Origin: Candidatus Saccharimonadales bacterium
GTDB taxonomy: Bacteria > Patescibacteriota > Saccharimonadia > Saccharimonadales > JANWIN01
Direction of reading: 5' to 3'
Assembly: GCA_025449905.1 (NCBI GenBank)
Contig: JANWIN010000012.1
Location: 45,318 to 109,317 of the forward strand
Length of the DNA: 64,000 bases
Program-made: the position numbers and the translations under genes
In this document: in pieces, positions 1 to 64,000 of the stretch
Numbering within the stretch: the stretch's first letter is position 1
Layout of the letters: each line of letters opens with the position of its first letter
Notes under the pieces: generated by a model
Seen by the model: only the letters and a program-made list of their open reading frames with translations
What the model was told of the DNA's origin: nothing
The model's database searches: none

Positions 1-1
1 G

Positions 2-148
2 CAAACCTCTTCAAATCAAAACGTTGCACCGGCAACAACTGATGACGTTGATGAAACCACCAAAGATATTGATAAAACCCTCAAAGAAGCCGATAACGCA
101 GGTGATGTTAGCTCGTCAGATCTAGACGACAGCAACCTCGGTCTATAA
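2..148 (+). CDS. 3' end of unidentified CDS (acidic low-complexity C-terminal tail; 5' part outside window)
   Basis: Only frame open from window edge to TAA 146-148; translates QTSSNQNVAPATTDDVDETTKDIDKTLKEADNAGDVSSSDLDDSNLGL*. Confidence 0.35.
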   Translation, partial: QTSSNQNVAPATTDDVDETTKDIDKTLKEADNAGDVSSSDLDDSNLGL

Positions 149-320
149 CTACGACTTCACAACACTTTAATCTGCTTGCATGCAAAGCATACAATACTGC
201 AAAAGTTTTTGGCGCATTGCTGTGTCAGCTACCTGTGCGGCTCGCTCATCGTACTACCAGAGTACGACTCGCTCACTGCTCGTTGCTTCCGTGCACTGCA
301 CGCAAATGTGAAGCCGTAGT
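148..320 (+). ncRNA. candidate structured intergenic RNA element (unknown class)
   Basis: 148-161 (actacgacttcaca) pairs 13/14 with 307-320 (tgtgaagccgtagt), closing a ~145 nt region with internal hairpins (173-189; cgtact-accag-agtacg flanked by direct ctcgctca repeats). Confidence 0.2.
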
Positions 321-334
321 ACTATTGAATAGTT

Positions 335-931
335 GTGGCTAAGGATTTTAAGAATCTCGAGGATGAAGACTTAATAGAATTAATTAAAAATGGCGCGGTT
401 GGGGTCATTCCGACTGACACTGTTTACGGGCTGGTTTGTGCTGCTGCAAATGAATCGGCGGTCAAGCGCCTTTACGCTTTAAAAAAGCGCGAGCATAAAC
501 CCGGCACAGTTATTGCTGCTAATGTCGACCAACTCGTGGACCTTGGGCTTAAATATCGCTACGTCAAAGCCGTGGAAGAGTATTGGCCGAATGCCCTAAG
601 TATTATTGTGCCATTTAGCGATCCTCAAAGAAGTTATTTACGCCAGGGAAAGCCTGATATTGCCGTACGAATATCCAATGACAAGACACTTAACATGTTA
701 ACTATTGCTACCGGTCCGCTGTTGACCACCAGCGCCAACCAACCCGGCGAACCGACGGCCAATAATTTATCAGAAGCTCAAAAATATTTTGGCGATCAGG
801 TTGATTTTTATGTGGACGGCGGCGATTTATCTGACCGCGACCCTTCTACTATTATTAGAATCATTGACGATGAAGTTGAAGTCATGCGTGAGGGGGCTGT
901 TAAAATTGATGAGAATGGACGCGTAATATGA
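335..931 (+). CDS. tsaC: L-threonylcarbamoyladenylate synthase (YrdC/Sua5/TsaC family)
   Basis: GTG start; YrdC-domain motifs GVIPTDTVYGLVC and LLTTSANQPGEP. Confidence 0.85.
   Translation: MAKDFKNLEDEDLIELIKNGAVGVIPTDTVYGLVCAAANESAVKRLYALKKREHKPGTVIAANVDQLVDLGLKYRYVKAVEEYWPNALSIIVPFSDPQRSYLRQGKPDIAVRISNDKTLNMLTIATGPLLTTSANQPGEPTANNLSEAQKYFGDQVDFYVDGGDLSDRDPSTIIRIIDDEVEVMREGAVKIDENGRVI
690..701. repeat. TTAACATGTTAA palindrome copy 1 (inside tsaC, read as LNMLT)
   Basis: Perfect 12-mer; 21-mer acacttaacatgttaactatt identical to copy in dus. Confidence 0.9.
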
Positions 932-1275
932 ATTTTAATGACTACCAGAAAAAAGCTCTTAGTACCGATCTTGGCGCCGGCAAATCAAACAAATACGCCC
1001 ATGACCCAGCTTATGTTGATAAAATCTTAAGCTTTGTCGGCGAGGCTGGTGAAGTAGCTGAAAAGTATAAGAAAATAATCCGTGACAAGGGCGGCGTTAT
1101 TAGCAAGGAAGACAAACAGGAAATCATTAAAGAAATTGGTGATGTCCTTTGGTATATTGCAGTTCTTGCTGACTATTTAGGAGTTTCGTTAAACGAACTA
1201 GCTCAAGCCAATGTAGAAAAACTAGCCAGCCGCAAACAACGGAACAAATTATCCGGCAGAGGCGATAACCGATGA
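928..1275 (+). CDS. MazG-like nucleotide pyrophosphohydrolase
   Basis: Small all-alpha MazG pattern (GEAGEVAEKYKK, GDVLWYIAVLA, NVEKLASR); 4-nt overlap with tsaC. Confidence 0.8.
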   Translation: MNFNDYQKKALSTDLGAGKSNKYAHDPAYVDKILSFVGEAGEVAEKYKKIIRDKGGVISKEDKQEIIKEIGDVLWYIAVLADYLGVSLNELAQANVEKLASRKQRNKLSGRGDNR

Positions 1276-1724
1276 ATAAATTCGGCACGGCTACACCATA
1301 CATTGCGAGTTATGTCCTTTTAAAAAAGGGCAATAAAATCCTTTTTATTTTACGCAGCAATACCTCTTGGATGGATGGCAAGTGGGGCATTGCAGCAGGC
1401 AAGGTTGAAAATGATGAAACCTACGCTGAAGCGGCTATCCGTGAAGCTAAAGAAGAAGCAGGCGTTAAAGTTAAAGCTACCGATTTGCATCCCGTTCTTA
1501 CTATTCACAGAAAAGAAGCAGAAGACAAAACTAATATATGGGTAGACGTTTTCTTTGAAGCTACAAAATGGGAGGGCGATCCGTATAATGCTGAACCGCA
1601 CGTGCATGCTAAAGTGGAATGGTTTGATTTAAATAAATTGCCAGATAATATTGTGCCAATGCTTGGCTTTGCCTTAAAGCAAATCAAAGCCGGCAAAATA
1701 TATGCTGAATACGGCTGGAGCTAG
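1272..1724 (+). CDS. NUDIX hydrolase
   Basis: Nudix box GKVENDETYAEAAIREAKEEAGV; 4-nt overlap with upstream gene. Confidence 0.85.
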   Translation: MNKFGTATPYIASYVLLKKGNKILFILRSNTSWMDGKWGIAAGKVENDETYAEAAIREAKEEAGVKVKATDLHPVLTIHRKEAEDKTNIWVDVFFEATKWEGDPYNAEPHVHAKVEWFDLNKLPDNIVPMLGFALKQIKAGKIYAEYGWS

Positions 1725-3016
1725 GCCTTAAATTCTTTGCGAACCCACTCATCTAAGCTATCACCACCACCACCAGCCATAGCGACAACCATGTCGCCAG
1801 CTTTAAGGTGCTTTTCAATAACTGCTATTAATTTATCATCACGCTCAAGGGATTCAGCTATACTTGGGTCGCTCAAGTGCATAATTAATTCTTCGGGTGG
1901 GATGATTCTATCCTTGGGGTCTTCGCGGGCCAAATAACTTGGGATCCAGTAAACTTTTTTAGCGCCGTCAAAACAATTTCCATAATCGTCCATCATGTGA
2001 TGTTGGCGTCGATTGGTTAAAGGTTCATAAACAACCACCACGTTTTGGTTTTTATGGGCGGCCATTTCTAACGCCACACTCATAGCACCACGAATCTTTT
2101 CGGGCGTGTGAGCATAATCACTGTATAATCCGGGTACAATTTCTTCCATTCGCCGCTGCAGCCCAGGGAACTTGCTCATCAGCTCGATGAGTTTTTTAAT
2201 TGGCGTATTAGTAACTTCATGTACAGCTAGAATAGCCAGCCAGCCGTCTAGGCGGTTGTACTTGCCGCGTAAGTTAATATGTTGAATTTGCAGGTTTGCT
2301 GCATCTTGGATCGAAACGTTGTCTGCCTGATTCAAGCCTAAATAATCAGCATCATCCTGCCATAAGAATGTCCATTTGCTTTGAGAGATAAATTCCTTAA
2401 AAGCTTGCTGGTAATCTTCACGGGTGGGGAAAATCTCATGATGGTCCCAACTAACGCCGCTAATTAGACTTAAATAGGGCTTAAAGGCTAAAAAGTTCCT
2501 ATCAAACTCATCACACTCATAAACAAAGTATTCTGATAATTTTTTATATGCACCCATACCGCCAAAGCTAATTTTGGCGCCAACTGAGTAGCTCAGCGGC
2601 TGACCAAGCTCTTTAAATAACCAAACTAACATTGCTGTGGTAGTGGTTTTACCATGTGTGCCGGCCACGGCGATTAGTTTAAGTTTTTTATCGGTTAAAA
2701 TTTGGTTAATAAATTCATCACGTTTGGAAGTCTTAATATTCTGTTCGGTGCAAAACTTGAGCTCATCGGCATCGGGATTTTCTAGTGGCAGGGCCGAGGT
2801 GTAAACAAACCAATCAATCGGCTTCTCAGAGTGAACTTTAGCAATTTGCTCTTTGGACTGCCCAATGTGAATATTATTAAGTCCTTTATTTCGTAGATAC
2901 TCAATATACTGTGAATCCTGCTTATCAGAGCCGGATACTTCATAGCCGGCCTGTTTAGCAATCATAGCCAGCGGACCAATGGCCGTACCGCCAATACCGC
3001 TAAAGTAAACATGCAT
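1721..3016 (-). CDS. murC: Mur ligase family protein, MurC/Mpl-like (UDP-N-acetylmuramate--L-alanine ligase)
   Basis: N-terminal FSGIGGTAIGPLA..SGSD and Mur-ligase P-loop AGTHGKTTTT. Confidence 0.7.
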   Translation of the reverse strand: MHVYFSGIGGTAIGPLAMIAKQAGYEVSGSDKQDSQYIEYLRNKGLNNIHIGQSKEQIAKVHSEKPIDWFVYTSALPLENPDADELKFCTEQNIKTSKRDEFINQILTDKKLKLIAVAGTHGKTTTTAMLVWLFKELGQPLSYSVGAKISFGGMGAYKKLSEYFVYECDEFDRNFLAFKPYLSLISGVSWDHHEIFPTREDYQQAFKEFISQSKWTFLWQDDADYLGLNQADNVSIQDAANLQIQHINLRGKYNRLDGWLAILAVHEVTNTPIKKLIELMSKFPGLQRRMEEIVPGLYSDYAHTPEKIRGAMSVALEMAAHKNQNVVVVYEPLTNRRQHHMMDDYGNCFDGAKKVYWIPSYLAREDPKDRIIPPEELIMHLSDPSIAESLERDDKLIAVIEKHLKAGDMVVAMAGGGGDSLDEWVRKEFKA

Positions 3017-3041
3017 AGTTTAAAGTATAATCGTAACCAAG

Positions 3042-3659
3042 ATGGTCGACAAAAAGAAACTGCACTATTACTGGACTAAACTCCGGCCGATTAGCTATTG
3101 GTATTTTTTACTGGCTTTTTTAATTAGCTTAGTTATAACTGTTCACGCCTTGCGTCAAAATAATCTACATATGCTTAAACTTAAAAGTGCTGTCACCCAA
3201 GCTGACAAAAATAATGGTAACGTTGAAAAGGCTCTCCAAAATCTGCGAGCATATGTTTATGCTCATATGAATACAAACCTAGCCAGTGGTCCAAATGCTA
3301 TCAAACCACCAATTCAACTTAAATATCGTTATGAGCGTTTATTAAAGGCCGAACAAAAGCGGGTAGGTAGTGCCAACGACAATGTTTACACGGCTGCCCA
3401 GCATTACTGCGAAGCTAAATATCCAAGTAGTTTCTCCGGCGGACCACGTACACCTTGCATTGCCGATTACGTTTCTAGCCATGGAGTAAAAACCAAACCA
3501 ATTGACGATACGCTTTACAAATTTGATTTTGTATCGCCGCGCTGGTCGCCGGACCTAGCCGGCTGGGGCGTGGTTATAACAACAATCCTGCTTTTCTTGT
3601 TTTTACTTAGGTATGGGCTGGAGCGGTGGGCTCGCTCGGTTTTAAAGACTCACGAATAA
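3042..3659 (+). CDS. hypothetical membrane protein
   Basis: 205 aa ORF with N- and C-terminal hydrophobic helices; TATAAT at 3026-3031 ten nt upstream of ATG. Confidence 0.6.
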   Translation: MVDKKKLHYYWTKLRPISYWYFLLAFLISLVITVHALRQNNLHMLKLKSAVTQADKNNGNVEKALQNLRAYVYAHMNTNLASGPNAIKPPIQLKYRYERLLKAEQKRVGSANDNVYTAAQHYCEAKYPSSFSGGPRTPCIADYVSSHGVKTKPIDDTLYKFDFVSPRWSPDLAGWGVVITTILLFLFLLRYGLERWARSVLKTHE

Positions 3660-3661
3660 GA

Positions 3662-4261
3662 CTATTGAGCCGTCGTCGTATTGGTTTTTTGTTCGGTAGT
3701 AGTGCTTGAATTAGTGTTCGTCTGTGTTGAGCTGTGAGTGTTGGTTGAGTTTGATTGCGTGGTTGAAGTTGTACATTTCTGCCCATTGGGATTTTTGGTC
3801 TTAAATTCATCAATTTTCTTAACCAGCTCACCATTATTATCTAAGTTTTCCCAATACGACAGTTGGTCACGGCTAATGATTATCTCATCATCAGGCGAAT
3901 GGCGCTCACAACCAAGTTTAATAAGCTGTAGACTACTGCTCCCAGTCTGTTCGTCGCCTTGAAGGGTTTGATTTTCACTAAGATAGAACACATCCTGGAT
4001 ACGTACAAATTTTCCACTCAAGTTTGTTATATGGCCATAATAAGCCTGACCGTTAGCAAGCTGCAGCGCTTGATACTGGTTGTCTTTAACGTACTTGGCC
4101 TCATTGGCATTACCACCCAGTGCTAAATAGATAATAACAGCTACAATTAAACCGGTGGCTGAAAACAGTAATGCCGTATAGCCAATTTTTAACCATTTAC
4201 TTATTGTGCGTCTTTTTTTACCTTCTTCTGATTTTGCAGACTGGGGAGCCGAAAAATCCAT
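3662..4261 (-). CDS. hypothetical membrane-anchored protein with T/S/N-rich C-terminal tail
   Basis: N-terminal TM helix; AAGAGG RBS upstream; C-terminus TTSTTQSNSTNTHSSTQTNTNSSTTT. Confidence 0.6.
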   Translation of the reverse strand: MDFSAPQSAKSEEGKKRRTISKWLKIGYTALLFSATGLIVAVIIYLALGGNANEAKYVKDNQYQALQLANGQAYYGHITNLSGKFVRIQDVFYLSENQTLQGDEQTGSSSLQLIKLGCERHSPDDEIIISRDQLSYWENLDNNGELVKKIDEFKTKNPNGQKCTTSTTQSNSTNTHSSTQTNTNSSTTTEQKTNTTTAQ

Positions 4262-4438
4262 AAATAGCCTCTTTTTCCTTATTAGTCTTGATTGCTTACG
4301 AGATAAGTGTAATACATAAGCACTACCCCAGGCAACCCGGACGGAGTAATTTTTACACCTTAGGCATCTGGTAGAATTAACGGGCAGTTAACAGGGGTAG
4401 TAACGGTAAAGCTTAGGGGTAAAAGGCTAAATTACAGG

Positions 4439-4468
4439 TTGACAAGTGAAAAGGCTACAGAGTATGTT
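4439..4468 (+). promoter_or_regulatory. sigma70-type promoter for small basic protein gene
   Basis: TTGACA 4439-4444, 17-18 nt spacer, tatgtt -10; followed by RBS GAGGGGAG and ATG 4507; flanked by TTAGGGGTA repeats. Confidence 0.45.
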
Positions 4469-4506
4469 AGGGGTACATTACAATTTTAAGAGGGGAGACA
4501 TAGCAT

Positions 4507-4701
4507 ATGGCTTACAAGCACACAAACTCAAAAGGTGTAACATACTACCTTAACTCAAAGAACGTAACACTTCGCGGTGGTAAAGACCAAAGAATTTATT
4601 ACTTCAGCAAAGACGAGCGCCCTGAAGGCACTGATCTGCCTGACGGTTTTGTAGTAAATGAAAACCCACGCAACGGCTTTTTGACCGTTAAAAGAAAATA
4701 A
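4507..4701 (+). CDS. small conserved-looking basic protein of unknown function (64 aa)
   Basis: Own promoter, strong RBS and intrinsic terminator; sequence KGVTYYLNSK...RIYYFSKD...LPDGFVVNENPRNGFLTVKRK. Confidence 0.7.
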   Translation: MAYKHTNSKGVTYYLNSKNVTLRGGKDQRIYYFSKDERPEGTDLPDGFVVNENPRNGFLTVKRK

Positions 4702-4722
4702 GACCTATTCTTAGGCAATTTA

Positions 4723-4752
4723 ACCGCTCGGGGACCACCTCGGGCGGTTTTT
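4723..4752 (+). terminator. intrinsic terminator
   Basis: 11-bp GC-rich stem (4723-4733 / 4738-4748) followed by TTTT. Confidence 0.75.
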
Positions 4753-4763
4753 AGTTTAAGGGG

Positions 4764-4792
4764 TTGTCAAGTAAGCATAAGTGTGATATAGT
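4764..4792 (+). promoter_or_regulatory. promoter giving a leaderless mRNA for 4799 CDS
   Basis: TTGTCA 4764-4769, 17 nt, TGaTATAGT (-10 at 4787-4792), only 6 nt to ATG 4799, no SD. Confidence 0.5.
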
Positions 4793-4798
4793 AGGCTT

Positions 4799-5377
4799 AT
4801 GGCTAGCAATCAATCTAACCCTGATGCCATCCAACCTGACAGTCCTTTGCAACAGTATAAGCGAGAGGTTCTTAGAACAGCAGGTCTGCCTGAATATGAG
4901 ATGGACGATCCAGCGAGACCATTTACCGAAGAGTATGACGAAAGTCTAAGGGACTCTGGCCCTCTAGGCGATACCCAATCTGATTTAGCAGCTCATGACT
5001 TGGAAGTTGACGCAGCTTCTAGACCGTCACCATCCAAAGAGACTCTTGTTGCTCGAGTAGATAGGTTGGCTGAGGCTGCTAAGAAGACTGGTGAAAAGGC
5101 TGTTAGAGCCAACGATCCTTATGAAGATCTAGGGGGCGGTATACGAACCTATAGAGAAGAAGGTAAATTAGAACTTGGCCGCAGACAAGATATTATTCAA
5201 ACGACCGCGCATGGCAGAGGCGGTCAGTTAGTAACCCGTCTAACCCTAAACGGTAAATTTCTAGATATACCGCAACGTGAAAGCGTGCCTCATGCGCCAG
5301 AGATAGAAAAAGCAAAAGATCTTTTAGTCAGCGGCCATGGTGCATCAGTTTCAAGGCTTTCCAAAAAGTCTAACTAG
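4799..5377 (+). CDS. hypothetical protein (acidic/disordered N-terminal half)
   Basis: 192 aa ORF, no recognisable domain. Confidence 0.55.
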   Translation: MASNQSNPDAIQPDSPLQQYKREVLRTAGLPEYEMDDPARPFTEEYDESLRDSGPLGDTQSDLAAHDLEVDAASRPSPSKETLVARVDRLAEAAKKTGEKAVRANDPYEDLGGGIRTYREEGKLELGRRQDIIQTTAHGRGGQLVTRLTLNGKFLDIPQRESVPHAPEIEKAKDLLVSGHGASVSRLSKKSN

Positions 5378-5392
5378 TATATAAATAGAGTA

Positions 5393-6325
5393 ATGCTAAA
5401 TCTACCCAAACCCTTTTTGGTGTTGGCGCCAATGGATGATGTAACCGACACGGTATTTCGCCAAATTGTGAACGACTGCGCTAAACCGGATCTATTTATA
5501 ACCGAGTTTGTAAACGTTGATGGTTTGCAGAGCCCTGGACGGCCTAAACTTCTACACAAGTTGGCTTTAAGTAGCAAAGAACAGCCAGTAATCGCTCAAA
5601 TTTGGGGTAAGAACCCTGAAAATTATTACAAAACCACTAAAGACCTAATAAATATGGGCTTTGACGGGGTAGATATAAATATGGGCTGTCCGGTGAAGGC
5701 TGTAGTGAAGAATGGCTGTTGCATCGCTTTAATTGATAACAGGGAACTGGCAGGGGAGATAATCGCAGCCGTCAGGGAAGCGGCAGGGAAGTACTTCCCT
5801 GTCAGCGTCAAAACGCGGCTGGGCCTAAAAACGGTAGATTTAAGCTGGATAGAATTCTTACTTGGTCAAACACTTAACATGTTAACTATTCATGGTCGTA
5901 CAGCCAAAGATTTGTCTAAAGTTCCGGCCAACTGGGATTTAATCGGCGAAGCCCGAGGTTTACGCGACCAGCTCTCACCTGCCACCTTGCTTGTTGGTAA
6001 CGGCGACGTTATTTCCCGACCCCAAGCACTAGAACTAGCTAATAAATATAAACTGGACGGCGTAATGATTGGCCGCGGTATTTTTGAAGACCCTTTTATT
6101 TTTTCTACTAGCTCGCCGTGGCCAAACTTTAACAAAGAACAAAAGATAGCTCTTTATAAAAATCACGTTGAGCTGTTTGCTAAGACTTACAAAAAAGGGG
6201 AGCGCGGGGTCAAAACTCTAAATAAATTTTGCAAAGTTTATATTAATGGGTTTGAAGGCGCCAAAGAATTGCGTGAAAGATTGATGCTGGCTAAAAGTAC
6301 TAACGAGCTGCTGGAACTACTTTAA
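5393..6325 (+). CDS. dus: tRNA-dihydrouridine synthase
   Basis: LAPMDDVTDTVFR, DINMGCP, HGRT motifs of the Dus TIM-barrel family. Confidence 0.9.
   Translation: MLNLPKPFLVLAPMDDVTDTVFRQIVNDCAKPDLFITEFVNVDGLQSPGRPKLLHKLALSSKEQPVIAQIWGKNPENYYKTTKDLINMGFDGVDINMGCPVKAVVKNGCCIALIDNRELAGEIIAAVREAAGKYFPVSVKTRLGLKTVDLSWIEFLLGQTLNMLTIHGRTAKDLSKVPANWDLIGEARGLRDQLSPATLLVGNGDVISRPQALELANKYKLDGVMIGRGIFEDPFIFSTSSPWPNFNKEQKIALYKNHVELFAKTYKKGERGVKTLNKFCKVYINGFEGAKELRERLMLAKSTNELLELL
5874..5885. repeat. TTAACATGTTAA palindrome copy 2 (inside dus, read as LNMLT)
   Basis: Perfect 12-mer, same 21-mer as copy 1. Confidence 0.9.
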
Positions 6326-6735
6326 AGCGGTAGTAAATCTACGGTTTGATTCACCAAAGGCTGGACCAGAGAATTAATCGGTCCCTCGGGCCTAGAGCTG
6401 GATTGGGCTTCTTGCGGCGTTGAAGCGCCTGAGCTTTTAGTCGCTAAACTAGGCGAGCTGTTTGCTGCTTCTACACCATTAGCAACTCTAGAGCTTGGGT
6501 TCAATGAATTGTTATTTGACGAGCTACCAGTCGCTGGCGGCGGACTATTTATCGCCAATGTCTGTTTATAATTCGGCTCTAGCCTTTCAGTAACTGCCGA
6601 AGCCGGTAGAACTGGAACGAACGGTTGTTTTGTCGGTCCTCGCATCACCAACAAAAGTCCTATTAAAATTACCAATAAAACGGTTAGTCTAATATCTCCT
6701 AGTACTCTAACCATGACTATAATTATGGCATTCAA
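6322..6735 (-). CDS. hypothetical membrane-anchored S/P/N-rich protein
   Basis: 137 aa ORF, N-terminal TM helix, low-complexity exterior part; start uncertain. Confidence 0.45.
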   Translation of the reverse strand: MNAIIIVMVRVLGDIRLTVLLVILIGLLLVMRGPTKQPFVPVLPASAVTERLEPNYKQTLAINSPPPATGSSSNNNSLNPSSRVANGVEAANSSPSLATKSSGASTPQEAQSSSRPEGPINSLVQPLVNQTVDLLPL

Positions 6736-6765
6736 CTAAAATGATTCTGTGAAAAACCTCACAGC

Positions 6766-6801
6766 GAATACTCCGTGGACATCTAAGCCCACGGAGTATT
6801 C
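6766..6801 (-). terminator. intrinsic terminator hairpin downstream of secreted paralog A
   Basis: gaatactccgtgg / ccacggagtattc 13-bp stem. Confidence 0.55.
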
Positions 6802-6822
6802 GACGGCTGTAGCCTAAAAGAA

Positions 6823-7614
6823 TTAGCCGTTAGCCGGATTTCGACCACCGGTGGCTACATAGCTTACGCAGTCACCTTGGTTTTTGAATGAATTACCGTC
6901 GGCATCTATCAGGTTCATCCAACCACCCTTTTTACATTCGTCTTTGTCGGCTGGTTGATCGTAATTGTAAACTTTGCCGTCAACATCGGTATTGTCAATT
7001 AAGAAAGTTTGCTCATTGTCTGGGTGCGCCCAAGAAGAATCAACAACAACGGAAACACCTAAAACCTGCAATCCCCCATAGTTGGTTAAAGCGTTAGGGT
7101 AGGGATCATAAAAAGTCCCACCTAGTTGTGAAGTATCCACTAGCTTGGCTGCGTCAAGCAAATCAGTGGTATTTTGCCAAACTCCCGGGATGCACGGCGG
7201 AGAAGCTGAGTCTGGGCCAAAGTAAACAAAAATGTTATCACCAGATGGGTCCGAATCTGCTGGGCCGGTTTCAGCGACTCGGATCTGGAAGCGTGGCGAA
7301 CCACCAACGCACAAATCATCGGCTTCTGGCTTGAAGTCTGTAGAAAGACTGTCTAAATCAGCAAAGGTAGTTCCGCCCGGTACGTTGTAGCTAACACCGC
7401 CGAAACCTGGGTCAGCATCAGATCTAATTTGTACGGCGTGCGGGGAAGCATTGCCGGGTGAGACAATTTGCGCATCGCCAAACAGCGTGTAGCCGGTGGC
7501 AGCACTGGCGACCCCGCTGGAAATTAGCGTTGCGGCTGAAAAAGCCAATCCTGTACCGATTGTCAGGAATTGCTTTTTGAATCTGTTAAATTTTTTTCTA
7601 ATGATATTTATCAT
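6823..7614 (-). CDS. secreted hypothetical protein, paralog A (C-terminal CKKGGW...FKNQGDCVSYV motif)
   Basis: GGAGG RBS before ATG at 7614 (ORF track start 7629 lacks RBS); signal-peptide-like N-terminus; shares GDAQ.V, RSD.DPGFG, TFADL, GSPRF, C.PG.WQNT blocks with 7725-8498. Confidence 0.7.
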   Translation of the reverse strand: MINIIRKKFNRFKKQFLTIGTGLAFSAATLISSGVASAATGYTLFGDAQIVSPGNASPHAVQIRSDADPGFGGVSYNVPGGTTFADLDSLSTDFKPEADDLCVGGSPRFQIRVAETGPADSDPSGDNIFVYFGPDSASPPCIPGVWQNTTDLLDAAKLVDTSQLGGTFYDPYPNALTNYGGLQVLGVSVVVDSSWAHPDNEQTFLIDNTDVDGKVYNYDQPADKDECKKGGWMNLIDADGNSFKNQGDCVSYVATGGRNPANG

Positions 7615-7680
7615 GTGACCTCCATTCATTTAACTTAAACTTTTTAACATTTTTACGTACTTATGACAGTTAAAAAAGTT

Positions 7681-7712
7681 ACAGCTCCGTCGAATACTCA
7701 CCACGGAGCTGT
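7681..7712 (-). terminator. intrinsic terminator downstream of paralog B
   Basis: acagctccgt / acggagctgt stem; T-run follows on minus strand. Confidence 0.65.
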
Positions 7713-7724
7713 ACAAACTTAAAC

Positions 7725-8498
7725 TTAATTGTTGTGCCAGAAGCTGTCTTCGTTCTCATTATCCTTCCACCAATTATCGTGGTGGTGATGATGGTGGTGG
7801 TGTCTATGGTTGTCAAAGGTGTACAACTTATTGTTAATTACCACGTTGTCTGCAAGTACAACTTGGCGGCCATCTCCACCGCTAGCTTCTTCGCTGTCGC
7901 CACCATCGACTATCAGCTTTATCTTATTTATCTGCAAGTCACCGAAGTTAGCTAAAACGTCATCGTAGGTACTACAAGCATCTCCACCCAGTTCAGATGT
8001 ATTGAAGCGACAAGCATCGTTATTACCAATCAATTCACCCGTATTTTGCCAACCAGGGTCACAATTCATGAAATCTGGTGATGGCCCAATGTAGACATAG
8101 ATATTACCTTCGTCGGTTTTTAGCTTAAACCGAGGTGAACCGTCACCACAGCCATCACCGTCTTTAATCTTATAGTCACCGCTAAGGTGAGTTAAATCAG
8201 CAAAAGTTTTATCATGTTTAAGTTTAAAACTTACAGCCCCAAAACCCGGGTCTTCATCCGAGCGCAATTTAACTATATTTTTATGCTGGTTGTGTTTGCG
8301 GACAAGCTGAGCATCACCTTGCAGTGAAAAGTTTTGCCTATTTTTCCAATTGTTCCACCAGTTCCCATTATCATTGCCATGCCAGCCATGAGCCATAGCC
8401 ACACTACCGGAAGCAGCTATACCCATAGGAAAGGATAGGGCTATTGTTATTAATAATAATCTACGTTTTAGGTATCTTAAGTTTATAATATGCTTCAT
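7725..8498 (-). CDS. secreted hypothetical protein, paralog B, with natural poly-His tract
   Basis: AAGGAG RBS; signal-peptide-like N-terminus; HRHHHHHHHH near C-terminus flanked by W/N-rich segments. Confidence 0.7.
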   Translation of the reverse strand: MKHIINLRYLKRRLLLITIALSFPMGIAASGSVAMAHGWHGNDNGNWWNNWKNRQNFSLQGDAQLVRKHNQHKNIVKLRSDEDPGFGAVSFKLKHDKTFADLTHLSGDYKIKDGDGCGDGSPRFKLKTDEGNIYVYIGPSPDFMNCDPGWQNTGELIGNNDACRFNTSELGGDACSTYDDVLANFGDLQINKIKLIVDGGDSEEASGGDGRQVVLADNVVINNKLYTFDNHRHHHHHHHHDNWWKDNENEDSFWHNN

Positions 8499-8596
8499 GT
8501 TTAATCTCCTTATAGTTAACCTAACCTTTTTAACATTTTGACCGCGTGTAGACTGTCAAAAAAATGACAGCCTGCTTATTAAAAAAATCACAAATT

Positions 8597-9691
8597 CTAA
8601 CTAAGTAATTTTAGACATTCTCTAACGACTTGTTCTTCGACTTCAAAAGCCACTTGACCTTTTTCTTGTCTGACTTTGCCAATTGACAGAGGCATTACAA
8701 AATATAACTTGCCGGCCTTTGACTTCTTGTCCCGGCGCATATACTCAATCAACTCATCCGTTTTAAAGCTCTGTTTAACATGGATATCCAACTCTTTTAT
8801 CAAATTGTTTTGCCTGGCCAAGTCTTTACTATTAAAAAAGCCCAATTTATTAGCAATGTGGCCTTCGCAGGCCATACCCAAAGCTACAGCTTGGCCGTGG
8901 TTTAGGTTATGGCCGCTAGCTATTTCCAGCGCATGGCCAACAGTGTGGCCATAATTCAAAATTTTCCTAAATTCTAGTTCGTTGGGATCTTTTTCGGTTA
9001 TTTTGGCTTTAGCAATCGCTGATTTTTCCACCAAATGCTTAGTCTCTTTCATTGACAACTTACTGATATGTTTTTCAAGGTAATTAAATAGTTTAGCGTC
9101 CCATACAACGCCGTGTTTAATAACCTCGGCCAATCCGCTGGATAGCTCCTCGTCCGGTAATGATTTTAATATGCCAATGTCAGCAATAACTGCTTTTGGA
9201 AAATACGTACTACCAATTAAGTTTTTACCTTCAGGGATATTTAGGGCAGTTTTGCCGCCGTGAGCGCTGTCGGCTTGAGCCAGCAGGGTAGTTGGTAGCT
9301 GCACATAAGATACTCCGCGCTTGTAAACGCTGGCTACAAAACCGGCTAAGTCGCCAATAACTCCACCACCCAATGCTATTACTAGTGCATATCGATCTAG
9401 ATTATTAGCGGCCATAAAGCGTAAAATTTTTTCGGCTTTAGTCATAGTCTTGGAGGATTCCCCGGGCGGCACAACGACTTCATGCAATGGCGCAGTTCGA
9501 AGGGAAGGATTAGAAGCCAAATGGCTAGCCACTTTTTTACGCACCGTCTGGTCGCAGACAATGACATAGGCACTAGCCCCAAATTCATTAAAATCAAAAC
9601 TCTCTAGCAGTCCTTCGCCTACGTAAACCGGATAAAACTTGGTCTTAATCTTCCCCACTGTATAAGTATTATAAGCTATTTGCCTAGTCAA
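8597..9691 (-). CDS. aroB: 3-dehydroquinate synthase family (sugar-phosphate cyclase)
   Basis: GGGVIGDLAGFVAS, LPTTLLAQADSAHGGKTA, NYGHTVGHALE, HGQAVALGM. Confidence 0.75.
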   Translation of the reverse strand: MTRQIAYNTYTVGKIKTKFYPVYVGEGLLESFDFNEFGASAYVIVCDQTVRKKVASHLASNPSLRTAPLHEVVVPPGESSKTMTKAEKILRFMAANNLDRYALVIALGGGVIGDLAGFVASVYKRGVSYVQLPTTLLAQADSAHGGKTALNIPEGKNLIGSTYFPKAVIADIGILKSLPDEELSSGLAEVIKHGVVWDAKLFNYLEKHISKLSMKETKHLVEKSAIAKAKITEKDPNELEFRKILNYGHTVGHALEIASGHNLNHGQAVALGMACEGHIANKLGFFNSKDLARQNNLIKELDIHVKQSFKTDELIEYMRRDKKSKAGKLYFVMPLSIGKVRQEKGQVAFEVEEQVVRECLKLLS

Positions 9692-9853
9692 TCTGCTATA
9701 CTTACCCCTGTTGCGAGTTATCTTAAGCCAATTTTATAAACCAAGCATCGCTATTTATAAAATTGAGAGGAGACGGCTTGGTTAGTTTGGCAATAGCGTT
9801 CAGCAAACTCGTTTTTTGGACGCTCAGGCAAACTAACCATCACACGTCGACGA

Positions 9854-9929
9854 GGGGCGGTAGCTCAGTGGTTAGAGCAGTCGGCTCATAACCGATTGGT
9901 CGCAGGTTCAAATCCTGCCCGCCCCACCA
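9854..9929 (+). tRNA. tRNA with CAU anticodon (elongator Met or lysidine-type Ile2; looks Ile2-like)
   Basis: Cloverleaf: acceptor ggggcgg/ccgcccc, anticodon loop cuCAUaa, T-loop ttcaaat, encoded CCA. Confidence 0.85.
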
Positions 9930-9951
9930 ATGCTTGATATAATGTAAATAG

Positions 9952-10395
9952 ATGTTCACAAAAACAAAAAACATTATAAAAAGTCCTTTTTGGCAGCAGT
10001 TTCGCGATACGCGGGCTATTGGCCTAGCGGCCTTTGCCGTTATTGCCGTACTAGTTACCTGGAGTGCTGGCAAAGCGGTGCAGAAAAATTATACTCTGCA
10101 AAAACAAATTTCGACGCTAAAACAACAAAACGACGTTAAAAAATTAGAAAACGAGAACTTGCGGCTTTCCAATCAGTACTATGAAACAGATAGGTTTTTA
10201 GAATTGGCCGCTCGGCGTCATTTTGGCAAGGCCGCACCCGGGGAAACGGTTGTATTTGTGCCAAAAAGTGTGGCTTTGGCTAACTCCACCAATATACCCA
10301 GTAGTATCCAAGCCCAAAAAATTATTAAACAAGCCGATAAACCTGCCTACCAGCGCAATTTTCAAAAATGGATAGATTTCTTCCTGCATCGTTAA
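9952..10395 (+). CDS. septum formation initiator family protein (FtsB/DivIC-like)
   Basis: N-terminal TM then coiled coil LQKQISTLKQQNDVKKLENENLRL and RHFGKAAPGETVV. Confidence 0.7.
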   Translation: MFTKTKNIIKSPFWQQFRDTRAIGLAAFAVIAVLVTWSAGKAVQKNYTLQKQISTLKQQNDVKKLENENLRLSNQYYETDRFLELAARRHFGKAAPGETVVFVPKSVALANSTNIPSSIQAQKIIKQADKPAYQRNFQKWIDFFLHR

Positions 10396-10420
10396 ACGAA
10401 GCGTAGTATCATATTAGTTT

Positions 10421-11911
10421 ATGTTTAAGAAACTTGACGCTTTTATTAGCGGCCGTAGATTTTTTATTCTGATATTGACCCTCTTTATTTTTTCGGCCAG
10501 CTGGATTACCCTAAGCGGCCGCTATCCTATGCCGTTTGATGAACAGACTCACGTTGGCACCATTCAATATTATGCTGACCATCCCAACCCGTTTGCTAAC
10601 ACTCAACCACCCGAAACCTATCAGTACGGCCTGATAGCTCACGATCCTTCATATTTGTATCACTATCTACTTAGTTTTCCATGGCGATTAATTACGGCGC
10701 TGACTAGTAATTTCATGACGCAGGTAATAGTGCTAAGAGCAATTAATATTGCCCTTTTTGCTTTTGCCATTGTTTTGTTTAGAAAAGTTTTAAGACGCGC
10801 CAAATTATCTGAAAGGATTACAAATATAAGTATATTTCTTTTTGTATTGACGCCACTGGTTCCGCAGGTCGCTGCTCAAATAAATTATGACAATGTATTT
10901 ATTCTAATATTGGCGGCCTGTTTACTTTTAACTCAAGTCGTAACCCAAAAGCTTAAAAGCTCAAGCTGGGACATCACCAGACTTGGATTATTATCTGGCT
11001 TAGTTTTGCTGGGTACTTTGTTCAAGTTTACTTTTTTACCTATGGCTGCGGCCATATTTGGCTACCTAGCTTGGCAAATTATAAAAACTAAAAAAAAGAA
11101 TAATAAATTATTTGCTAGTTTTAAACCCCAACTGGCCAAAATGCCAAAACTTAAACTCTGGGCGTTAATTATTTTTGTACTTTTGAGTCTCGGGCTTTTT
11201 GTGCAACGTTACGGCTATAATATAGTCCGATATAGTTCTCTAAACCCAGCTTGTCGGCAAGTAATAAGTGAAGAAGCTTGTTTAAAAAATACGGTCATTC
11301 AGCGCAATCATGATTTTTTGGCAGACAAACCGACAACTTTTAAACTTAACCCTTTCGAATATTTACTGTATTGGTTTAACCATATGGGTTTTAATTTGAT
11401 GTTTGCGTTAAACGGACCTTACAGTGCTTATTTCATTGGCCGCCCGCTGGTATTTCCTGAGCTAACGGCGATTGTATTTGGCACCGCGGGTTTAGTTTTG
11501 AGTGTCTATTTTTGGCGCAAAATCTGGGCCAACTCCGCACTTCGCTTTTTAATATTAATTATTTTTGCCTATGGGCTTAGTTTGCTAGTTAATAATTATT
11601 TAAACTTCTTAAAGTATGACTTTCCGGTTGCTGTTCAGGGACGATATTTAATCCCGATTTTAATACCAGTTTATGCGATTTTTGCCCTGGCCTTTAAAAA
11701 TCTATTTAAAAGTAAGGTGCAAATCGGCAAACTGGCCATGTGGGTGGCTCTGCTTGGTTTTATCTACGGGGGCGGAGTATTTACCTATATTGTGCGCAGT
11801 GACGAGGGTTGGTATTGGCAAAAGCCGTATGTTAATAAAATAAACAAGGATCCGCAAAAAATACTTAGAACATTAATAATTTACGACGACGATAACAGAC
11901 CGAAATTATAA
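10421..11911 (+). CDS. polytopic membrane protein, possibly GT-C type glycosyltransferase
   Basis: 496 aa, more than 10 hydrophobic segments; family assignment loose. Confidence 0.55.
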   Translation: MFKKLDAFISGRRFFILILTLFIFSASWITLSGRYPMPFDEQTHVGTIQYYADHPNPFANTQPPETYQYGLIAHDPSYLYHYLLSFPWRLITALTSNFMTQVIVLRAINIALFAFAIVLFRKVLRRAKLSERITNISIFLFVLTPLVPQVAAQINYDNVFILILAACLLLTQVVTQKLKSSSWDITRLGLLSGLVLLGTLFKFTFLPMAAAIFGYLAWQIIKTKKKNNKLFASFKPQLAKMPKLKLWALIIFVLLSLGLFVQRYGYNIVRYSSLNPACRQVISEEACLKNTVIQRNHDFLADKPTTFKLNPFEYLLYWFNHMGFNLMFALNGPYSAYFIGRPLVFPELTAIVFGTAGLVLSVYFWRKIWANSALRFLILIIFAYGLSLLVNNYLNFLKYDFPVAVQGRYLIPILIPVYAIFALAFKNLFKSKVQIGKLAMWVALLGFIYGGGVFTYIVRSDEGWYWQKPYVNKINKDPQKILRTLIIYDDDNRPKL

Positions 11912-12079
11912 CTTGGTAGCCTGGTACATTCAAATTGTAATAATATATCCCAGTAGCTAACGAGATGCTTAGAGTTGTTCAAAGAAGCACTACTATTGAG
12001 CATCTACCAGCCAGTATAAAATATGTAAATTAAAATACTTGTGCTTGCTTGTCAATTAGCACCTTTATAAAGTAATAGC

Positions 12080-13219
12080 ATGTCTAAAGAAACGCCACAT
12101 TTTACAGAATGGTATATTCCTGGGCCAGTTGATGTACGTCAAGAAGCGCTTGATGTTATGCCCTCTCAGCCGTACGGCCATAGGTCGGATGAAATAAAGC
12201 CTTACATCGAGGATATCAGAAGTGATTTATTTAAATTAGTGAAAGCTGATGAAAAAACACACAGCATGGTTCTTACTGGCGGTTCTGGCACTAATGCTTT
12301 GGAAATTGCAGCTCGTAGCTGGTCACATCCAACTGATCACGAGCCAAAAGTACTTACCACCTCTATTGGTTATTTTGGAGACTTATGGGCAGATATTTTC
12401 GAAGGTTGCGAAACCCCAGTTGTGCGGTTAAGAGTTGATGAGGGAAAAATTATTGATGAAGAAAACTTGAGTACTGGAATTCAAAGTGGTCTTTATGAAA
12501 TAGTAACTGTTACTCACAACGATACTTCTACAGGGACAGTTAATCATTTGGAAAAACTTGCTCCAATAGTAAAAGGCGCTGGGGCACTTCTTTTTGTTGA
12601 CGCAGTTAGCTCTGTTGGTGGTATGGAAATTGACGTTAGTAATTGGTGTATTGATTATTTAGTTACCGCTCCACAGAAAGGTCTTGGCGTTCCACCAGGA
12701 TTATCACTTGCAGTTGTTAGTAATGAAGCTTTAGCAAAAGTTACCTCCAAAAACAGAGGTTTTACTACTGATGTATTACAGCAAGTTGAGGCAAATAATG
12801 ATAATTTGACTTTAACAACTCCTCCAGAAGCACAGATTGGAGCACTAGCCCTTCAACTAATACATATAGTTTACGCCGAAGGCATAGAAAGCCGTTATGC
12901 CAGACATACCCAAATGGCAGAACGAACAAGAGACTGGGCTAACAGTGAAGGTTTTGAATTATTACCTGAACTTGCAAATGCATCTGATACGGTTAGTTGT
13001 TTTGTGAATACCCGAGAAGTGGATTTATTAGAACTGCGCAAACAATTGTGGAACAACAGGCCAGTACAATATGGTTTTGATTCTGGGCATCCTAAATTAG
13101 GTAAAGTTCGCAAACAGGCCGGCTTACCTGAAACATTTCGCATTCCGCATATGGGTGACCGTAGACCCGAACAATTAGAAAAATACCTAGAAGTGGTTTC
13201 TTCATATCTACCTGAATAA
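12080..13219 (+). CDS. class V (PLP-dependent) aminotransferase
   Basis: Fold-type I pattern, DAVSSVGG, PLP-lysine context TAPQKGLG. Confidence 0.8.
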   Translation: MSKETPHFTEWYIPGPVDVRQEALDVMPSQPYGHRSDEIKPYIEDIRSDLFKLVKADEKTHSMVLTGGSGTNALEIAARSWSHPTDHEPKVLTTSIGYFGDLWADIFEGCETPVVRLRVDEGKIIDEENLSTGIQSGLYEIVTVTHNDTSTGTVNHLEKLAPIVKGAGALLFVDAVSSVGGMEIDVSNWCIDYLVTAPQKGLGVPPGLSLAVVSNEALAKVTSKNRGFTTDVLQQVEANNDNLTLTTPPEAQIGALALQLIHIVYAEGIESRYARHTQMAERTRDWANSEGFELLPELANASDTVSCFVNTREVDLLELRKQLWNNRPVQYGFDSGHPKLGKVRKQAGLPETFRIPHMGDRRPEQLEKYLEVVSSYLPE

Positions 13220-13252
13220 AAAGACCTCAATTGCCAGAGGTCAAAATACTTA

Positions 13253-13327
13253 TGGTAGCGGGGGCCGGACTCGAACCGGCGACCTCATGGTTATGAGCCA
13301 TGCGAGCTGCCGCTGCTCCACCCCGCG
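13253..13327 (-). tRNA. initiator tRNA-fMet (CAU)
   Basis: 5' cgcgggg with C1 opposite A72 (unpaired first position), anticodon loop cuCAUaa, encoded CCA. Confidence 0.85.
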
Positions 13328-13373
13328 TTGATACGCAATACAAACAAAGAGATTCCCGGATTGCGTTAGTGTT

Positions 13374-13402
13374 AGGTTATCAAACAGGGGTAAAATTGTC
13401 AA
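13374..13402 (-). promoter_or_regulatory. candidate promoter of tRNA-fMet
   Basis: On minus strand TTGACA (13402-13397), 17 nt, TAACCT (13379-13374). Confidence 0.35.
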
Positions 13403-13416
13403 TTATCCACAGAAAT

Positions 13417-13444
13417 TAAAAACTCCCCAATTGGGGAGTTTTTC
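13417..13444. terminator. bidirectional intrinsic terminator
   Basis: aaaaactcccc-aatt-ggggagttttt perfect hairpin with A/T runs both sides, downstream of RRM gene. Confidence 0.65.
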
Positions 13445-13460
13445 TTTAGCTAGTTGAAAT

Positions 13461-13757
13461 TTACCAGCTGTTTTGGCGATCACCGCCACTGAAATCTCGA
13501 CGCGGGCGCTCTTCGCGCGGTCGAGCTTCGTTGACAGTAATACTGCGTCCACCAACGTCTGTGCCGTTTAAAGCCTTTTCAGCTGCTTTACCTTCGTCAT
13601 CATTTTCGAATTCGACAAAGCCAAAGCCTTTGCTGCGGCCAGTTTCACGGTCAGTAATGACCTTGGCGGATGTAACCGTACCATGAGCTGAAAATAATTC
13701 TTTTAGCTCATCGTCAGTTGTAGCGAACGGTAGTCCGCCGACAAATAATTTGTACAT
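13461..13757 (-). CDS. RRM-type RNA-binding protein
   Basis: RNP-2 LFVGGL and RNP-1 KGFGFVEF; R/G-rich tail. Confidence 0.9.
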   Translation of the reverse strand: MYKLFVGGLPFATTDDELKELFSAHGTVTSAKVITDRETGRSKGFGFVEFENDDEGKAAEKALNGTDVGGRSITVNEARPREERPRRDFSGGDRQNSW

Positions 13758-13921
13758 TCATTTACTCCTTAAAGTTAAGCCAGGTACGACCTCTTCTATT
13801 TCTTGAACTCGAACTTACCTGGTTGAACCAAAGGAACAGTTTCGATCAGATACAAGAACAGTAAAGAACCTTGCAAAGGCAATTAAAACACACAAATTAA
13901 AAAAAACCTAATAAAAGAGGG

Positions 13922-13949
13922 TTGACAAAATAGCAAATGTGTGTATAAT
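13922..13949 (+). promoter_or_regulatory. strong sigma70-type promoter
   Basis: TTGACA 13922-13927, 16 nt, TATAAT 13944-13949. Confidence 0.55.
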
Positions 13950-14006
13950 TAGTTATGTAAGTTTTTAATAAAAAACTAAACAAATTAAATCATAAAGGAG
14001 CCAATC

Positions 14007-14102
14007 GTGGCAGATCTATTATCTAGTGGTTTGGAATTCGAACTCTTGCCGAGCTCGAACTCACAAATTGCTGAAGTCGACGCACTGTTAGCGGAGCTAT
14101 AA
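14007..14102 (+). CDS. candidate small protein (31 aa, acidic) not in ORF track
   Basis: AAAGGAG RBS 6 nt before GTG 14007; MADLLSSGLEFELLPSSNSQIAEVDALLAEL*; consensus promoter upstream. Confidence 0.4.
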   Translation: MADLLSSGLEFELLPSSNSQIAEVDALLAEL

Positions 14103-14106
14103 AATA

Positions 14107-14183
14107 TGGTAGCAGCGGCAGGGATCGAACCTGCGACCTCAGGCTTATGAGTCCTGCGCTCTAACCAACTGAGCTACGCTGCC
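14107..14183 (-). tRNA. tRNA-Met (CAU), elongator-like
   Basis: Acceptor ggcagcg/cgctgct (G1-U72), anticodon loop cuCAUaa, T-loop ttcgatc, encoded CCA. Confidence 0.85.
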
Positions 14184-14273
14184 TCGTAGACGCAAGCTCT
14201 TTAGCTTGCCAGCCGACGAGCACAAAACAAATTTCTGCTCTCGACAGGCTAAGCCAATCACTGCGTCTCCTCT

Positions 14274-14310
14274 AAAAATTCTAAACAGCTATGCTTGGTT
14301 TAGAATTTTT
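14274..14310. terminator. bidirectional terminator hairpin
   Basis: aaaaattctaaac / gtttagaattttt perfect 13-bp stem, 11-nt loop. Confidence 0.55.
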
Positions 14311-14366
14311 TATAAAAACGCCAAAGAACAGGGGTAAATATAACACGTTTTACCTCCACTCACAAT

Positions 14367-14394
14367 TTGACAAGCATAAGCAACGGACTATAAT
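14367..14394 (+). promoter_or_regulatory. promoter upstream of 14482 CDS
   Basis: TTGACA 14367-14372, 16 nt, TATAAT 14389-14394. Confidence 0.5.
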
Positions 14395-14481
14395 AAAAAT
14401 TGGTATGACCACTGCAAACAAAGCAGTCAAATAAACAAGCGGCCTCATAGGTCGTTTTTTTAATAAAAAGGGGGAAACAAA

Positions 14482-14856
14482 ATGGGAGCTGAATTATCTA
14501 AGCCGTTAGGTTTTATGAGTAGTGATGAAATCATGGCACAGCAGAATGTAATAGAAAAAAATATGCCGATATTGGGACTTACTAAGACTCAATCGACGGA
14601 AACTCAGCCAGAAGAAATTATGAGTCCGGAAGATATTGAGCACAGAAGAATCAGATTAGTAGAGCTAGCTGGAGGCGAAAAAATGTTGCCAGAGACACTT
14701 GAACAAGGTCGAGCAGACGAAAGAAAAGGAAATGATACAAGTTTTGCCGCACTTATATCTCGCGAATGGGACAAACTACCACAGACGGAAATTCCTATAG
14801 AATCATCTGTAGCGGAAAAAGGTTATGTAGCTCTAGTTGGTGCGATTGCAAGCTAA
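14482..14856 (+). CDS. hypothetical protein
   Basis: 124 aa ORF with GGGGGA RBS; no recognisable domain. Confidence 0.55.
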   Translation: MGAELSKPLGFMSSDEIMAQQNVIEKNMPILGLTKTQSTETQPEEIMSPEDIEHRRIRLVELAGGEKMLPETLEQGRADERKGNDTSFAALISREWDKLPQTEIPIESSVAEKGYVALVGAIAS

Positions 14857-14917
14857 AGCCCATAATTATTTCAACTTTTGATACAAACACAATCTTTTTA
14901 ACTGCTAATATTAATTT

Positions 14918-15802
14918 ATGAATATTAAGGTCGAGCCGGGCAAATACGTTGCCGCTGTTTCGGGCGGCGTTGATTCGATGGTGCTATTGAATCTGATGGC
15001 CCGCCAACCACGTGTTAAGTTAACAGTTGCTCATTTTGACCATGGCATTAGAGACAACTCCAAAGACGACCGCCTATTCGTTCAAGAAGCTGCTAAACAA
15101 CTCAAACTGCCCTTTATTTACTCCGAAGGCAAACTTGGTAAAGCTGCCAGCGAAGCCAAAGCTCGTCAAGCTCGCTATAAATTTTTGCAAAGCGTGCGCA
15201 AGTCTGCCGGGGCTAATGCTGTTGCCACCGCCCATCATCAAAATGATGCCATTGAAACAGCTCTTATTAATTTGCTACGTGGTAGCGGCCGAAAAGGCTT
15301 ATCGCCACTAAAAAATCAGGATTATATTATTCGCCCGATGCTTAGCTGGCCAAAGCATATAATTATCAACTACGCTTGTACTAAAAATATTCCGTGGCGT
15401 GAAGACCCGACCAATCAAGACACCAAATACCTGCGCAACCACGTTAGGCATAATATCTTGGCCAACTTAAACACCAGCCAAAAACTTGAGTTAATAAAGC
15501 ACTTAGAAAAACTGGGTGTACTTAATGATGAAATTGATGCTGCTTTAGTAAATCAACTGCATTTGCAACCAGCCGCTAAAGAACTCGACCGCCAATGGTT
15601 TATTATGCTGCCGCATCAGCAAGCAGTTGAACTGATGGCTATGTGGCTTAGGTGTCATGACATTGCCAGTTTTGACACCAAGCTACTTGAAAAATTGGTA
15701 ACTAATGCTAAAACTCTAAAAACAGGTAAAAAGTTTGACGTTAATAAAGCACATCAAATTAAAATCGAGAAAACTAATTTGGCACTCACTCGTCGGAACT
15801 GA
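14918..15802 (+). CDS. tilS: tRNA(Ile)-lysidine synthase
   Basis: PP-loop SGGVDSMVLL, HFDHGIR, family-typical N-type ATP pyrophosphatase layout. Confidence 0.85.
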   Translation: MNIKVEPGKYVAAVSGGVDSMVLLNLMARQPRVKLTVAHFDHGIRDNSKDDRLFVQEAAKQLKLPFIYSEGKLGKAASEAKARQARYKFLQSVRKSAGANAVATAHHQNDAIETALINLLRGSGRKGLSPLKNQDYIIRPMLSWPKHIIINYACTKNIPWREDPTNQDTKYLRNHVRHNILANLNTSQKLELIKHLEKLGVLNDEIDAALVNQLHLQPAAKELDRQWFIMLPHQQAVELMAMWLRCHDIASFDTKLLEKLVTNAKTLKTGKKFDVNKAHQIKIEKTNLALTRRN

Positions 15803-15864
15803 TGGTCGGCTTACACAAAATAACTATCTTATTTTGTTCCACCCTCAAATCATTTCCTCCTTTC

Positions 15865-15914
15865 AATTTCGCAAACAGTCGAATCGGCAAAGCCACTCCT
15901 TGGTTTGCGAAATT
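15865..15914 (+). other. perfect 12-bp stem hairpin between tilS and ftsH
   Basis: aatttcgcaaac (15865-15876) / gtttgcgaaatt (15903-15914). Confidence 0.4.
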
Positions 15915-15977
15915 GGCACTCTAAGACACTGAGCGCTAGATTTTTATTTAGGCGGTCTGTATAATACAATTTCACTG

Positions 15978-17852
15978 ATGGATAAAAAACCGTTTAGAAC
16001 CAACCCAGCCGGTAAGGCACCTAACCGCCGTGGTCTTAAAAACATTGGCTTTTTAGTAATTCTAGCTTTGATTGGCTTGATAATCTTTGCCAGCTACTCC
16101 AAGCCCAGCAATCTTAAAGAAGTAGCGCTGTCTGATGTTGTCCAGCAAGCTAACGACGGCGAAGTTAAGAAAATAACCATTAAGGGCAATGATATAGAAG
16201 TAACCAAAAAGGGCGAAGACAAACCCACCCAAAAATCGCACAAAGAAGCCGGCTCAAGTATTTACGAACAAGGCTTAAATAAAAATATCGAGGGACTGGA
16301 AGTTAACCCCCAGCAGGAATCGAGCTCCGGCTCGACCTGGGCCAACATTGGCATCTCGATTTTGCCGGTCATTATAATTAGCGCCGTTTTATTCTTTATG
16401 CTGCGTAGCGCGCAGGGACAAGGCAATCAAGCGTTGAGTTTTGGTAAGAGTCGCGCCCGTCTATATGGCAATGAAAAAGAAAAGGTCACATTTTCTAGTG
16501 TGGCTGGCAGTGATGAGGCTAAACAAGACCTGCAGGAAGTCGTCGAGTTTTTGAAGTATCCTAAAAAGTTTGAATCGGTCGGCGCCAAAATTCCTAAAGG
16601 TGTTTTAATTGTTGGCCCACCGGGCACTGGAAAGACTATGCTGGCCCGCGCCGTAGCCGGCGAAGCCAACGCGCCGTTTTTTAGCATTTCTGGTTCAGAG
16701 TTTGTTGAAATGTTTGTTGGTGTCGGCGCCAGCCGTGTCCGCGACCTGTTCGCTAAGGCTAAGAAAAATTCGCCCTGCATTATCTTTATAGATGAAATTG
16801 ATGCCGTCGGCCGCCGTCGTGGTTCGGGTATGGGGGGTGGACATGACGAACGCGAGCAAACCCTAAACCAGATTTTGGTAGAAATGGATGGTTTTGAACA
16901 AGGCCAAAATGTTATTGTCCTGGCTGCGACCAACCGCTCTGATGTACTGGATCCAGCCCTGCTTCGCCCCGGACGTTTTGACCGCAAGGTTAATATTGAT
17001 TTGCCAGACCGTAAAGACCGTGAAGCTATTTTAAAAACTCATTTTGAGAAAAAACCGCTGACTAAAGACGTAGACTTAGATGCCTTAGCCGCTAAAAGCG
17101 CCGGCTCTTCTGGTGCAGACCTAGCTAATATTGCTAACGAGTCGGCAATTGTTGCCGCTCGCAACAATCGACGCGAAATCCGCTCAACTGATGTAACTGA
17201 AGCCTTTGAAAAAGTCGCCATTGGTCCGGAGCGCAAGAGTAAAATCATGACTGATAAGGAAAAAGAACTAACTGCCTACCATGAAGCCGGTCACGCTATC
17301 GTCGGTCATATTTTGCCGGACAGCGACATGGTTCATAAAGTTACAATTATCCCCCGCGGCGGTACCGGTGGGGTAACGTGGTTCATCCCGCCGGACGATA
17401 AAAGCTACCATTCAATTATTGAGTTTAAAGACGTTTTAGCTCGCATGCTTGGTGGTCGAGTAGCCGAAGAAGTAGTCTATGGCAATGATCGTATTACCAC
17501 CGGTGGTGGCAACGACTTGCAGAAGGCCGCCGAACTAGCCCGCGATATGGTGGTTAATCAGGGTATGGGTAAAAAACTGCGCGACCAAGTTTTTCATGTC
17601 GATGAGGGTATGATGATTGAAAAGCTAGTTCACGAGCGTAACTACTCAGACGATACTGCTAAAGTTATTGATGGTGAGGTTGAGAGCTTAATTTCTGAAG
17701 CTGCCACCCGCGCCCGTCTGGTTATTAAGGCCAATCGTCAAAAATTAGAAATTCTAAAAGCTAAGCTACTGGAAAAAGAAACGGTAGAGGCCAACGAAGT
17801 CCTGGAGATCTTGAAGGGCAGCGTTATGCCCAAAACAGCCGCCTTATACTAA
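15978..17852 (+). CDS. ftsH: ATP-dependent zinc metalloprotease FtsH
   Basis: Walker [12 protein letters not shown] region, HEAGH zinc site, N-terminal TM pair. Confidence 0.95.
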
Positions 17853-17912
17853 AACTAAGCATTTACTTTTTACTAGGTGTTAAGCGCCCCAGTAATTTAT
17901 AATTACAGCTAA

Positions 17913-19505
17913 ATGAAGCGTTGGATAAACCGAGCTAATACCAAGTTGTCCTTTGGCAACGCCACTATGCTTTTAATTATTGTGGCGCTTTTGGGCCAGG
18001 TTTTAGGATTTTTCCGAAACCGTTTGCTGGTGGCCAACTTTGCTAAAACTGATCCCGGTAGCACCGATGCTTTTTTCGCTGCCTTTCAAATACCTGACTT
18101 CTTTTTCTTCACTATTGCCGCCGGTGCCCTAGGCGTAGCCTTTATACCCATCTTGTCAGACCGATTGCAAAAAGGCGACCGCAAAGGACTGTGGGAAATT
18201 ACCAGTAGCTTATTTAACCTGCTAACAATCATTATGTTTTTTGCGGCTATTATTATTTTTGTTTTTGCACGGCCCTTACTTAGCAATATTGTTGCCCCAA
18301 ATTTAACGCCTGAGCAGCTTGACCAAGCTACTCAAATAATGCGATTGGTCGCCCTCAACCCGCTATTCTTTACCTTGTCTGGAATAGTTACTAGTGTTCA
18401 ACAGACATTTGGCCGATTTTTCTTCTACGCCATTGCGCCGCTGTTTTATAACCTAGCAATAATTTTTAGCATTTATATTTTTAAGCAAGACCTGGGGGTG
18501 GTGGGGCTTGGTGTCGGTGCTTTAATTGGCGGTAGCCTGCAGCTTCTGGTTGCCACGATGGGAATGTGGGGACTTGGCTTTCGCTATTATTTCCATATCA
18601 ACTTTAAGTCAACCGACTTCAAGAAAGTTATGAATGCCTTGCCGGCTCGTTCCATTGATCAGGGAATCGACTCTATTAACAGCATAGTCGAGACTAATCG
18701 CGCCATCGCTTTAGGCAAAGGCCCAGCCACTTGGTATAACCTAAGCACCACACTTATGCATGTACCAGTGATGCTATTCGGTACAGCCATATCGACTGCC
18801 GCCTTTCCGCGCTTGACTGAACGCTTAAGCCAAAATCGCCCCGATTTATTTCACAAAGAATTTTTTAAAGTTTTGCATTTAATGATTTGGCTAGCTATGC
18901 CAGTTGTGGTGGTGTCTTACTTTGCCCGCGGCTACTTGGCTCGTATAATTTTCGGAGAACCAATTCCAGAAGTTGCCTTAATATTTGGCTTCTTATGCGT
19001 AGCTATACTATTTCGCATAATTTATACAATCGTCTCACGTTATTTTTATGCGCAGAAAGATACCAAAACTCCACTGTTTGTTTCATTATTTGCCATTGGC
19101 ATAAATATAATCTTGGCCTACACACTGGCCACAAAAAATTCTTACGGCATTGCTGGATTAGCCATAGCACAGTCAATCACTGCCGTAGTAGAAGTGGTTT
19201 TGTTATTTATTATCATGTTCATTCGCGATCGTTACTTACTAAACGCCAAATTCTGGCTATCAATTTTGCGGATATTTTCAGTTACCGGTTTTAGCGTAGT
19301 AGCGGCCTTTATAATGGTTTCGCTTTTGCCACTGGAAGTTACCGACAAAGGTTTTGCCACTTTAGTGTTTAAATTTGGCGCTATTGCGATCGCTACAATA
19401 TCTGTACATATTACGATGTCGTTAATTTTCGGCTTGGAAGAAGCTAAGCCGGTGGTAAGAAAAATTCGTCAAATATTGTTCCGGCCCGTCAAGCTGGAAA
19501 TTTAA
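17913..19505 (+). CDS. murJ: lipid II flippase MurJ (MviN family)
   Basis: 530 aa polytopic protein, N-terminal LGQVLGFFRNRLLVANFA typical of MurJ. Confidence 0.8.
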   Translation: MKRWINRANTKLSFGNATMLLIIVALLGQVLGFFRNRLLVANFAKTDPGSTDAFFAAFQIPDFFFFTIAAGALGVAFIPILSDRLQKGDRKGLWEITSSLFNLLTIIMFFAAIIIFVFARPLLSNIVAPNLTPEQLDQATQIMRLVALNPLFFTLSGIVTSVQQTFGRFFFYAIAPLFYNLAIIFSIYIFKQDLGVVGLGVGALIGGSLQLLVATMGMWGLGFRYYFHINFKSTDFKKVMNALPARSIDQGIDSINSIVETNRAIALGKGPATWYNLSTTLMHVPVMLFGTAISTAAFPRLTERLSQNRPDLFHKEFFKVLHLMIWLAMPVVVVSYFARGYLARIIFGEPIPEVALIFGFLCVAILFRIIYTIVSRYFYAQKDTKTPLFVSLFAIGINIILAYTLATKNSYGIAGLAIAQSITAVVEVVLLFIIMFIRDRYLLNAKFWLSILRIFSVTGFSVVAAFIMVSLLPLEVTDKGFATLVFKFGAIAIATISVHITMSLIFGLEEAKPVVRKIRQILFRPVKLEI

Positions 19506-19525
19506 CCCTGATATACTCTTAGGAC

Positions 19526-21307
19526 ATGGACCAAAGCAAGATTCGCAACTTCTGTATTATTGCGCACATCGACCATGGCAAAAGTACGCTGGCAGACCGT
19601 TTGCTGGAATTGACCGGTACGGTCGAAAAACGGGCGATGAAAAATCAGTTACTGGATCAAATGGATTTAGAGCGCGAGCGCGGCATCACTATTAAACTTC
19701 AGCCAGTCCGCATGAGTTATAAAGACCATGAACTAAACCTTATAGATACACCGGGGCATGTCGATTTTAGTTATGAAGTTTCGCGTAGCCTTGCTGCCTG
19801 CGAGAGCGCAATACTGGTGGTTGACGCCACCCAGGGCATCCAGGCCCAAACCTTATCCAATATTTATTTGGCACTATCCGCCAATCTAAAGATAATCCCC
19901 GTACTTAATAAAATTGATTTAGCGGCTGCTGATACTCAAAAAACATCAAAAGAAATTGTTGGCTTGCTGGGCTGTGACGAGAAAGATATTTTATTAGTTT
20001 CGGCTAAAACCGGTGAAGGGGTAGAAGTTGTTCTAGATAAAATTATCAGCGAAACTCCTCCGCCAAATGGTGAAGCCGATAAGCCGCTTCGGGCGCTGGT
20101 GTTTGACAGTTATTACGATGATTACCGCGGCGTAATTTTGTATGTACGGGTTATGGATGGGCAAATTGCTAAAAACAGTCAAATTAAAATGATGGCCACC
20201 ACCGCCGAAGGCATTGCCCTCGAAGTTGGTTCCCTAAAACCGGATATGAATAGTGCTGCCAGCCTGCAAAGTGGAGAAATTGGCTACATTGTCACTAGCC
20301 TAAAAAGTGCTCATGAAGCCCGCGTTGGTGACACAGTCTCACTTGTATCTAAACCGGCTCAAGAACCGCTGGCCGGCTACAAAGAAATTAGGCCATTTGT
20401 CTACGCCGGCTTTTTCCCAATCAGCAATGAGGACTATCAAGACCTAAAAGAGGCTGTTGAAAAATTAAGTCTAAGCGATTCGTCCCTGCAGTTTACGACT
20501 GAAAATTCACAAGTTCTTGGTTTCGGGCTAAGGATTGGTTTCTTGGGTCTTTTGCATCTAGACATTGTCCGCGAGCGTTTGGAGCGCGAGTATAACCTTG
20601 AGCTAATTATCACTAATCCGTCGACCGATTACGAGGTTATACTAACCAGTGGTGAAAATTTGGACTTAAAAAATGCCGCTGAACTACCAGATGTCTCTAA
20701 TGTCATGGAAATAAAAGAACCTTGGATAAAAGGTGAAATAGTCGTGCCCAAAAACTATGTTGGAGCGATTTTGCAACTAGTGGCTGGTAAAAGGGGGCAT
20801 CAAAAGAATGTATCGTATATGGAAGGTGACTTAGCGGTTGTTGACTTTGAAGCGCCACTGGCTAATTTACTAACAGATTTTTATGATCAGCTAAAAAGCA
20901 TTACCAGCGGTTACGGCTCATTCAATTATGAACTGGCCGATTATCGGGCAGAAGACCTAGTCCGCTTAGACTTTTACGTCGCTGGCGAGATAATTAACAT
21001 GTTAAGTATTATTGTGCATCGCAGCGAAGCCGAAACGTTAGGCCGTCGAACCGTTGAAAAACTCAAAGACGTAATTCCCCGCCAGCAGTTTAAAGTTAGC
21101 CTGCAAGCAGCCATTGGCGGCAAGTTTATAGCCCGTGAAGACATCAGTGCCTACCGAAAGGATGTAACGACTGGTTTATACGGTGGCGATGTTACACGCA
21201 AGAAAAAACAACTAGCCAAGCAAAAGAAGGGCAAAGAACGACTCAAAAAATTTGGCAAGGTTGATATTCCACCCGAGGCCTTCACTGTTATGCTCAGACG
21301 CGATTAG
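19526..21307 (+). CDS. lepA: elongation factor 4 (LepA)
   Basis: G1 AHIDHGKST, DTPGHVDF, NKID; LepA-specific C-terminal domain. Confidence 0.95.
   Translation: MDQSKIRNFCIIAHIDHGKSTLADRLLELTGTVEKRAMKNQLLDQMDLERERGITIKLQPVRMSYKDHELNLIDTPGHVDFSYEVSRSLAACESAILVVDATQGIQAQTLSNIYLALSANLKIIPVLNKIDLAAADTQKTSKEIVGLLGCDEKDILLVSAKTGEGVEVVLDKIISETPPPNGEADKPLRALVFDSYYDDYRGVILYVRVMDGQIAKNSQIKMMATTAEGIALEVGSLKPDMNSAASLQSGEIGYIVTSLKSAHEARVGDTVSLVSKPAQEPLAGYKEIRPFVYAGFFPISNEDYQDLKEAVEKLSLSDSSLQFTTENSQVLGFGLRIGFLGLLHLDIVRERLEREYNLELIITNPSTDYEVILTSGENLDLKNAAELPDVSNVMEIKEPWIKGEIVVPKNYVGAILQLVAGKRGHQKNVSYMEGDLAVVDFEAPLANLLTDFYDQLKSITSGYGSFNYELADYRAEDLVRLDFYVAGEIINMLSIIVHRSEAETLGRRTVEKLKDVIPRQQFKVSLQAAIGGKFIAREDISAYRKDVTTGLYGGDVTRKKKQLAKQKKGKERLKKFGKVDIPPEAFTVMLRRD
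20994..21005. repeat. TTAACATGTTAA palindrome copy 3 (inside lepA, read as INMLS)
   Basis: Perfect 12-mer with right flank GTATT. Confidence 0.9.
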
Positions 21308-21764
21308 CAGCTTTTAAAGCTTTTGATACATAAAACTGTATAGCCGGTAAAACTTTCCACTTTGGATCTTTAACTTCTGTGAGATTAAACCAGCGGATTT
21401 CGTTGTGTTCATTTGCAGCCAGTTTGACTTTATTCGTCTTAGCAACTGCAAAATAATGAAGGGCAATATGTTGATGACGGTCATTATAATTATGAATATC
21501 CATATAGTTCGGGACAAACAAAGGCTTATACTTAAAGGCTTTTGTACTTTCCAGTTTTGGTTTTACACCGATGATTTTAACCTTTAGACCGCATTCTTCC
21601 ATAACCTCGCGATGTAAAGCTTCTTCCGGGTCTTCATCAAGCTCAATATGTCCACCAATGGGTAGCCAAGTTTTCAGTTTTTTGTGATGAATTAGCAGAA
21701 CCTTATCTTGATAAACAATAAAAGCATTGACTACGAAATCAATCTTTTCATGAATATGGGCCAT
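21294..21764 (-). CDS. NUDIX hydrolase
   Basis: Nudix box GGHIELDEDPEEALHREVMEECGL; 14-nt convergent overlap with lepA. Confidence 0.85.
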   Translation of the reverse strand: MAHIHEKIDFVVNAFIVYQDKVLLIHHKKLKTWLPIGGHIELDEDPEEALHREVMEECGLKVKIIGVKPKLESTKAFKYKPLFVPNYMDIHNYNDRHQHIALHYFAVAKTNKVKLAANEHNEIRWFNLTEVKDPKWKVLPAIQFYVSKALKAANRV

Positions 21765-22396
21765 CAGCTATTCCTATTCGAAAATTCTAGCAGCTTGTTA
21801 ATAATTTCTTTCGTTACTGCGTCTATGGCTAATTCGCCGTTAATTTCAACTAGCAAGCCCTTCTGGCGATAAAATTCAATGACCGGTAAAGTTTTGTCCT
21901 TGTATTCTCTCAAGCGAGTTTTTAAACCTTCAGAAGTATCATCAACTCTTTTTCCTCTATCCTTCTGTTCTCTGGCAATTTTCCAGCGTTTCCAAACCTC
22001 TTCTTCACCCAACCTAAGTAGGATAGCCGCTTTTAACGGATGTCCAGACTCTGTTGCGGCTTCCATGATACTCTGTTCTTCTCCTTGCCATCTGCCAACT
22101 GCGCTTAATATCAGAGGCTTTCCGTCAAATGCGGCTCTACTAAAATATGGTAGAACCATTTCCAAATAATCATTTTGTGGTGCCAGTATACCGGTATCAA
22201 TAACTTTTTTGACGTCGTCACGCTTGCTGTTGCGGAGAATATCACCGCCGCCAACTAGCTTACCGCCAAAAATCTTCGCCAATAATTGCCCTTGAGTATC
22301 CTTGCCAGAAAATTGGATACCTAATAAATTAATGGAACCTGTCCCTAGCCATTTTTTTATTATTTCTACCTGTTTTTCCAGACCACCAATATCCAT
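21764..22396 (-). CDS. adenylate kinase-like nucleoside monophosphate kinase (atypical P-loop)
   Basis: LLGIQFSGKDTQ..GGGDILR aligns to AK GxPGxGKGTQ..STGDxLR; ATG 22396 sits 6 nt after a TATAAT (22408-22403) so the TTG start at 22435 in the track is unlikely. Confidence 0.6.
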   Translation of the reverse strand: MDIGGLEKQVEIIKKWLGTGSINLLGIQFSGKDTQGQLLAKIFGGKLVGGGDILRNSKRDDVKKVIDTGILAPQNDYLEMVLPYFSRAAFDGKPLILSAVGRWQGEEQSIMEAATESGHPLKAAILLRLGEEEVWKRWKIAREQKDRGKRVDDTSEGLKTRLREYKDKTLPVIEFYRQKGLLVEINGELAIDAVTKEIINKLLEFSNRNS

Positions 22397-22433
22397 AACT
22401 GAATTATATCTAGTAAGAAAGCTAGCGCAAACC

Positions 22434-22479
22434 AAAATTGTCCAGAATCGTGACGATCGTCACAAAATTGTACAATTTT
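22434..22479. repeat. 46-bp three-dyad palindromic element, copy L1
   Basis: AAAATTGTccag-N4-GTGACGATCGTCAC-N4-AAAATTGTACAATTTT; dyad centres 15 bp apart; between divergent promoters. Confidence 0.7.
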
Positions 22480-22484
22480 GGGTG

Positions 22485-22511
22485 TTGGCACTCTTGACTG
22501 GCGAGTGCTAA
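22485..22511 (+). promoter_or_regulatory. CIRCE operator 1 (HrcA binding site)
   Basis: TTGGCACTC-N9-GAGTGCTAA vs consensus TTAGCACTC-N9-GAGTGCTAA; overlaps TTGACT -35. Confidence 0.85.
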
Positions 22512-22520
22512 TTTGTTAAG

Positions 22521-22547
22521 CTAGCACTACATTAATGCGAGTGCCAT
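22521..22547 (+). promoter_or_regulatory. CIRCE operator 2 (degenerate)
   Basis: CTAGCACTA-N9-GAGTGCCAT, overlaps hrcA start codon. Confidence 0.55.
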
Positions 22548-23253
22548 GTTAACAGATAGACAGAGTAAGATATTAGCCGCTATTATCGAGCAATATGCCG
22601 AAGTTGCAGCTCCAGTAGGTTCCAACCTGCTAGCTAAGGCTTTTGAGGTTAGTTCAGCGACTATTCGCGCTGACATGGCTCATCTGGAGGACGAAGGCTA
22701 TATCAAACAGCCACACACCAGCGCAGGCCGTATCCCAACAGATAAAGGCTACCGTTTGTACGTTAATAACTTGAGCGAAGACAAACCGCAAATTACCGAA
22801 GGACGCGGTGAAAAAGCCTTAATGGCCCGCGTGGAAAGCGGCGGCCAGCCGGAGCGAACTATTCGCAACGCTGTTGATACGCTAGTGGAACTAACACATA
22901 ACCTGGGTCTAGCCACTATTGGCAACCAGTTGTACATGAGTGGTTTGTCAAATTTATTTGGCCAGCCGGAGTTTATGAACAAGGGCCAGGTCCAGGAGGT
23001 TGCGAGGCTTCTGGACAACCTTGAACCGTGGCTGAGGGAAGCTTCACCTAATGAACCGCTAAGTGTTTACATCGGCCAAGAAAACCCAGTTGGTGGAGCG
23101 GCCGGTTGTTCACTGATTATTAGCCGTTTCCGTAGCCCATATAGTGACCGCAGTTACATTGGTACCCTTGGCCCAACCCGCCAGAGCTACCGCGACGTTA
23201 TGCAGTTGGTTAGCCGCGCCGGCCGAACGTTGGAGGAAGTGCTTTATGCCTAA
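22546..23253 (+). CDS. hrcA: heat-inducible transcription repressor HrcA (short form, 235 aa)
   Basis: N-terminal wHTH MLTDRQSKILAAIIEQY..PVGS..L; position upstream of grpE-dnaK and CIRCE. Confidence 0.85.
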   Translation: MLTDRQSKILAAIIEQYAEVAAPVGSNLLAKAFEVSSATIRADMAHLEDEGYIKQPHTSAGRIPTDKGYRLYVNNLSEDKPQITEGRGEKALMARVESGGQPERTIRNAVDTLVELTHNLGLATIGNQLYMSGLSNLFGQPEFMNKGQVQEVARLLDNLEPWLREASPNEPLSVYIGQENPVGGAAGCSLIISRFRSPYSDRSYIGTLGPTRQSYRDVMQLVSRAGRTLEEVLYA

Positions 23254-23683
23254 AAAACCGACTAACAAGGAACTAACCGAAGCTTTAAAACGCGAGCGAG
23301 CCGATGCTGTAAATTTGCGGCGCCAGTACGAAGAGCAAATTGTTGGTCTCAAAGACATGGTCAAAGCCAACGTTATTCAAGAATTATTACCAGTCATTGA
23401 TAATTTTGAACGAGCACTGAAGCATGTACCAAAAGATCTAGAAAAGAATGATTACATAAAAGGTGTCCAGGCGGTGGTTAAACAATTCGAAGGTATTTTA
23501 GTAAATATGGGCGTCGAGAAGATTAAAACTGTTGGCGAGCACTTTAATCCGCATCTGCATGAGGCGATGAGCGTTGAAGGCGATGGTCATAGCGAAGTTG
23601 TCACCGAAGAAACCCAAGCGGGCTATAAAATCGGCGATGACGTTATCCGCCATGCAATGGTTAAGGTAAAAAGGAGTAAATAG
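23246..23683 (+). CDS. grpE: nucleotide exchange factor GrpE
   Basis: ATG 23246 overlaps hrcA stop by 8 nt; GrpE pattern LLPVIDNFERAL, FNPHLHEAM. Confidence 0.85.
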   Translation: MPKKPTNKELTEALKRERADAVNLRRQYEEQIVGLKDMVKANVIQELLPVIDNFERALKHVPKDLEKNDYIKGVQAVVKQFEGILVNMGVEKIKTVGEHFNPHLHEAMSVEGDGHSEVVTEETQAGYKIGDDVIRHAMVKVKRSK

Positions 23684-23982
23684 TGAGCACTACGAATTTT
23701 TTAAATTTTGATAGTCCGGTTATCGAATTGACCGACTTGGCAAAGCTTGCAGCAGAAGAAAAAGAATATATGGACTGCGGTATTACTCTTGAAGAAGTAT
23801 ATTCTGCAGGTGACTTGGCATGGATGGAGCACCGTGAACCTGGTTCAATTGAAAAAATTGATGCTCTTGGTAATGCAAAAACAGCCCGCTCTTTTAAATG
23901 TGCTAAAAGAATTGTTGGAGGTGAATGCTTATTTTTTCAAATAAGAGAAGATCTAATAAATGTAGGAGGAACACATGAGTAA
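23683..23982 (+). CDS. hypothetical protein embedded between grpE and dnaK (99 aa)
   Basis: GTG overlapping grpE TAG; AAGGAG RBS 8 nt upstream; 8-nt overlap with dnaK. Confidence 0.65.
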
Positions 23983-25894
23983 AATTATAGGAATCGATTT
24001 AGGTACAACTAACAGCGCCATGGCTGTTATGCAAGCTGGCAAGCCGGAAATTATTGCTAACAGCGAAGGTGCTCGTACCACGCCAAGCGTCGTGGCAGTT
24101 AATAAAAATGGCGAACGCTTAGTTGGCCAAGTAGCTCGTCGCCAGCAAGTAACTAACTCAGCCAATACTATTTATGAAGTCAAGCGACTGATTGGTCGAC
24201 GCTGGGAAGATAAAGAAGTCCAGCGCGACATAAAGCTTATGGGCTACGAAATGGTCAAAAGCGGACAAGGCGTCAAAGTCAAAATGGGCGACAAAGAGTA
24301 CAGCCCTGAGGAAATAAGCGCCATGATTCTTTCCAAGCTAAAAGCCGACTCCGAAAGCTTCTTGAATGACACAGTAACCGAAGCGGTCATTACTGTACCG
24401 GCTTACTTTGATGACAGCCAACGCCAAGCCACCAAAGACGCCGGCAAAATTGCCGGGTTGGAAGTTAAGCGCATCATAAATGAACCGACCGCCGCCGCAC
24501 TAGCTTATGGTCTTGATAAGGATGGCAAAAAAGATGAGAAAATTGCGGTCTTTGACCTTGGCGGCGGAACTTTTGACATTTCTATCCTCGAACTGGGTGA
24601 CGGTGTTTTTGAAGTTAAAAGTACCAGTGGTGATACTCACCTTGGCGGTGCAGACTTTGACCGCGTGCTGGTAAATTACTTTGCTGAAGAATTTAAAAAA
24701 GAAAGCGGCATTGATATTAGCAGTGACAAAGCCGCTATGCAGAGACTACGTGATGAAGCTGAAAAAGCCAAGATTGAACTATCTAGCACCAACGAAATTA
24801 ACATTAACCTGCCATTCTTGACGGCTGATGCTGAAGGCCCAAAGCACTTTGAGCACAAATTAACCCGTGCTAAGCTAGAAAGTTTAGTTGCAGATTTAAT
24901 TGAAAAAACTGCCGGTCCATCGGAAAAGGCATTGAAGGATGCCGGTCTGAAAGCCAGCGACATTGACGCCATTGTGCTAGTGGGCGGTATGACTCGCATG
25001 CCAGCGGTAGTTAAAAAAGTTAAAGACATTTTTGGCAAAGATCCACTGAAAGGTGTAAACCCCGACGAAGTTGTGGCCATTGGCGCTGCTATCCAAGCTG
25101 GCGTGCTGCAGGGCGACGTTAAAGACGTTCTGCTACTAGACGTTACCCCGCTAAGTTTTGGTATCGAGACACTAGGCGGCGTGGCCACCAAGCTAATTGA
25201 GCGCAACACCACTATCCCAACCAGCAAGAGCGAAATATTTTCAACCGCTGCCGATAATCAACCGCAGGTAGAAATTAATGTCGTTCAGGGTGAGCGCGAA
25301 ATGGTTGCTGACAACAAATCACTTGGCCGCTTTGTGCTAGACGGCATCCCGCCGGCACCACGAGGTGTACCGCAAATTGAAGTGACTTTTAACATTGACG
25401 CCAACGGTATTCTGAACGTTACGGCGAAAGACAAAGGATCCGGCAAAGAACAGAGTATTACCATTCAAAACAGTGGCAATCTGGACAAAGCAGAGGTTGA
25501 GAAGATGACCAAAGACGCTGAGGCTCATGCCGATGAAGATAAGAAACTTCGCGAAGCTATTGATGCCCGCAACTTATTGGATAGTGCTATTTACCAAGCC
25601 GACAAATTAAAGACCGACCACAAAGACAAGCTAGAAGACACGGACATGAAAACTTTGAATGAAGCTGTTGACGCGGCCAAAAAAATTGCCGGTGATGATA
25701 AGGCCGACAAAGATACGATTGAGGCGGCTACGAAAGATCTGAACGATAAAATCATGCCGATTGGTGCAAAAATGTACGATCAAGCAAAGCCTGAAGATGG
25801 CGAGGAAAAATCTGACGTAAAGAAAGCCAATGACAAAAAAGACAAGGACGAACCGGTCGAAGGCGAAGTAGTAGATGACAAGGAGAAAAAATGA
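23975..25894 (+). CDS. dnaK: molecular chaperone DnaK (Hsp70)
   Basis: [28 protein letters not shown]. Confidence 0.97.
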
Positions 25895-26139
25895 TGGCTG
25901 AAAAAGTTGACTCGGTTCACGAAATTGCCTTTGGGCAGACTATGGCTACCCTTGGAAGCCTACAGCTAGGTGAAACAATAACTTTAGAAGAAGTATTTCA
26001 CGATGTTGGGCAGAGACTTGTTGCTGAGGGGCTAGTTCCAGACTTTTATGGTACAGATGAATGGGCTCAAGTTATGGCCGAAGAATTTAGTAAGAACAAA
26101 ACAGTGCCTGAAGAAGTGGTAGGCAACAAGGAAAAATAA
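25891..26139 (+). CDS. hypothetical acidic protein embedded between dnaK and dnaJ (82 aa)
   Basis: ATGA start/stop overlap with dnaK; AAGGAG RBS. Confidence 0.65.
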
Positions 26140-26708
26140 TGACAGTTGAAACGCCAAAACTCTCTGAAGATTTTAGCGACTTCCTTATCAAAGCTAAGCA
26201 ACATGGCTATGGCTCTGGTGATGTTCAAAAGGTTGAAATGGACAACGGGTCAACGACTATCGTCTACTATGGCGATGGCATACGATACATGGATTCGTAT
26301 GCTGGCGGTATCCCTTATTCCGGCTATGAACACGTATCAGCTAGAGTGGAAGATGGTACTCGCAGATATGTGCCAATATGGGCGATGTCATACCGTGGGA
26401 AAACCTTAAACTCAGATATTGAAGATGAATCACTGGGTAGCTTATTAGGTGAATTTTTAGTTACACCGGAAGCAGCTTTGCCCATTCGTGGTCCATTTAA
26501 CGCTTTAGATGCCACAAAAAAGTACAGGTATCGATTAACGCATGCGGCCACAACAACCAGCTTAAACGAGTTCGACGCAGGAGAAGCAGTGTACTTACAC
26601 GAAGATAACCGTATGATCTACACTGCTCGCTTCATTGGGGGTGTTGTTAATAACAATTTGGGTATTCATAAGCTAGCTCCAAGATGGTTTGTAGATGGCG
26701 AAGCGTGA
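26139..26708 (+). CDS. hypothetical protein, DUF5680-like by memory (189 aa)
   Basis: TAATG overlap with upstream ORF, 14-nt overlap with dnaJ; pattern F..FL.KAK..GY....Y.D.Y.GG..Y.G.E.V....PIWAMSYRG...RGP. Confidence 0.65.
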   Translation: MTVETPKLSEDFSDFLIKAKQHGYGSGDVQKVEMDNGSTTIVYYGDGIRYMDSYAGGIPYSGYEHVSARVEDGTRRYVPIWAMSYRGKTLNSDIEDESLGSLLGEFLVTPEAALPIRGPFNALDATKKYRYRLTHAATTTSLNEFDAGEAVYLHEDNRMIYTARFIGGVVNNNLGIHKLAPRWFVDGEA

Positions 26709-27804
26709 TTACTACGAAGTGCTGGGAGTTGGTAAAAGCGCCAGTGCTGATGAGGTAAAAAAAGCTTTTCGTAGAAAAGCTATTGAAATGCACCCTGATA
26801 AAGAAGGTGGCGATGAGGTTAAGTTTAAAGAAATTAACGAAGCCTACGAAGTATTAAAAGACGAGAAAAAACGTCAACGCTATGACCAATTTGGTCATGC
26901 TGGTGTTGGCAGTAGTGCGGCTAGTGATGGCGACCCATTTGCCGGCTTTGGCGGGCAAGGCCAAAACATTAATTTCGATTTTGGTGATCTTGGACTGGGC
27001 GACATCTTCAGCAGCTTTTTTGGCGGCGGCTTTAACCAAGCCGGTGGTCGCTCGCAACAAATGCGCGGCCGTGACGTCCAAACGGCGATTGACATAACTT
27101 TTGAACAAGCCGTGTTTGGCACCCAAGTCGATGTCCGATTGAACATAGAAGACAGTTGTGAACACTGCAAAGGTACAACCGTAGAGCCTGGCCATGAGCT
27201 AAAAACCTGCGAAACCTGCAAGGGCAGCGGCCAAGTAGTTAATGTCACTAAAACTATTTTTGGCAACATCCAGCAGGCCAGTATTTGCCGTACCTGCAAT
27301 GGCACCGGCAAGGTACCGGAAAAAGCTTGCACCGTTTGCAAGGGCAAAGGCACGCAAATGAAAAGTCAAACAATCGGATTAAAAATTCCAGCCGGCATTG
27401 ACGATGGCGCTACAATTCGTTTGCGCGAGCACGGCGAAGCCATTGCCAACGGGCCAAAGGGGGATTTATACGTTAACGTGCGGGTTAAATCTCATAAAAA
27501 GTTCACCCGTGAAGGCGATTTAATTTTATCCGAAGAACATTTACCAATGGTTGATGCGGCGCTTGGTACAACCATAGAAGTAGAAACTGTTGATGGCCCG
27601 GTCAAAATGAAAGTTCCGGCTGGCACCCAAAGCGGAACAGATTTTAAATTATCTGATCACGGTGTACCGCATTTGAAAAGCTCTAGTCGAGGCGCGCATA
27701 TTGTGACGGTTTTGGTAGATACTCCAAGAAAACTTACTAAACAACAGCAAGAACTGCTTAAAGAACTCAAATCCCAACAGGGTAAAAAGAAATCGTGGTT
27801 ATAA
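26695..27804 (+). CDS. dnaJ: molecular chaperone DnaJ
   Basis: J-domain with HPD, G/F-rich linker, four CxxCxGxG zinc motifs. Confidence 0.95.
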   Translation: MAKRDYYEVLGVGKSASADEVKKAFRRKAIEMHPDKEGGDEVKFKEINEAYEVLKDEKKRQRYDQFGHAGVGSSAASDGDPFAGFGGQGQNINFDFGDLGLGDIFSSFFGGGFNQAGGRSQQMRGRDVQTAIDITFEQAVFGTQVDVRLNIEDSCEHCKGTTVEPGHELKTCETCKGSGQVVNVTKTIFGNIQQASICRTCNGTGKVPEKACTVCKGKGTQMKSQTIGLKIPAGIDDGATIRLREHGEAIANGPKGDLYVNVRVKSHKKFTREGDLILSEEHLPMVDAALGTTIEVETVDGPVKMKVPAGTQSGTDFKLSDHGVPHLKSSSRGAHIVTVLVDTPRKLTKQQQELLKELKSQQGKKKSWL

Positions 27805-27808
27805 ATTA

Positions 27809-28414
27809 TTAGTTAATTCGGATAAAACCATTATCCATGGCCGCAACTTCATTTTTATCATGAGTTCTTTTAGCGACTAGCAAGGCTCTATCGGCATCAT
27901 TAAAAACATCAGCGTAAGAGCTGTCTGGTCCAAAACTAGCAACACCTACACATAAACCAATACCGAGTTTGTTTACGTCCTGTCGTAGTAAGTGAGCCAT
28001 TCTTATGGCTTCATGAATATCTGTACCATCAAGATAAAGTAAAAATTCCTCGCCGGCGAACCGACAAGATTTAGCATCAGTTTCTCGCCGGGCAATACTA
28101 TCAACTTTATTGGCTGTGGGAATAAGATATCTACCGTCTACAACATCATGCCCAAATTCGTCATTCAAGCTCTTAAAATTATCAATGTCAGCAATAAGCA
28201 GTGCACCTAAACCACGAGTTTTATTACTTTCGCGAATAGCTTCGACCTCTTCTATAAATTTTGAATGCCTTAGCAGGCCAGTTTTATCGTCATAATCTTT
28301 AAGAATTTCATTTGCCTTTGCAACACCAGCCAGATGGCCGTAATTTCGGAACTTTTTACGTTCTTTAGCAATAAATTCTTTGGTGATAGGTTGAAGTTCG
28401 CTTTTCGCAACCAT
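27809..28414 (-). CDS. stand-alone GGDEF-domain protein with AGEEF signature
   Basis: DDKTGLL.HSKF, LLIADIDNFKSLNDEFGH, RETD...RFAGEEF; no sensor or TM domain. Confidence 0.7.
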   Translation of the reverse strand: MVAKSELQPITKEFIAKERKKFRNYGHLAGVAKANEILKDYDDKTGLLRHSKFIEEVEAIRESNKTRGLGALLIADIDNFKSLNDEFGHDVVDGRYLIPTANKVDSIARRETDAKSCRFAGEEFLLYLDGTDIHEAIRMAHLLRQDVNKLGIGLCVGVASFGPDSSYADVFNDADRALLVAKRTHDKNEVAAMDNGFIRIN

Positions 28415-28495
28415 TCGAATATTATAACAAGATTTTAATAATAAGTCAATAAACCCCTTGTGTTTATTTACAGGGGTGGTTAAAATAACTAACAG

Positions 28496-28609
28496 ATGAA
28501 GCGCTCACCCCTGAACCAAGCCGGATTTATACCGATGATAATAGCCTTTTTAGCTATTCTGGTTGCTGCCATCGTTTTTGTATACTTACGCGTAGTAAAG
28601 TCTCAATAA
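28496..28609 (+). CDS. candidate 37-aa membrane peptide with prepilin-like N-terminus (not in ORF track)
   Basis: MKRSPLNQAGFIPMIIAFLAILVAAIVFVYLRVVKSQ*; weak RBS. Confidence 0.3.
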   Translation: MKRSPLNQAGFIPMIIAFLAILVAAIVFVYLRVVKSQ

Positions 28610-28650
28610 CCCTTGAAAAATAATCGTAATTATTGTATTGTAAAAGCCTT

Positions 28651-30087
28651 ATGAGCATTGGGACTACTCGATACGTCGAAAGAGTCAATACCTCTCCTGA
28701 GGTGTTATTTGAGCCCAATTTGGCCAGATTAGGCACTGAAACCTATGCTTTCTTTGAGGGAGAAGGTGAATACCGAACAGCACAGAAACAGGCTTTTTTG
28801 AAAGACGAGATACGAAACCCCCGTTTAGATTATCCCGGGCTAGATCCCCTGAAAATTCATGAACAAGAACACGCTCTAAATGGTTTATTAAATGATGCTG
28901 AACACATTTCAGCAGATGAAGAAATTAATATGGCTTATTGGGCAGCAACAGGCTATAGGTTAGCTGAAAGCTATTATTTACTAGAATCATTCCGTCTAAA
29001 CTCCGAACCGGATATGCAAAAACGTGCGCTAGCGGCAGAGCGTTTTATGAGACTTGGGGCAGAACTCTATGGAATGCCAGAAAAACCGCTATTCGATTCG
29101 GCAGTAGCTGAAGTGTGGAGGCAAATTGACGAAAAAGAACTGGACGGCAGTGCTGAAAATATCAAGAATGAACTTGAAAGCTTACTCTTCCGCCCAACCA
29201 CAACTGAAACAATTCCAGCACTTAGCAAAGAGGCTATAACTTATTATAAAAATAGAATAGATGAAAAATTCGCTGATGAAAAAGAAATTGTAGACAACCA
29301 TTGGCAGCGTATTCAAGAAGAAAGTAAACAAACAGATCGCCCCGAGGAATTTATCGTGAAGGATATACTTGCAGTTTTTGAAGAAGTTAATCAGCTTCGA
29401 GGTGGCGAAGCGTTTGGTGTGACTGTGGAGCTTGTCGATGGAACTTCCATCGCCTTTTCTATTAAAGATCGAAAGCTGAAGGTTGGTGATAAACACGCAA
29501 ACATCCAAACCCCTGAAAAAATGTTTGGACGAGTAGTTCATGAATATGGTGTGCACGTCGGTAGATTTATAAATGGCCTTAAAGATGGTAATTATGCGTC
29601 GGCAACTGGACATGCAGGTTACATACAGTTTGAAGAAGGGTTAGCAAGTGTTTTTGAACAAATAGCTAACGGCAAAACTGAAAAATTGGGCCGTAAAAAC
29701 TTAGACCACTATATAAATATTGGACTAGCACTAGGTTTGGATAGATTGGCTTTAAGAGATTTTAGGGATGTATTTGAGATTTGCTGGCGGTTCCGCACAT
29801 TAATGAGAACGAAGCCAGATAGCGAACTAACAGATGTGCTGATTGAAGAAGAGAAGAAATATACTTATGACCGAACAGTAAAACGAATTTTTCGCGGCAC
29901 TCCCTGTGATTTGCCCGGGGTTGTTTATACCAAAGATTTGGCCTACCTACCGGGCAGGATAAAAGCTACTAAATTTTTAGAATCTCATGCAGGAGATGAT
30001 CAAAGTTTTGATATGCTGTTTGCAGGCAAAGTCGACCCAACAATTGAACTACAAGCGCGAGTGGTGGCCAAAGGAGATTATTTATGA
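28651..30087 (+). CDS. DUF1704 / QEGLA-motif protein (MATCAP-like putative metallocarboxypeptidase)
   Basis: HEYGVH followed by IQFEEGLASVFE; ATG 28651 preferred to TTG 28633. Confidence 0.75.
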   Translation: MSIGTTRYVERVNTSPEVLFEPNLARLGTETYAFFEGEGEYRTAQKQAFLKDEIRNPRLDYPGLDPLKIHEQEHALNGLLNDAEHISADEEINMAYWAATGYRLAESYYLLESFRLNSEPDMQKRALAAERFMRLGAELYGMPEKPLFDSAVAEVWRQIDEKELDGSAENIKNELESLLFRPTTTETIPALSKEAITYYKNRIDEKFADEKEIVDNHWQRIQEESKQTDRPEEFIVKDILAVFEEVNQLRGGEAFGVTVELVDGTSIAFSIKDRKLKVGDKHANIQTPEKMFGRVVHEYGVHVGRFINGLKDGNYASATGHAGYIQFEEGLASVFEQIANGKTEKLGRKNLDHYINIGLALGLDRLALRDFRDVFEICWRFRTLMRTKPDSELTDVLIEEEKKYTYDRTVKRIFRGTPCDLPGVVYTKDLAYLPGRIKATKFLESHAGDDQSFDMLFAGKVDPTIELQARVVAKGDYL

Positions 30088-30530
30088 GAAGTGGCAAAAA
30101 AGTTGTAGGATTGTATGAAAAAGTCGGATTTCCGACTTTTGATATGCAGAATGTGGTGGCCAAAATTGACACCGGTGCTTTTACCGGAGCCTTGCACTGC
30201 ACCCAAATTGATATTGTCGAAACTCCGACCGGTAAACGGCTGCGCTTTTCGCCCTTCGATCACCCGGAGAAGGTAATCCTGACTTCGGATTACCGAAAAA
30301 TAAATATTACTCGTGCCAATGTTAAAGATGAAAAACGTTATGCCATTCAAACCTACATAATCCTAAAAGGCGAAAAATACCCAATCACCCTTAGTCTGGC
30401 CGACCGCAGCGCTATGCGTTGGCCGGTTTTAATTGGCCGCAAGTTTATAAGAACCAATAATTTCTTGGTTGACGTAAAGAAGGGCATTAAGTACGCTCAA
30501 GCTGTAAAGGATAAGCAGGTTAGTAAATGA
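30084..30530 (+). CDS. RimB-like retropepsin-type aspartic peptidase (DUF785 family)
   Basis: AKIDTGAFTGALH (DTGA); ATGA overlap with upstream gene, AAGGAG RBS. Confidence 0.7.
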   Translation: MRSGKKVVGLYEKVGFPTFDMQNVVAKIDTGAFTGALHCTQIDIVETPTGKRLRFSPFDHPEKVILTSDYRKINITRANVKDEKRYAIQTYIILKGEKYPITLSLADRSAMRWPVLIGRKFIRTNNFLVDVKKGIKYAQAVKDKQVSK

Positions 30531-31432
30531 AGATAGCAGTTTTATCGCAAGGACCAGGCAACTATTCGACTAGAAGGTTAATCGAGGAAGCGGCCAAACG
30601 CGGCCATGACGTCAGTGTAGTTAACTATGCCAAGTGCTATGTAACGGTTGAGCGCGGTAACCCAGTTGTTCGTTATGAGGGCGAAAGCCTCAATGATATT
30701 GACGTGATTATTCCACGAATTTCTGCTAGTTTGACCAAGTATGGTACAGCCATCGTCCGACAATTTGAAATGCGCGGAGTTTTTACGACTGCCAGCTCTA
30801 TTGCCATAACACGCTCACGTGACAAACTGCGCTCTTATCAATTGATGGCCAAAGCCGGCATTGGCGTACCCAAAACGGTGTTTGCCCGTGAAACAGCTGA
30901 CTTTGACGATGTTATTGAAAAAGCCGGCGGTATTCCAGTAATTATTAAAGTTGCTCGTGGCACACACGGCAATGGTGTGGTGCTGGCCGAAACCCGCAAA
31001 GCTGCTCAGGCCGTAATGCAGGCTTTTTATGTTGAAGGCGTTAGTTTTTTAGTTCAGGAGTTTATTGAAGAATCGGCTGGTACAGATATTCGAGTGCTGG
31101 TTGTTGGCGGCCGAGTCGTAGCCAGCGTCAAACGTCAAAGCCTAGACGATGATTTTCGCTCTAATGTTCATCAAGGTGGCGTTGGAAAACCGATAGTTTT
31201 GGAACCATCTGAAGAAAAAGCGGCTGTCAAAGCAGCTAAATCAATGGGCCTGCCAATTTGTGGCGTCGATATGTTGCGTTCTAAACGCGGCCCACTGGTT
31301 TTGGAGGTTAACTCTTCGGCCAGCTTTAGTTCCCCAGAGACCATAGCCAAACAAGACGTTGCCGGCAAAGTTATAGAATATGTGGAAGAAAACGCTAAGG
31401 GTCGGCGCAAAAAAGACCGCGTCGGCGCCTAG
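30527..31432 (+). CDS. rimK: RimK-family ATP-grasp alpha-L-glutamate ligase
   Basis: ATP-grasp layout: IPVIIKVARGTHGNGV, LVQEFIEES.GTDIRVLVVGG, CGVDMLRS..GPLVLEVNSS; ATGA overlap. Confidence 0.9.
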   Translation: MKIAVLSQGPGNYSTRRLIEEAAKRGHDVSVVNYAKCYVTVERGNPVVRYEGESLNDIDVIIPRISASLTKYGTAIVRQFEMRGVFTTASSIAITRSRDKLRSYQLMAKAGIGVPKTVFARETADFDDVIEKAGGIPVIIKVARGTHGNGVVLAETRKAAQAVMQAFYVEGVSFLVQEFIEESAGTDIRVLVVGGRVVASVKRQSLDDDFRSNVHQGGVGKPIVLEPSEEKAAVKAAKSMGLPICGVDMLRSKRGPLVLEVNSSASFSSPETIAKQDVAGKVIEYVEENAKGRRKKDRVGA

Positions 31433-31443
31433 ACACACTCACC

Positions 31444-31486
31444 GCAACTACCTGTTTCCTGGCAGAGCCAGGAACTCTGTAGTTGC
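31444..31486 (+). terminator. strong nested stem-loop after rimK (terminator or RNA-stabilising hairpin, no clear U-tract)
   Basis: gcaactac/gtagttgc outer stem and tcctggc-aga-gccagga inner stem. Confidence 0.4.
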
Positions 31487-31605
31487 TTCTGGCGCCGATA
31501 GCGACTTTTCGACTCCGCTTCTCAGTCAAAGTAGCATTTCTACATTTCCTTCGAATGCTCGCCGAGAAAGTCGCTTCGACACTCAGCTGAGAGCGTCTAG
31601 CAAAT

Positions 31606-31702
31606 AGGGAAAAGAGCAACCCGAGAGAAAATCGCACTTTTTGCCCGGCGCGATGAGAAAAACCGTAGGTTTGTCTTATAAGGCGAAGCGTTAGCGTAGC
31701 CG
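31606..31702 (+). repeat. ~97-bp intergenic repeat, copy A
   Basis: About 90% identical to 46371-46468 (shared ...aaatcgcactttttgccc.gcg.gatgagaaaaaccgtaggtttgtct.ataaggc...gcgtagccgc). Confidence 0.8.
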
Positions 31703-31723
31703 CGCTTGTGGTATTATTTTGCT

Positions 31724-32203
31724 ATGGCACCGACGGTTTTACTTGGACTGACCATAATATTGCCAGCTGTTTTGATAGTTCTACTTCGCAGTGATGCAGC
31801 TGTTGTTCTATTAGCTCTTTGTGCCGGTAGCGTATTGGTTGATTTTATCGGTAGTGATACAGCCGACTTTATCAGCCAAAATGCCCAAAGTTTAAATGGC
31901 TGGGCCTATGTTGGCTTAATGTTAGTGCCAGCCCTACTAAGTATTATTGCGCTTCGTAAATCAGTTTCTTCTATGAAGCTTCCTATAAATTTACTAACGG
32001 CTGTAGCCGCCGGATTAACGGCAGCACTACTTGTTATTCCATTATTGCCATTTGATTTGCAAAAACAATTTACTGACAACTTTTTGTGGGGCAAGATGCA
32101 CCAGTATCAAGCAACAATTATTAGTGCTAGCATTGCCATTGCCCTGGTCTCGCTCTGGATGACTGCCCATGGTGGCTTGAAACTTCGCAAAAAACATCAC
32201 TGA
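31724..32203 (+). CDS. hypothetical polytopic membrane protein
   Basis: ATG 31724 lies 6 nt after TGgTATTAT (-10 31712-31717); 4-5 hydrophobic helices. Confidence 0.6.
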   Translation: MAPTVLLGLTIILPAVLIVLLRSDAAVVLLALCAGSVLVDFIGSDTADFISQNAQSLNGWAYVGLMLVPALLSIIALRKSVSSMKLPINLLTAVAAGLTAALLVIPLLPFDLQKQFTDNFLWGKMHQYQATIISASIAIALVSLWMTAHGGLKLRKKHH

Positions 32204-32251
32204 CCGCAAATTGACTTTTACCCTCTTTAACAGATAATATACCCCTATCGA

Positions 32252-32328
32252 GGGCCCATAGCTCAGCCGGTTAGAGCACCTGCCTTTTAAGCAGGGTGTC
32301 GTGGGTTCGAGTCCCACTGGGCCCTCCA
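32252..32328 (+). tRNA. tRNA-Lys (UUU)
   Basis: Acceptor gggccca/tgggccc, anticodon stem cctgc/gcagg, loop cuUUUaa, encoded CCA. Confidence 0.9.
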
Positions 32329-32332
32329 TGTT

Positions 32333-33784
32333 ATGCAAGGGCGAAGGTTTCACCGGACTACAGTTATTGCGGTGGGGTTAGCCGCTTTTTTAGTTGGCTT
32401 GGCCTTGGCGCGTACCAAACTTACGGTTAGCGGCTATTTAGTTTTACTTGGCCTAGCTTTAGCAATTGGTTCATTGAAGCGCTTGCGCTCACAAACCATA
32501 GTTTTTATTGCTTTGTTTGGACTACTGTTGGGCTGGTGGCGAGGCGGTTTATTTATACAGAAGCTAAACGCCTATGAAAAGCTTTATGACCAGCGAGTTA
32601 CTGTACAAGGTACCGCTAGCACAGATGCCGTTTACGCCACTGGATCACCGCAGTTATCGTTTGATGTTGGTAAATTACAGCTGATCAAACCAAATAGTGA
32701 ACCGTTGGTCGGCAAAATAGCTGTTAAGGGTTTTGGTCCAAACATAGTTTATAAAGGTGATAGTTTGGTGCTTGAAGGCCGGTTGCGCCAGACACTAGGC
32801 TCCAAACAGGGCACGATGTCTTTTAGTTTGATTCAAGTTACTGGTCGGGCAAAGTCGCCGATTGATGAACTTAGACGAAAATTTGCTGCCGGCATGCAAT
32901 CGGCATTGCCGGAACCGCTGGCCTCATTTGGACTTGGACTACTGATTGGGCAGCGCAATACCTTACCGGCGACAGTTACCGCACAATTGAGAGCCGTCGG
33001 ATTGACGCATATTATTGCGGTCTCGGGCTACAACCTAACAATTATCATCCGCGGTGTTAGGCGGCTACTTAGAAAACGTTCTAAGTATCAAAGCACTGTA
33101 TTATCAGCATCATTAATTGGACTGTTTTTATTGTTTGCCGGCTCTAGCCCATCAATTGTTCGGGCCGCAATCGTCAGTGGACTAAGTTTAATTGCTTGGT
33201 ACTATGGTAGGACTTTCCGCCCAATAGTTTTGATACTTCTAGCTGCTGCCTTAACTGCTGGTTTTTACCCGATCAATTTGTGGAGTGATATTGGTTGGTA
33301 CCTGTCATTTTTGGCGTTCTTTGGGGTGTTGGTGGTAGCACCACTAATTAGCAAGCGGCTTTTTAAAAATAGACAAATTCCAGCAATGACCAGTCTAGTT
33401 ATCGAGAGTTTTTCGGCGCAATTAATGACTATTCCGCTAATTATGTTTATTTTTGGTGAGATTTCAATTATTTCACTAATTGCTAATGCACTGGTTGTAC
33501 CCTTAGTCCCGCTGGCTATGCTTCTGTCTATGATTGCTGGAATGGCGGGCATGTTTATTCCGGCCTATAGCGGCTGGCTAGCTTGGCCAGCCAAAATCTT
33601 ATTAACCTACATGCTTGATCTTGTCAGACTTTTGGCAAAAGTGCCGCATGCCTTAACCCAACAGTTTCTGCGGCTTTGGCAAATGATTATGATTTACGGC
33701 CTTATTTTGTCTGCAACTATTTCACTTTGGGTCAAAACGCACCTTCAGAGTGATAAAATGAAGCATTATGAGCGGTCATTCTAA
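32333..33784 (+). CDS. comEC: ComEC/Rec2 family DNA internalisation channel (no metallo-beta-lactamase domain)
   Basis: N-terminal OB-like region plus competence domain with GLTHIIAVSGYNLTII; 483 aa ends before any MBL domain. Confidence 0.8.
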   Translation: MQGRRFHRTTVIAVGLAAFLVGLALARTKLTVSGYLVLLGLALAIGSLKRLRSQTIVFIALFGLLLGWWRGGLFIQKLNAYEKLYDQRVTVQGTASTDAVYATGSPQLSFDVGKLQLIKPNSEPLVGKIAVKGFGPNIVYKGDSLVLEGRLRQTLGSKQGTMSFSLIQVTGRAKSPIDELRRKFAAGMQSALPEPLASFGLGLLIGQRNTLPATVTAQLRAVGLTHIIAVSGYNLTIIIRGVRRLLRKRSKYQSTVLSASLIGLFLLFAGSSPSIVRAAIVSGLSLIAWYYGRTFRPIVLILLAAALTAGFYPINLWSDIGWYLSFLAFFGVLVVAPLISKRLFKNRQIPAMTSLVIESFSAQLMTIPLIMFIFGEISIISLIANALVVPLVPLAMLLSMIAGMAGMFIPAYSGWLAWPAKILLTYMLDLVRLLAKVPHALTQQFLRLWQMIMIYGLILSATISLWVKTHLQSDKMKHYERSF

Positions 33785-34502
33785 ATGGTCAACAATAAAA
33801 CGGCAGAAAGAGGCCAAAGATAGCAAGCGAGGCGCAGCTTTTACAAAACTGGGCAATGCAATCGCTATAGCGGCGCGCGGTGGTCCAGATCCAGAAATGA
33901 ATTTCAGCTTGCGTCTGGCGATTGATAAAGCTAAGGCTGCCAACATGCCCTCGACTAACATCCAGCGCTCGGTAGACCGCGGTAGCGGCAAACTTGGCGG
34001 GGAGCAAATTCAGGAAGTTTTGTATGAAGGCTATGGCCCGGGAGGGGTAGCTATTATGGTAGAGTGTGCCAGTGATAATCTTAAACGGACTTTACCAGAA
34101 GTTCGCACGGCATTTGTAAAACATGGCGGTAACATGGCAGAAAAAGGCGCCGTGGCTTTTCAGTTTGAGCGCAAAGGTAGCATTCGAGTTAAAGGCAGTG
34201 GCGACGAGCTAACTCTACAAGCTATTGATGCCGGAGCCAAAGATGTTGAGGAGGAAGACGACGAAGCGGTAATTTATACGGATCAAAAAGAGCTAGCCAA
34301 AGTCCGCGATGCTCTTCAAAAGGCTGGAATAGAAATAGTCGATGCCGAGCTCACTTATGTACCAAACAATGAAGTTAGAGTAGAAGATAAAGAAACCGCC
34401 GGTAAAATTATCCGTCTGATGGATGCGCTGGATGAACTAGATGATGTGACCAATACTTACACCAATTTTGATATTCCAGAGGAGTTTATAGAAAAAGTAT
34501 GA
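33768..34502 (+). CDS. yebC: YebC/PmpR family DNA-binding regulator
   Basis: MSGHSKWSTIKRQK, YEGYGPGGVA. Confidence 0.9.
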   Translation: MSGHSKWSTIKRQKEAKDSKRGAAFTKLGNAIAIAARGGPDPEMNFSLRLAIDKAKAANMPSTNIQRSVDRGSGKLGGEQIQEVLYEGYGPGGVAIMVECASDNLKRTLPEVRTAFVKHGGNMAEKGAVAFQFERKGSIRVKGSGDELTLQAIDAGAKDVEEEDDEAVIYTDQKELAKVRDALQKAGIEIVDAELTYVPNNEVRVEDKETAGKIIRLMDALDELDDVTNTYTNFDIPEEFIEKV

Positions 34503-34882
34503 AAAACAAAGTCCTTATTCTACTAATCATAATAGCTATAGCACTTGGAATTGTTTCAGCATTTGTGGCTTTCTATATTACTAAAGGTTATAACTACAAT
34601 GAAATATGTCATGAAAAAATTTATGGAAGCTTGATGCCATATGACGCAAATTGCGCGTTTGTACATGGCGGATGGCCTATTGAGCATGATTTATCAAAAA
34701 CTATGAATGACGATACTCGTAGAATCAATGGAGTAGTTCCCGAATCTCCTGCTTTAAATGCCAGTGACTATAAAGATATGTTACAAGCGGAAAAATTTTA
34801 TTTGAATTTTCTAATTTGGTCGTTTGGATGGACAGGCGCTATTTTATTACTAAATAGATTACATGCGAATTCTAGGGATTGA
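34499..34882 (+). CDS. hypothetical membrane protein
   Basis: 127 aa, N- and C-terminal TM helices; coupled between yebC and ruvC. Confidence 0.55.
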   Translation: MKNKVLILLIIIAIALGIVSAFVAFYITKGYNYNEICHEKIYGSLMPYDANCAFVHGGWPIEHDLSKTMNDDTRRINGVVPESPALNASDYKDMLQAEKFYLNFLIWSFGWTGAILLLNRLHANSRD

Positions 34883-35333
34883 TCCGGGAACGGGTATATT
34901 AGGTTTTGGAGTTATTGACGTAGCCAGCGGCAAGGCCAAGCTTGTTGATGGTGGGGTTATCCGAACACCAGTTAAAGAAGATGATGCAATAAGACTATTA
35001 ACAATCTACGATGAACTAAGCGATGTAATTGTTAACACCAAGCCAGACGAAATGGCTATTGAAAAACTCTATTTTTCCCAAAACGTCACGACCGCCATGA
35101 CTGTTAGCCAAGCCAGAGGAGTTGTTTTGCTGTGCGGCATGCAAAATGAAATGAAAATCGCCGAATATACACCCCTGCAAATTAAGCAAGCTTTAACTGG
35201 TTATGGACGAGCCGATAAAAAGCAAATTCAGGAAATGGTGCGAGTAATTTTAGGACTCAAAGAAATCCCCAAACCCGATGACTGTGCCGACGCCTTGGCG
35301 ACCGCTATCTGTCATCAGATGACTATGAGATAA
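34863..35333 (+). CDS. ruvC: Holliday junction resolvase RuvC
   Basis: MRILGIDPG, EKLYF, DCADALA. Confidence 0.9.
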   Translation: MRILGIDPGTGILGFGVIDVASGKAKLVDGGVIRTPVKEDDAIRLLTIYDELSDVIVNTKPDEMAIEKLYFSQNVTTAMTVSQARGVVLLCGMQNEMKIAEYTPLQIKQALTGYGRADKKQIQEMVRVILGLKEIPKPDDCADALATAICHQMTMR

Positions 35334-35341
35334 TATATTTG

Positions 35342-35926
35342 ATGGTTGCGACCCTAAATGGCACTGTATCAGAAAAAATACTGGACCAAGTGGTGGTTGA
35401 AGTTAATGGCGTTGGCTATGGAGTACTAGTTACTGCCGAAGACTATCAAAAATTAAGTGTAGGCAAAAAAGCTAAGCTTTATATTTATGAGTATATCCGA
35501 GACAACGCCGACGATTACTATGGCTTCTTATCATTAGAGACAAAGGGGTTGTTTGAACTACTCTTAACTGTCAATGGTGTTGGGCCGCGCATGGCGCTTA
35601 ACATGTTAAGTATTGGCGGAGTAGGCGAAGTCCGAGCGGCCATAGCTAGCGGTGATGTTAAGCTGTTGCAATCAGCACCGGGTGTTGGCAAGCGAGTGGC
35701 AGAGAGAGTTATAGTTGATCTAAAGGATAAAGTTGGCTTAGTAGATACCTCTGACCCAAGAGTCTTGTTCGCCAGTTCGGCTGCTGCGACCAAGGACGAA
35801 GCCGTCCAGGCATTGATTGCCCTTGGCTATAGCGCTCCGGACGCTCTTGATTCGCTGCACAAAGTTGATTCAACCTTGCCAACCCAGGAGCGAGTTAAAC
35901 AAGCGCTTAAGGAAATAAAAGTATGA
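35342..35926 (+). CDS. ruvA: Holliday junction branch migration protein RuvA
   Basis: [31 protein letters not shown] HhH motifs; ATG 35342 (TTG 35339 alternative). Confidence 0.9.
35598..35609. repeat. TTAACATGTTAA palindrome copy 4 (inside ruvA, read as LNMLS)
   Basis: Perfect 12-mer with right flank GTATT. Confidence 0.9.
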
Positions 35927-36951
35927 TTGAGCATATAACCGATGCCAGTGCAGACGATGACAAAGTTGAACAAGAACTGGAAAATACTCTTCGACCCCGT
36001 GATTTTAAAAATTACATAGGCCAACAGCGATTAAAAAAGAATTTGCAGCTGGCAATTACGGCTGCTAAAAAACGTGGCGAACCACTAGACCATGTTCTGC
36101 TTTACGGACCGCCGGGATTGGGCAAAACTACGATGGCTAATGTCATTGCTCATGAAATGGCTGCCAACATTCGCATCACTTCCGGGCCAGCTATTGAGCG
36201 CGGCGGTGATCTCGCCAGTTTGCTGACAAATCTTGAAGATGGTGACATTTTGTTCATTGATGAAATTCATCGGCTGCATCGCAGTATCGAAGAAGTCCTT
36301 TATAGCGCTATGGAAGACTTTAAGCTCGATATTATTTTGGGCAAGGGTCCAAGCGCTAAAAGTTTACGATTAGACCTTCCAAAATTTACCATCATTGGCG
36401 CAACCACGCGGACAGGTTCGCTGGCCGCGCCACTGCGTGATCGCTTTGGCATGATTCACCGTTTAGACTTTTATACTGCTGAAGAGATTGCACTGATTAT
36501 TAAACGCGCGGCGGATATCTTAGGCATTAAAATTGATGATAAAGCAGCTAAGCAATTGGCCGAGAGGGCTCGCTTAACGCCGCGCATCGCTAATCGCTTA
36601 CTTAGGCGGGTTCGTGATTACGCCGATGTTAATGGTGACGGCATAGTTGACATAAATATTAGCCAAGCGGCTCTAGCACTGCTAGAAATTGATGATCTTG
36701 GACTTGACCCAACTGATCGCATGCTGCTTAATGCCATAATTGATAACTACCAAGGGGGCCCGGTCGGAGTCGAAACTCTTGTAGCCCTGACCAGTGAGGA
36801 AAGAATAACAATTGAAGACACGCTCGAGCCCTACTTATTACAGATTGGGCTGTTGGAGCGCACGCCGCGCGGTCGTAAGGTGACAACCAAGGCTTATTCT
36901 CACCTAGGCAAAAAACAAACTAACCCTAAAGACCAAAGTACTTTACTATAA
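35923..36951 (+). CDS. ruvB: Holliday junction DNA helicase RuvB
   Basis: Walker [10 protein letters not shown], Walker B FIDEIH, sensor motifs. Confidence 0.95.
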
Positions 36952-36955
36952 AACT

Positions 36956-37549
36956 ATGCCGCCAGAAAACACTACCCCACCACCTTCACCCCAACCAGAA
37001 CCAGTCTTAAATACTACCGCTAATTCAATGGAAGAAATTGACCACGATGAAAAACTAATAACCACAATTCATCGCCATTTTTTTGGTATTTTCATTATCT
37101 ATGTACAGACATTTGTAGCCTTGGCGGTCGGCATTGGCTTAATTTACTTTATACTACCCAATTTAGTTGATCGTAGCGAAACAGAGGTTTATAGGATTAT
37201 CGGTTTGGCCGCAGGCAGTATTGTAGTTTTAATGGCTATCATATTGATAATAGCTACCCTAATTTATTACAATAGCCGTTTAATTTTAACCGATAAAAAT
37301 ATTACTCAAGTATTGCAGATTGGCATATTTAACCGCAAAGTTTCTCAACTAGCCGTAACAAATATTGAAGATGTTACAGCTAGTAAAAAAGGTGTTTTCT
37401 CAACTTTTTTAAACTACGGCACTCTAAATATTGAGACAGCCGGAGAGCAAATTAACTTCATTTTCAACTATTGCCCAAAACCAGACTTTTACGCTCGGCA
37501 AATTTTAGAGGCTCGCGAGCAAGCCGGTGGACTGCGCCGCTATTCTTGA
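36956..37549 (+). CDS. membrane protein with bacterial PH (YdbS/YdbT-like) domain
   Basis: Two TM helices then LILTDKNITQV....NIEDV....G.FS..LNYGTLNIETAGE. Confidence 0.65.
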   Translation: MPPENTTPPPSPQPEPVLNTTANSMEEIDHDEKLITTIHRHFFGIFIIYVQTFVALAVGIGLIYFILPNLVDRSETEVYRIIGLAAGSIVVLMAIILIIATLIYYNSRLILTDKNITQVLQIGIFNRKVSQLAVTNIEDVTASKKGVFSTFLNYGTLNIETAGEQINFIFNYCPKPDFYARQILEAREQAGGLRRYS

Positions 37550-37851
37550 AACGGGTTATTTCTATATTTATCAAATAATACTTTAACACTGACATTGCTG
37601 TCTTTGAGCTCTAAAATTTTATCAACTGCTGATTGATCTATGCGTAGCCGTTTAACAGTTAGCAACTGCTCGGTGACCTCATCTTCGCTTGGCTCTGATC
37701 CGGCCAAGGAGTTGATTCTTAGAACCAAAAAGCTGAAAATACAAACCAATATTACGATAAAGATAATGACTATATACTGTTTAACAAACTCAAAAATAGC
37801 CAGCAATTTATTTAACCATTTTTTATAATCAAATTTTATATCTTTACTCAT
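37540..37851 (-). CDS. hypothetical single-pass membrane protein, last gene of pilus operon
   Basis: 103 aa, one TM helix; 4-nt overlap with pilO-like gene. Confidence 0.5.
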   Translation of the reverse strand: MSKDIKFDYKKWLNKLLAIFEFVKQYIVIIFIVILVCIFSFLVLRINSLAGSEPSEDEVTEQLLTVKRLRIDQSAVDKILELKDSNVSVKVLFDKYRNNPFQE

Positions 37852-38474
37852 GGCTTAATGTATATGTTAACTACTAAATCAAAAGTCAGTAAACTGCGAT
37901 TTTGCGGATCGGGTTGAACGGTAACGCTGACCACGTGCGCGGTACGTCGATTTTTCTCCAAGCGACTTAAGAAATTAATCATTTTATCGTAGGTTACTGG
38001 TTGGCTGGAATCTTGCTGAATACTAACCTCCATGACATAAACGCCGGGTATATTCTCGACTGCTTTAACTTGAGTAAGCGGTGGCGTGACAATTTTTGGC
38101 GTATCAACTCCCGGTGTAACAATTTTTGGGACGGCCTGCCCGAGGGTTGAAGCGGGGAAGCTGATAGAACCCAACTTTACTTGAGCCTCACCTGCAATTT
38201 TCACAATTTCTCGAACAGCTTTAGCCTGGTCTTTATCTTGTGGCACTATTGACCTGGCAATACCTTCGAGATTAGTGTATTTGTCGATATCTTGAGTGGC
38301 TTGAGATAACAGTGTTTTTTGTTCATCCAACACCCGGTTATTTAACTTTAGCTCCAGTAATTTTTTGGAACTGTCAGAAAGATTTTTATTGGCGACATTC
38401 AGCGAAAAGAACACCCCAACAAACAGTAGGCAAACGCTGGCAATCATGGCCCAAAAAACATGCTTAGCGTTCAT
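37848..38474 (-). CDS. pilO: PilO-like pilus assembly protein
   Basis: N-terminal TM, coiled coil, position after pilM-pilN; coupled overlaps. Confidence 0.55.
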   Translation of the reverse strand: MNAKHVFWAMIASVCLLFVGVFFSLNVANKNLSDSSKKLLELKLNNRVLDEQKTLLSQATQDIDKYTNLEGIARSIVPQDKDQAKAVREIVKIAGEAQVKLGSISFPASTLGQAVPKIVTPGVDTPKIVTPPLTQVKAVENIPGVYVMEVSIQQDSSQPVTYDKMINFLSRLEKNRRTAHVVSVTVQPDPQNRSLLTFDLVVNIYIKP

Positions 38475-39070
38475 TGACTATCGCCTTTGGGATTTATGAA
38501 TAGAAATGGATTGTCAGGAGCAAACTCGGCTTTAATAGCAACAATACACGGGTAGCGAGGGTCAGATGAAGTTTTGGCATTACAAGTTATGCTAACAATA
38601 TCTGCCTTATTAAAGATTTTGTTAGCCGGATCGGCTAGGTTAAGTTGCACTTGAGTAGCAGTTTGGTAATCGGTGGCCGCCGCCGAAATATCAATTGCGC
38701 CCTCGACTTTAGCAATTTTTAAATCGGTTAAAGCAGCGTTGGGTGGTATAACTGTGCCAATTTGCTTAAATAACTTAGAGAATAAAACTTCTTTGGAAAG
38801 AACTCTAGTAGCAAGCTTTATGCTGCCGGAAATTTCTTCGACTCGTTTTTGAGTTTTCTCAAATTGTCGAGACTCTAAATCTTCTTGAGCCTGGTTGACT
38901 TGAGCAGTATAGGAATTAATCGAACGACTAATATAGAGTTTGCCACTGAGCATAATTAAAATGATGCCACCAATACTTAGTAACAAGACCCCCGCCCAAT
39001 GTAGGAGCTTGGTGTTACGACGACCATAAGTAATGTCGCGCTTAACAGTTGATGGTAGAAGATTTATCAT
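38471..39070 (-). CDS. pilN: PilN-like pilus assembly protein
   Basis: MINLLP N-terminus typical of PilN, single TM, coiled coil. Confidence 0.65.
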   Translation of the reverse strand: MINLLPSTVKRDITYGRRNTKLLHWAGVLLLSIGGIILIMLSGKLYISRSINSYTAQVNQAQEDLESRQFEKTQKRVEEISGSIKLATRVLSKEVLFSKLFKQIGTVIPPNAALTDLKIAKVEGAIDISAAATDYQTATQVQLNLADPANKIFNKADIVSITCNAKTSSDPRYPCIVAIKAEFAPDNPFLFINPKGDSQ

Positions 39071-40131
39071 TTGAAAATCTCCTTTGGTCTTAGCAGCGCC
39101 GAGCCGGCTGAAGTGGCAAAGATTGGTTTTTCAATAGCGCTGGGCTGTGACAACGACGCAAAAGAGATATAGTTCCAGGGGTTAGTCATTCTAACTGGCA
39201 ACCTCAGCATATTTGTCATATATTCGCTAAGACCTGGCATATTCGCCCCACCGCCCATGGTTATTATTTGGCCAATTTTCTGATTACCAGTGGAGCGGTC
39301 TTCAAAATATCTGATTACACGACGAACTTCTTTAAGCAATTGCTGCAGTATTGGCTCGAGTGCCTCGGCAATTTCTTTTTGGCGCTTGCCGGGCTCAAGA
39401 CCAAAATTAGCCTTAATGTTATAAGCCTCTTGCAAGCTAACTTTCAAGCCTTCAGCTATTCTAGCTGTAAAATCATCGCTACCGCCGGCGACCGTGCCGG
39501 TAACTACTAATAATTTGTCGAATACAGTTATATCTACTGAGCGTGAACCAAAATCAATTAAAATAGTGGGTACATCACTGCGGTCTGCGCCGGTAAATAA
39601 ACGACTGGCGGCAGAAATTGTAGTTTCAATAGCAGCTATCTCGAGATTTAATATTTCGCAAAGTGTGATATATGAATCTACCAATCTTTTGGGCACAGCC
39701 ACCACAAACAAATCAGTTTCTTTCTCGTTTTGGCTGTTAATGGCGTAATCTAAATAAAGTTCTTCCAAGGGGTAGGGAATATAGCGCTCGGCCTCAAGCT
39801 GAACAGCTTCGCTTAGTTCTTTATCTGGCAATTTTGGCAATTTAATCGGACGGTTAAAAGTTCTAGAAACCGGTACCGTCAAGGCTACCCTCCGAGTTGA
39901 AATTTCACCAGTAATGCCTTTTTTAAATAGCTTGTTGATATCATCAGCTAAGGGCTCAAAATCAGTTACAACTCCATTTTTTATTACTGCCGGGTTAAAG
40001 CGGCCAAAACCATAGCCGCTAACAATTGGCCGACCGGATACCCAATCAACCTGCATAATCTTAAAAGTGCTATAACCAATGTCTAGCCCAAATAGTGGTT
40101 TATCTTTATAGAAATATGTTGTGTTGTTCAT
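39067..40131 (-). CDS. pilM: type IV pilus assembly ATPase-like protein PilM
   Basis: Actin-like fold pattern GLDIGYSTFK...IDFGSRSVDI...GGGANMPGL. Confidence 0.85.
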   Translation of the reverse strand: MNNTTYFYKDKPLFGLDIGYSTFKIMQVDWVSGRPIVSGYGFGRFNPAVIKNGVVTDFEPLADDINKLFKKGITGEISTRRVALTVPVSRTFNRPIKLPKLPDKELSEAVQLEAERYIPYPLEELYLDYAINSQNEKETDLFVVAVPKRLVDSYITLCEILNLEIAAIETTISAASRLFTGADRSDVPTILIDFGSRSVDITVFDKLLVVTGTVAGGSDDFTARIAEGLKVSLQEAYNIKANFGLEPGKRQKEIAEALEPILQQLLKEVRRVIRYFEDRSTGNQKIGQIITMGGGANMPGLSEYMTNMLRLPVRMTNPWNYISFASLSQPSAIEKPIFATSAGSALLRPKEIFK

Positions 40132-40204
40132 GCTTGCCCATCAAAGCTCAGCCGATAATGCTCATACTTATATTACCAGATGTAAAGCCATAAATTAGAC
40201 GAAG

Positions 40205-41563
40205 TCAGAAACTGCGCCGATAGCCATCAATAACCCAAAATGAAGTACCGGTGCCGACCGAGGTGCCAAAGGTGATAGTACCACTGTTAGATAACTCAAC
40301 GGTCTGACCAATCAGGGCGCCCAACTGACCACTGTTGCTGACAGTTACCTTAGTCCAGCGGGCATAGAAAATACTGTGAGGACCGGAAGCGGAGTTATCA
40401 ATTGTGATGCGACCATCGTTTTGTGAGCTGGACAAGTCTGTACCAGTAACATCGCTACAATCTGGGGAGCAGCTGGCATCGCTTTTGTAAGCTATTATCT
40501 CCATACCGGTATCACTGCTGTTATCTTTTAAGAGAGCGCTGTTACTGAAGTCGGCAGTATTACCATCTACCATAATTACCGGTTTGGTAGTTCCCAGTGA
40601 GTTGCTGACTATCAGCTGGGCAGAGTTTTTAACCGATAGAGTACCAGTAATCCAAACATTACCATTTATAGTGACTTTGCAAGTATTTGTAACGTCAACA
40701 TTGCCAGTAATTTTAAGGTTGGCGGCCCAGCTTTTGGTTCCGCTGGAACAACCAGCCGAAGAGCCGGTAATAGTTGAAGCAACCGCCGCTTTCTGAGCGT
40801 CGCGGTCATAAGATGGCAATGGTTCAGCCGAAACACCAGAACTGGCCGTTAGTCCTGGATTGAACATGCTGGTGCCACTGGTTTGATTATTGGCCTTAAC
40901 ATTGCCGTAAATTTTGGCACTATTGGACAGCGAAATCGGCTGGCCGTTTTCACCGCTATTGCAAATACGCGGGTAACTAGCGCTGGGCGGTTGAGGACAA
41001 CTCTGGTGGGCAACATTAACATTTACAGCGCTGGTGGTTAGACCAATCTGAGCCGAATTACTCATACTAATTTTTCCGTTAATAAATACGTCACCGCCCA
41101 AAATTTTCGAATTATTATTCATAACTAGACCGCCAACCCCACTGACCACACTATAATCACCTGAAGTTACCGGTCGCATATCAACTTTAATGGTTGATGA
41201 AGAAGTTGACGTGGCACTGTTGGCAGGCCAGTAAGTCCGGCCAATCGAAGTGATTGTTTTAGAGTCGCTAGTAGAAGCTACAGAGACTTCATAGGTTGTG
41301 CGAGTGGTGCCATCATTTTGCAGCTCAATCTCTGACCCGGTTCCCGTCCAGCTCGCATCATCGCCAATTTTATCAACCGCGTAATCCGCACCAGCATCAG
41401 CAGTTATTTGCGCATAAGTGTGAAACTGGTCTTTTCGGCTAACCCGAAAACTGTTGCTAGCCAAGCTGATGTAGGAAGAGGCAATTAAAATAATAAAAGG
41501 CAGCGTAATCACAAACGATAATAAAATCGAACCGTTATCTTTTCTAGAATTAAAATTTTTCAT
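40205..41563 (-). CDS. large pilus-associated protein (PilX-like N-terminus, repetitive NS..I.G..V body), candidate tip adhesin
   Basis: N-terminal hydrophobic segment GSILLSFVITLPFIIL; repeated NSAKI/NSAQI/NSGQL units; inside pilin gene block. Confidence 0.6.
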   Translation of the reverse strand: MKNFNSRKDNGSILLSFVITLPFIILIASSYISLASNSFRVSRKDQFHTYAQITADAGADYAVDKIGDDASWTGTGSEIELQNDGTTRTTYEVSVASTSDSKTITSIGRTYWPANSATSTSSSTIKVDMRPVTSGDYSVVSGVGGLVMNNNSKILGGDVFINGKISMSNSAQIGLTTSAVNVNVAHQSCPQPPSASYPRICNSGENGQPISLSNSAKIYGNVKANNQTSGTSMFNPGLTASSGVSAEPLPSYDRDAQKAAVASTITGSSAGCSSGTKSWAANLKITGNVDVTNTCKVTINGNVWITGTLSVKNSAQLIVSNSLGTTKPVIMVDGNTADFSNSALLKDNSSDTGMEIIAYKSDASCSPDCSDVTGTDLSSSQNDGRITIDNSASGPHSIFYARWTKVTVSNSGQLGALIGQTVELSNSGTITFGTSVGTGTSFWVIDGYRRSF

Positions 41564-42252
41564 TAAAAAGTATTCCTTAAGGTTATTCTAATACTGTTAT
41601 CAAGAGTTAGTGGTGCGCCGAAAGTATCTTTTTCCATAGCTAGATCTATTTTAATCGAACGGGCTTCCAGTGGGTTAGTGGTAGAAGCATTATCTTGATC
41701 GTAAAGTGTAAAAACCATCGACTTTAGATTACTTGTTAGTTTTTTATCAGCCGGGCAGGTTGGAGTGGCCGTCGGGCAGGAAGTTTTAACTGAGTTGCCG
41801 CTAGCGGCTGGATTAGCCAAGGTTCGCTGCCACAGAGTTGAACCGCTTTTAAAATAAACCAATTCATTTAGATACGGTTCACCAGTTGAGGAGTCAATTA
41901 TGTAATTTCTGGCTGCATCAATGGCTGGCACTGCGATAATTATCACGAAATTTGCATTACTTGTACTCCAACCGCCCCCCGGCGCATTGGCATCGGCAAC
42001 AGTATTACTTTGCCGTACACCGGCTCCAAATCGCAGAGCTTCGACTGTAGTCCTCAATAAGTTCTGCGAATCTACACTCATGTCCAGGGTTTCATTATTT
42101 CTAGTCATAACCACAAAATCGTTAATGATTATGGCGAGTAAGCCGACCGATAAACTGGTAATTATAGTAATACTTATTAATAGCTCGACTAATGTAAAGC
42201 CTGCCGCGTTACGCTTGGTTGAGACTAGCTTTTTAATATTGGCCAACACCAA
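41563..42252 (-). CDS. prepilin-type minor pilin
   Basis: Class III signal AAGFTLVELLISITII. Confidence 0.75.
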   Translation of the reverse strand: MVLANIKKLVSTKRNAAGFTLVELLISITIITSLSVGLLAIIINDFVVMTRNNETLDMSVDSQNLLRTTVEALRFGAGVRQSNTVADANAPGGGWSTSNANFVIIIAVPAIDAARNYIIDSSTGEPYLNELVYFKSGSTLWQRTLANPAASGNSVKTSCPTATPTCPADKKLTSNLKSMVFTLYDQDNASTTNPLEARSIKIDLAMEKDTFGAPLTLDNSIRITLRNTF

Positions 42253-42646
42253 GTTCTCCTATAAATGTTGTGTATGAGTAACTGCGGACTGCCCCCTGAT
42301 CGTTATATGTAAGAGAAATGACCGCCTTTTTGATTGAAGTTGATTGACTGCTGATAATTAGTGAAGCCGTGTGTGGAGCTTTTAAATCGGATGGTAATTC
42401 GTTGGTTATATCAGTCGTGCCATTGCTTAAACTGGAAAAGCCCTGGCTGCGCAGCTCCTCAATTTTACCTTCAACATAAGCGTTAGCTAGAACTAAATCT
42501 CGGCCGCGCTGCCCAAGGTGAGTATGCTGCACGATTATTAAATTTGCGCTGCCAACAAAAATGGCACCAACGATAATAGTTACCAATATTTCAACCAGCG
42601 TAAAGCCAGCTTCGCTGTCTCCTAAGCCTAAACGTTTCATGCTCAT
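42233..42646 (-). CDS. prepilin-type minor pilin
   Basis: Class III signal EAGFTLVEILVTIIV. Confidence 0.75.
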   Translation of the reverse strand: MSMKRLGLGDSEAGFTLVEILVTIIVGAIFVGSANLIIVQHTHLGQRGRDLVLANAYVEGKIEELRSQGFSSLSNGTTDITNELPSDLKAPHTASLIISSQSTSIKKAVISLTYNDQGAVRSYSYTTFIGELGVGQY

Positions 42647-42656
42647 GCTTATTATA

Positions 42657-42686
42657 TAAAAAACTGGGGCATAACCCCAGTTTTGT
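42657..42686 (-). terminator. intrinsic terminator after major pilin gene
   Basis: ctgggg-cataa-ccccag stem with T-run on minus strand. Confidence 0.6.
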
Positions 42687-42707
42687 TACATTTTAATTTC
42701 TAGCCGG

Positions 42708-43160
42708 TTAGTTTAAATTACTCTTAGCAAAGTAAGTACCGCCACTTTCAAGAGTTGCGGTTAGGACATATTTAGCACAGTCTTTTGCTGCATTATCACA
42801 GGCTGTATCATCATCAGCCTTTACATCATAGGCGTAGGCATCAGCCTGCACAGTAGCTACCAAAGTTTGGGCACTACCCCTAGGATCTCTCAAGGCTTCG
42901 GCGTCCAAACCTTTAACATTTGTAGATCGCCAAGTGGCATCATTCATGTTAGCAAGCGTAGGGTACTTACCATGTTCAGCATAATAAGCTTCCATTTGAC
43001 CGTGCATGGCCCTAATATCTGTTTGCCTCTCTGTATCACGACCCTTTTTTTGGATTCCGGTAAAAGTGGTTATTACCAATGCTGCCAATATGCCGATAAC
43101 GACGATGACAATTAATAATTCGACGATAGTAAAACCTTGTTGATTTTGTTTTTGACTCAT
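42708..43160 (-). CDS. pilA: type IV major pilin
   Basis: QQGFTIVELLIVIVVIGILAALV; C-terminal Cys pair CDNAAKDC. Confidence 0.85.
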   Translation of the reverse strand: MSQKQNQQGFTIVELLIVIVVIGILAALVITTFTGIQKKGRDTERQTDIRAMHGQMEAYYAEHGKYPTLANMNDATWRSTNVKGLDAEALRDPRGSAQTLVATVQADAYAYDVKADDDTACDNAAKDCAKYVLTATLESGGTYFAKSNLN

Positions 43161-43247
43161 ATTTCCACCCTAAAATTCATTTTTTATACTATGCAACTGA
43201 TTATAGCCATTAGCATAATGGCGTCAAGCCCACCACAAGCTTTTTTA

Positions 43248-44474
43248 TTAATTGCCGCCAATGTTTTTACTTAAGTTAGCTATCGGGCCCATAACGCTGG
43301 CGGCGATTAAACCAACTCCGGCGCCTAGGATAATTATCATTATTGGCTCTAAAATAGAGCTTAGGCTATCAACTACAGTTTCAACCTCTTCTTCATAAAA
43401 TTCAGCTACTTTAACCAAAACCGTATCAATTTGGCCGGTCTCTTCACCCACGGCTAGCATTTGGGGAATTATCGGTGGAAAATGACTACTTTTGCCACTA
43501 ATAGATTCCGATAGTTGGCGGCCGTTTTTTACATTAGCCGCTGCTTCAGACAGCTCTTTTTCAATAACTTTATTGCCGATTGCCCCGCCGGTTACTTCTA
43601 ATGCGTTCAAAACTCCAACACCGGCTGACATTAATGAAGCAAAAGTCCGCGCAAAGCGGGCAATAGCAATTTTAACGATTATTATTTTGACAACAGGTAT
43701 TTTTAATAAAATTTCGTGAAATTTATATTTACCCTTAGGTGTTTTGATGTAACGCCTCAATAGCCAGACCCCGGCGATTATAAGCACTAAGATAAATGGA
43801 AAATAATGCTGCATAAAACTGCTTAGGCCTAGCAGCATTCGAGTATAAATTGGTAGCTGGGCATCTTCGCCGCCCAGATCTTTCATGATTTTGGCAATTT
43901 TTGGCATGATGAAAATCATAATGCCAAAAAAGGCCACTATTGTAATTGTTAGAATAGCTATCGGGTAAGTCATGGCGCCTTTAATTTTGCGTCGCATACT
44001 GGCGTCTTGTTCGACTTGAGTAGCTAAGCGCTTAAGAATGCCATCTAAAATACCACCAGCTTCACCAGCGCGGACCATATTTACGTAAACATCAGAAAAA
44101 ACATTTGGGAATTTAGCAAAACCATCAGCCAGAGGCATTCCGCCTTGGACGTCTTTTGCGACACTGCCAAGCACCTCTTTAAAATATTTACTCTCGGTTT
44201 GATTTTGCATAGTGCTTAGTGACTGACTCAGGGGTACGCCAGCCGAAATCATCGTTGACAGCTGGCGGGTAAAAACGACCAAATCTTTAGATTTAACTTT
44301 TTTGGTCTTTTTATTTTTAAGCTGCAAGGTGTGTTCGACTTGAAGTTTAACTACCAATGGCTGCAAGTGCTGATTTTCTAGTGAGCTAACTACAGCCTCT
44401 CGATTAACAGCCTCAATAGTCCCGTGAACCGTACTTCCATCTTTTGTTTGAGCAGCGTAAGTAAATTGCGGCAT
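43248..44474 (-). CDS. pilC: type IV pilus platform protein PilC (GspF family)
   Basis: Duplicated GspF domain, 3 TM segments, 408 aa. Confidence 0.9.
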   Translation of the reverse strand: MPQFTYAAQTKDGSTVHGTIEAVNREAVVSSLENQHLQPLVVKLQVEHTLQLKNKKTKKVKSKDLVVFTRQLSTMISAGVPLSQSLSTMQNQTESKYFKEVLGSVAKDVQGGMPLADGFAKFPNVFSDVYVNMVRAGEAGGILDGILKRLATQVEQDASMRRKIKGAMTYPIAILTITIVAFFGIMIFIMPKIAKIMKDLGGEDAQLPIYTRMLLGLSSFMQHYFPFILVLIIAGVWLLRRYIKTPKGKYKFHEILLKIPVVKIIIVKIAIARFARTFASLMSAGVGVLNALEVTGGAIGNKVIEKELSEAAANVKNGRQLSESISGKSSHFPPIIPQMLAVGEETGQIDTVLVKVAEFYEEEVETVVDSLSSILEPIMIIILGAGVGLIAASVMGPIANLSKNIGGN

Positions 44475-44482
44475 TAAATTCC

Positions 44483-46300
44483 TTAATTTTCCGTTGTAAC
44501 CCGCAGTAGTTCTTCAATAGAAGTTATACCGCGCAGGGCCTTAATAAAGCCGTCAAGCTGCATGGTCACCATGCCTTCTTTAATAGCTTCATTTTGTAAC
44601 GCATCGCTGGTGGCATTAGATACAATCAGCTTTTGAATAGCGGACGAGTTTTCCAAGACTTCGTAAATTCCCCGACGGCCTTTATAACCATTATGACCAC
44701 AATTTTCGCAACCGCCGTCATGAGCTTTCCAAAGCTTAGCAATACCTGTTTCAGTTGTAGCCAATTGGTCATTAGTCTGGGCTTTATCGCTAGAAATTTT
44801 ACCAATGCCTTCACTGACGGCTTGAACTTCGAGTTCATGAATACGTTTCATAACACCTGGATTACCAAGTCCAAAAATATGTGTCAGTTGTTTTAGAGCG
44901 GCTTCATCGGGGGTGTAGCTTTCACGACAATCAATGCACAGCATCCTAACTAAACGCTGGCCGACTACTGCTCGGGCCGTCGAGGCTATTAAAAACGGTT
45001 CCATGCCCATGTCTAGTAGTCTGGGCAGGGAAGTTGCAGCATTGTTGGTGTGTAGTGTTGAAAAAACCAAGTGTCCGGTCATGGCCGCCTGAATTGCCAG
45101 TTCGGCAGTTTCGCTGTCACGAACCTCGCCAACCATAATAATGTTCGGATCCTGACGCAGCAGAGCCCGCAGACCATTAGCAAAAGTCATACCGGCCTTG
45201 GGGTTTACCTGAGTTTGGTTTATGCCTAAAATTCTATATTCCACCGGATCCTCAACCGTCGAGATATTAACCGATGGACTATTAAGCTTACTAAGTAAGC
45301 TAAACAAGCTGGTCGATTTACCAGAACCTGTCGGCCCGGTTACCAATATCATGCCGTGTGGCTGTGAGCTGGCTTGGTTGATAGTCTTGAGGGCTTGCCC
45401 CCAATAACCCAGTTCTTCCATAGTTAGGGCCTTGCTAGACTCGCTTAAAATACGCATCGCCACCTTTTCGCCGTCAACTACCGGCAACGTTGATACACGC
45501 AAGGCATAAATCTGTCCGCTTATCTGAATTTTAAAACGGCCATCTTGCGGTGCCCGCCGCTCATCAATTTTTAAGTTGGACAAAATCTTAATGCGCGACA
45601 CCAAAGAATTTAAAACTTTTTTAGGTAGTTTGTTAGCCTCGCGCAAAATGCCATCAACGCGGTAACGTACTAAAACGTAGTCATCTCGCGGCTCAATATG
45701 AATGTCGCTGGCTGAAGCTTTAACTGCATAATCAATAAGCAAATTGACGGTTTTGGCTATCGGCGAATCTTCAGCTAAATCTTCCGCGCGAACTTCTTCT
45801 TCCTCGGGCTCTTTTGTTTCCTCAGTTCCTTCTGGGGTTATAACTTTTGTCAGCTCGCTGCCAATAGTACCTCGGTACTGGTCCAATGCCAGTTGAATAT
45901 TAGAATTTGTAGCAATGTGAATTTTAAGTTTTGAGCCCAGCTCTTTTTGCAAGAAACTAACAGCTTGAACATCATCCGGATCAGCCATGGCCAGTAGCCT
46001 AGTACCATCTGGTTGGACCCCAAAAACCACGGCATTGTACTGTCGGGCAATACGTTCGGGGATTAACTTCAACAGATCACGTTTAATCTCGCGGGTATCT
46101 AATTCAACAAAGGGGACATCGGTCTCCTTAGCATAAGCCTGGGTCAAGTCTTTTTCTGAGATAATACTGCTAGCTAGGGCTACTTCCTGTAACGATTTTT
46201 TCTCAGATTTAGCTTGGTTAATCAGACCAGTCAATTGGGCCGGGGCTATATTGCCATATTGCTGCAGCAACTTTTCAGCTAGTAAATCAGTAATGCGCAT
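44483..46300 (-). CDS. pilB: type IV pilus assembly ATPase PilB (GspE family)
   Basis: Walker A GPTGSGKST, Asp/His boxes, tetracysteine region C.DC...CENC. Confidence 0.9.
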   Translation of the reverse strand: MRITDLLAEKLLQQYGNIAPAQLTGLINQAKSEKKSLQEVALASSIISEKDLTQAYAKETDVPFVELDTREIKRDLLKLIPERIARQYNAVVFGVQPDGTRLLAMADPDDVQAVSFLQKELGSKLKIHIATNSNIQLALDQYRGTIGSELTKVITPEGTEETKEPEEEEVRAEDLAEDSPIAKTVNLLIDYAVKASASDIHIEPRDDYVLVRYRVDGILREANKLPKKVLNSLVSRIKILSNLKIDERRAPQDGRFKIQISGQIYALRVSTLPVVDGEKVAMRILSESSKALTMEELGYWGQALKTINQASSQPHGMILVTGPTGSGKSTSLFSLLSKLNSPSVNISTVEDPVEYRILGINQTQVNPKAGMTFANGLRALLRQDPNIIMVGEVRDSETAELAIQAAMTGHLVFSTLHTNNAATSLPRLLDMGMEPFLIASTARAVVGQRLVRMLCIDCRESYTPDEAALKQLTHIFGLGNPGVMKRIHELEVQAVSEGIGKISSDKAQTNDQLATTETGIAKLWKAHDGGCENCGHNGYKGRRGIYEVLENSSAIQKLIVSNATSDALQNEAIKEGMVTMQLDGFIKALRGITSIEELLRVTTEN

Positions 46301-46370
46301 TGTTTATATTCGCCACTCTTTTCTTGGCTTTATTATATAAGAAAAAGCATAAACAAGATAACTTGATAAG

Positions 46371-46468
46371 AGGGAAAAGAGTAGCCCGAGCAAAAATCGC
46401 ACTTTTTGCCCAGCGTGATGAGAAAAACCGTAGGTTTGTCTCATAAGGCATAGCGAAGCGTAGCCGCC
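46371..46468 (+). repeat. ~97-bp intergenic repeat, copy B (upstream of recA promoter)
   Basis: About 90% identical to 31606-31702, same orientation. Confidence 0.8.
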
Positions 46469-46483
46469 AAAAAGCATAAGCAA

Positions 46484-46510
46484 TTGCTAAGCATGCGCCT
46501 CTGATATAAT
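46484..46510 (+). promoter_or_regulatory. recA promoter
   Basis: TTGCTA 46484-46489, 15 nt, TGaTATAAT (-10 46505-46510); about 45-nt leader with AAGGAGGG RBS. Confidence 0.5.
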
Positions 46511-46558
46511 AAAAATCAACGAATTGGGTGAGCTCGTAGAATATAAGGAGGGAGAAAA

Positions 46559-47566
46559 ATGGCTGACAGTAAGGCAGCAACCGAAGGCAAAAATAAAGCA
46601 CTGGGGCTAGCCCTAGACACTATCGAAAAGCAGTTTGGCAAGGGCTCAATTATGAAATTGGGCGAAGCTCACAAAGTAAATGTCGAAACTATTCCGACCG
46701 GCAGCTTGAGCCTGGACTTAGCTTTGGGCGGTGGTATTCCAAAAGGGCGGGTGATTGAAATTTACGGGCCGGAAAGCTCTGGAAAAACCACTCTGACACT
46801 TCACGCCATTGCCGAAATTCAAAAATCTGGAGGCACAGCTGCGTTCATTGATGCCGAGCATGCACTGGATCCAGCCTATGCTAAGCGAATTGGCGTTGAT
46901 GTTGAAAACTTATTGCTTTCACAGCCAGACAATGGCGAGCAAGCTCTGGAAATTACCGAGACATTGGTGCGCTCCAACGCTGTTGACTTAGTTGTGGTAG
47001 ATTCCGTGGCAGCATTAGTACCACGGGCGGAAATAGAAGGAGACATGGGAGACAGTCACATGGGCCTGCAGGCCCGGCTGATGAGCCAAGCTTTACGCAA
47101 GTTAACGGGGGTAATTTCACGTTCTAAAACTACAGTGATTTTTATTAACCAAATTCGTATGAAGATTGGGGTGATGTTCGGCAACCCAGAAACTACCACC
47201 GGTGGTAATGCCCTGAAGTTTTACTCGAGCGTACGCATGGATATTCGCCGGATTGCCCAAATTAAGCAGGGCGAGGAAGTCATTGGCAATCGTACCCGCG
47301 TCAAAGTTGTTAAAAATAAAATCGCCGCACCATTTCGACAGGCTGAGTTCGACATTATGTACAACAAAGGTATTTCTAAATCTGGCGACGTGCTGGATCT
47401 GGCTGCAGAAGCTGAAATTGTCGAAAAATCCGGTGCATGGTACAGCTACAAAGGTACAAAATTTGCTCAAGGTCGCGAAGCCGCCAAGAAATATCTGGAG
47501 GACAATCCTAAAATCTTAGAAGAACTCGCCAAAAAAGTCACCGAAGCCGCCGCTAAGGAGGAATAA
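46559..47566 (+). CDS. recA: recombinase RecA
   Basis: Walker [20 protein letters not shown]1/L2 loop regions. Confidence 0.97.
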
Positions 47567-47779
47567 ATGGGATTAATGCACGAGGCTAAAAAACAAGGTT
47601 TACTTCCTGAAAAAGTGCCAAGCAGAAGGAGTTTACACCCTCATCTCAGTGGATTAGTCATCGAGTCAGCCGAAGGAGTTAGATTTGCTCACACAGCAAC
47701 TACACTACCACAAGAAGCCTTACCTGAAGTTATGATGATAGAAAGTGAACCTGAGCAAACAGCCACTCCAAATGGCTAA
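47567..47779 (+). CDS. hypothetical 70-aa protein between recA and recX
   Basis: ATG immediately after recA TAA; AAGGAGG 6 nt upstream inside recA 3' end; overlaps recX ATG. Confidence 0.5.
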   Translation: MGLMHEAKKQGLLPEKVPSRRSLHPHLSGLVIESAEGVRFAHTATTLPQEALPEVMMIESEPEQTATPNG

Positions 47780-48377
47780 AATTACCTCTATAAAACAGCA
47801 GGTCAAGGATTCAAAACGCTATTCGATTTTTATTGACGGGAAATATAGTTTTTCGCTCAGCGAGCTGGCGCTAATAAACAGCGAGCTAAAACTTGGGCAG
47901 GAAATTTCTAAGAGTGAGCTAAAAAACTTCAAGCAAGAATCAGACCTAGATAGAGCCTACAACCGAGTTTTAAATCTGTTAGCACGCCGATCACGCAGCC
48001 AATGGGAAGTTGAAGATTACTTAAAACGCAAAAAATACGATAGTGAACAGATTGAAAAAATACTTAACAAGTTAAGGGACAGGTATTTAATAAATGATTT
48101 ATCATTTGCCAATGCTTGGATAGAAAATCGTCGTCTGCTTAAAAACATGAGCAAACGCAAACTAATGCAGGAACTGCGAGCTAAACGGATTAACGACGAA
48201 ATCATCAATGAAGTCATGGGTCTGGACGAAACCGGCGAGCTGGAAGTCTTAAAAGAACTGGTTGCCAAAAAGCGCAGCCAAAGTCGTTATAAGGATGACT
48301 TAAAACTCATGCAATATTTATCTCGCCAAGGTTTCAACTACAACGATATTAAGACTGTCCTACAAAAAGAAGACTAA
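47772..48377 (+). CDS. recX: recombination regulator RecX
   Basis: MAKITSIKQQ..R..I.IDG start typical of RecX; three-helix repeat region; GTG 47745 is an alternative start. Confidence 0.8.
   Translation: MAKITSIKQQVKDSKRYSIFIDGKYSFSLSELALINSELKLGQEISKSELKNFKQESDLDRAYNRVLNLLARRSRSQWEVEDYLKRKKYDSEQIEKILNKLRDRYLINDLSFANAWIENRRLLKNMSKRKLMQELRAKRINDEIINEVMGLDETGELEVLKELVAKKRSQSRYKDDLKLMQYLSRQGFNYNDIKTVLQKED
48064..48075. repeat. one-mismatch variant TTAACAAGTTAA (inside recX)
   Basis: 20-mer aaaatacttaacaagttaag identical to variant in glyA (61567-61586). Confidence 0.75.
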
Positions 48378-48383
48378 TCAAGC

Positions 48384-48430
48384 AAAATTGTACAACTTTG
48401 TGACGATCGTCAATATCTTGTACAATTTTT
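48384..48430. repeat. 46-bp three-dyad palindromic element, copy L2
   Basis: AAAATTGTACAA-N4-GTGACGATCGTCA-N5-TTGTACAATTTTT; same 15+15 bp dyad spacing as 22434-22479. Confidence 0.7.
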
Positions 48431-48432
48431 CG

Positions 48433-48984
48433 CTAGGTAGCGGGACTAAGCGGGACGGGAGCTGTTTGGGTTTCACCATCTTCAACGCCTTGAAGCGGGT
48501 CTTGAACGACAATCTTTTTGTTAGTAATTTCAGTAATTTGATCACGGTCTATGGCCAAACCGCCACCGCTAAAACTTTTTACAAGTGATTGAGCAATATA
48601 GATTTTGCCAATATACATGGTTTCAACTTCAACAGCATAGTCGCTGACCTTACCCAGGCGTTTCTTGCTAACAGTTACAACGGGCTTACCAATTAATGAA
48701 AAATTGAGTTTAATTATATCTTTGAGACGCACGAGTTCATCTGGCTGGCTTAACACTTCATGATCATTAACCGCAATACCTTGCGGCAAAATGTCACGGA
48801 TATCTTGACTGAGAAGAATCAGTTTTTGTTTGCGATTAAAGCTATCTTGGCAGAAAAAGCCCTCCACTTTTAAATTGTTGGGGTTGATTATAGCCTCAAG
48901 AGTCTGGCCTACCTGATTACCGGCCCGAAGGCTCATAACCGGCTGATTTAAAAAAGTCTGGCTCAAGTGAAACATCTGTTTCAA
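48433..48984 (-). CDS. PRC-barrel-like domain protein (tentative)
   Basis: Two repeats of a small beta-barrel-like segment (V.SLRAG..VG....II.P..L.V.GF; LIGKPVVT...K.LGKVSDY.V). Confidence 0.5.
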   Translation of the reverse strand: MKQMFHLSQTFLNQPVMSLRAGNQVGQTLEAIINPNNLKVEGFFCQDSFNRKQKLILLSQDIRDILPQGIAVNDHEVLSQPDELVRLKDIIKLNFSLIGKPVVTVSKKRLGKVSDYAVEVETMYIGKIYIAQSLVKSFSGGGLAIDRDQITEITNKKIVVQDPLQGVEDGETQTAPVPLSPAT

Positions 48985-49055
48985 GTATACCTCAACAAAA
49001 AAACATCATGCTACTGCTTGCATTCTAGAAAATAATTTTTTAAAGTTTTTTTGAA

Positions 49056-50504
49056 ATGATCAAAAGAGGAGGTTTGCTCATTGCGGCGGTGGCTGTGAGC
49101 ATGCTCTACTTACCAACAGTGGCTTTTGCGGTGGCGGCTCCGGCGTTGGCTACGCCGACAGGGCTGTCGCTGGCTGAAATAAAAATGACGGGGACTGAAT
49201 TCATAATGTTGCAAAATAATACCGGCAACACAATTACTAACCTGACCGATTATTCACTATATGGATTCAATAATGTCAACCCGCTTGCACCAGGGGTTAA
49301 TATTTCAGTCCAACAACTGCCAACTGGCAATTTATTGCCAGGTCAAACGGTTTTGCTGAGTGATGGCGGGGCGACCTGCGGCGCAGCTATAACCGCAGAC
49401 TTATCAATTGGACTGACAGATGGTAGTGGTTTTGTCCAGGTAGTAAAATCGAGTTTTGCGAACGGCCAAGTTGTCCAAGCTTCCGGGGATAGTGTGTCTT
49501 GGAGCTCGGGTGCTAATTCCTCGCCCGGTATGATTGCCAATGTTCCCTCTAACACCTTGTCACCGCTCAATGCTTACTATCGAATTCAAAATCCAGCTTC
49601 ATCAGGTGCGCCATTCTTATGGCAAAAAGCCAATCAAAATTCAAGCAATCTATGTGAACTAAATGTTGTTGGCCAAACAGGCGGGCCAACTAACCCAGGC
49701 AATCAGTTGCTACCGGGCTTGCCACCACCAGCAACAGTTATCAGTATTCCAATTCAAAAAGGAACTAATGGCAGTGGAGGTATACCAGCCAGCGATATTG
49801 GTCTTCGGGCACCTGTTCTTAATGAACTTTTGCCCAATCCGATAAAACCACAAACCGATGCCGACGATGAGTTTATCGAAATTTATAACCCAAACAAAGC
49901 AACTTTTGATTTAAGCGGGTTTAAATTACAAGTTAAATCAGCCACCTCATCTTCAAAGCGAACTTATACTTTTCCAAATGGCACAAAAATTGCCAGTCAA
50001 AAATTTGCTGCCTATCCATCATCAAATATCACCATTAGCTTAAACAACGCCGGTGCTCAAGTATGGCTGCTAGATCCTAATGAAGGCATTATAAGTAAAT
50101 CTGATGCTTATGGTGAGGGCGAAGAAGGCCAGGCTTGGGCACTAGCCGACGGCAAATGGTACTGGACCGATACACCTACACCAAATGCGGCGAATGAAAT
50201 TAAAGCTGTTGGTGGTTCTGGCACTGGTACAAATGGCAATGGTGTCGGCACTGTTAATGGATCAAATATTGGCACTGATGGTTTGCCAACAGGCAGTGGT
50301 TTAGCCCGTGCAACGGCTGGCCAAAACACTTCTTTACATCCGGCAATTCTTGCTGTGGTTGGAGGCCTCGCGTTACTATACGGAGCATATGAATACAGAC
50401 ACGACATTGCTAATCAAGTCCACAAAGCCAAACGATACCGAGCAGCTCGGGCAGCAAATAGGCCAGAGACTGCATGGTGGCGACGTTTTAGAACTCGTAA
50501 GTGA
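49056..50504 (+). CDS. secreted, C-terminally anchored protein with lamin-tail-domain (LTD) repeats
   Basis: Signal peptide; LNELLPNP...DDEFIEIYNP..ATFDLSGF LTD signature plus a second N-terminal LTD-like unit; C-terminal TM + basic tail. Confidence 0.7.
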   Translation: MIKRGGLLIAAVAVSMLYLPTVAFAVAAPALATPTGLSLAEIKMTGTEFIMLQNNTGNTITNLTDYSLYGFNNVNPLAPGVNISVQQLPTGNLLPGQTVLLSDGGATCGAAITADLSIGLTDGSGFVQVVKSSFANGQVVQASGDSVSWSSGANSSPGMIANVPSNTLSPLNAYYRIQNPASSGAPFLWQKANQNSSNLCELNVVGQTGGPTNPGNQLLPGLPPPATVISIPIQKGTNGSGGIPASDIGLRAPVLNELLPNPIKPQTDADDEFIEIYNPNKATFDLSGFKLQVKSATSSSKRTYTFPNGTKIASQKFAAYPSSNITISLNNAGAQVWLLDPNEGIISKSDAYGEGEEGQAWALADGKWYWTDTPTPNAANEIKAVGGSGTGTNGNGVGTVNGSNIGTDGLPTGSGLARATAGQNTSLHPAILAVVGGLALLYGAYEYRHDIANQVHKAKRYRAARAANRPETAWWRRFRTRK

Positions 50505-50874
50505 CCTCGGTGGTGGCAAAACAACTTTTGTTCGCGGGCTGGCGAAAGGTATGGGCAGCAAGGACCATGTAGCCAGCCCAAGCTTTACAATTGCCCGTGA
50601 ATACCGCTCGCCAAAGTTGACTTTAAAACATCTGGATTTTCATCGACTTGACGACGCCGGCATAGTCAAGCATGAACTGGCTGAAGCGCTTGAAGACTCA
50701 AATACAGTTGTGGCGATTGAATGGGCTGATGCCGTTCGCGATATTTTGCCTAAAGTACGACTTACTATTACTGTCAATACTTTGAGTGAAAATGAGCGAG
50801 AAATTGAAATAAAGTGCTCAAAACAGTTGAATTATTTAATTGAGGGTATCAAACATGCTGATTCTGACAATTAG
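50389..50874 (+). CDS. tsaE: tRNA t6A37 biosynthesis ATPase TsaE
   Basis: P-loop SDLGGGKTTFVRGL at residues about 38-50 from ATG 50389, HLDFHRL, IEWAD. Confidence 0.8.
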   Translation: MNTDTTLLIKSTKPNDTEQLGQQIGQRLHGGDVLELVSDLGGGKTTFVRGLAKGMGSKDHVASPSFTIAREYRSPKLTLKHLDFHRLDDAGIVKHELAEALEDSNTVVAIEWADAVRDILPKVRLTITVNTLSENEREIEIKCSKQLNYLIEGIKHADSDN

Positions 50875-51247
50875 AACCGATAAACCTGAAGCTGAAATTG
50901 GTCTTTATGAAGATAGACAAGAGATAGCTTATAAGAAATGGCAGGCCCACCGTGAATTGTCGCTAACAATTCATAAGAAAATTAAAACGCTTTTAAAAAG
51001 CCAAAAAAAAGATTGGACTGATATTGAAGGTGTTGTTTGCTTTCGTGGGCCGGGCAGTTTCACGGGGCTACGAATTGGTCTGACGCTAGGCAATACACTA
51101 GCTAGCGGCCTAAACATTCCAATAGTTTCCACGATTGGCAGAAACTGGCTAAAAAAGGGCCTAAAAAAACTGCAAAAAGGCATGAACGAAAAAATCGCTT
51201 TGCCTAAATATGGTGCGCCAGTTCACATTACAAAGCCAAAAAAGTAA
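50855..51247 (+). CDS. tsaB: TsaB (YeaZ)-like t6A protein, short form
   Basis: MLILTIRTD start, FRGPGSFTGLRIGL; only 130 aa. Confidence 0.75.
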   Translation: MLILTIRTDKPEAEIGLYEDRQEIAYKKWQAHRELSLTIHKKIKTLLKSQKKDWTDIEGVVCFRGPGSFTGLRIGLTLGNTLASGLNIPIVSTIGRNWLKKGLKKLQKGMNEKIALPKYGAPVHITKPKK

Positions 51248-51425
51248 ATTATTTGGTGAAACAAAAAACACAGCGTATTATTATGCTAGGATTTGACTCT
51301 AAATTTTGGGAGTAAATCCGAAAACCGTATTTACTAAATTATTTGATATTCAGATAAGCGTGCGCAACTAATGAAGTGATAGTGATTGTTGCTAACCGCT
51401 TTTCTGCAGTGTAAAGGAGAAGGAT

Positions 51426-52940
51426 ATGGATCCAATTACCATAGTTCTTGCTGTGGCTGGTTTGGGTATTGGTTTTGGCGGAGCAACTGCTTTTAATAAG
51501 AAAAAGCTGGGTTCGGTTGAAGAAAATGCCAAGAAAGAATTAGACAAAGCCAAAAAGGAAGCTGAAAAGCTAGTCCAATCGGCACGGGAAGAAGCCAACA
51601 CATTGGCTGAAGAGGCTCGTAAAGAGGAACAAAATCGACGAAAAGAAGTTAAAGAAATTGAAAAAAAGTTATTAGAGCGCCAAGAAACAGTTGATAAAAA
51701 ACTGGACGAACTGGACAAGCGCACTGAAGCGCTTCGCAAAAGTGAAGATGAAGTTGAATCACTCAAAAATGAAATTCGTGACATCCGCAAAAAACAGCAA
51801 GATAAATTAGAGAAGGTTGCCAAATTAAGTAAAGCTGAAGCTGCCGACAAATTACTAAAAATGACTGAACGCGATATTAAAGATGACCTAAAAGGTTTGG
51901 TTGATAAACTGCAAAATGAAGCTAAAGAAAATGCTGAAGAACTAGCCGGCGTAGTACTGGTGGGGGCCATGGAACGCATGGCCAGCGAGGTAACTGCCGA
52001 ACGAACCGTTACAGCTGTAAAGCTGGAAGACGAAGAAATGAAGGGCCGCATTATCGGTAAAGAAGGCCGCAACATTCAAGCCCTGCAACGAGCGACTGGC
52101 GTAGACATTATGGTTGACGACACTCCGGGAATGATTGTATTGAGCTCGTTTGACCCAGTGCGCCGCGAGGTGGCCCGCCAAGCTATGGAAATGCTACTTA
52201 AAGATGGCCGTGTTCACCCAGGTCGTATTGAGGAAGTTGTAGAAAAGGCCCAAAAAGAAGTTCAAAAAGAAGTTGTCCGAGCCGGTGAAGATGCCGCCCG
52301 TGAAGTTGGCATCATTGGTATACCCAAAGAGGTTTTACAGTATCTGGGCGAGCTTAAATTTAGAACCAGTTATGGTCAGAACGTTTTGAAACACTCAACT
52401 GAAATGGCCCATATTGCCGGCATTATTGCCGAAGAACTAGGTGCCGATGTTAAAACCACCAAATACGCGGCGCTGGTGCATGACCTAGGTAAAGCTTTAA
52501 CTCATAAGATGGAAGGTAAGCATCACCACATTAGCGGTGAAATCCTACGCAAATATGGCGTGCCGGAGGAAGTCGCTCATGCCGCCGAAGCCCATCACGA
52601 TGATATGGAAGCAACCACTACCGAAGCGGTAATTGTCCGCGTGGTTGATGCTATAAGCGCTGCCCGTCCCGGTGCTCGAAACATCAGTGCCGAGAATTTT
52701 GCTGAGCGTATGAAAGAGCTGGAAAACGTGGCCAACGGTTTTGAAGGCATCGAGAAGTCTTATGCCATTAGCGCTGGACGCGAAGTTCGTATTTTTGTTA
52801 AGCCCGAGGATATTGATGATTTATCAGCAATTAAATTAGCACGAGACGTGGCTAATAAAATTGAAAGCACCATGCAATACCCCGGCACAATTAAAGTCAA
52901 TGTCATACGAGAGACCCGCGCCCTCGAATACGCTAAATAA
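51426..52940 (+). CDS. rny: ribonuclease Y
   Basis: N-terminal TM, K/E coiled coil, KH (GRIIGKEGRNI) and HD (LVHDLGK) domains; AAGGAG RBS. Confidence 0.95.
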   Translation: MDPITIVLAVAGLGIGFGGATAFNKKKLGSVEENAKKELDKAKKEAEKLVQSAREEANTLAEEARKEEQNRRKEVKEIEKKLLERQETVDKKLDELDKRTEALRKSEDEVESLKNEIRDIRKKQQDKLEKVAKLSKAEAADKLLKMTERDIKDDLKGLVDKLQNEAKENAEELAGVVLVGAMERMASEVTAERTVTAVKLEDEEMKGRIIGKEGRNIQALQRATGVDIMVDDTPGMIVLSSFDPVRREVARQAMEMLLKDGRVHPGRIEEVVEKAQKEVQKEVVRAGEDAAREVGIIGIPKEVLQYLGELKFRTSYGQNVLKHSTEMAHIAGIIAEELGADVKTTKYAALVHDLGKALTHKMEGKHHHISGEILRKYGVPEEVAHAAEAHHDDMEATTTEAVIVRVVDAISAARPGARNISAENFAERMKELENVANGFEGIEKSYAISAGREVRIFVKPEDIDDLSAIKLARDVANKIESTMQYPGTIKVNVIRETRALEYAK

Positions 52941-52954
52941 CGTACAATAGTGGC

Positions 52955-53140
52955 ATGATGAAAATCGTGCGTGATCCAAATCCATCGGAGTTTAAGAAAC
53001 AGGTACTAGTTTCAGCCATTGCTATTTTTATTTTGGCAGTTCTGGTTATTATTTTCGCCAAAGTTGCTGTTGGCGGACTTATAGCACTTTTATCTGCGGT
53101 TTTCGCTATCAGCAGTCAAGTTAGCATAAAGAATAAATAA
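52955..53140 (+). CDS. hypothetical small membrane protein
   Basis: 61 aa, two hydrophobic helices. Confidence 0.45.
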   Translation: MMKIVRDPNPSEFKKQVLVSAIAIFILAVLVIIFAKVAVGGLIALLSAVFAISSQVSIKNK

Positions 53141-53141
53141 C

Positions 53142-53702
53142 ATGGCGAAAACTCAAAAACTACCGCCGATAACTAGTGACACAAAAATTCTTAGTTTTGA
53201 CATTGAAACCAATGACCTACACGGTAAGGCTTTTGCAATTGGGGCAGTGCTGGTTGATGCCAACGGCAAAGTAGTTGACGAATTCAGTGGTCGCATTGAA
53301 ATTACGGGTCCTGTTCACGAATGGGTTAAAGTAAAAGTTCTGTCGGTCATCACTGACATGCCTGTTAATTACAAAAGCTACAAAGAACTCCAAGAAGCTT
53401 TTTGGCAGTGGTATTTAAAGGCCGAAGAAAAAAGCGATTATGTGGTGGTTAACAATGGCTACCCAATAGAATATAAATATTTACTGGAGTGTCAGCAGAT
53501 TGATTTAGAAGAGCGCTATTGGCAGCACCCTTTTCCAATCTTAGATTTGGCGAGCTTACTAATTATGATAGGCGAAAATAAAAACGAATTTGTCAAAGAG
53601 TTCATGAAAGAATCTAGTTTTAAAACTCATCATCCCGTGCATGACGCGATGGTTACGGCTCTAGCAGCCTTTAAAGCTTTTCGCCAAGCCGGCCAATTAT
53701 AA
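53142..53702 (+). CDS. DEDDh-type 3'-5' exonuclease (tentative)
   Basis: ILSFDIETN (ExoI), HHPVHDAMVTA (ExoIII H-x4-D). Confidence 0.6.
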   Translation: MAKTQKLPPITSDTKILSFDIETNDLHGKAFAIGAVLVDANGKVVDEFSGRIEITGPVHEWVKVKVLSVITDMPVNYKSYKELQEAFWQWYLKAEEKSDYVVVNNGYPIEYKYLLECQQIDLEERYWQHPFPILDLASLLIMIGENKNEFVKEFMKESSFKTHHPVHDAMVTALAAFKAFRQAGQL

Positions 53703-53704
53703 TC

Positions 53705-53781
53705 TGGTCGGGGTGAGAGGACTTGAACCTCCGGCCTCCGCGTCCCAAACGCGGCGCGCTAGCCAACTGCGCCACACCCCG
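53705..53781 (-). tRNA. tRNA-Pro (UGG)
   Basis: cggggtg acceptor, anticodon loop uuUGGga, encoded CCA. Confidence 0.9.
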
Positions 53782-53826
53782 ACTAGCTGTTATTTTACAG
53801 GGATAATCTCAACAAGCAAAAACAAA

Positions 53827-53903
53827 TGGTCGGGGTGACTGGATTTGAACCAGCGACCTCATCGTCCCGAACGATGCGCGCTACCGAGCTGCGCCACACC
53901 CCG
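53827..53903 (-). tRNA. tRNA-Pro (CGG)
   Basis: cggggtg acceptor, anticodon loop uuCGGga, encoded CCA. Confidence 0.9.
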
Positions 53904-53948
53904 TTTGTATCTGGTTATTTTATCAAAATGTAAGATACAATACTTCTT

Positions 53949-54590
53949 ATGTTTAAGTTAGCATTCCTAATCTTGATTGGACTGATAATTATACTGCCCA
54001 CTGGGCGTGCTAAAACCAAGAAAAAAATTAGCAATGAGCTCACGCGCAAAATACCGCACCTAGTGGGCGCAACTATTTATGCTGCAGCGCCTTTCTTGGT
54101 TGATATGAGAATCGTTAGCCTCTTGGCACTACTCAATTTGGTGGTGGCAATGCTAGCCAGAAAGTACGGTTGGTTTTCTATCGCCCGCAGCGTAGGTCGT
54201 AAAACGTGGGGCGATATTTTCTTTCCCATCGGCGTACTGATAACTAGTTTATTAACGGACTCTAACTGGGTGTTTGCAGCGGCTATGTTAAATCTCGGTA
54301 TTGCCGACGCAGCTGCGGCCTTGGTCGGCAAAAGATTTGGCGGTCGCTTTACGTACAAAATTGCCGGCCAAACAAAAAGTATTATCGGCAGCTGGGCATT
54401 TTGGCTGACAGCTTTTCTAGTAACTTCAATTGCTTTATCTCATCTTGGAGTTGGTGATTCTATGTATTGGCAAACGCTTGTTTGGCTGCCTCTTATTTTG
54501 ACGGCTGCTGAAAACGCCGGGGTTTACGGCCTTGATAATTTATCAATCCCAATTCTAACGGCCTGTATGCTTAACATGTTAAGCATTTAA
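53949..54590 (+). CDS. CTP-dependent polyprenol/diacylglycerol kinase or cytidylyltransferase family membrane protein
   Basis: GIADAAAALVGKRFG......KS..GS.AFW pattern of the CdsA/dolichol-kinase superfamily. Confidence 0.65.
   Translation: MFKLAFLILIGLIIILPTGRAKTKKKISNELTRKIPHLVGATIYAAAPFLVDMRIVSLLALLNLVVAMLARKYGWFSIARSVGRKTWGDIFFPIGVLITSLLTDSNWVFAAAMLNLGIADAAAALVGKRFGGRFTYKIAGQTKSIIGSWAFWLTAFLVTSIALSHLGVGDSMYWQTLVWLPLILTAAENAGVYGLDNLSIPILTACMLNMLSI
54567..54586. repeat. TTAACATGTTAA palindrome copy 5, extended to 20-bp perfect palindrome
   Basis: atgcTTAACATGTTAAgcat; encodes LNMLSI* of the plus gene and ELNA* of the minus gene (12-nt convergent overlap). Confidence 0.9.
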
Positions 54591-56438
54591 TTCATTGAAT
54601 CTCTTAGTCTTATGTTTCGGCGAGCCGTGAGCTCGGAGGGCATTAAAAATTACTATTACATCAACAGTCTCTTGGATAGCAGCCCCATAAATAGGTTTAA
54701 AGCGACCACTTGCAAATATCACCATCAGTAAAACACTCAAACTAATACCTATCCAAATACTTTGCTTGGCGATAAAAAAAGTTCGTTTAGCTATAGAAAT
54801 ACCAGTGGCTACTCTGCCGATATCATCAAGCATAATCACCACATCAGCCGATTCACTTGCTGCAGCTGATCCACGCGCACCCAAAGCAATGCCGACATCG
54901 GCAGCCGTCAAAACTGGCGCATCATTTACGCCGTCACCGACAAATCCAACCGGCCGCGGCTTGGCTTCTTCCACGATTTTTATTTTGTCGGCTGGCAAAG
55001 CCTCTGCGTAAACCTTATCAATGCTTAGCCGGCCAGCAATTTTACTGGCGGCCTCTTTGGTGTCGCCGGTGACCATCAAAAATTGTTTTACGCCAAACTT
55101 TTTCAGTTTCTCTAGAGTTGTTGAACTTTCTGGCCGGATTTCGTCTTTAAAGCTTATTACTGCTGCCAATTTTTTGTCTATGGCCACAAATACAACGGTC
55201 TGATTTTTGAGTGAAGTCTCGGGCAAGGCGACAGAGTGTTTTTTAAGTAGGCTATCACGTCCGACTAAAATATGTTTGCCATGGACATTCGCCGATAGTC
55301 CCAAACCGGCTTCATCGCTAATATTTTTAGCCTTAGGGAATTTAATTTTTTTCGTGTTAGCTTCATGGACAATGGCTTTAGCCAGTAGATGGTTGGAATT
55401 ATGTTCAGCAGCCGCGGCCATGCGTAAGACTTCTTCCTTCTCCAGACCTCCAAAAGTTTTTACTTGCTCAACAACCAGTTGACCCTTAGTTAGGGTGCCG
55501 GTTTTGTCAAAAGCCATGGTATTGATATCTGCCAGACGCTCTAACGCGCCACCATTTTTAATGATAATGCCATGTTTGGCTGAGCGACTCATACCAGAAA
55601 TAAGAGCAATCGGTGCGGCTAAGATAAGCGGGCAAGGAGTGGCAACAACCATAACCTCCAAAAATCTAATTGATTCGCCGCTAATCACCCAGGCGCCTAT
55701 GGCGATTGCAAAGGCTAAAATAGTGAAGGGAATGCTGTAGCGATCAGCCAGCCTAATAAAAGGCGATTTTGAGGAAGCCGCTTCGGCAACCAGCTTTACA
55801 ATTTGCTCATATTGACTGTCTTTGGCAGCCCGTAGAGCCCGAGCCGTTACTGCGCCATCAAGATTTATTGAGCCACTCAATAGCTCTTCATCTACTTGTT
55901 TAGCATTTGGTAGGCTCTCGCCGGTTAAACTAGACTCGTCAAAATTAGCCGTGCCTTCAATTATCACTGCATCAACTGGCACTTGCTCTCCGGCTTTAAT
56001 TACAATTTTATCGCCGGGTTTAACTTGGCTAGCCAGGACATCAACAGTCTTTCTGCCACGCAGAACGTGGGCCTTTTTAGGGGCGCTAGAAAGTAGGGCA
56101 TCAAGCTCTGTCTTGGCCCTATTGGCAGCGTAATTCTCCAGTGCTTCGCCACCCAGAAGCATCACCAAAATAATCATGGCTGCCCAATACTCACCAAAAA
56201 TCACAGCACTGACAATTGCTGTAGCGGCTAGAAGATCAACGCCATAAGTGCCACTTCGGAGCTCACGTAGCATATCCCAAACAATCGGAATAGTCATACC
56301 AATGGCTACTGTCGACAAAAAAATCTGTGGCTCGTCACGATATCCGGCTATAAATAAGGGCAGGGCAATCAAAATAGAAGCAACCACAAAACTAAATTGC
56401 TTATATTCTTTTATGAACTCACCAATTCTTTTAAACAT
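54579..56438 (-). CDS. heavy-metal P1B-type ATPase without N-terminal metal-binding domain
   Basis: DKTGTLT, TGD, GDGVNDAP; TM6 motif TPCP. Confidence 0.9.
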   Translation of the reverse strand: MFKRIGEFIKEYKQFSFVVASILIALPLFIAGYRDEPQIFLSTVAIGMTIPIVWDMLRELRSGTYGVDLLAATAIVSAVIFGEYWAAMIILVMLLGGEALENYAANRAKTELDALLSSAPKKAHVLRGRKTVDVLASQVKPGDKIVIKAGEQVPVDAVIIEGTANFDESSLTGESLPNAKQVDEELLSGSINLDGAVTARALRAAKDSQYEQIVKLVAEAASSKSPFIRLADRYSIPFTILAFAIAIGAWVISGESIRFLEVMVVATPCPLILAAPIALISGMSRSAKHGIIIKNGGALERLADINTMAFDKTGTLTKGQLVVEQVKTFGGLEKEEVLRMAAAAEHNSNHLLAKAIVHEANTKKIKFPKAKNISDEAGLGLSANVHGKHILVGRDSLLKKHSVALPETSLKNQTVVFVAIDKKLAAVISFKDEIRPESSTTLEKLKKFGVKQFLMVTGDTKEAASKIAGRLSIDKVYAEALPADKIKIVEEAKPRPVGFVGDGVNDAPVLTAADVGIALGARGSAAASESADVVIMLDDIGRVATGISIAKRTFFIAKQSIWIGISLSVLLMVIFASGRFKPIYGAAIQETVDVIVIFNALRAHGSPKHKTKRFNELNA

Positions 56439-56447
56439 AAAAAATTA

Positions 56448-56525
56448 TGGGGCGAATGATGGGACTTGAACCCACGACCTCCTGGACCACAACCAGGCGC
56501 TCTAACCAGCTGAGCTACATTCGCC
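56448..56525 (-). tRNA. tRNA-His (GUG)
   Basis: Encoded G-1 opposite C73, anticodon loop uuGUGgu, encoded CCA. Confidence 0.9.
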
Positions 56526-56583
56526 TTAACAGATGAGATTATAGCATGCGCTATCTATCTTATAAGATATAATGATGTCTGAT

Positions 56584-56658
56584 GCGGGTGTGGTATAACG
56601 GCTATTACTCCAGTTTTCCAAACTGGTTACGAGGGTTCGACTCCCTCCACCCGCACCA
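56584..56658 (+). tRNA. tRNA-Gly (UCC)
   Basis: Acceptor gcgggtg/cacccgc, anticodon stem ccagt/actgg, loop uuUCCaa, CCA. Confidence 0.9.
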
Positions 56659-56662
56659 TAAC

Positions 56663-56739
56663 GCCCCCGTAGCTCAGCTGGATAGAGCAGGAGACTTCTA
56701 AGCTCAAGGTCGCAAGTTCGAATCTTGCCGGGGGTACCA
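56663..56739 (+). tRNA. tRNA-Arg (UCU), weak anticodon stem
   Basis: Good acceptor, D and T arms; loop cuUCUaa but only 3 Watson-Crick pairs in anticodon stem (ggaga/gctca). Confidence 0.75.
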
Positions 56740-56777
56740 AACATAAGCATTTTTACTATTGGTGATATTATTATTTT

Positions 56778-57539
56778 ATGAAGGAAAATCAGCGAGGCTT
56801 CGCTGCTTTAGAAGGTCTACTAATTTTCTTAATAGTCGCAATTATTGGCGGCGTAGGCTGGTTTGTCTGGAAAAGTCATAATAGTGCCAACGATTCCTTA
56901 GATAATGCTAATGCGGCCAACGGTGGTGACTTGCCAAAACTTGCTCCGGTAATGACCTATAAAGAGTGCCTAAAGTCCAAAACCAGCACCGTAGATAATA
57001 AATCTTTTCCAAAGACATGTACTTCGAAGGCGGGTAAAAAATTTACCGACCCGAACCCCTATGCCGATTGGAAAAACTACTCATCCACAGTTGGTAAATA
57101 TTCATTAAAGCATCCCGCCAACTGGCAGGCAGTTGTATGCAATCCGGCAGAGACTGACTTGACTTTGTACCTTGGGCCAACCAAGGCCTCTAGTGCGGTT
57201 TGTTCCTCGGGGAAGCCGGCGCAAATAAGAGTTGTTTCAACCCCTGCTGTGCCAACATTCTCGGAGCAAAATATGAGCTCAAACACTTACTCCGATATAA
57301 CCAGTAAAAAAATAGTCGCCGATGGTGTAACCGGCAAGCGTCAATCAGGAAAGTTAAAAGCTGATCAAGGCGGCCCTGAAGCTATACCCGCCAATACCCA
57401 AGTGGTTATTTATCAATTTTTAGCAACAGGACGAAGCTACATAATTATTTATATACAAACACCAACTGGTGATTACTCCTCTAACAGCTTGAAGCTTTTT
57501 GACTCAATGGTTCAAAATACCTTCAAAATTAACACATAA
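56778..57539 (+). CDS. orphan prepilin-type N-terminal domain protein
   Basis: QRGFAALEGLLIFLIVAII (G|F...E5); TGaTATTAT -10 six nt before ATG. Confidence 0.65.
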   Translation: MKENQRGFAALEGLLIFLIVAIIGGVGWFVWKSHNSANDSLDNANAANGGDLPKLAPVMTYKECLKSKTSTVDNKSFPKTCTSKAGKKFTDPNPYADWKNYSSTVGKYSLKHPANWQAVVCNPAETDLTLYLGPTKASSAVCSSGKPAQIRVVSTPAVPTFSEQNMSSNTYSDITSKKIVADGVTGKRQSGKLKADQGGPEAIPANTQVVIYQFLATGRSYIIIYIQTPTGDYSSNSLKLFDSMVQNTFKINT

Positions 57540-57610
57540 TTTGTAAGATAACTCACTGAAACAGTTCGCTTAAAATAGTACGATTTACCTTGTTAAACGA
57601 GGTATTAAGC

Positions 57611-57946
57611 ATGAGAACACGGTTGTTAGCAATAAATTTAGTAAATGTTTTTCTTAGTGTAGTGGAAGTAGCTTTGGGCTTAAGATTCATTCTAAAATTA
57701 TTCGGCGCAAATCCAAACAATGATTTCGTAAGTTGGTTATACAGTATGACCAGTGTTTTACTCGATCCGTTTCGCGGGATTTTTCCCACCAAAGTTTTTG
57801 AGAACAAGTATATATTTGAGTTTGTAACTCTTTTTGCAATGCTAATTTATGCAATGCTGGCGCTATTAATCATTGCGGTAATAAATGCGGTGACCGAACC
57901 TGCAACTCCTACTAAAAAAACTACAATTATCAAAAAACGAGCCTAA
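57611..57946 (+). CDS. YggT family membrane protein
   Basis: LRFILKLFGANP.N.FV..LY..T..LL.PFR; GAGG RBS before ATG 57611. Confidence 0.65.
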   Translation: MRTRLLAINLVNVFLSVVEVALGLRFILKLFGANPNNDFVSWLYSMTSVLLDPFRGIFPTKVFENKYIFEFVTLFAMLIYAMLALLIIAVINAVTEPATPTKKTTIIKKRA

Positions 57947-58025
57947 ATTTAGTACAAGACTTATAATAAGACACACTAGTTCGTCGGGTTGTTATAATGT
58001 GTTCAAAGTAGTTGGACAATAATAT

Positions 58026-58787
58026 ATGGGAAAAACTAATCTTAAATTGGAAAACGCGCCTATTGTGGGAGTAACTGCAACTCATTACACAGAACCAAAA
58101 GAAGTTCGTTTTCAGCTGGCTAAAAAAACTGTGGAGGCATGGAGAAAAGCTGGCCTACCGCTTATTGTTGCTGATACATCACCTAAGTCTTGGGTCGTGG
58201 ATGAATTGGCAGATCGAGGGGCTATTATATGCCCCAAACCCAGCCCGGGCTTAGCAACCCAGTATATAGACGGTGTAAATTTTGCGCTCAAGAACGGCGC
58301 AAAGAAAATTCTAACCGCCGAGCCAGAAAAAATTGATCTAGCCAAATTTGCCCTTGACCCCATTAGCCATAGTCTAGAGCATAGCGATATTGTTGTGGTG
58401 GGCAGGACTCTTAAATCTATGCGCTCATTACCGACTTACCAAGCAAAAATTGAAGAAGCCACAGCTTTGGTATTTGAAAAGTTTGGTTATCCGCCAGACG
58501 TTATGTCCGGCATCCGTGCTTATTCAAAAGAAGGCGCTAAAGTGTTCGTTAAATATGATGCTGATAAATATGGCAACAACTGGGTTCGCTTGCATGAACC
58601 TTTAGTCCGAGCTCGCAAAAAGGGACTGAAGATAACTGGGGTCTTGATAGATCTTATATATCCGCAAGAGGTTCGCGACCAAGAACAAGATAATCCCGCC
58701 TTTGACATGAAACGGCTTGACCAAAGCCTAATACATTTACAGTGGCTTCTAAAACAAGAGGGCTACAAGATAAGCTTCCCAGTTTAA
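58026..58787 (+). CDS. hypothetical protein (Rossmann-like alpha/beta pattern)
   Basis: 253 aa ORF; 4-nt convergent overlap with murA fusion gene. Confidence 0.5.
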   Translation: MGKTNLKLENAPIVGVTATHYTEPKEVRFQLAKKTVEAWRKAGLPLIVADTSPKSWVVDELADRGAIICPKPSPGLATQYIDGVNFALKNGAKKILTAEPEKIDLAKFALDPISHSLEHSDIVVVGRTLKSMRSLPTYQAKIEEATALVFEKFGYPPDVMSGIRAYSKEGAKVFVKYDADKYGNNWVRLHEPLVRARKKGLKITGVLIDLIYPQEVRDQEQDNPAFDMKRLDQSLIHLQWLLKQEGYKISFPV

Positions 58788-60304
58788 ATTTCGTTTAAGA
58801 CCTGGATATTAGCACCAAGGCTGTTGAGGCGTTCGGCTAAATCTTCATAGCCACGATTGATTGAGTAAACATTTCTAAGAGTCGACATGCCGTCAGCGGC
58901 AAGCATGCCAATTAGTAAAATCACGGCTGGCCGCAGGGCCGGTGGGCAGGCGACATCGGCGGCGCTGAACTTTGTTGGCCCATCTATGTAAGCACGGTGT
59001 GGATCGGCCAGAGTGACATTGGCGCCTAGCTTACGCATCTCGGTATAATAAAGTGCCCGCTCGTCATAGACCCAGTCATGTATTAAAGTGCGGCCTTTAG
59101 CTACGGCGGCAATTGGAATAAAGTAGGGCAGGTTATCAATATTAAGTCCCGGGTAAGGGCGGGCATAAATCTTTTCATCCAAAGCTTCTAGCTTGCCATG
59201 ATGTTTATAAATTGTGACGTTGGCCAGTTCGGTGTGGCCATTATGAGCCTTATATTGCGAAGAAACTTTAAACCTTAGACCCATTTTTTTAAGCTTTAGT
59301 AGTTCCAGTTCCAAAAACTCAATTGGTGCTCGCTTAATTGTGATTTCCGAGTCTGTAGTTATAGCCGCCGCAATGAAAGTCATGGCTTCAATCGGGTCTT
59401 CGCTTGGGTAATATGTAACATTCTTTTTTATCTCACGCACGCCTTGAACTCGCAGCGTGCTGGTACCAATGCCCTCAATTTTGACCCCCAGCTTTCTCAA
59501 AAAGAAACACATATCCTGCACCATGTAATTAGCGCTAGCCATTTTTATAACTGTTTCCTGCTCAAAACGCGCAGCGGCCATCAAAACATTTTCAGTGGTA
59601 GTATCACCAGATTCATAAAGTACTATTTGCGGCGTATGTTTTCTATTGACTGTGACGTTGTAGTGACCGCTTTTAGCCAGGATGTTGACGCCTAGTTCCT
59701 CCAAGGCAAATAAATGTGGCTGAACAGTTCTTGTACCCAAACGACAGCCGCCGGCGTAGGGAATCTTAAATTCATTGAATATATGCATCAGCGGCCCAAG
59801 CATCATGAGCACGCTGCGGGTTTTGCGAGCTGCGGATTTATTCATCTTGGCCATATTAGGTTTAGCTGGTGGTTTAATTTCCAAATCGTTACCGGCCAGC
59901 CATTTAACCTGCACACCGATACTCTCTAAAACTTCAATAATACGATTAACTTCCTCAATTCGCGGCATGGCTTTGAGCCGAGTCGTGCCTTTGTTAAGTA
60001 GAGCAGCAAAGAGTAGGGCTACTGCTGCATTTTTAGAAACCTTGGTTTCAATCGAGCCTTTTAGCTCATGGCCGCCCTCCACTCGCAGATTCATTGAGCT
60101 ACCGGAAATGCTGATAATTGGCTTTTGCAGAACGTCGCTAATGCGTCCCAAGGTATCTAAGCTAAGGTTTTGTTTACCATGTTCAATCCGGTTGACGGCC
60201 GATTGGCTGGTGCCAAGCTGGCGGGCAAAAGCGGCTTGGGTTAGTCCGCGGTCTTGCCTTAATTGATAAATAAGATGGCCAATTTTTTCGTTTGTGGAGG
60301 GCAT
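58784..60304 (-). CDS. murA: XRE-type HTH domain fused to UDP-N-acetylglucosamine 1-carboxyvinyltransferase (MurA)
   Basis: N-terminal LRQDRGLTQAAFARQLGTSQSAVNRIEHGKQN, then MurA body with catalytic-loop Cys (YAGGCRLGTRTVQPH). Confidence 0.85.
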   Translation of the reverse strand: MPSTNEKIGHLIYQLRQDRGLTQAAFARQLGTSQSAVNRIEHGKQNLSLDTLGRISDVLQKPIISISGSSMNLRVEGGHELKGSIETKVSKNAAVALLFAALLNKGTTRLKAMPRIEEVNRIIEVLESIGVQVKWLAGNDLEIKPPAKPNMAKMNKSAARKTRSVLMMLGPLMHIFNEFKIPYAGGCRLGTRTVQPHLFALEELGVNILAKSGHYNVTVNRKHTPQIVLYESGDTTTENVLMAAARFEQETVIKMASANYMVQDMCFFLRKLGVKIEGIGTSTLRVQGVREIKKNVTYYPSEDPIEAMTFIAAAITTDSEITIKRAPIEFLELELLKLKKMGLRFKVSSQYKAHNGHTELANVTIYKHHGKLEALDEKIYARPYPGLNIDNLPYFIPIAAVAKGRTLIHDWVYDERALYYTEMRKLGANVTLADPHRAYIDGPTKFSAADVACPPALRPAVILLIGMLAADGMSTLRNVYSINRGYEDLAERLNSLGANIQVLNEI

Positions 60305-60371
60305 ACGTACAAAAGTATACCATCTAGGATATAAAAAACAAGAAGTATTAAACCTGTTAAAATATATCTAA

Positions 60372-61631
60372 ATGAAAGATAAAGAAATTGAGAAGTTAAT
60401 TAAGGCCGAAGTTGTGCGTCAAAGCGAGGGCTTGGAAATGATCCCCAGCGAAAATCATACTTCGACGGATGTGCTGAAAGCTTTGGGTTGTCGGCTGACT
60501 GACAAATACTCGGAAGGCTATCCGGGGATGCGTTACTACGGCGGCTGCGAAGTAGTCGATGCTGTCGAAAATCTAGCCCGCGATCGCGCTAAAAAACTAT
60601 TTGGCACGACCCATGCTAATGTTCAGCCATATTCCGGCTCGCCGGCTAACCAAGCTGTTTATTTTGCGCTGCTTGATCCCGGTGACACCGTTATGGGCAT
60701 GGACCTGTACTTTGGCGGTCATATGACCCATGGGCTGAAAGTTAATTTCTCTGGCAAATGGTTTAATTCAGTTTTGTACCAAACTGGCAAGGACGGTTAC
60801 CTAGATTACGAAGCTATGGCCAAGATGGCAGTCAAAGAAAAGCCAAAAATGATTATTGCCGGCGCAACGGTATACCCGCGAATTTTTGATTGGGAAAAAC
60901 TAAAAGCTATAGCCGACAGCGTCGGTGCTTGGTTTTTAGCCGACGTATCGCACATTGCTGGATTGATTGTCGCTGGTGAGCATCCTTCGCCCGTCGGTCT
61001 GGCTGACGTTGTCATGACGACAACACATAAAACCCTACGCGGGCCGCGCGGGGCAATCTTACTCTGTAACGGCAAAGAGTCAACACCGCTCAAAAAAGTT
61101 GAACGCCAGCGCGAAAATCTGCCGACGCTAATTGATCGGGCCATCATTCCGGGTTTGCAGGGTGGTCCTCACAATCATCAGACGGCCGCTATTGCCGTGG
61201 CCTTGAACGAAGCCGCCCAACCAGCTTTTAAAACTTATGGGCAACAAGTCGTTAAAAACGCTAAAACTCTAGCTAATGAATTAACTAACCGCGGCTATAA
61301 TTTAGTAACCGGCGGCACAGACAATCACTTAATGTTAATAGACCTTAGCAGTAAGGGCGTACTCGGCGCCGAAGCGGAGAAAGCCCTAGGCAAGGCGGGC
61401 ATCACTGTCAATAAAAACACCGTGCCATTTGACCCAAGACCACCATTTAGCCCGTCAGGGATAAGGTTAGGGACGCCCGCACTAACAACTCGGGGCATGA
61501 AAGAAGCCGAAATGGTGCAAGTAGCCGGCTGGATAGACCAAGCTATCACCCACTCCGCTGACGATAAAATACTTAACAAGTTAAGCATAGAGATTAAGGC
61601 CTTTTGTAAGCAGTATCCCCTACCTGCTTAA
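60372..61631 (+). CDS. glyA: serine hydroxymethyltransferase
   Basis: SENHTS, YGGCE, PLP site TTTHKTLRGPRG. Confidence 0.97.
   Translation: MKDKEIEKLIKAEVVRQSEGLEMIPSENHTSTDVLKALGCRLTDKYSEGYPGMRYYGGCEVVDAVENLARDRAKKLFGTTHANVQPYSGSPANQAVYFALLDPGDTVMGMDLYFGGHMTHGLKVNFSGKWFNSVLYQTGKDGYLDYEAMAKMAVKEKPKMIIAGATVYPRIFDWEKLKAIADSVGAWFLADVSHIAGLIVAGEHPSPVGLADVVMTTTHKTLRGPRGAILLCNGKESTPLKKVERQRENLPTLIDRAIIPGLQGGPHNHQTAAIAVALNEAAQPAFKTYGQQVVKNAKTLANELTNRGYNLVTGGTDNHLMLIDLSSKGVLGAEAEKALGKAGITVNKNTVPFDPRPPFSPSGIRLGTPALTTRGMKEAEMVQVAGWIDQAITHSADDKILNKLSIEIKAFCKQYPLPA
61573..61584. repeat. one-mismatch variant TTAACAAGTTAA (inside glyA)
   Basis: Same 20-mer as in recX. Confidence 0.75.
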
Positions 61632-61635
61632 AACT

Positions 61636-61657
61636 AATACTTAACATGTTAAGTATT
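61636..61657. repeat. TTAACATGTTAA palindrome copy 6, extended to 22-bp perfect palindrome; likely bidirectional terminator hairpin
   Basis: aatacTTAACATGTTAAgtatt between convergent glyA and murB. Confidence 0.9.
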
Positions 61658-61670
61658 ATGAACAAGATAA

Positions 61671-62723
61671 TTATTTAAATTCTCCGAGGAACCGAACTTC
61701 AGGTTCAAGTTTTATGCCTAACCTCTTCTCCACTGTCTCCAGAATTTCTTGGACTACGTTGTACATTTCCTGGGCCGTGGCCTGACCGGCATTTTCTAAT
61801 TTTAAAATATGATCGGGGTGCAAGCGGACATTGCCCCAGCTTTGGCTGCGTTTAAAACCGGCCGCTAAGAGGACATGGGCGGCTGACACACGCATTTTAT
61901 CTTCACCGTGAATGACTTGTTGCCGGATTAGTTGGTCACGGCTGACGTCTGACTCTTCAAAATTAATGATGTTTTGGATTTGATCTTCATTAACAACCGG
62001 ATTTTTGAAGAATGAGCCGGCTGTCCAAGGCCCGCTGTTACGATCTTTAAGCAGAGAGCCTGCACGACTGCGGGTTTCTAAAATAATTTTACGTCGGTTA
62101 GCTAGCGTATCCGGCTTAATTCCGAGTTCACGAGCAACTTTCAAAGCTGATTCATATTCCAATACTCCGGTAGGGCTCTTTTTTAATTCAAAAGTAGCAT
62201 CTATAACTATTCTGTGGGAATTATCGGCTTGCTGAAGCGCACTACTACGATATTCAAATTTTAAATTTTTTTTATCCCAGGTTTTTATTTCGCCGGTTTC
62301 AGAATTTAGTATTGTTGCTTCAACAAAACTATCGGCTACTTTGTGGCCATAAGCGGCAATATTACCGGCTACCGCCGCACCCACGCCGCCGGGTATGCCA
62401 CTGGTAAATTCCAAACCCCACAAATTTTTGGTAATCAACTTTTGGATAAACTCATCCCAGTCTACGCCGCTATCAACTTTAAAGCTTGTTTGTGATAGCT
62501 CTTCAATTTTGCCATGCCGATTTAAAATAACAGTACCCGGCAAACCTTTGTCCGATATCAAACAATTGGTGCCGTAACCCAAAATCCAAACCGGTTTATC
62601 GTTATTCTCGGCGATAACTTTTTGCAAATCATCCTCCTCATCTAGCACAATCAAATTCTCTGCCGGCCCACCAGTTTTTAATGATGTGTAAGCACTTAAC
62701 CCAGCGTTATTTTGCCTGTTCAT
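61671..62723 (-). CDS. murB: UDP-N-acetylmuramate dehydrogenase
   Basis: FAD-binding ILGYGTNCLISD, GGVGAAVAGNIAAYG, C-terminal MurB domain. Confidence 0.9.
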   Translation of the reverse strand: MNRQNNAGLSAYTSLKTGGPAENLIVLDEEDDLQKVIAENNDKPVWILGYGTNCLISDKGLPGTVILNRHGKIEELSQTSFKVDSGVDWDEFIQKLITKNLWGLEFTSGIPGGVGAAVAGNIAAYGHKVADSFVEATILNSETGEIKTWDKKNLKFEYRSSALQQADNSHRIVIDATFELKKSPTGVLEYESALKVARELGIKPDTLANRRKIILETRSRAGSLLKDRNSGPWTAGSFFKNPVVNEDQIQNIINFEESDVSRDQLIRQQVIHGEDKMRVSAAHVLLAAGFKRSQSWGNVRLHPDHILKLENAGQATAQEMYNVVQEILETVEKRLGIKLEPEVRFLGEFK

Positions 62724-62790
62724 AACTTAAGCCTATTATACCTGCTTTTGCTTGCATCGGGTTTGACGGAAGTAGTAAGATATTAAGTGC

Positions 62791-63345
62791 ATGAGGAGTA
62801 ACCGTTCACGCCCTAATTCCACCCGCCAGCAGCTGGGTAATAGACTGAAATTAGAAAGAGAACGCTTGCAAGAAAGCCTAGCAGAAGTTTCTGGGGCGGT
62901 AGAAATAGACATAGATTCAATGCAAAAAATTGAGCGTGGCGAACAAGTGCCAAGCGAAGAAATTTTGCTTTTATTAATCAGTCACTTTGACATGGAAGAT
63001 AACGCCGCTGCCAAGTTATGGGCAATGGCCGGCTACAACGACGATGACGGTGCCGATATTGACACTCCAAAAACTCGCGGGGTGATGACGCCGGAAGATT
63101 TGAAGATTGATTATACTGACATGGTTCACATCGCTGCCAATGAATTTGGTGTGACAATGAACTTTATGCAAAGCACTGGTGCTGGAAACCAGCCAATGCT
63201 GATTTCACGCCTTGGCATGAGCCGTGAACACGCCGAATTTATTATTGATTCACTTCAACAAAGCCTTAAAAAGCCGCAGCTGAAAAGTGGTATTACAAAA
63301 GTTTTGCCCAAACCCAAAGCTCACAAGAAAACAGACAGAAATTAG
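62791..63345 (+). CDS. XRE-type HTH domain protein
   Basis: LGNRLKLERERLQESLAEVSGAVEIDIDSMQKIERGEQVP. Confidence 0.6.
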   Translation: MRSNRSRPNSTRQQLGNRLKLERERLQESLAEVSGAVEIDIDSMQKIERGEQVPSEEILLLLISHFDMEDNAAAKLWAMAGYNDDDGADIDTPKTRGVMTPEDLKIDYTDMVHIAANEFGVTMNFMQSTGAGNQPMLISRLGMSREHAEFIIDSLQQSLKKPQLKSGITKVLPKPKAHKKTDRN

Positions 63346-63353
63346 TTAAAACT

Positions 63354-63671
63354 TTAAGCAGAGCTTTGGTTTAGATCGGCTTGAGCTGCTCGTTGGTTAT
63401 AAAGTGCCTGCTCTTTGTTCTTCGCATCATAATTCATATATACCGCATTAATATAGCTGCCTATTCCAACGGATAAAGCACCAGCTGCATAGGCTGAGCC
63501 TTCTGAGGTGTTTAGATTGCCACGTTCGCCTGCTCTGTACATCAAAACACAATAAACTAAGAATCCGCCGGCCGCTAAAACTTTAGAAAACTTATTCCGA
63601 AGATCAGCTTGATGGTATTCGTATTCTAAATGGCTAAGAGGACTAGGTTCGCTCATGACTACATTATCCAA
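63354..63671 (-). CDS. hypothetical membrane protein
   Basis: 105 aa, two hydrophobic helices. Confidence 0.5.
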   Translation of the reverse strand: MDNVVMSEPSPLSHLEYEYHQADLRNKFSKVLAAGGFLVYCVLMYRAGERGNLNTSEGSAYAAGALSVGIGSYINAVYMNYDAKNKEQALYNQRAAQADLNQSSA

Positions 63672-63754
63672 TAAGTTTTATTAAAAACAATGATATGCTC
63701 AAATGACTTAACTTTAGGCTAAAATCTATGAGTCATAATCTATAATGATTGTGT

Positions 63755-63831
63755 GCCCGCGTAGCTCAGCGGATTAGAGCGCTTGTCTTCGGAACAAGAG
63801 GCCGTAGGTTCGAATCCTTCCGCGGGTACCA
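63755..63831 (+). tRNA. tRNA-Arg (UCG)
   Basis: Acceptor gcccgcg/cgcgggt, anticodon stem cttgt/acaag, loop cuUCGga, CCA; TATAAT at 63741-63746. Confidence 0.9.
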
Positions 63832-63875
63832 GCAGTGGCATGATGACTTTTCATCGTCCTGCCGCTGCTTTTATT
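63832..63875 (+). terminator. intrinsic terminator after tRNA-Arg
   Basis: agcagtggca...tgccgctgct long stem with inner gatga-cttt-tcatc, followed by TTTTATTT. Confidence 0.6.
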
Positions 63876-63877
63876 TG

Positions 63878-63917
63878 GATGAGAACCGTAAAGGTTCGTC
63901 GAATGACTATTAGCGTA
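63878..63917 (+). repeat. diverged partial third copy of the intergenic repeat
   Basis: gatgagaaccgtaaaggttcgtc...ttagcgta vs gatgagaaaaaccgtaggtttgtc...ttagcgta. Confidence 0.4.
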
Positions 63918-63978
63918 AAATAAAAAGTTATTGCATAGTAAAGTTTTTGGAGTATTATTTACATAGGAGAATTTACTT

Positions 63979-64000
63979 ATGCTACAGGTAGGGATGAGTT
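63979..64000 (+). CDS. 5' end of unidentified CDS (runs out of window)
   Basis: TTGCAT-16-TATTAT promoter (63931-63958), AGGAG RBS, ATG 63979. Confidence 0.4.

Follow-up and report, generated by a model that had tools for sequence, protein, structure and literature searches.

A long palindrome maintained in housekeeping genes and at gene ends of Saccharibacteria, a candidate operator of a MarR-family protein

Results

The window, i.e. the whole 64-kb stretch of DNA that was analysed (GC ~0.43), belongs to the Saccharibacteria (TM7). It carries tsaC, dus, lepA, ruvA, recX, glyA and murB, as well as genes for a type IV pilus (PilM, pilins, PilC, PilB) and ComEC; the names and functions assigned in an earlier, sequence-only reading were thus confirmed. 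The same reading had listed six perfect copies of a 12-bp palindrome, TTAACATGTTAA, and two copies of a one-mismatch variant, TTAACAAGTTAA. All eight coordinates were correct (Table 1), as were the longer words common to subsets of the copies: a 17-mer in lepA, ruvA and the glyA/murB spacer, a 20-mer in the two variants, and a 21-mer in tsaC and dus that includes the same two asymmetric mismatches. Seven of the eight copies are coding, six of them within genes. The seventh had been placed at a convergent junction, and the genes do converge there, but the copy lies inside their overlapping 3' ends. The density is 1 site per 8 kb (8 in 64 kb), and neighbouring sites are fairly evenly spaced, 5-15 kb apart.

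Table 1. Copies of the palindrome in the window and their counterparts at orthologous positions (core, start of the 12-mer)
Site	Position	Sequence	Core	Description	Counterparts in relatives
tsaC	686..705	ACACTTAACATGTTAACTAT	690	two outer mismatches to the 20-mer consensus; translated TLNMLTI	
dus	5870..5889	ACACTTAACATGTTAACTAT	5874	directly precedes the conserved IHGRT motif	perfect ATACTTAACATGTTAAGTAT in L100, L128, L184, L191, L199
lepA	20990..21009	ATAATTAACATGTTAAGTAT	20994	specific to this lineage	
ruvA	35594..35613	GCGCTTAACATGTTAAGTAT	35598		
recX	48060..48079	ATACTTAACAAGTTAAGGGA	48064	variant with central AA	TACTTAACAAGTTAAGTA in L140, L166, L169, L175
convergent ORFs	54567..54586	ATGCTTAACATGTTAAGCAT	54571	overlapping 3' ends of ORF 53949-54590(+) and P-type ATPase gene 54579-56438(-); symmetric A>G/T>C change	
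glyA 3' end	61569..61588	ATACTTAACAAGTTAAGCAT	61573	43 nt before the glyA ORF ends (counted with the stop codon)	motif 50-56 nt before the ORF end in L129, L130, L146, L180, L187; near-variant GCTTAACATGTTAAGTAAT in L126
glyA/murB spacer	61637..61656	ATACTTAACATGTTAAGTAT	61641	perfect 20-bp palindrome; 39-nt spacer between convergent genes	

The over-representation that had been proposed withstood three kinds of expectation. In dinucleotide shuffles, 0.40 matches to the 12-mer were expected at ≤1 mismatch, compared to 8 observed, a number that was not attained in any of 100 shuffles. With a 3rd-order Markov model as background, sub-words of the motif topped the enrichment of 9- and 10-mers in the window (e.g., CTTAACATGT, 9 vs 0.08 expected). 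When synonymous codons were shuffled over 69 window ORFs (n=1000), a mean of 0.086 exact coding copies was obtained, compared to 5 in the actual sequence. The 20-mer ATACTTAACATGTTAAGTAT was found 7 times at ≤3 mismatches (0.00 expected). At the protein level, the peptide class [LIFV]N[MK]L[TSIMNKR] is in ~8-fold excess (7 vs 0.87 expected), and all seven peptides are encoded by exactly the motif codons. That the copies share the (L/I)NML reading frame, by contrast, carries no evidence: since TAA occurs in the other two frames on either strand, this frame is forced.

The 12-bp palindrome is real, but it forms just the centre of a longer dyad of 20-24 bp, AAWTACTTAAC-WW-GTTAAGTAWTT, which is perfect in the glyA/murB spacer. 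Among 121 metagenome sites, the A/T content of the centre is 87%, and the flanks are conserved and A/T-rich (AAW...WTT). The commonest variant of the motif carries TTGAC on one arm only and is therefore asymmetric. All copies of ATACTTAAC in the window, and 6 of its 7 copies of TACTTAAC, fall inside the eight sites. In 1.3 Mb of sequence from relatives, the half-site TACTTAAC was found 27 times outside near-palindromes, where 29 were expected. Lone half-sites are thus not enriched, and the functional unit is the full dyad.

A palindrome that contains CATG and TTAA and arises by point substitution in coding DNA could be the target or by-product of restriction-modification, methylation or repair, comparable to the cyanobacterial HIP1, an iterated genome-wide palindrome that also spreads via substitution, and be kept by biased repair. 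However, 16-24 bp far exceeds the recognition sites of methyltransferases and restriction enzymes, and HIP1 measures only 8 bp and occurs at a 10-100 times higher density. Because the central dinucleotide varies, CATG is not required. A search of the window for restriction-modification genes revealed none, and the sites are sparse. We consider this origin hardly credible.

The palindrome is also present in related MAGs and in >120 metagenome contigs. It is conserved across Saccharibacteria and other Patescibacteria, with the taxonomy of most metagenome loci being inferred from homology to window genes only. The relatives contain about 30 sites in 1.3 Mb (~1 per 43 kb), and syntenic sister loci have 1 per 13-17 kb. 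Site density varies among lineages and loci.

A comparison of orthologues revealed the motif at matching positions in dus, recX and ruvA and at the 3' end of glyA. There, the motif codons are frozen while the flanks drift, and the same holds for murC in relatives. In recX, the local protein identity is only 45-57%. In ruvA, CTTAACATGTTAAG is kept as DNA in orthologues with 85% and 67% amino acid identity, while flanking synonymous positions vary. The orthologous sites align codon for codon, and, as had been claimed, the host genes show no change in length.

The lepA site behaves differently, as it is missing in 80 of 80 orthologues. These read V-[D/G/E]-A-L-S where the window has I-N-M-L-S, and the Ala replaced by Met is present in 77 of the 80. 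Codons were swapped with no indel across all 80, and the closest relative already has the right half of the site, GCGTTAAGTATT. The lepA site arose in this lineage via substitution of a near-invariant Ala. The departure from E. coli residues, previously invoked as a sign of selection on DNA, holds for LepA. It does not hold for RuvA, in which 'ALNMLS' is common among 120 homologues and the norm within Saccharibacteria, though the codons themselves are conserved. Together, the codon shuffles, the lepA orthologues and the frozen ruvA codons support the proposal of selection on the DNA. It is this selection, rather than selection on the protein, that keeps the sites even within housekeeping genes, and in Saccharibacteria the extra copies are retained by purifying selection of this kind.

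A mobile palindrome of the REP or MITE type was rejected, as the coding copies add no sequence and align codon for codon. REPs share the preference for 3' ends and convergent junctions, but they are extragenic insertions that add length.

Outside genes, the sites are unevenly distributed. Their density per kb is 2.13 in convergent, 0.57 in co-directional and 0.16 in divergent spacers, compared to 0.105 in coding sequence, which amounts to a 13-fold difference between convergent and divergent spacers. Intergenic copies are located at a median of ~11 nt past the upstream stop codon. Coding sequence holds 46% of the sites at the metagenome loci, and those in intergenic DNA prefer convergent junctions.

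Such positions, together with the flanking A- and T-tracts, would suit a bidirectional intrinsic terminator or an RNA hairpin with a conserved apical stem that acts at the RNA level. In 13 of the 121 metagenome sites, at least 7 extra palindromic bases of variable sequence were found, and ~10% of intergenic copies are part of extended palindromes that vary in sequence, are partly GC-rich and carry A- and T-tracts, which suggests that these loci work as hairpins or terminators. The predicted structures, however, are weak. The glyA/murB site folds with -6.9 kcal/mol on one strand and -10 kcal/mol on the other, and five folds of three intergenic or 3'-end sites gave -3.1 to -10.6 kcal/mol with an AT-rich stem. 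Only two of the five (two of four in the range of -6.9 to -10.6 kcal/mol) were marginally better than shuffles (z ~-2.2 and -2.7). The mid-gene copies in tsaC, lepA and ruvA formed no hairpin (3 of 3), yet coding copies are conserved. An intrinsic terminator has a stable GC-rich hairpin and then a U-tract; the window copies lack a long U-tract, and no Rfam family matches the element. Terminator-like hairpins occur in the window at chance level (23 vs 19.2 expected), and of those listed for 46-64 kb, none falls on any of the four sites in that part. Moreover, the core has hardly any compensatory changes and is conserved at phylum-level divergence, its commonest variant is asymmetric, and A/T is preferred at the centre. 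A terminator is thus a very unlikely explanation for the element as a whole.

In several deep lineages, the motif is followed after ~20-31 nt by the start codon of a marR-family gene (L198/L211/L214, L185, L143, L148, L216 and L219). Two of these, L216 (Saccharimonadales) and L219, were fetched via protein homology and not via the motif. The gene context is ksgA-marR in Saccharimonadia and an efflux operon of marR with HlyD/FtsX/ABC genes in a Paceibacteria-like lineage, where the marR-upstream site is the sole copy in 10-17 kb. Of 120 motif-selected loci, 5 have such a marR gene, compared to none in the neighbourhoods of lepA (1.3 Mb); the 64-kb window itself contains no marR gene. Part of the association could reflect general 'punctuation', because the marR-upstream sites also sit shortly past the preceding stop codon. 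A/T-rich flanks like those of the dyad would suit contacts of the MarR wing in the minor groove. A consensus has been published for SlyA, TTAGCAAGCTAA (PMC5797941). The motif core is identical to it at 9-10 of 12 positions. Gene adjacency thus makes a MarR-family protein the putative binder of the palindrome. The two MarR subfamilies at these loci are only ~28% identical to each other.

The lead idea of the sequence-only reading was a DNA uptake sequence, i.e. that the pilus and ComEC favour palindrome-bearing DNA and that copies build up by transformation-driven molecular drive. The machinery is indeed encoded in the window. As with the DUS of Neisseria and the USS of Pasteurellaceae, the motif is over-represented in the core genome and originates via substitution within genes; here these are core genes, and the protein pays some cost. 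It favours 3' ends, with some copies in terminator-like hairpins, as is likewise known for Neisseria DUS and Haemophilus USS. Several hosts are genome-maintenance genes (ruvA, recX, the MazG/HhH-GPD junction). The idea nevertheless did not hold up. Known DUS and USS occur at ~1 per kb. With one site per 8 kb in the window and one per ~43 kb in the relatives, the motif is 10-40 times sparser. DUS and USS are asymmetric single-copy signals that form inverted pairs only at terminators, while here the perfect dyad is obligate and half-sites show no excess. Individual sites are positionally conserved over deep divergence without turnover. Furthermore, the site is also found at promoters as a putative operator, at a fixed distance upstream of marR genes, and in the Paceibacteria-like loci the marR promoter has the only copy. 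Uptake is therefore highly improbable.

Another candidate is a dedicated chromosome-organising protein other than the MarR homologue, analogous to ParB at parS, MatP at matS or Noc at NBS, with copies placed where they do least harm. Those sites, too, are palindromes of 13-16+ bp that occur tens of times per genome, often in conserved genes, and are maintained at the DNA level. The even spacing, the differences in density among lineages and loci, and the placement in coding or promoter-free DNA that avoids divergent promoter regions would all fit. On the other hand, the palindrome has no similarity to canonical parS TGTTNCACGTGAAACA, which was not found at ≤2 mismatches in the window or in L001-L080, and the candidate binder comes from another protein family. 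The link to marR promoters is specific and recurs at several loci, and neither an ori or ter landmark nor parB could be connected with the sites; in the window, neither dnaA nor parB nor a clear skew switch was found. We regard such a protein as unlikely.

Discussion

The earlier proposal that the element is the site of a sequence-specific DNA-binding protein is supported by these comparisons. We think it somewhat probable that the palindrome is the operator, bound with high affinity, of a MarR-family winged-helix dimer that is conserved in Patescibacteria, and that its many non-promoter copies serve as roadblocks, insulators or architectural sites. Like known MarR/SlyA operators, the element consists of two dyad-symmetric arms of 5-8 bp with a 2-bp A/T centre, located 20-31 nt upstream of marR genes, including the marR of the HlyD-FtsX-ABC efflux operon. 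At the promoter of the regulator's own gene, it would act as a classical autoregulatory operator. The extra copies of Saccharibacteria are located shortly past stop codons, especially between convergent genes, or in coding sequence where peptides like (L/I)N(M/K)L(S/T) are tolerated. Dimers bound there may block read-through and antisense transcription as symmetric roadblocks or insulators; in this genome, intrinsic terminators are not in excess, and convergent genes often overlap. A role of these copies as architectural anchor points is equally possible.

The Saccharibacterial site differs from MarR/SlyA operators in being much longer (20-24 bp) and more strictly conserved. A small, promoter-only regulon is expected of MarR operators, but most copies here are coding or at convergent 3' ends and conserved across genera. 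Tens of conserved intragenic sites are abnormal for a local MarR repressor, and the two dissimilar subfamilies would need one common operator.

More speculatively, and with considerable doubt on our part, a single MarR-type protein, together with a palindrome of 24 bp, might provide genome-wide punctuation in Saccharibacteria, and possibly in Patescibacteria more widely, with symmetric protein roadblocks or insulators at convergent ends and in the coding sequence of essential genes. If so, selection for the sites would override near-invariant residues, as in the change from Ala to Met in LepA, and the sites would stand in for intrinsic terminators in ultra-compact genomes.

The palindrome is over-represented in the window

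A scan of the window recovered every copy claimed by an earlier reading made from the sequence alone, at the same coordinates (see the table). Copies with at most one mismatch numbered 8, against 0.40 expected from dinucleotide shuffles, and 0 of 100 shuffles reached eight. When the flanks were read, the 12-mer proved to be the core of a 20-bp palindrome, of which the window holds seven copies at up to three mismatches versus 0.00 expected. Against a 3rd-order Markov model, the window's top over-represented 9- and 10-mers were sub-words of the motif. The gene identities, the type IV pilus genes and ComEC, and the 21-, 17- and 20-mers shared between copies were also as that sequence-only reading had described them.

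The copies in tsaC and dus are identical over 21 nt, down to two asymmetric outer mismatches (ACAC...CTAT). In dus orthologues elsewhere, the site is the perfect ATAC...GTAT. This identity hints at short-patch gene conversion across 5 kb or at parallel protein constraint, as both copies read TLNMLTI.

Positions of the palindrome and of other features in the window and in two metagenome loci, L216 and L219
Feature	Sequence	Position	Context
Perfect 12-mer, six copies (window scan)	TTAACATGTTAA	690, 5874, 20994, 35598, 54571, 61641	tsaC, dus, lepA, ruvA, convergent junction, glyA/murB spacer
One-mismatch variant, two copies (window scan)	TTAACAAGTTAA	48064, 61573	recX, glyA 3' end
Perfect 20-bp palindrome	ATACTTAACATGTTAAGTAT	61637-61656	glyA/murB spacer
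Identical 21-mer		686-706, 5870-5890	tsaC, dus
Degenerate remnant	TACTAGGTGTTAAGCG	17865-17885	upstream of murJ
Site upstream of marR	AGCTTGACATGTTAAGTAT	L216	Saccharimonadales
Site upstream of marR	TACTTGACATGTTAAGTA	L219	
Duplicated marR operator		L219 9953-9970, 14056-14073	
Direct repeat, ~100 nt		31600-31705, 46365-46470	
Recurrent motif	AACAGGGGTAA	4392, 9704(-), 13385, 14329, 28471	intergenic
Recurrent motif	CCACCGGTGG	6845, 17497, 47196	at least two copies coding, in ftsH and recA
HTH_3/EPSP-synthase protein		58784-60304 (-)	
Carboxypeptidase/protease/ligase cluster		28633-31432	
GGDEF protein		27809-28414	adjoins the cluster
Intein in UvrD/PcrA helicase		L216 4557-7787	Saccharimonadales MAG

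Coding copies are selected at the DNA level

Five exact coding copies were observed, against a mean of 0.086 in 1000 synonymous-codon shuffles of 69 ORFs. Peptides of the compatible type are eight-fold over-represented in the window, and seven of seven use the exact motif codons. Since the 12-mer has one stop-free frame on either strand, the shared 'NML' reading follows of necessity and has no evidential weight.

LepA relatives (best 78% amino-acid identity) place the organism in Saccharibacteria/Saccharimonadales. At the position of the site, 80 orthologues read V-[D/G/E]-A-L-S (Ala in 77), versus I-N-M-L-S without an indel in the window. The right arm is already present in the closest relative's lepA as coding sequence (GCGTTAAGTATT), and this lineage acquired the left arm through substitutions that sacrificed conserved residues. 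The DNA-level selection that had been proposed is thus borne out by the shuffles, the motif-codon usage and the lepA comparison, and we regard the element as a clear case of housekeeping proteins whose sequence is shaped by a DNA-binding site.

The element is conserved in position among relatives

Across 1.3 Mb of MAG sequence from relatives, TACTTAAC-NN-GTTAAGTA was matched perfectly about ten times and nearly so about twenty times. A metagenome motif scan gave at least 120 loci. Among the matches listed, 121 aligned sites gave the consensus AAWTACTTAAC-WW-GTTAAGTAWTT, with A/T at the central dinucleotide in 87%.

When orthologues in relatives were checked, as the sequence-only reading had proposed, dus, recX, glyA and ruvA had the motif where the window has it. 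Among the matches listed, it stands at the window-equivalent position of dus in five loci and of recX in four, the latter at a local protein identity of only 45-57%, and within ~50 nt of the end of glyA in six, including a near-variant in L126. The ruvA site, CTTAACATGTTAAG, persists in orthologues that are 85% and 67% identical, amid changed synonymous positions nearby; it is the sole copy across 13-17 kb of syntenic DNA in relatives, as in the window. A murC site, absent from the window, is kept in five other species. Single sites are thus under long-term purifying selection, with occasional gain (lepA) and loss. These comparisons indicate that the element is old, widespread and position-conserved. 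The conserved targets across many uncultured lineages are dus, recX, the glyA 3' end, ruvA, murC, the MazG/HhH-GPD junction, the region upstream of murJ and the marR promoter.

Upstream of murJ the window has a degenerate remnant; at this position three relatives (L021, L024 and L074) carry a perfect site, flanked by an ABC-2 permease gene and murJ. Considered alongside the lepA site gained in this lineage 3 kb away, the remnant suggests site turnover.

The full dyad is the unit and favours convergent spacers

Outside near-palindromes, the arm TACTTAAC occurred 27 times versus 29 expected. As lone arms are not in excess, the full dyad is the unit, which fits a dimeric DNA-binding protein and not an oriented uptake signal.

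Among the matches listed, 68 of 125 sites in metagenome loci were intergenic, with 2.13 sites per kb in convergent, 0.57 in co-directional and 0.16 in divergent spacers, and 0.105 in coding sequence. Intergenic copies followed the upstream stop codon at a median of ~11 nt, and ~10% of them had at least seven extra palindromic bases of variable sequence (among the matches listed). We consider an RNA-level bidirectional terminator quite unlikely: the hairpins predicted, at -7 to -10 kcal/mol, are weak, copies within genes do not fold, and the commonest variant carries TTGAC on one arm, an asymmetry that argues against a structure-only element. Rfam held no family matching the element and returned only 10 tRNAs. 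Metagenome coding copies were evenly spread along genes and showed no bias towards convergent neighbours (31% vs ~36% expected, among the matches listed); we therefore did not rely on the convergent junction found within 500 nt of six of the eight window copies.

Three further candidates were rejected. A LexA/SOS box is out, as the region upstream of recA has no copy. TTAACA resembles a -35 hexamer, but 121 aligned flanks had no conserved -10 at the right distance. For a phage origin, viral contigs gave only 10 matches without a flank consensus, about chance by a rough estimate.

A MarR-type protein is the candidate binder

MarR-family operators are well known, and the element presumably resembles E. 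coli marO. Among the matches listed, MarR-family genes recurred at gene starts adjoining a site. In L198/L211/L214 and in L185, a marR gene heading a marR-HlyD-FtsX-ABC efflux operon has the site 21-22 nt upstream, as the sole copy in 10-17 kb; one of these genomes is a Candidatus Pacebacteria. A second MarR subfamily (155-157 aa) follows ksgA in Saccharimonadia, with the site upstream in L143 and L148. Two members fetched by protein homology alone both had it in the 75-80 nt spacer. Such marR genes numbered five in 120 motif-selected loci against 0 in 1.3 Mb of lepA neighbourhoods (among the matches listed). The window itself has no marR gene. The core agrees at 9-10 of 12 positions with the published SlyA consensus, TTAGCAAGCTAA (PMC5797941). 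The cis-element is precisely defined and has a named candidate binder, a 155-170 aa MarR homologue adjoining ksgA.

In L219 the marR operator, with six flanking bases per side (30 nt in total), is duplicated identically 4 kb apart; the second copy follows a pilin-like (N_methyl) gene at a distance of 36 nt.

On balance, the palindrome is probably an operator bound by a MarR-type dimer conserved in Patescibacteria; the dimer would regulate its own gene at marR promoters, with extra promoter-free copies kept in Saccharibacteria. At those copies the protein may form a symmetric roadblock or insulator and so curb read-through as well as antisense transcription. This would fit the strong convergent-junction bias, since convergent genes in the window often overlap and intrinsic terminators are not enriched, terminator-like hairpins being at chance level. 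An architectural role of the extra copies is equally possible. Another chromosome-organising protein as binder, close to the parS/NBS/matS-like alternative of the sequence-only reading, is unlikely, and a methylation or repair by-product is highly improbable.

The lead idea had been a DNA uptake sequence. Such sequences share with this element a position at 3' ends and a cost to the coding sequence that hosts them. However, the element's density, the obligate dyad, the site-by-site conservation and its use as a promoter operator make this very unlikely. Neither the motif nor any uptake sequence or palindrome of Saccharibacteria turned up in the literature searched.

Three properties set the element apart from known MarR-family operators: a length of 24 bp with conservation across a class, a majority of copies within genes or where convergent genes end, and the persistence of those copies across genera, where they override protein conservation. 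To our knowledge, next to nothing is known of how Patescibacteria (CPR) regulate their genes or organise their chromosomes. If the promoter-free copies are roadblocks or insulators, they would give genomes with overlapping convergent genes a new way to end transcription. The operator-repressor pair is a possible genetic tool for Saccharibacteria, which are naturally transformable.

Other features of the window and its relatives

The two copies of a direct repeat (89% identical, no Rfam family) lie upstream of recA and upstream of an unannotated 165-aa ORF preceding a tRNA and comEC; the repeat may act as a common leader or regulatory sequence that connects recombination with competence genes. 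AACAGGGGTAA may be a promoter-associated element, and CAGGGGT is 4-fold over-represented in the window. A 506-aa protein combines an N-terminal Cro/C1-type HTH with a full EPSP-synthase/MurA-type domain, an unusual architecture. The clustered MATCAP-like carboxypeptidase, putative ATP-dependent zinc protease and RimK-type ATP-grasp ligase may form a peptide-tail modification module. The helicase that carries the intein is 1076 aa long; its L219 counterpart has 718 aa. The three copies of CCACCGGTGG, ~30-fold above expectation, are read as having a protein-level cause rather than being a DNA element.

Follow-up and report, generated by a model that had tools for sequence, protein, structure and literature searches.

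The window, by which we mean the whole 64,000-nt stretch of Candidatus Saccharimonadales (Saccharibacteria, TM7) DNA that was analyzed, contains two copies of a 46-bp palindromic element, here called L1 and L2 (Table 1). L1 lies between an adenylate-kinase-like gene on the minus strand (ADK domain), which is followed by a NUDIX gene, and the hrcA-grpE-dnaK-dnaJ operon on the plus strand. The original prediction placed L1 immediately upstream of the -35 boxes of both genes. This is correct for the kinase-like gene, where 3 nt separate the element from the predicted -35 box TTGCGC, but the hrcA side needs correcting: L1 ends 5 nt before the first CIRCE operator, and the hrcA -35 box TTGACT (22494-22499) sits within the spacer of that operator.

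L2 covers 46 nt of a 55-nt interval that separates two convergent stop codons, the TAA of recX (48375-48377) and the stop of a PRC-barrel gene (48433-48435). recX ends a recA-orf-recX operon on the plus strand, and the PRC-barrel gene is on the minus strand. The proposed check for clustering of copies at promoters of stress or DNA-repair genes came out negative in the window, where only L1 is at a promoter. A Pfam scan of the window ORFs showed housekeeping genes (type IV pilus and competence, ruvABC, mur). As DNA-binding proteins, the window encodes HrcA, a YebC-like protein, and an HTH-AroA fusion; no candidate cognate regulator is encoded beside L1 or L2. In the HTH-AroA protein (58784-60304, minus strand), an Xre-type HTH_3 domain precedes an EPSP synthase (AroA), an unusual fusion of an enzyme with a DNA-binding domain.

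Table 1. Coordinates of the two palindrome copies, their parts, and the neighboring control sequences in the window
Feature	Position	Strand	Description
Kinase-like gene, predicted promoter and start	22394-22430	-	TTGCGC 22430-22425, 16-nt spacer, TATAAT 22408-22403, ATG 22396-22394; outside the element
L1	22434-22479	.	AAAATTGTCCAGAATCGTGACGATCGTCACAAAATTGTACAATTTT; 46-bp palindrome copy, 18/23 symmetric pairs; between the divergent kinase-like (-) and hrcA (+) promoters
L1 symmetry extension	22432-22481		CC...GG
L1 left outer arm	22438-22445	.	TTGTCCAG, degenerate; pairs with the right arm save for one mismatch and one G.U
L1 inner stem and center	22450-22463	.	GTGACGATCGTCAC, perfect 14-bp palindrome; GATC loop on folding
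L1 right outer arm	22468-22475	.	TTGTACAA; includes a TACAAT hexamer similar to local -10 boxes
CIRCE operators and hrcA promoter	22485-22547	+	CIRCE 22485-22511 and 22521-22547, TTGACT-17-TAAGCT embedded; conserved hrcA module, outside the element
L2	48384-48429	.	AAAATTGTACAACTTTGTGACGATCGTCAATATCTTGTACAATTTT; 19/23 symmetric pairs; in the 55-nt recX/PRC-barrel stop-to-stop gap
L2 left outer arm	48388-48395	.	TTGTACAA
L2 inner stem and center	48400-48413	.	GTGACGATCGTCAA, perfect palindrome but for one mismatch
L2 right outer arm	48418-48425	.	TTGTACAA, then TTTTT

Reading the window bore out the L1 sequence as first quoted. The dyad centers are 15 + 15 bp apart, as claimed, both in L1 (22441/42, 22456/57, and 22471/72) and in L2 (48391/92, 48406/07, and 48421/22). 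The second copy indeed has the identical geometry, but its end had been given as 48430, one base too far. Likewise, the perfect 14-bp palindrome described for the center is present in L1 but imperfect in L2, and the claim of flanking dyads holds for the outer arms except the left arm of L1, which is not itself palindromic. The equal dyad spacing arises because the whole 46-mer is a single palindrome, and the outer dyads, which form the two arms of the outer stem, resemble independent palindromes because the arm holds the self-complementary core GTAC.

To quantify the symmetry, we scored 23 symmetric pairs at every center of the 64-kb window. L1 and L2 are its two most symmetric 46-mers; the window mean is 5.8 (S.D. 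2.1), and a score of 17 was reached by just one other center. When up to two mismatches were allowed, the central palindrome had two matches in the window compared with 0.03 expected, a number reached in none of 100 shuffles. The two copies are oppositely oriented, with 80% identity in direct and 87% in inverted alignment, and their similarity breaks off sharply where the palindrome ends. All four half-elements share AAAATTGT-CA...TGACGA, with 4-nt spacers that differ. The repeated palindrome is real and non-random, and L1 and L2 are best explained as one near-palindrome of 46-50 bp, present twice, rather than as sets of three separate binding sites.

No third copy was detected in the window, either by a consensus scan that allowed 14 mismatches in 38 positions or with an nhmmer profile, and single dyads on their own do not exceed chance there. 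A short repeat, TAGCAGC(T/C)TTTAAAGCTTTT with a small palindrome AGCTTTAAAGCT, occurs at 21305-21324, 53662-53681, and 61219-61238; two of these copies fall on or close to the 3′ end of an ORF (the stop of lepA and the end of ORF 53142-53702).

For comparison with the L1 locus, we used 80 metagenomic Saccharibacteria loci (727 kb; HrcA 75-82% identical) and the two closest relatives with available DNA (HrcA 86% identical), 82 hrcA loci in total; HrcA homologues of about 80% identity, labeled Saccharibacteria or Saccharimonadales, number in the hundreds. The module of CIRCE operators and promoter is kept in nearly all of the 82 loci, and L1 is upstream of hrcA in none of them. Seven related loci have the same arrangement of a minus-strand kinase gene and a plus-strand hrcA, and all seven are without L1. 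Neither the three-dyad element nor any of its sub-motifs was found in the 727 kb of related hrcA neighborhoods. L1 is therefore a lineage-specific gain, outside the hrcA control region. The double CIRCE with a -35 TTGAC in its first spacer is itself an architecture common to most of the Saccharibacteria loci fetched (L003-L084), among which a leaderless or near-leaderless hrcA start is also frequent.

A separate structured motif of ~90 nt is composed of GGGAAAAGAGCAGCC, a variable hairpin, GGCGCGAUGAG, a second hairpin, and CUCAUAAGGCGAAGC. In the window it occurs at 31596-31705 and 46361-46469, upstream of ORF 31706 and recA, with partial similarity at 16205-16241. In other Saccharibacteria, it is located in hrcA or dnaK leaders or just past lepA (L018 2977-3076, L020 11867-11955, L029 6313-6233 on the minus strand, L056 9898-9980, L066 9852-9999, L004 2317-2394, and L093 10604-10686). 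Six of the 12 pairs of hairpin 2 show compensatory double changes (RNAalifold), hairpin 1 covaries by eye, and Rfam 15 yielded nothing for the motif at E ≤ 1. Stress-gene leaders may thus carry an RNA, cis-regulatory or mobile, that has escaped annotation. In L093 (10580-10760; RecX 65% identical), the motif directly follows a complete recX, and after it the final ~21 recX codons are repeated (LMQYLARQGFSYDLIKQVLND, then the stop), which looks as if an insertion had brought a replacement recX 3′ end.

The junction occupied by L2 gave a different picture. After confirming the orthology of RecX and the PRC-barrel protein by tblastn, we found palindromes or homologues of the element at the same junction in four other Saccharibacteria lineages. 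The first (L086, L087, and L089; RecX 75-76% identical) has a diverged homologue of the whole of L2, TAAAATGTACACTAAAGTTGACGACCGTCATAAAAGTAGGACAATTTA (nhmmer E = 0.04), which is identical in three samples and retains TGTACA, TGACGNNCGTCA, and GGACAAT; this was the only lineage that the nhmmer profile recovered from the relatives, again at the recX junction. The other three have palindromes with different arms: AAAACTCACGA/TCGTGAGTTT, also written AAAATTGTATGTCAAAACTCACGA/TCGTGAGTTT, in L088 (RecX 78%); a perfect 38-bp palindrome, ATTCCACAAAAATACGCGA/TCGCGTATTTTTGTGGAAT, in L090-92 (RecX 72%); and TTTCTTGCCCGG/CCGGGCAGAAAA in L094 (RecX 69%). In a further relative, L085 (RecX 78%), the recX and PRC-barrel genes abut, and the element is absent. 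With no intergenic gap to hold it there, the element is dispensable.

Although the arms differ in L088, L090, and L094, they stay complementary. Tabulating the stem pairs by script, anchored at the palindrome center, revealed compensatory double changes at stem positions 4-7 from the center: A-T to G-C, G-C to C-G, and T-A to A-T. A CGATCG center is common to four elements (L1, L2, L088, and L090), and in 858 kb of Saccharibacteria DNA, palindromes centered on CGATCG occur only at recX junctions and in L1. The hexamer TTGTAC directly after the recX stop is kept in L2, L086, L088, and L094; it is unpaired in L088 and L094. We considered and rejected a target-site duplication, in which TTGTACAA would be an 8-bp repeat on either side of a 22-bp core: in relatives, the left TTGTAC has no counterpart on the right.

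These comparisons bear directly on the proposal that the element is an operator for an unknown multimeric regulator. On this view, one or two DNA-binding proteins would sit as dimers on the three dyads and co-regulate the kinase-like and hrcA promoters as well as something at recX. The position of L1, exactly between two divergent promoters, is what an operator would lead one to expect, and the half-elements keep their shared sequence while the spacers vary. Self-complementary outer arms go beyond what a hairpin needs, and L086 retains the sequence motifs without a stable fold. The composite center also fits TGTGA-N6-TCACA, the CRP-type consensus, and TGTACA palindromes are known as YefM antitoxin operators. 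Against this, L2 is situated between two stop codons, the element is missing from all 82 related hrcA loci while CIRCE is present in nearly all, and the dyads, which do not exceed chance as isolated sites in the window, are not found at all in the 727 kb of related loci. Neither copy has a transcription-factor gene or a toxin-antitoxin pair beside it. The arms are replaced symmetrically in L088, L090, and L094; arms that change while palindromy stays, at three recX junctions, are not the behavior of a sequence-specific operator. We consider the operator array very unlikely. Among known sites, none of the NrdR box, the LexA boxes, Rex, CRP/FNR, OhrR, parS, and dif is known to fit both the sequence and the context of the element; a literature search for a LexA motif of Saccharibacteria found none.

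We then evaluated whether the element could act as RNA. The predicted hairpin has an outer stem AAAAUUGUACAA/UUGUACAAUUUU, a 4 × 4 internal loop, an inner stem (G)UGAC/GUCA(C), and a GAUC loop. L1 folds with -19.3 (plus strand) and -21.0 (minus strand) kcal/mol (z -3.6 and -4.6), and L2 with -17.9 and -17.8 kcal/mol (z -4.8 and -3.9), although neither makes the top 25 of local folds by stability in the 64-kb window. Of the junction palindromes in relatives, that of L090 folds with -25.2 (z -7.8), that of L088 with -12.2 (z -3.9), and that of L094 with -18.8 and -14.2 (z about -2.8). Compensatory changes accompany the fold in L088, L090-92, and L094. The exception is the L086 version, the nearest relative of L2 in sequence: its folds of -6.2 and -7.4 kcal/mol are matched by shuffled sequences (z -0.3 and -0.6). 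A search of Rfam 15 gave no meaningful match over 22380-22560 at E ≤ 10 and none at the gathering score in the window.

On both strands, L2 forms a stable hairpin with AAAA upstream and UUUU(U) downstream, the arrangement of an intrinsic terminator. A-run and T-run flanks are shared by L1, L2, L088, and L090; in L094, a U-run precedes the hairpin and an A-run follows it, the reverse of a terminator. A location at 3′ ends between convergent units is true of L2 and untrue of L1. As the base of the L2 stem is AU-rich, its strength as a terminator is uncertain. As a precedent, the same genome contains a perfectly palindromic, bidirectional-terminator-like hairpin with a palindromic loop at 13408-13453 (AAAAACTCCCCAATTGGGGAGTTTTT) and canonical terminators with a GC-rich stem and a T-run at 4709-4764 and 63821-63876.

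Two further sequences of the window deserve mention next to these hairpins. A very stable hairpin with a 15-bp stem (6757-6812; -34 kcal/mol) is found between two minus-strand genes. In addition, the palindrome CTTAACATGTTAAG, often within A(C/T)TTAACATGTTAAGTATT, occurs nine times with up to two mismatches compared with 0.42 expected in the window (14-mers at 689, 5873, 20993, 35597, 48063, 54570, 61572, and 61640, and a weaker match at 42966). Several of these copies are within the 3′ parts of genes (lepA, recX, and ruvA), three are at convergent junctions, and just one exact copy is present among 92 related loci. We rejected CTTAACATGTTAAG as a terminator; its stem is too short and AU-rich.

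Replaced yet complementary arms, the stop-to-stop position, and the A-tract and T-tract flanks together fit a transcribed hairpin that acts as a terminator or 3′-end protector. Transcription of the element from either strand would give a long, AU-rich, interrupted hairpin with an A-tract on its 5′ side and a U-tract on its 3′ side. L2 would be the older copy, serving as a bidirectional intrinsic terminator and/or as a 3′-end-protecting hairpin for the recA-orf-recX and PRC-barrel transcripts. Because L2 fills so much of the gap between the convergent stops, it is the intrinsic terminator of the recX and PRC-barrel units if they have one. L1 is best explained as a copy, given its sharp similarity boundaries and opposite orientation; this second copy would have landed in the only dispensable gap between the upstream edges of the divergent promoters. 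Its dispersal would be REP-like. In its present place, L1 may have no effect, or it may shield hrcA from transcription that reads through from lepA across the antisense kinase and NUDIX genes. That the hairpin is a bidirectional terminator or 3′-end stabilizer at recX, and L1 a lineage-specific, REP-like dispersed copy of it, is the reading we favor, with about even confidence. Within it, transcription through the element, the terminator or stabilizer activity, the direction of copying from L2 to L1, and the copying mechanism are all inferred.

Several observations fit this reading poorly. L1 is between divergent promoters, where no regular transcript would have to be ended, and strong intrinsic terminators typically lack an AU-rich stem beside the U-tract. 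CGATCG is kept, although a terminator loop needs neither conservation nor palindromy, and so is TTGTAC after recX, even where it is left unpaired. The motifs that L086 keeps without a fold hint at a constraint on sequence rather than on structure, and palindromy could be upheld by template-switch correction instead of selection. In all, only two copies have been seen, both within a 64-kb window. These misfits leave room for a constraint at the DNA level (a protein contacting the center, or template-switch growth seeded by CGATCG), for a promoter-like role, and for a neutral selfish palindrome.

The last of these would require no function. A CGATCG seed would nucleate hairpins during replication, template switching would extend the arms, and copies would survive in gaps where they are tolerated. 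Such an origin would account for symmetry that is perfect through the center in L090, L088, and L1, for a center that is kept while the arms differ, and for copies that exactly fill otherwise empty gaps; it also agrees with a relative (L085) that does without the element and with the lack of L1 in all relatives examined. However, a palindrome has persisted at one junction over lineages whose RecX proteins are 69-78% identical, which suggests retention by selection. No transposase or RAYT gene was found among the Pfam-scanned ORFs of the window, the copies number just two, and CGATCG is not enriched: our own estimate from base composition predicts about 158 sites in 858 kb, and we counted 160. 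On the same count, we rejected a HIP1-like, genome-wide enrichment of CGATCG. We regard a selfish or neutral palindrome as unlikely.

A promoter-like role would rest on the hexamers in the element. The outer arms would provide the -10 box TACAAT and the center a -35-like TTGTGA or TCGTGA 17 bp away, so that two back-to-back promoters would fire outward; L1 would then add promoters for hrcA and the kinase-like gene, and L2 would make antisense RNAs. A promoter scan did flag TTGTGA-17-TACAAT in L2, and L1 offers TCGTGA-17-TACAAT toward hrcA and TTGTGA-17-GACAAT toward the kinase-like gene. In relatives, the -10 box of hrcA commonly has this look as well, an A-rich stretch followed by GTACAAT (e.g. 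AAAATTGTACACT and CAATTGTACAAT), and promoter spacing would explain the 15-bp geometry. Nevertheless, the match is just 9 of 12 positions, at a frequency expected by chance in the region (10 found versus 12.8 expected), and both outputs of L2 would be antisense to coding genes. hrcA and the kinase-like gene have better-placed promoters of their own, that of hrcA being conserved in relatives, and the hexamers are not kept in L088, L090, or L094. We accordingly assign back-to-back promoters very little probability.

A DNA-level site could also serve a recombinase, a partition or nucleoid protein, or a restriction-modification system, for example as the ends of an invertible 26-kb segment or as a parS- or dif-like sequence. 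The inverted copies do flank the 22.4-48.4-kb segment, and the palindromic centers CGATCG and GGCC resemble restriction-modification target sites. But the arm sequence is not conserved, and the element is not known to resemble the parS or dif consensus. Inversion of the 26-kb segment is refuted by gene order, as lepA(+)...hrcA(+), kinase(-)/hrcA(+), and recX(+)/PRC(-)/LTD(+) are in the same order in relatives that lack the element or have a variant of it. We judge a site of this kind to be exceedingly improbable.

For the favored reading, a terminator or 3′-end hairpin with a dispersed copy, REPs are the natural reference. REPs have been described mainly in Proteobacteria, and the literature consulted here mentioned none from Saccharibacteria. 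The original suggestion of a REP-like element comes closer than that of an operator and is partly supported: the element is an extragenic palindrome with at least two dispersed copies and sharp boundaries, one of the copies between convergent 3′ ends; the terminal GTAG/CGTC tag, however, is absent. The Pfam scan, which covered nearly every window ORF of 120 aa or more, showed no transposase/RAYT domain (IS200/IS605-like Y1). A search for the exact composite TTGTACAA-N5-TGACGATCGTCA in one genome for each of 185,579 species (GTDB) found one homologous locus in two Gemmatimonadales MAGs, which is about the one match expected by chance by our own estimate. The composite motif had no match in IMG/VR, and the phage and plasmid collections gave no significant match. 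The Gemmatimonadales sequence (L001 5626-5662 and L002 6880-6920) is an AT-rich ATTGTACAA-N5-TGACGATCGTCAAGAAA, conserved between two GC-rich MAGs and located ~110 nt upstream of a gene for a secreted protein. Half of the element is matched by it; the match count is at chance level, but the conservation at this locus is notable.

If further copies were to be found genome-wide, the element would represent a REP-like family outside the phyla in which REPs are well described. A bolder version, which we hold to be decidedly unlikely, is an undescribed Saccharibacteria (CPR) family of small mobile or self-propagating palindromes, seeded by CGATCG and lacking a REP tag and RAYT, whose -10-mimicking arms would rewire or insulate promoters, here that of the hrcA operon. 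If our main reading is right, its value is chiefly one of annotation: it would mark the terminator or 3′-end hairpin of the recA-recX operon and of the PRC-barrel gene, and it warns against labeling L1 a heat-shock or SOS operator. It would also be of modest evolutionary interest, as a hairpin kept by compensatory change or template-switch correction across Saccharibacteria lineages and because CPR genomes as compact and poor in repeats as this one rarely show such a hairpin duplicated at another locus.

Finally, we compared the element with known systems. The CIRCE/HrcA operator, an inverted repeat that controls hrcA-grpE-dnaK, adjoins L1, but its consensus, TTAGCACTC-N9-GAGTGCTAA, has no match in L1, which shows neither sequence similarity to it nor co-conservation with it. 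The YefM-YoeB operator shares paired palindromic cores (TTGTACAA/TGTACA) with the element. Its TGTACA boxes are 12 bp apart center-to-center, within 80 bp upstream of yefM (PMC1802561). The cores of L1 and L2, in contrast, are 30 bp apart, have no adjacent toxin-antitoxin genes, and in one copy are outside a promoter; neither the 12-bp spacing nor the position upstream of yefM fits, and we rejected a YefM-type operator.

The likeness to REP/REPIN sequences is closer. REPs are imperfect palindromes of 20-40 bp that carry GTAG or CGTC as an unpaired tag at the end; they can terminate transcription and stabilize mRNA, and they favor convergent or unidirectional 3′ ends. Our element is likewise a short, extragenic, imperfect palindrome, dispersed in both orientations with sharp boundaries, and L2 is likewise at 3′ ends between convergent genes, with L1 between divergent genes. 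Unlike a REP, it is 46 bp long, ends in AAAA and TTTT, and has CGTC only inside the central stem. REPs are numerous in a genome; in the 64 kb of the window, the element has two copies.

Compared with textbook intrinsic terminators, the stem base of L1 and L2 is AU-rich, and the stem is broken by the 4 × 4 internal loop. The CGATCG loop or center is conserved and palindromic, L1 is in a promoter region, and L086 keeps the sequence and not the fold, all of which set the element apart from terminators. With bidirectional intrinsic terminators, L2 nevertheless shares a palindromic hairpin that has an A-tract on one side and a T-tract on the other and lies flush between convergent stops, and at the orthologous site in three relatives it is the structure rather than the arm sequence that has been kept.

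Follow-up and report, generated by a model that had tools for sequence, protein, structure and literature searches.

We confirmed a palindrome of 47 bases at the junction where recX meets its convergent neighbour, and we found that it belongs to a family of DNA sites, each built of three dyads, that lie on both sides of genes for short PaaX-like proteins in other genomes. Judged from these comparisons, the palindrome, which we call L2, is most likely a stand-alone docking site of a PaaX-like protein and not an ordinary terminator. More specifically, and with moderate confidence, we predict that a short PaaX-family protein (~190 aa) has in L2 a solitary copy of its cognate DNA site.

The element at the recX junction and its sister copy

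L2 lies in a 64-kb stretch of DNA (the window, meaning the whole stretch that was analysed) with a GC content of 0.43 and genes including pilB, recA, recX, tsaE/tsaB, RNase Y, type IV pilins and hrcA-grpE-dnaK-dnaJ. Relatives of its RecX that bear a name are labelled Saccharimonadales, Saccharibacteria or Patescibacteria, which assigns the window to Saccharibacteria. Sequence read-out, self-matching, alignment to its sister copy L1 and ranking of inverted repeats all placed the element at 48384–48430, where the letters are AAAA TTGTACAA CTTTG TGACGATCGTCA ATATC TTGTACAA TTTTT (47 bases). Its layout is symmetric, with an arm of 8, a spacer of 5, a core of 12, a spacer of 5 and an arm of 8 bp. 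The features of the junction and the sister copy are as follows.

47772–48377, + strand: recX, stop codon at 48375–48377; start as in the 201-aa database protein P0001 (100% identical)
48384–48430, no strand: L2, whole element including its A4 and T5 flanks
48388–48395, no strand: left arm of L2, TTGTACAA, palindromic by itself
48396–48400, no strand: left spacer of L2, CTTTG; family-wide, the length is constant and the letters vary
48401–48412, no strand: central 12-bp palindrome of L2, TGACGATCGTCA, with the centre ACGATCGT
48413–48417, no strand: right spacer of L2, ATATC
48418–48425, no strand: right arm of L2, TTGTACAA; with the following T it gives TACAAT, an outward-facing −10-box lookalike
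48433–48984, − strand: gene for a PRC-barrel protein (Pfam PRC, E 5.5e-5), convergent with recX; stop codon at 48433–48435
22434–22479, no strand: L1, the sister copy, AAAA TTGTCCAG AATCG TGACGATCGTCA CAAAA TTGTACAA TTTT

The recX stop, in a gene whose homologs have detectable RecX Pfam domains, lies 6 nt ahead of the A-run of L2, and the PRC-barrel stop lies 2 nt beyond the T-run. The gap between the two stops is 55 bp, and L2 takes up nearly all of it. The original prediction had placed L2 between two 3′ ends and excluded a simple promoter operator at this locus; both points held, with the recX stop (+) and the PRC-barrel stop (−) on its two sides. The claim that L2 is a second copy of a repeated three-dyad unit was also correct. 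Its letters were exact, and L2 aligned to L1 without gaps and in register, with 37/47 positions equal. The sub-motif offsets likewise agreed between the two copies, although the value of +37 that had been given for one of them was loose. The inner TACAA of the left arm of L2 reads TACCA in related sites.

Within the window, the L2 47-mer occurred once at up to three mismatches, with 0 expected, and the core TGACGATCGTCA was found in L1 and L2 only. The count of ACGATCGT was 2, and L1 and L2 were the top two inverted repeats by length. A search of the window with Rfam 15 at gathering score returned tRNAs only and no match to the element, and a permissive Rfam scan of 48250–48560 gave one chance-level match (E 0.98). 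A literature search on the sequence words of the element returned primer lists only.

L1 has a divergent adenylate-kinase-like gene on one side and the CIRCE/hrcA promoter region on the other. Its TACAAT precedes the first of two CIRCE sites before hrcA by 9 bp, and its weaker GACAAT points to the divergent adenylate-kinase-like gene. L1 overlaps a plausible promoter ahead of CIRCE/hrcA and could serve as an operator there, because TACAAT before CIRCE/hrcA parallels the TGGTATAAT, TTGTACAAT or TGGTAACAT of the copies upstream of PaaX-like genes. The CIRCE-like inverted repeats, immediately downstream of L1 and directly upstream of hrcA, are in tandem at 22485–22511 and 22521–22547 (TTGGCACTC-N9-GAGTGCTAA and CTAGCACTA-N9-GAGTGCCAT); the second runs into the start codon of hrcA (22546).

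The recX junction differs among relatives. In three of them (L042, L047 and L048), the element is absent from the junction and the recX and PRC-barrel genes share 4 bp, and the 60 kb available from the three hold zero copies of the element. L2 looks like an insertion of ~50 bp into an otherwise gapless junction, because the 55-bp gap at L2 corresponds to a 4-bp overlap in these relatives. In the one relative with an element at this junction (L043–45, RecX 75% identical), the element is decayed, ATGTACAC TAAAGT TGACGACCGTCA TAAAAG TAGGACAA. Its spacers are 6 nt long, the centre of its core is broken (GACC) and its arms are weaker; it forms no significant hairpin (−6.2 kcal/mol, z −0.3). The decay is compatible with weak or no selection at this junction. 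Between recA and recX, at 47567–47779 (+), there is also a small ORF without a Pfam match, and ORFs of 87–105 aa are called at the same position in relatives (L043, 2240–2503; L042, 1075–1392).

Two further observations concern the rest of the window. An unrelated 12-bp palindrome, TTAACATGTTAA, occurs at 690, 5874, 20994, 35598, 54571 and 61641, with one-mismatch copies at 48064 and 61573. This word is strongly over-represented (8 matches at up to one mismatch against 0.4 expected; 8 was reached in 0/100 shuffles). Its copies are mostly intragenic, and two lie exactly at convergent gene junctions. A perfect 24-bp palindrome at 61635–61658, in a gap of 39 bp, is centred on one copy. The word may resemble DNA-uptake sequences or be linked to methylation. 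Additionally, a 506-aa protein encoded at 58784–60304 (−) has an XRE-type HTH at its N terminus (HTH_3, E 1.4e-14) fused to a full EPSP-synthase/MurA-type domain (E 4.5e-49); it is unusual for a regulator domain and an enzyme to be combined in this way.

A site family that brackets PaaX-like genes

We scanned species genomes, JGI metagenomes and viral contigs for the pattern GACGATCGTC-N6-TTGTACAA. Most matches across the three sets were chance, and a subset had the second arm at the correct offset. The strict scan of 185,579 species genomes gave 13 matches against ~17 by chance, a rough estimate, and only one of them was relevant, a three-dyad copy in a Saccharibacteria MAG (L008). A perfect three-dyad copy was found on a contig (L027, GC 0.43) resembling those of the candidate phyla radiation (CPR), and five three-dyad loci came from one metagenome genome of GC 0.60, Ga0272448. 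The single viral-contig match, inside a portal-gene coding region, is probably chance. Matches in Gemmatimonadales (L004, L012, L019, L028 and L031) consist of the core and one arm only in a promoter-like AT island and were set aside as probable sigma-70 promoters.

In Ga0272448, whose PaaX-like protein has homologs labelled Verrucomicrobia, the 38-bp unit is TTGTACAA TTTTG AGACGATCGTCT CAAAA TTGTACAA. This unit is 97–100% identical between loci, with flanks that are 74–90% identical or unrelated. Neither chance nor local terminator evolution explains an AT-rich 38-mer that is intact in a 60% GC genome and also found in CPR bacteria. The left part of L2, AAATTGTACAACTT, also shares a 14-nt identity with the copy upstream of the Saccharibacteria (L008) PaaX-like gene. 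A site family that flanks short PaaX-like genes in both CPR bacteria and a Verrucomicrobia-like bacterium points to a specific protein partner.

An alignment (A2) of 15 copies, restricted to those of standard spacing, showed what is constant in the family. The ACGATCGT centre was unchanged in 15/15 copies, and the arms followed TAC(A/C)A...T(T/G)GTA with 22 bp between them, a spacing that was again constant in 15/15. Two-sided arm changes from A-T to C-G occurred three times at columns 13/38, and the outermost pair of the core alternated between T-A and A-T with the dyad symmetry kept. By our own tally from the alignment table, spacer complementarity outside the GC-rich genome was ~51%; in every copy from the GC-rich genome the spacers were identical. 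Recognition of three dyads on duplex DNA is favoured over selection for a continuous hairpin, because the spacers are only ~51% complementary while the dyads co-change.

The contexts of 11 elements could be classified: four lie between convergent gene ends (L2, L027, L034 and L072dn), two between divergent genes (L1 and L037) and the rest in tandem. Among the genes next to solo copies or to PaaX-like genes are recA-recX, recD2, uvrABC, dnaE, hrcA-dnaK and a thioredoxin-like gene, which hints at a stress or repair theme in a sample too small to claim one. The earlier caution that adjacency to heat-shock genes and to recA-recX may be coincidental was sound, as the neighbouring genes show no consistent functional theme. 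We also considered L040 and L034 as adjoining pieces of one contig; ORF continuity over the join gave this no support.

Some copies have repeated sequence around them. The L027 copy lies in a 360-bp intergenic region that also has short direct repeats just downstream of the element (6370–6460; ATCGCGAA three times and CAAGCTCTGCTT twice), similar to iterons or to an additional binding array. Three copies of the Verrucomicrobia-like genome lie inside a longer repeat of ~125–260 bp that is 74–90% identical (L023 11862–11984, L025 2053–2306 and L037 11248–11504). The element is ~300 bp upstream of the next gene in L025 and L037, and neighbouring gene calls are uncertain in L023. An ORF beside one copy had no match in Pfam; we take it to resemble the N terminus of an IS transposase.

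The family is associated with PaaX-like genes. We fetched six independent loci of such genes, and copies of the element lay on both sides of the short PaaX-like gene in 6/6.

L008: two copies (relaxed scan) around a 192-aa gene; Pfam PaaX_M, 'PaaX central Cas2-like domain', E 4.6e-23
L050–L059: 73% identical ortholog of the L008 protein in the same argS...ileS synteny; AGACGATCGTCT units on both sides
L060–L067: 45% identical to the L008 protein; Paceibacterota, between uvrA/uvrC and uvrB; ACGGCCGT-N8-TGGTAACAT on both sides
L068–L070: 45% identical to the L008 protein; AGCGGTCGTATGATTTGTGGTTTTTT on both sides
L071: 51% identical to the L008 protein; ACGATCGT units with TACCA/TGGTA arms on both sides
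L072: Verrucomicrobia-like, 266-aa PaaX-like gene at 10001–10801; copies at 9937–9974 and 10805–10842

The upstream copy lies over the promoter region and ends 12–50 bp ahead of the ATG, and the downstream copy begins 0–40 bp past the stop codon (0–3 bp in L008, L050 and L072). The observed flank-to-flank similarity was reached by 0–2 of 60 shuffles per locus, and by our own arithmetic the chance of a given 8-mer falling in both 110-bp flanks of one gene is ~3e-6. The core varied with the protein subfamily. It is ACGATCGT in L008, L050, L071 and L072, ACGGCCGT in the P0165 loci (45% identity) and GCGGTCGT in the P0182 loci. Because the core changes with the subfamily while the architecture stays constant, the pattern is the one expected of a site and a DNA-binding protein evolving together. 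In L050, at 3396–3425 and upstream of ileS, the outer arm of the downstream copy forms a tandem duplication (ATCGTATAATTAAAA twice).

In the AF2 model of the L008 protein (mean pLDDT 79.7), residues 15–85 form a winged helix-turn-helix and residues 113–176 a ferredoxin-like beta-alpha-beta-beta-alpha-beta domain. Its best fold match in the PDB was PaaX of E. coli W (8a39; E 1.9e-4 over 194 columns), followed by many Cas2 structures. Sequence profiles gave weak matches to MarR/HxlR-type winged helices (wHTH) and to Cas2. The family is large (clustered at 50% identity, it has 796 clusters at E ≤ 1e-30 and 3136 at E ≤ 1e-10), and at least one member is named a Cas2 endonuclease by NCBI. The P0165 gene, between uvrC-uvrA and uvrB in L060–L067, bears the NCBI name 'CRISPR-associated endonuclease Cas2'; this is probably a mis-annotation of a regulator-type protein with a wHTH and a Cas2-like part. 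In the 64-kb window, the family HMM, tblastn and Pfam searches of 10 unassigned ORFs found no PaaX-like gene, and a PaaX-like partner elsewhere in the genome of L2 is a prediction: one gene for a protein of ~190 aa, with a TGACGATCGTCA-type site on each side.

Candidate roles of the element

In the mechanism that we favour, the outer half-sites TACAA...TTGTA (TACCA...TGGTA in other lineages), fixed 22 bp apart with the 8–12 bp palindrome ACGATCGT midway, would be bound, by analogy with E. coli PaaX, by a dimer or higher oligomer whose two winged helices contact the arms. A second dimer, or else the dimerisation domain, would read the core. At its own gene, the protein would have one copy over the promoter, consistent with autorepression, and a second after the stop codon, and copies such as L1 and L2 would be additional targets away from that gene. 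A plausible promoter is overlapped by the site at L1, and a promoter region by the copies upstream of PaaX-like genes, but none by L2. Classical repression is not the role of L2, because it is upstream of no gene. Instead, bound protein together with the −18 kcal/mol hairpin and the U-run would most plausibly halt read-through in both directions. L2 may equally be a recently inserted orphan copy with little function. Blocking of transcription from both sides and a functionless orphan copy are the leading options for its local role.

It is also conceivable, though unlikely in our judgement, that L2 is simply a small copy-and-paste palindrome of MITE or REP type at the recX/PRC-barrel junction with no host function; it may on this account be a solo derivative of a site–gene–site PaaX-like cassette. 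The occurrence of the element in the window and at L043–45, with a 4-bp gene overlap instead in L042, L047 and L048, fits such a history, but no target-site duplication was found at L1, L2 or L027. The 38-bp units of the Verrucomicrobia-like genome are near-identical amid unrelated flanks, and the identical spacers of the GC-rich-genome copies fit copy-and-paste as well as they fit selection; the copy number is nevertheless low, with 2 per 64 kb in the window and 0 in the 60 kb of relatives. Convergent gene ends, which supply 4/11 contexts, speak for such a palindrome. A PaaX-like gene flanked by its own sites does look transposon-like, yet no recombinase or Y1 transposase is adjacent, and no transposase was found next to L1 or L2. 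The PaaX-like genes are moreover single-copy, and their synteny persists over many samples and in orthologs that are 73% identical; plasmid and phage sequences gave no BLAST matches. A mobile origin of the solo copies and their reading as PaaX-type binding sites are compatible and not mutually exclusive.

We consider it distinctly improbable that L2 is a bidirectional intrinsic terminator, at which the recX and PRC-barrel transcripts would each fold a hairpin with a U-run and stop. A terminator or roadblock is possible at L2 because its RNA folds at −17.9 (+) and −17.8 (−) kcal/mol (z −4.8 and −3.9), followed on both strands by a U-run (U5 or U4). However, L2 was not called by the terminator scan, and its stem is AT-rich with a 5x5 internal loop. 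Its position between convergent genes, shared by L027, L034 and L072dn, would suit a terminator, but the three-dyad unit also occurs between divergent genes (L1) and upstream of PaaX-like genes. L027 and the GC-rich-genome copies are without a U-run, and complementarity of the spacers is not maintained across the family. The other convergent pairs in the window overlap or leave 0–39 bp, and no hairpin was called at the five junctions scanned. Together, these tight junctions, the 4-bp overlaps of recX with the PRC-barrel gene in three relatives and the decayed L043 ortholog with its lost hairpin argue that a terminator or roadblock role did not shape the sequence of L2. The original prediction had offered a terminator or roadblock and a REP-like element as possible functions. 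The roadblock and the REP-like element are still live options, whereas a plain intrinsic terminator is disfavoured. For the chromosome-structuring site that it had also named, the comparisons gave no support and no contrary evidence.

We see very little probability in a bidirectional promoter, with the arms as outward −10 boxes (TACAAT) around a shared operator and antisense RNAs running into recX and the PRC-barrel gene: a scan did find TTGTGA-17-TACAAT on the + strand of L2, and the gene-proximal arm of upstream copies is TGGTATAAT, TTGTACAAT or TGGTAACAT, but promoter-like matches in the region are at chance frequency (14 against 16.2 expected), the downstream copy of L071 is TGGTATGTG, and the conserved unit stops at TTGTACAA, with T, C, A or G as the next base in the GC-rich copies, so the −10 T is not conserved. 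We would likewise be surprised if the unit of site, PaaX-like gene and site were an unrecognised minimal selfish or mobile module. The wHTH/Cas2-like protein of such a module would recognise, and perhaps nick or recombine, 38-bp three-dyad palindromes, and solo copies like L2 would be footprints or non-autonomous derivatives inserting at gene ends. The PaaX-like protein keeps the Cas2-type invariant Asp in an FFDIPE motif (D119 in the short PaaX-like protein P0121).

The finding connects a large family of short PaaX-like proteins, so far uncharacterised, with a conserved 38-bp site. Transcription factors are very scarce in CPR bacteria such as Saccharibacteria, and to our knowledge almost none of them has a defined binding site. 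Here, a protein, its site, autoregulation and a small set of extra targets, including the hrcA-dnaK promoter region, are predicted together. The bracketing also raises the question of why lineages so far apart, CPR and Verrucomicrobia, should both have the gene between two copies of its own site.

Comparison with known systems

Several known elements were considered and rejected. L2 differs in sequence from CIRCE, the HrcA operator (TTAGCACTC-N9-GAGTGCTAA). The matS site of MatP has the 13-bp consensus GTGACRNYGTCAC in a MatP-encoding enterobacterial-type genome; the L1 core reads GTGACGATCGTCAC, 14 bp with a 4-nt centre, and L2 reads GTGACGATCGTCAA. HIP1 (GCGATCGC) is a cyanobacterial word of very high frequency; the CGATCG centre is all that the two share, and ACGATCGT occurs just twice in the window. 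Going by their familiar motifs, LexA boxes, parS, NrdR boxes, the OhrR operator and the cop box are unlike L2 in sequence, as are dif, attC, telomere-resolvase sites and the att sites of large serine recombinases. A MITE would account for the inverted arms, but no direct duplications flank L1, L2 or L027.

Like elements of the REP/BIME class, the element here is an imperfect intergenic palindrome (38–46 bp), often between convergent genes, and appears as an insertion relative to close relatives. The hallmarks of REP/RAYT systems are many genomic copies, a conserved GTAG head and a RAYT (Y1 transposase) gene. By contrast, copies are few here (two in the 64-kb window, none in the 60 kb from relatives), a GTAG head is lacking and no RAYT gene was seen, with no transposase next to L1 or L2; in these respects L2 does not fit a REP/RAYT element. 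The strict fixed spacing of the three dyads and the tight linkage to the gene of a DNA-binding protein are further differences. Rho-independent bidirectional terminators share with L2 a hairpin and U-run on both strands and a position between convergent genes. They differ in that the stem here is AT-rich and interrupted, that the unit is also found in promoter regions, and that its sequence, beyond its structure, is conserved across phyla.

Genes flanked by the sites of their own protein have precedents in parC1/parC2 of the pB171 partition operon and in lacO3 at the end of lacI, and the bracketed PaaX-like genes resemble them in this respect. Unlike the parC1/parC2 partition operons, the locus here is a chromosomal single-gene locus with no ParA/ParM partner.

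The closest resemblance is to the PaaX operator of E. coli and Pseudomonas, a long-range dyad of ~38–39 bp with two inverted half-sites about three helical turns apart. According to a review (PMC9493321), the sequence bound by E. coli PaaX is TGATTC(N27)GAATCA, and the protein acts as a repressor of its own promoter. Its operator spans 39 bp against 38 bp here, and its half-sites are separated by N27, whereas the arms here are 22 bp apart. In both systems a copy lies at the promoter of the regulator itself, consistent with autorepression, and the protein that goes with the site folds as PaaX does, with a winged helix and a Cas2-like middle domain. Long-range dyad geometry is therefore a known property of the PaaX family, because the E. 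coli operator is itself a 39-bp long-range dyad (PMC9493321). The systems differ in the sequence of the half-sites and in the central palindrome ACGATCGT, which is absent from the E. coli consensus quoted in PMC9493321. In addition, the protein here, at ~190 aa, is without the C-terminal phenylacetyl-CoA-binding domain, no paa catabolic genes are nearby, and a second copy directly after the stop codon of the gene is the rule. Neither PMC9493321 nor the other papers that we found mention a central palindrome, a short form of the protein or a bracketed gene, and our literature search found no paper naming PaaX together with CPR. Compared with known PaaX operators, what appears to be new on the sequence evidence is the combination of different half-sites, an invariant central palindrome, a truncated protein and a gene bracketed by two sites.
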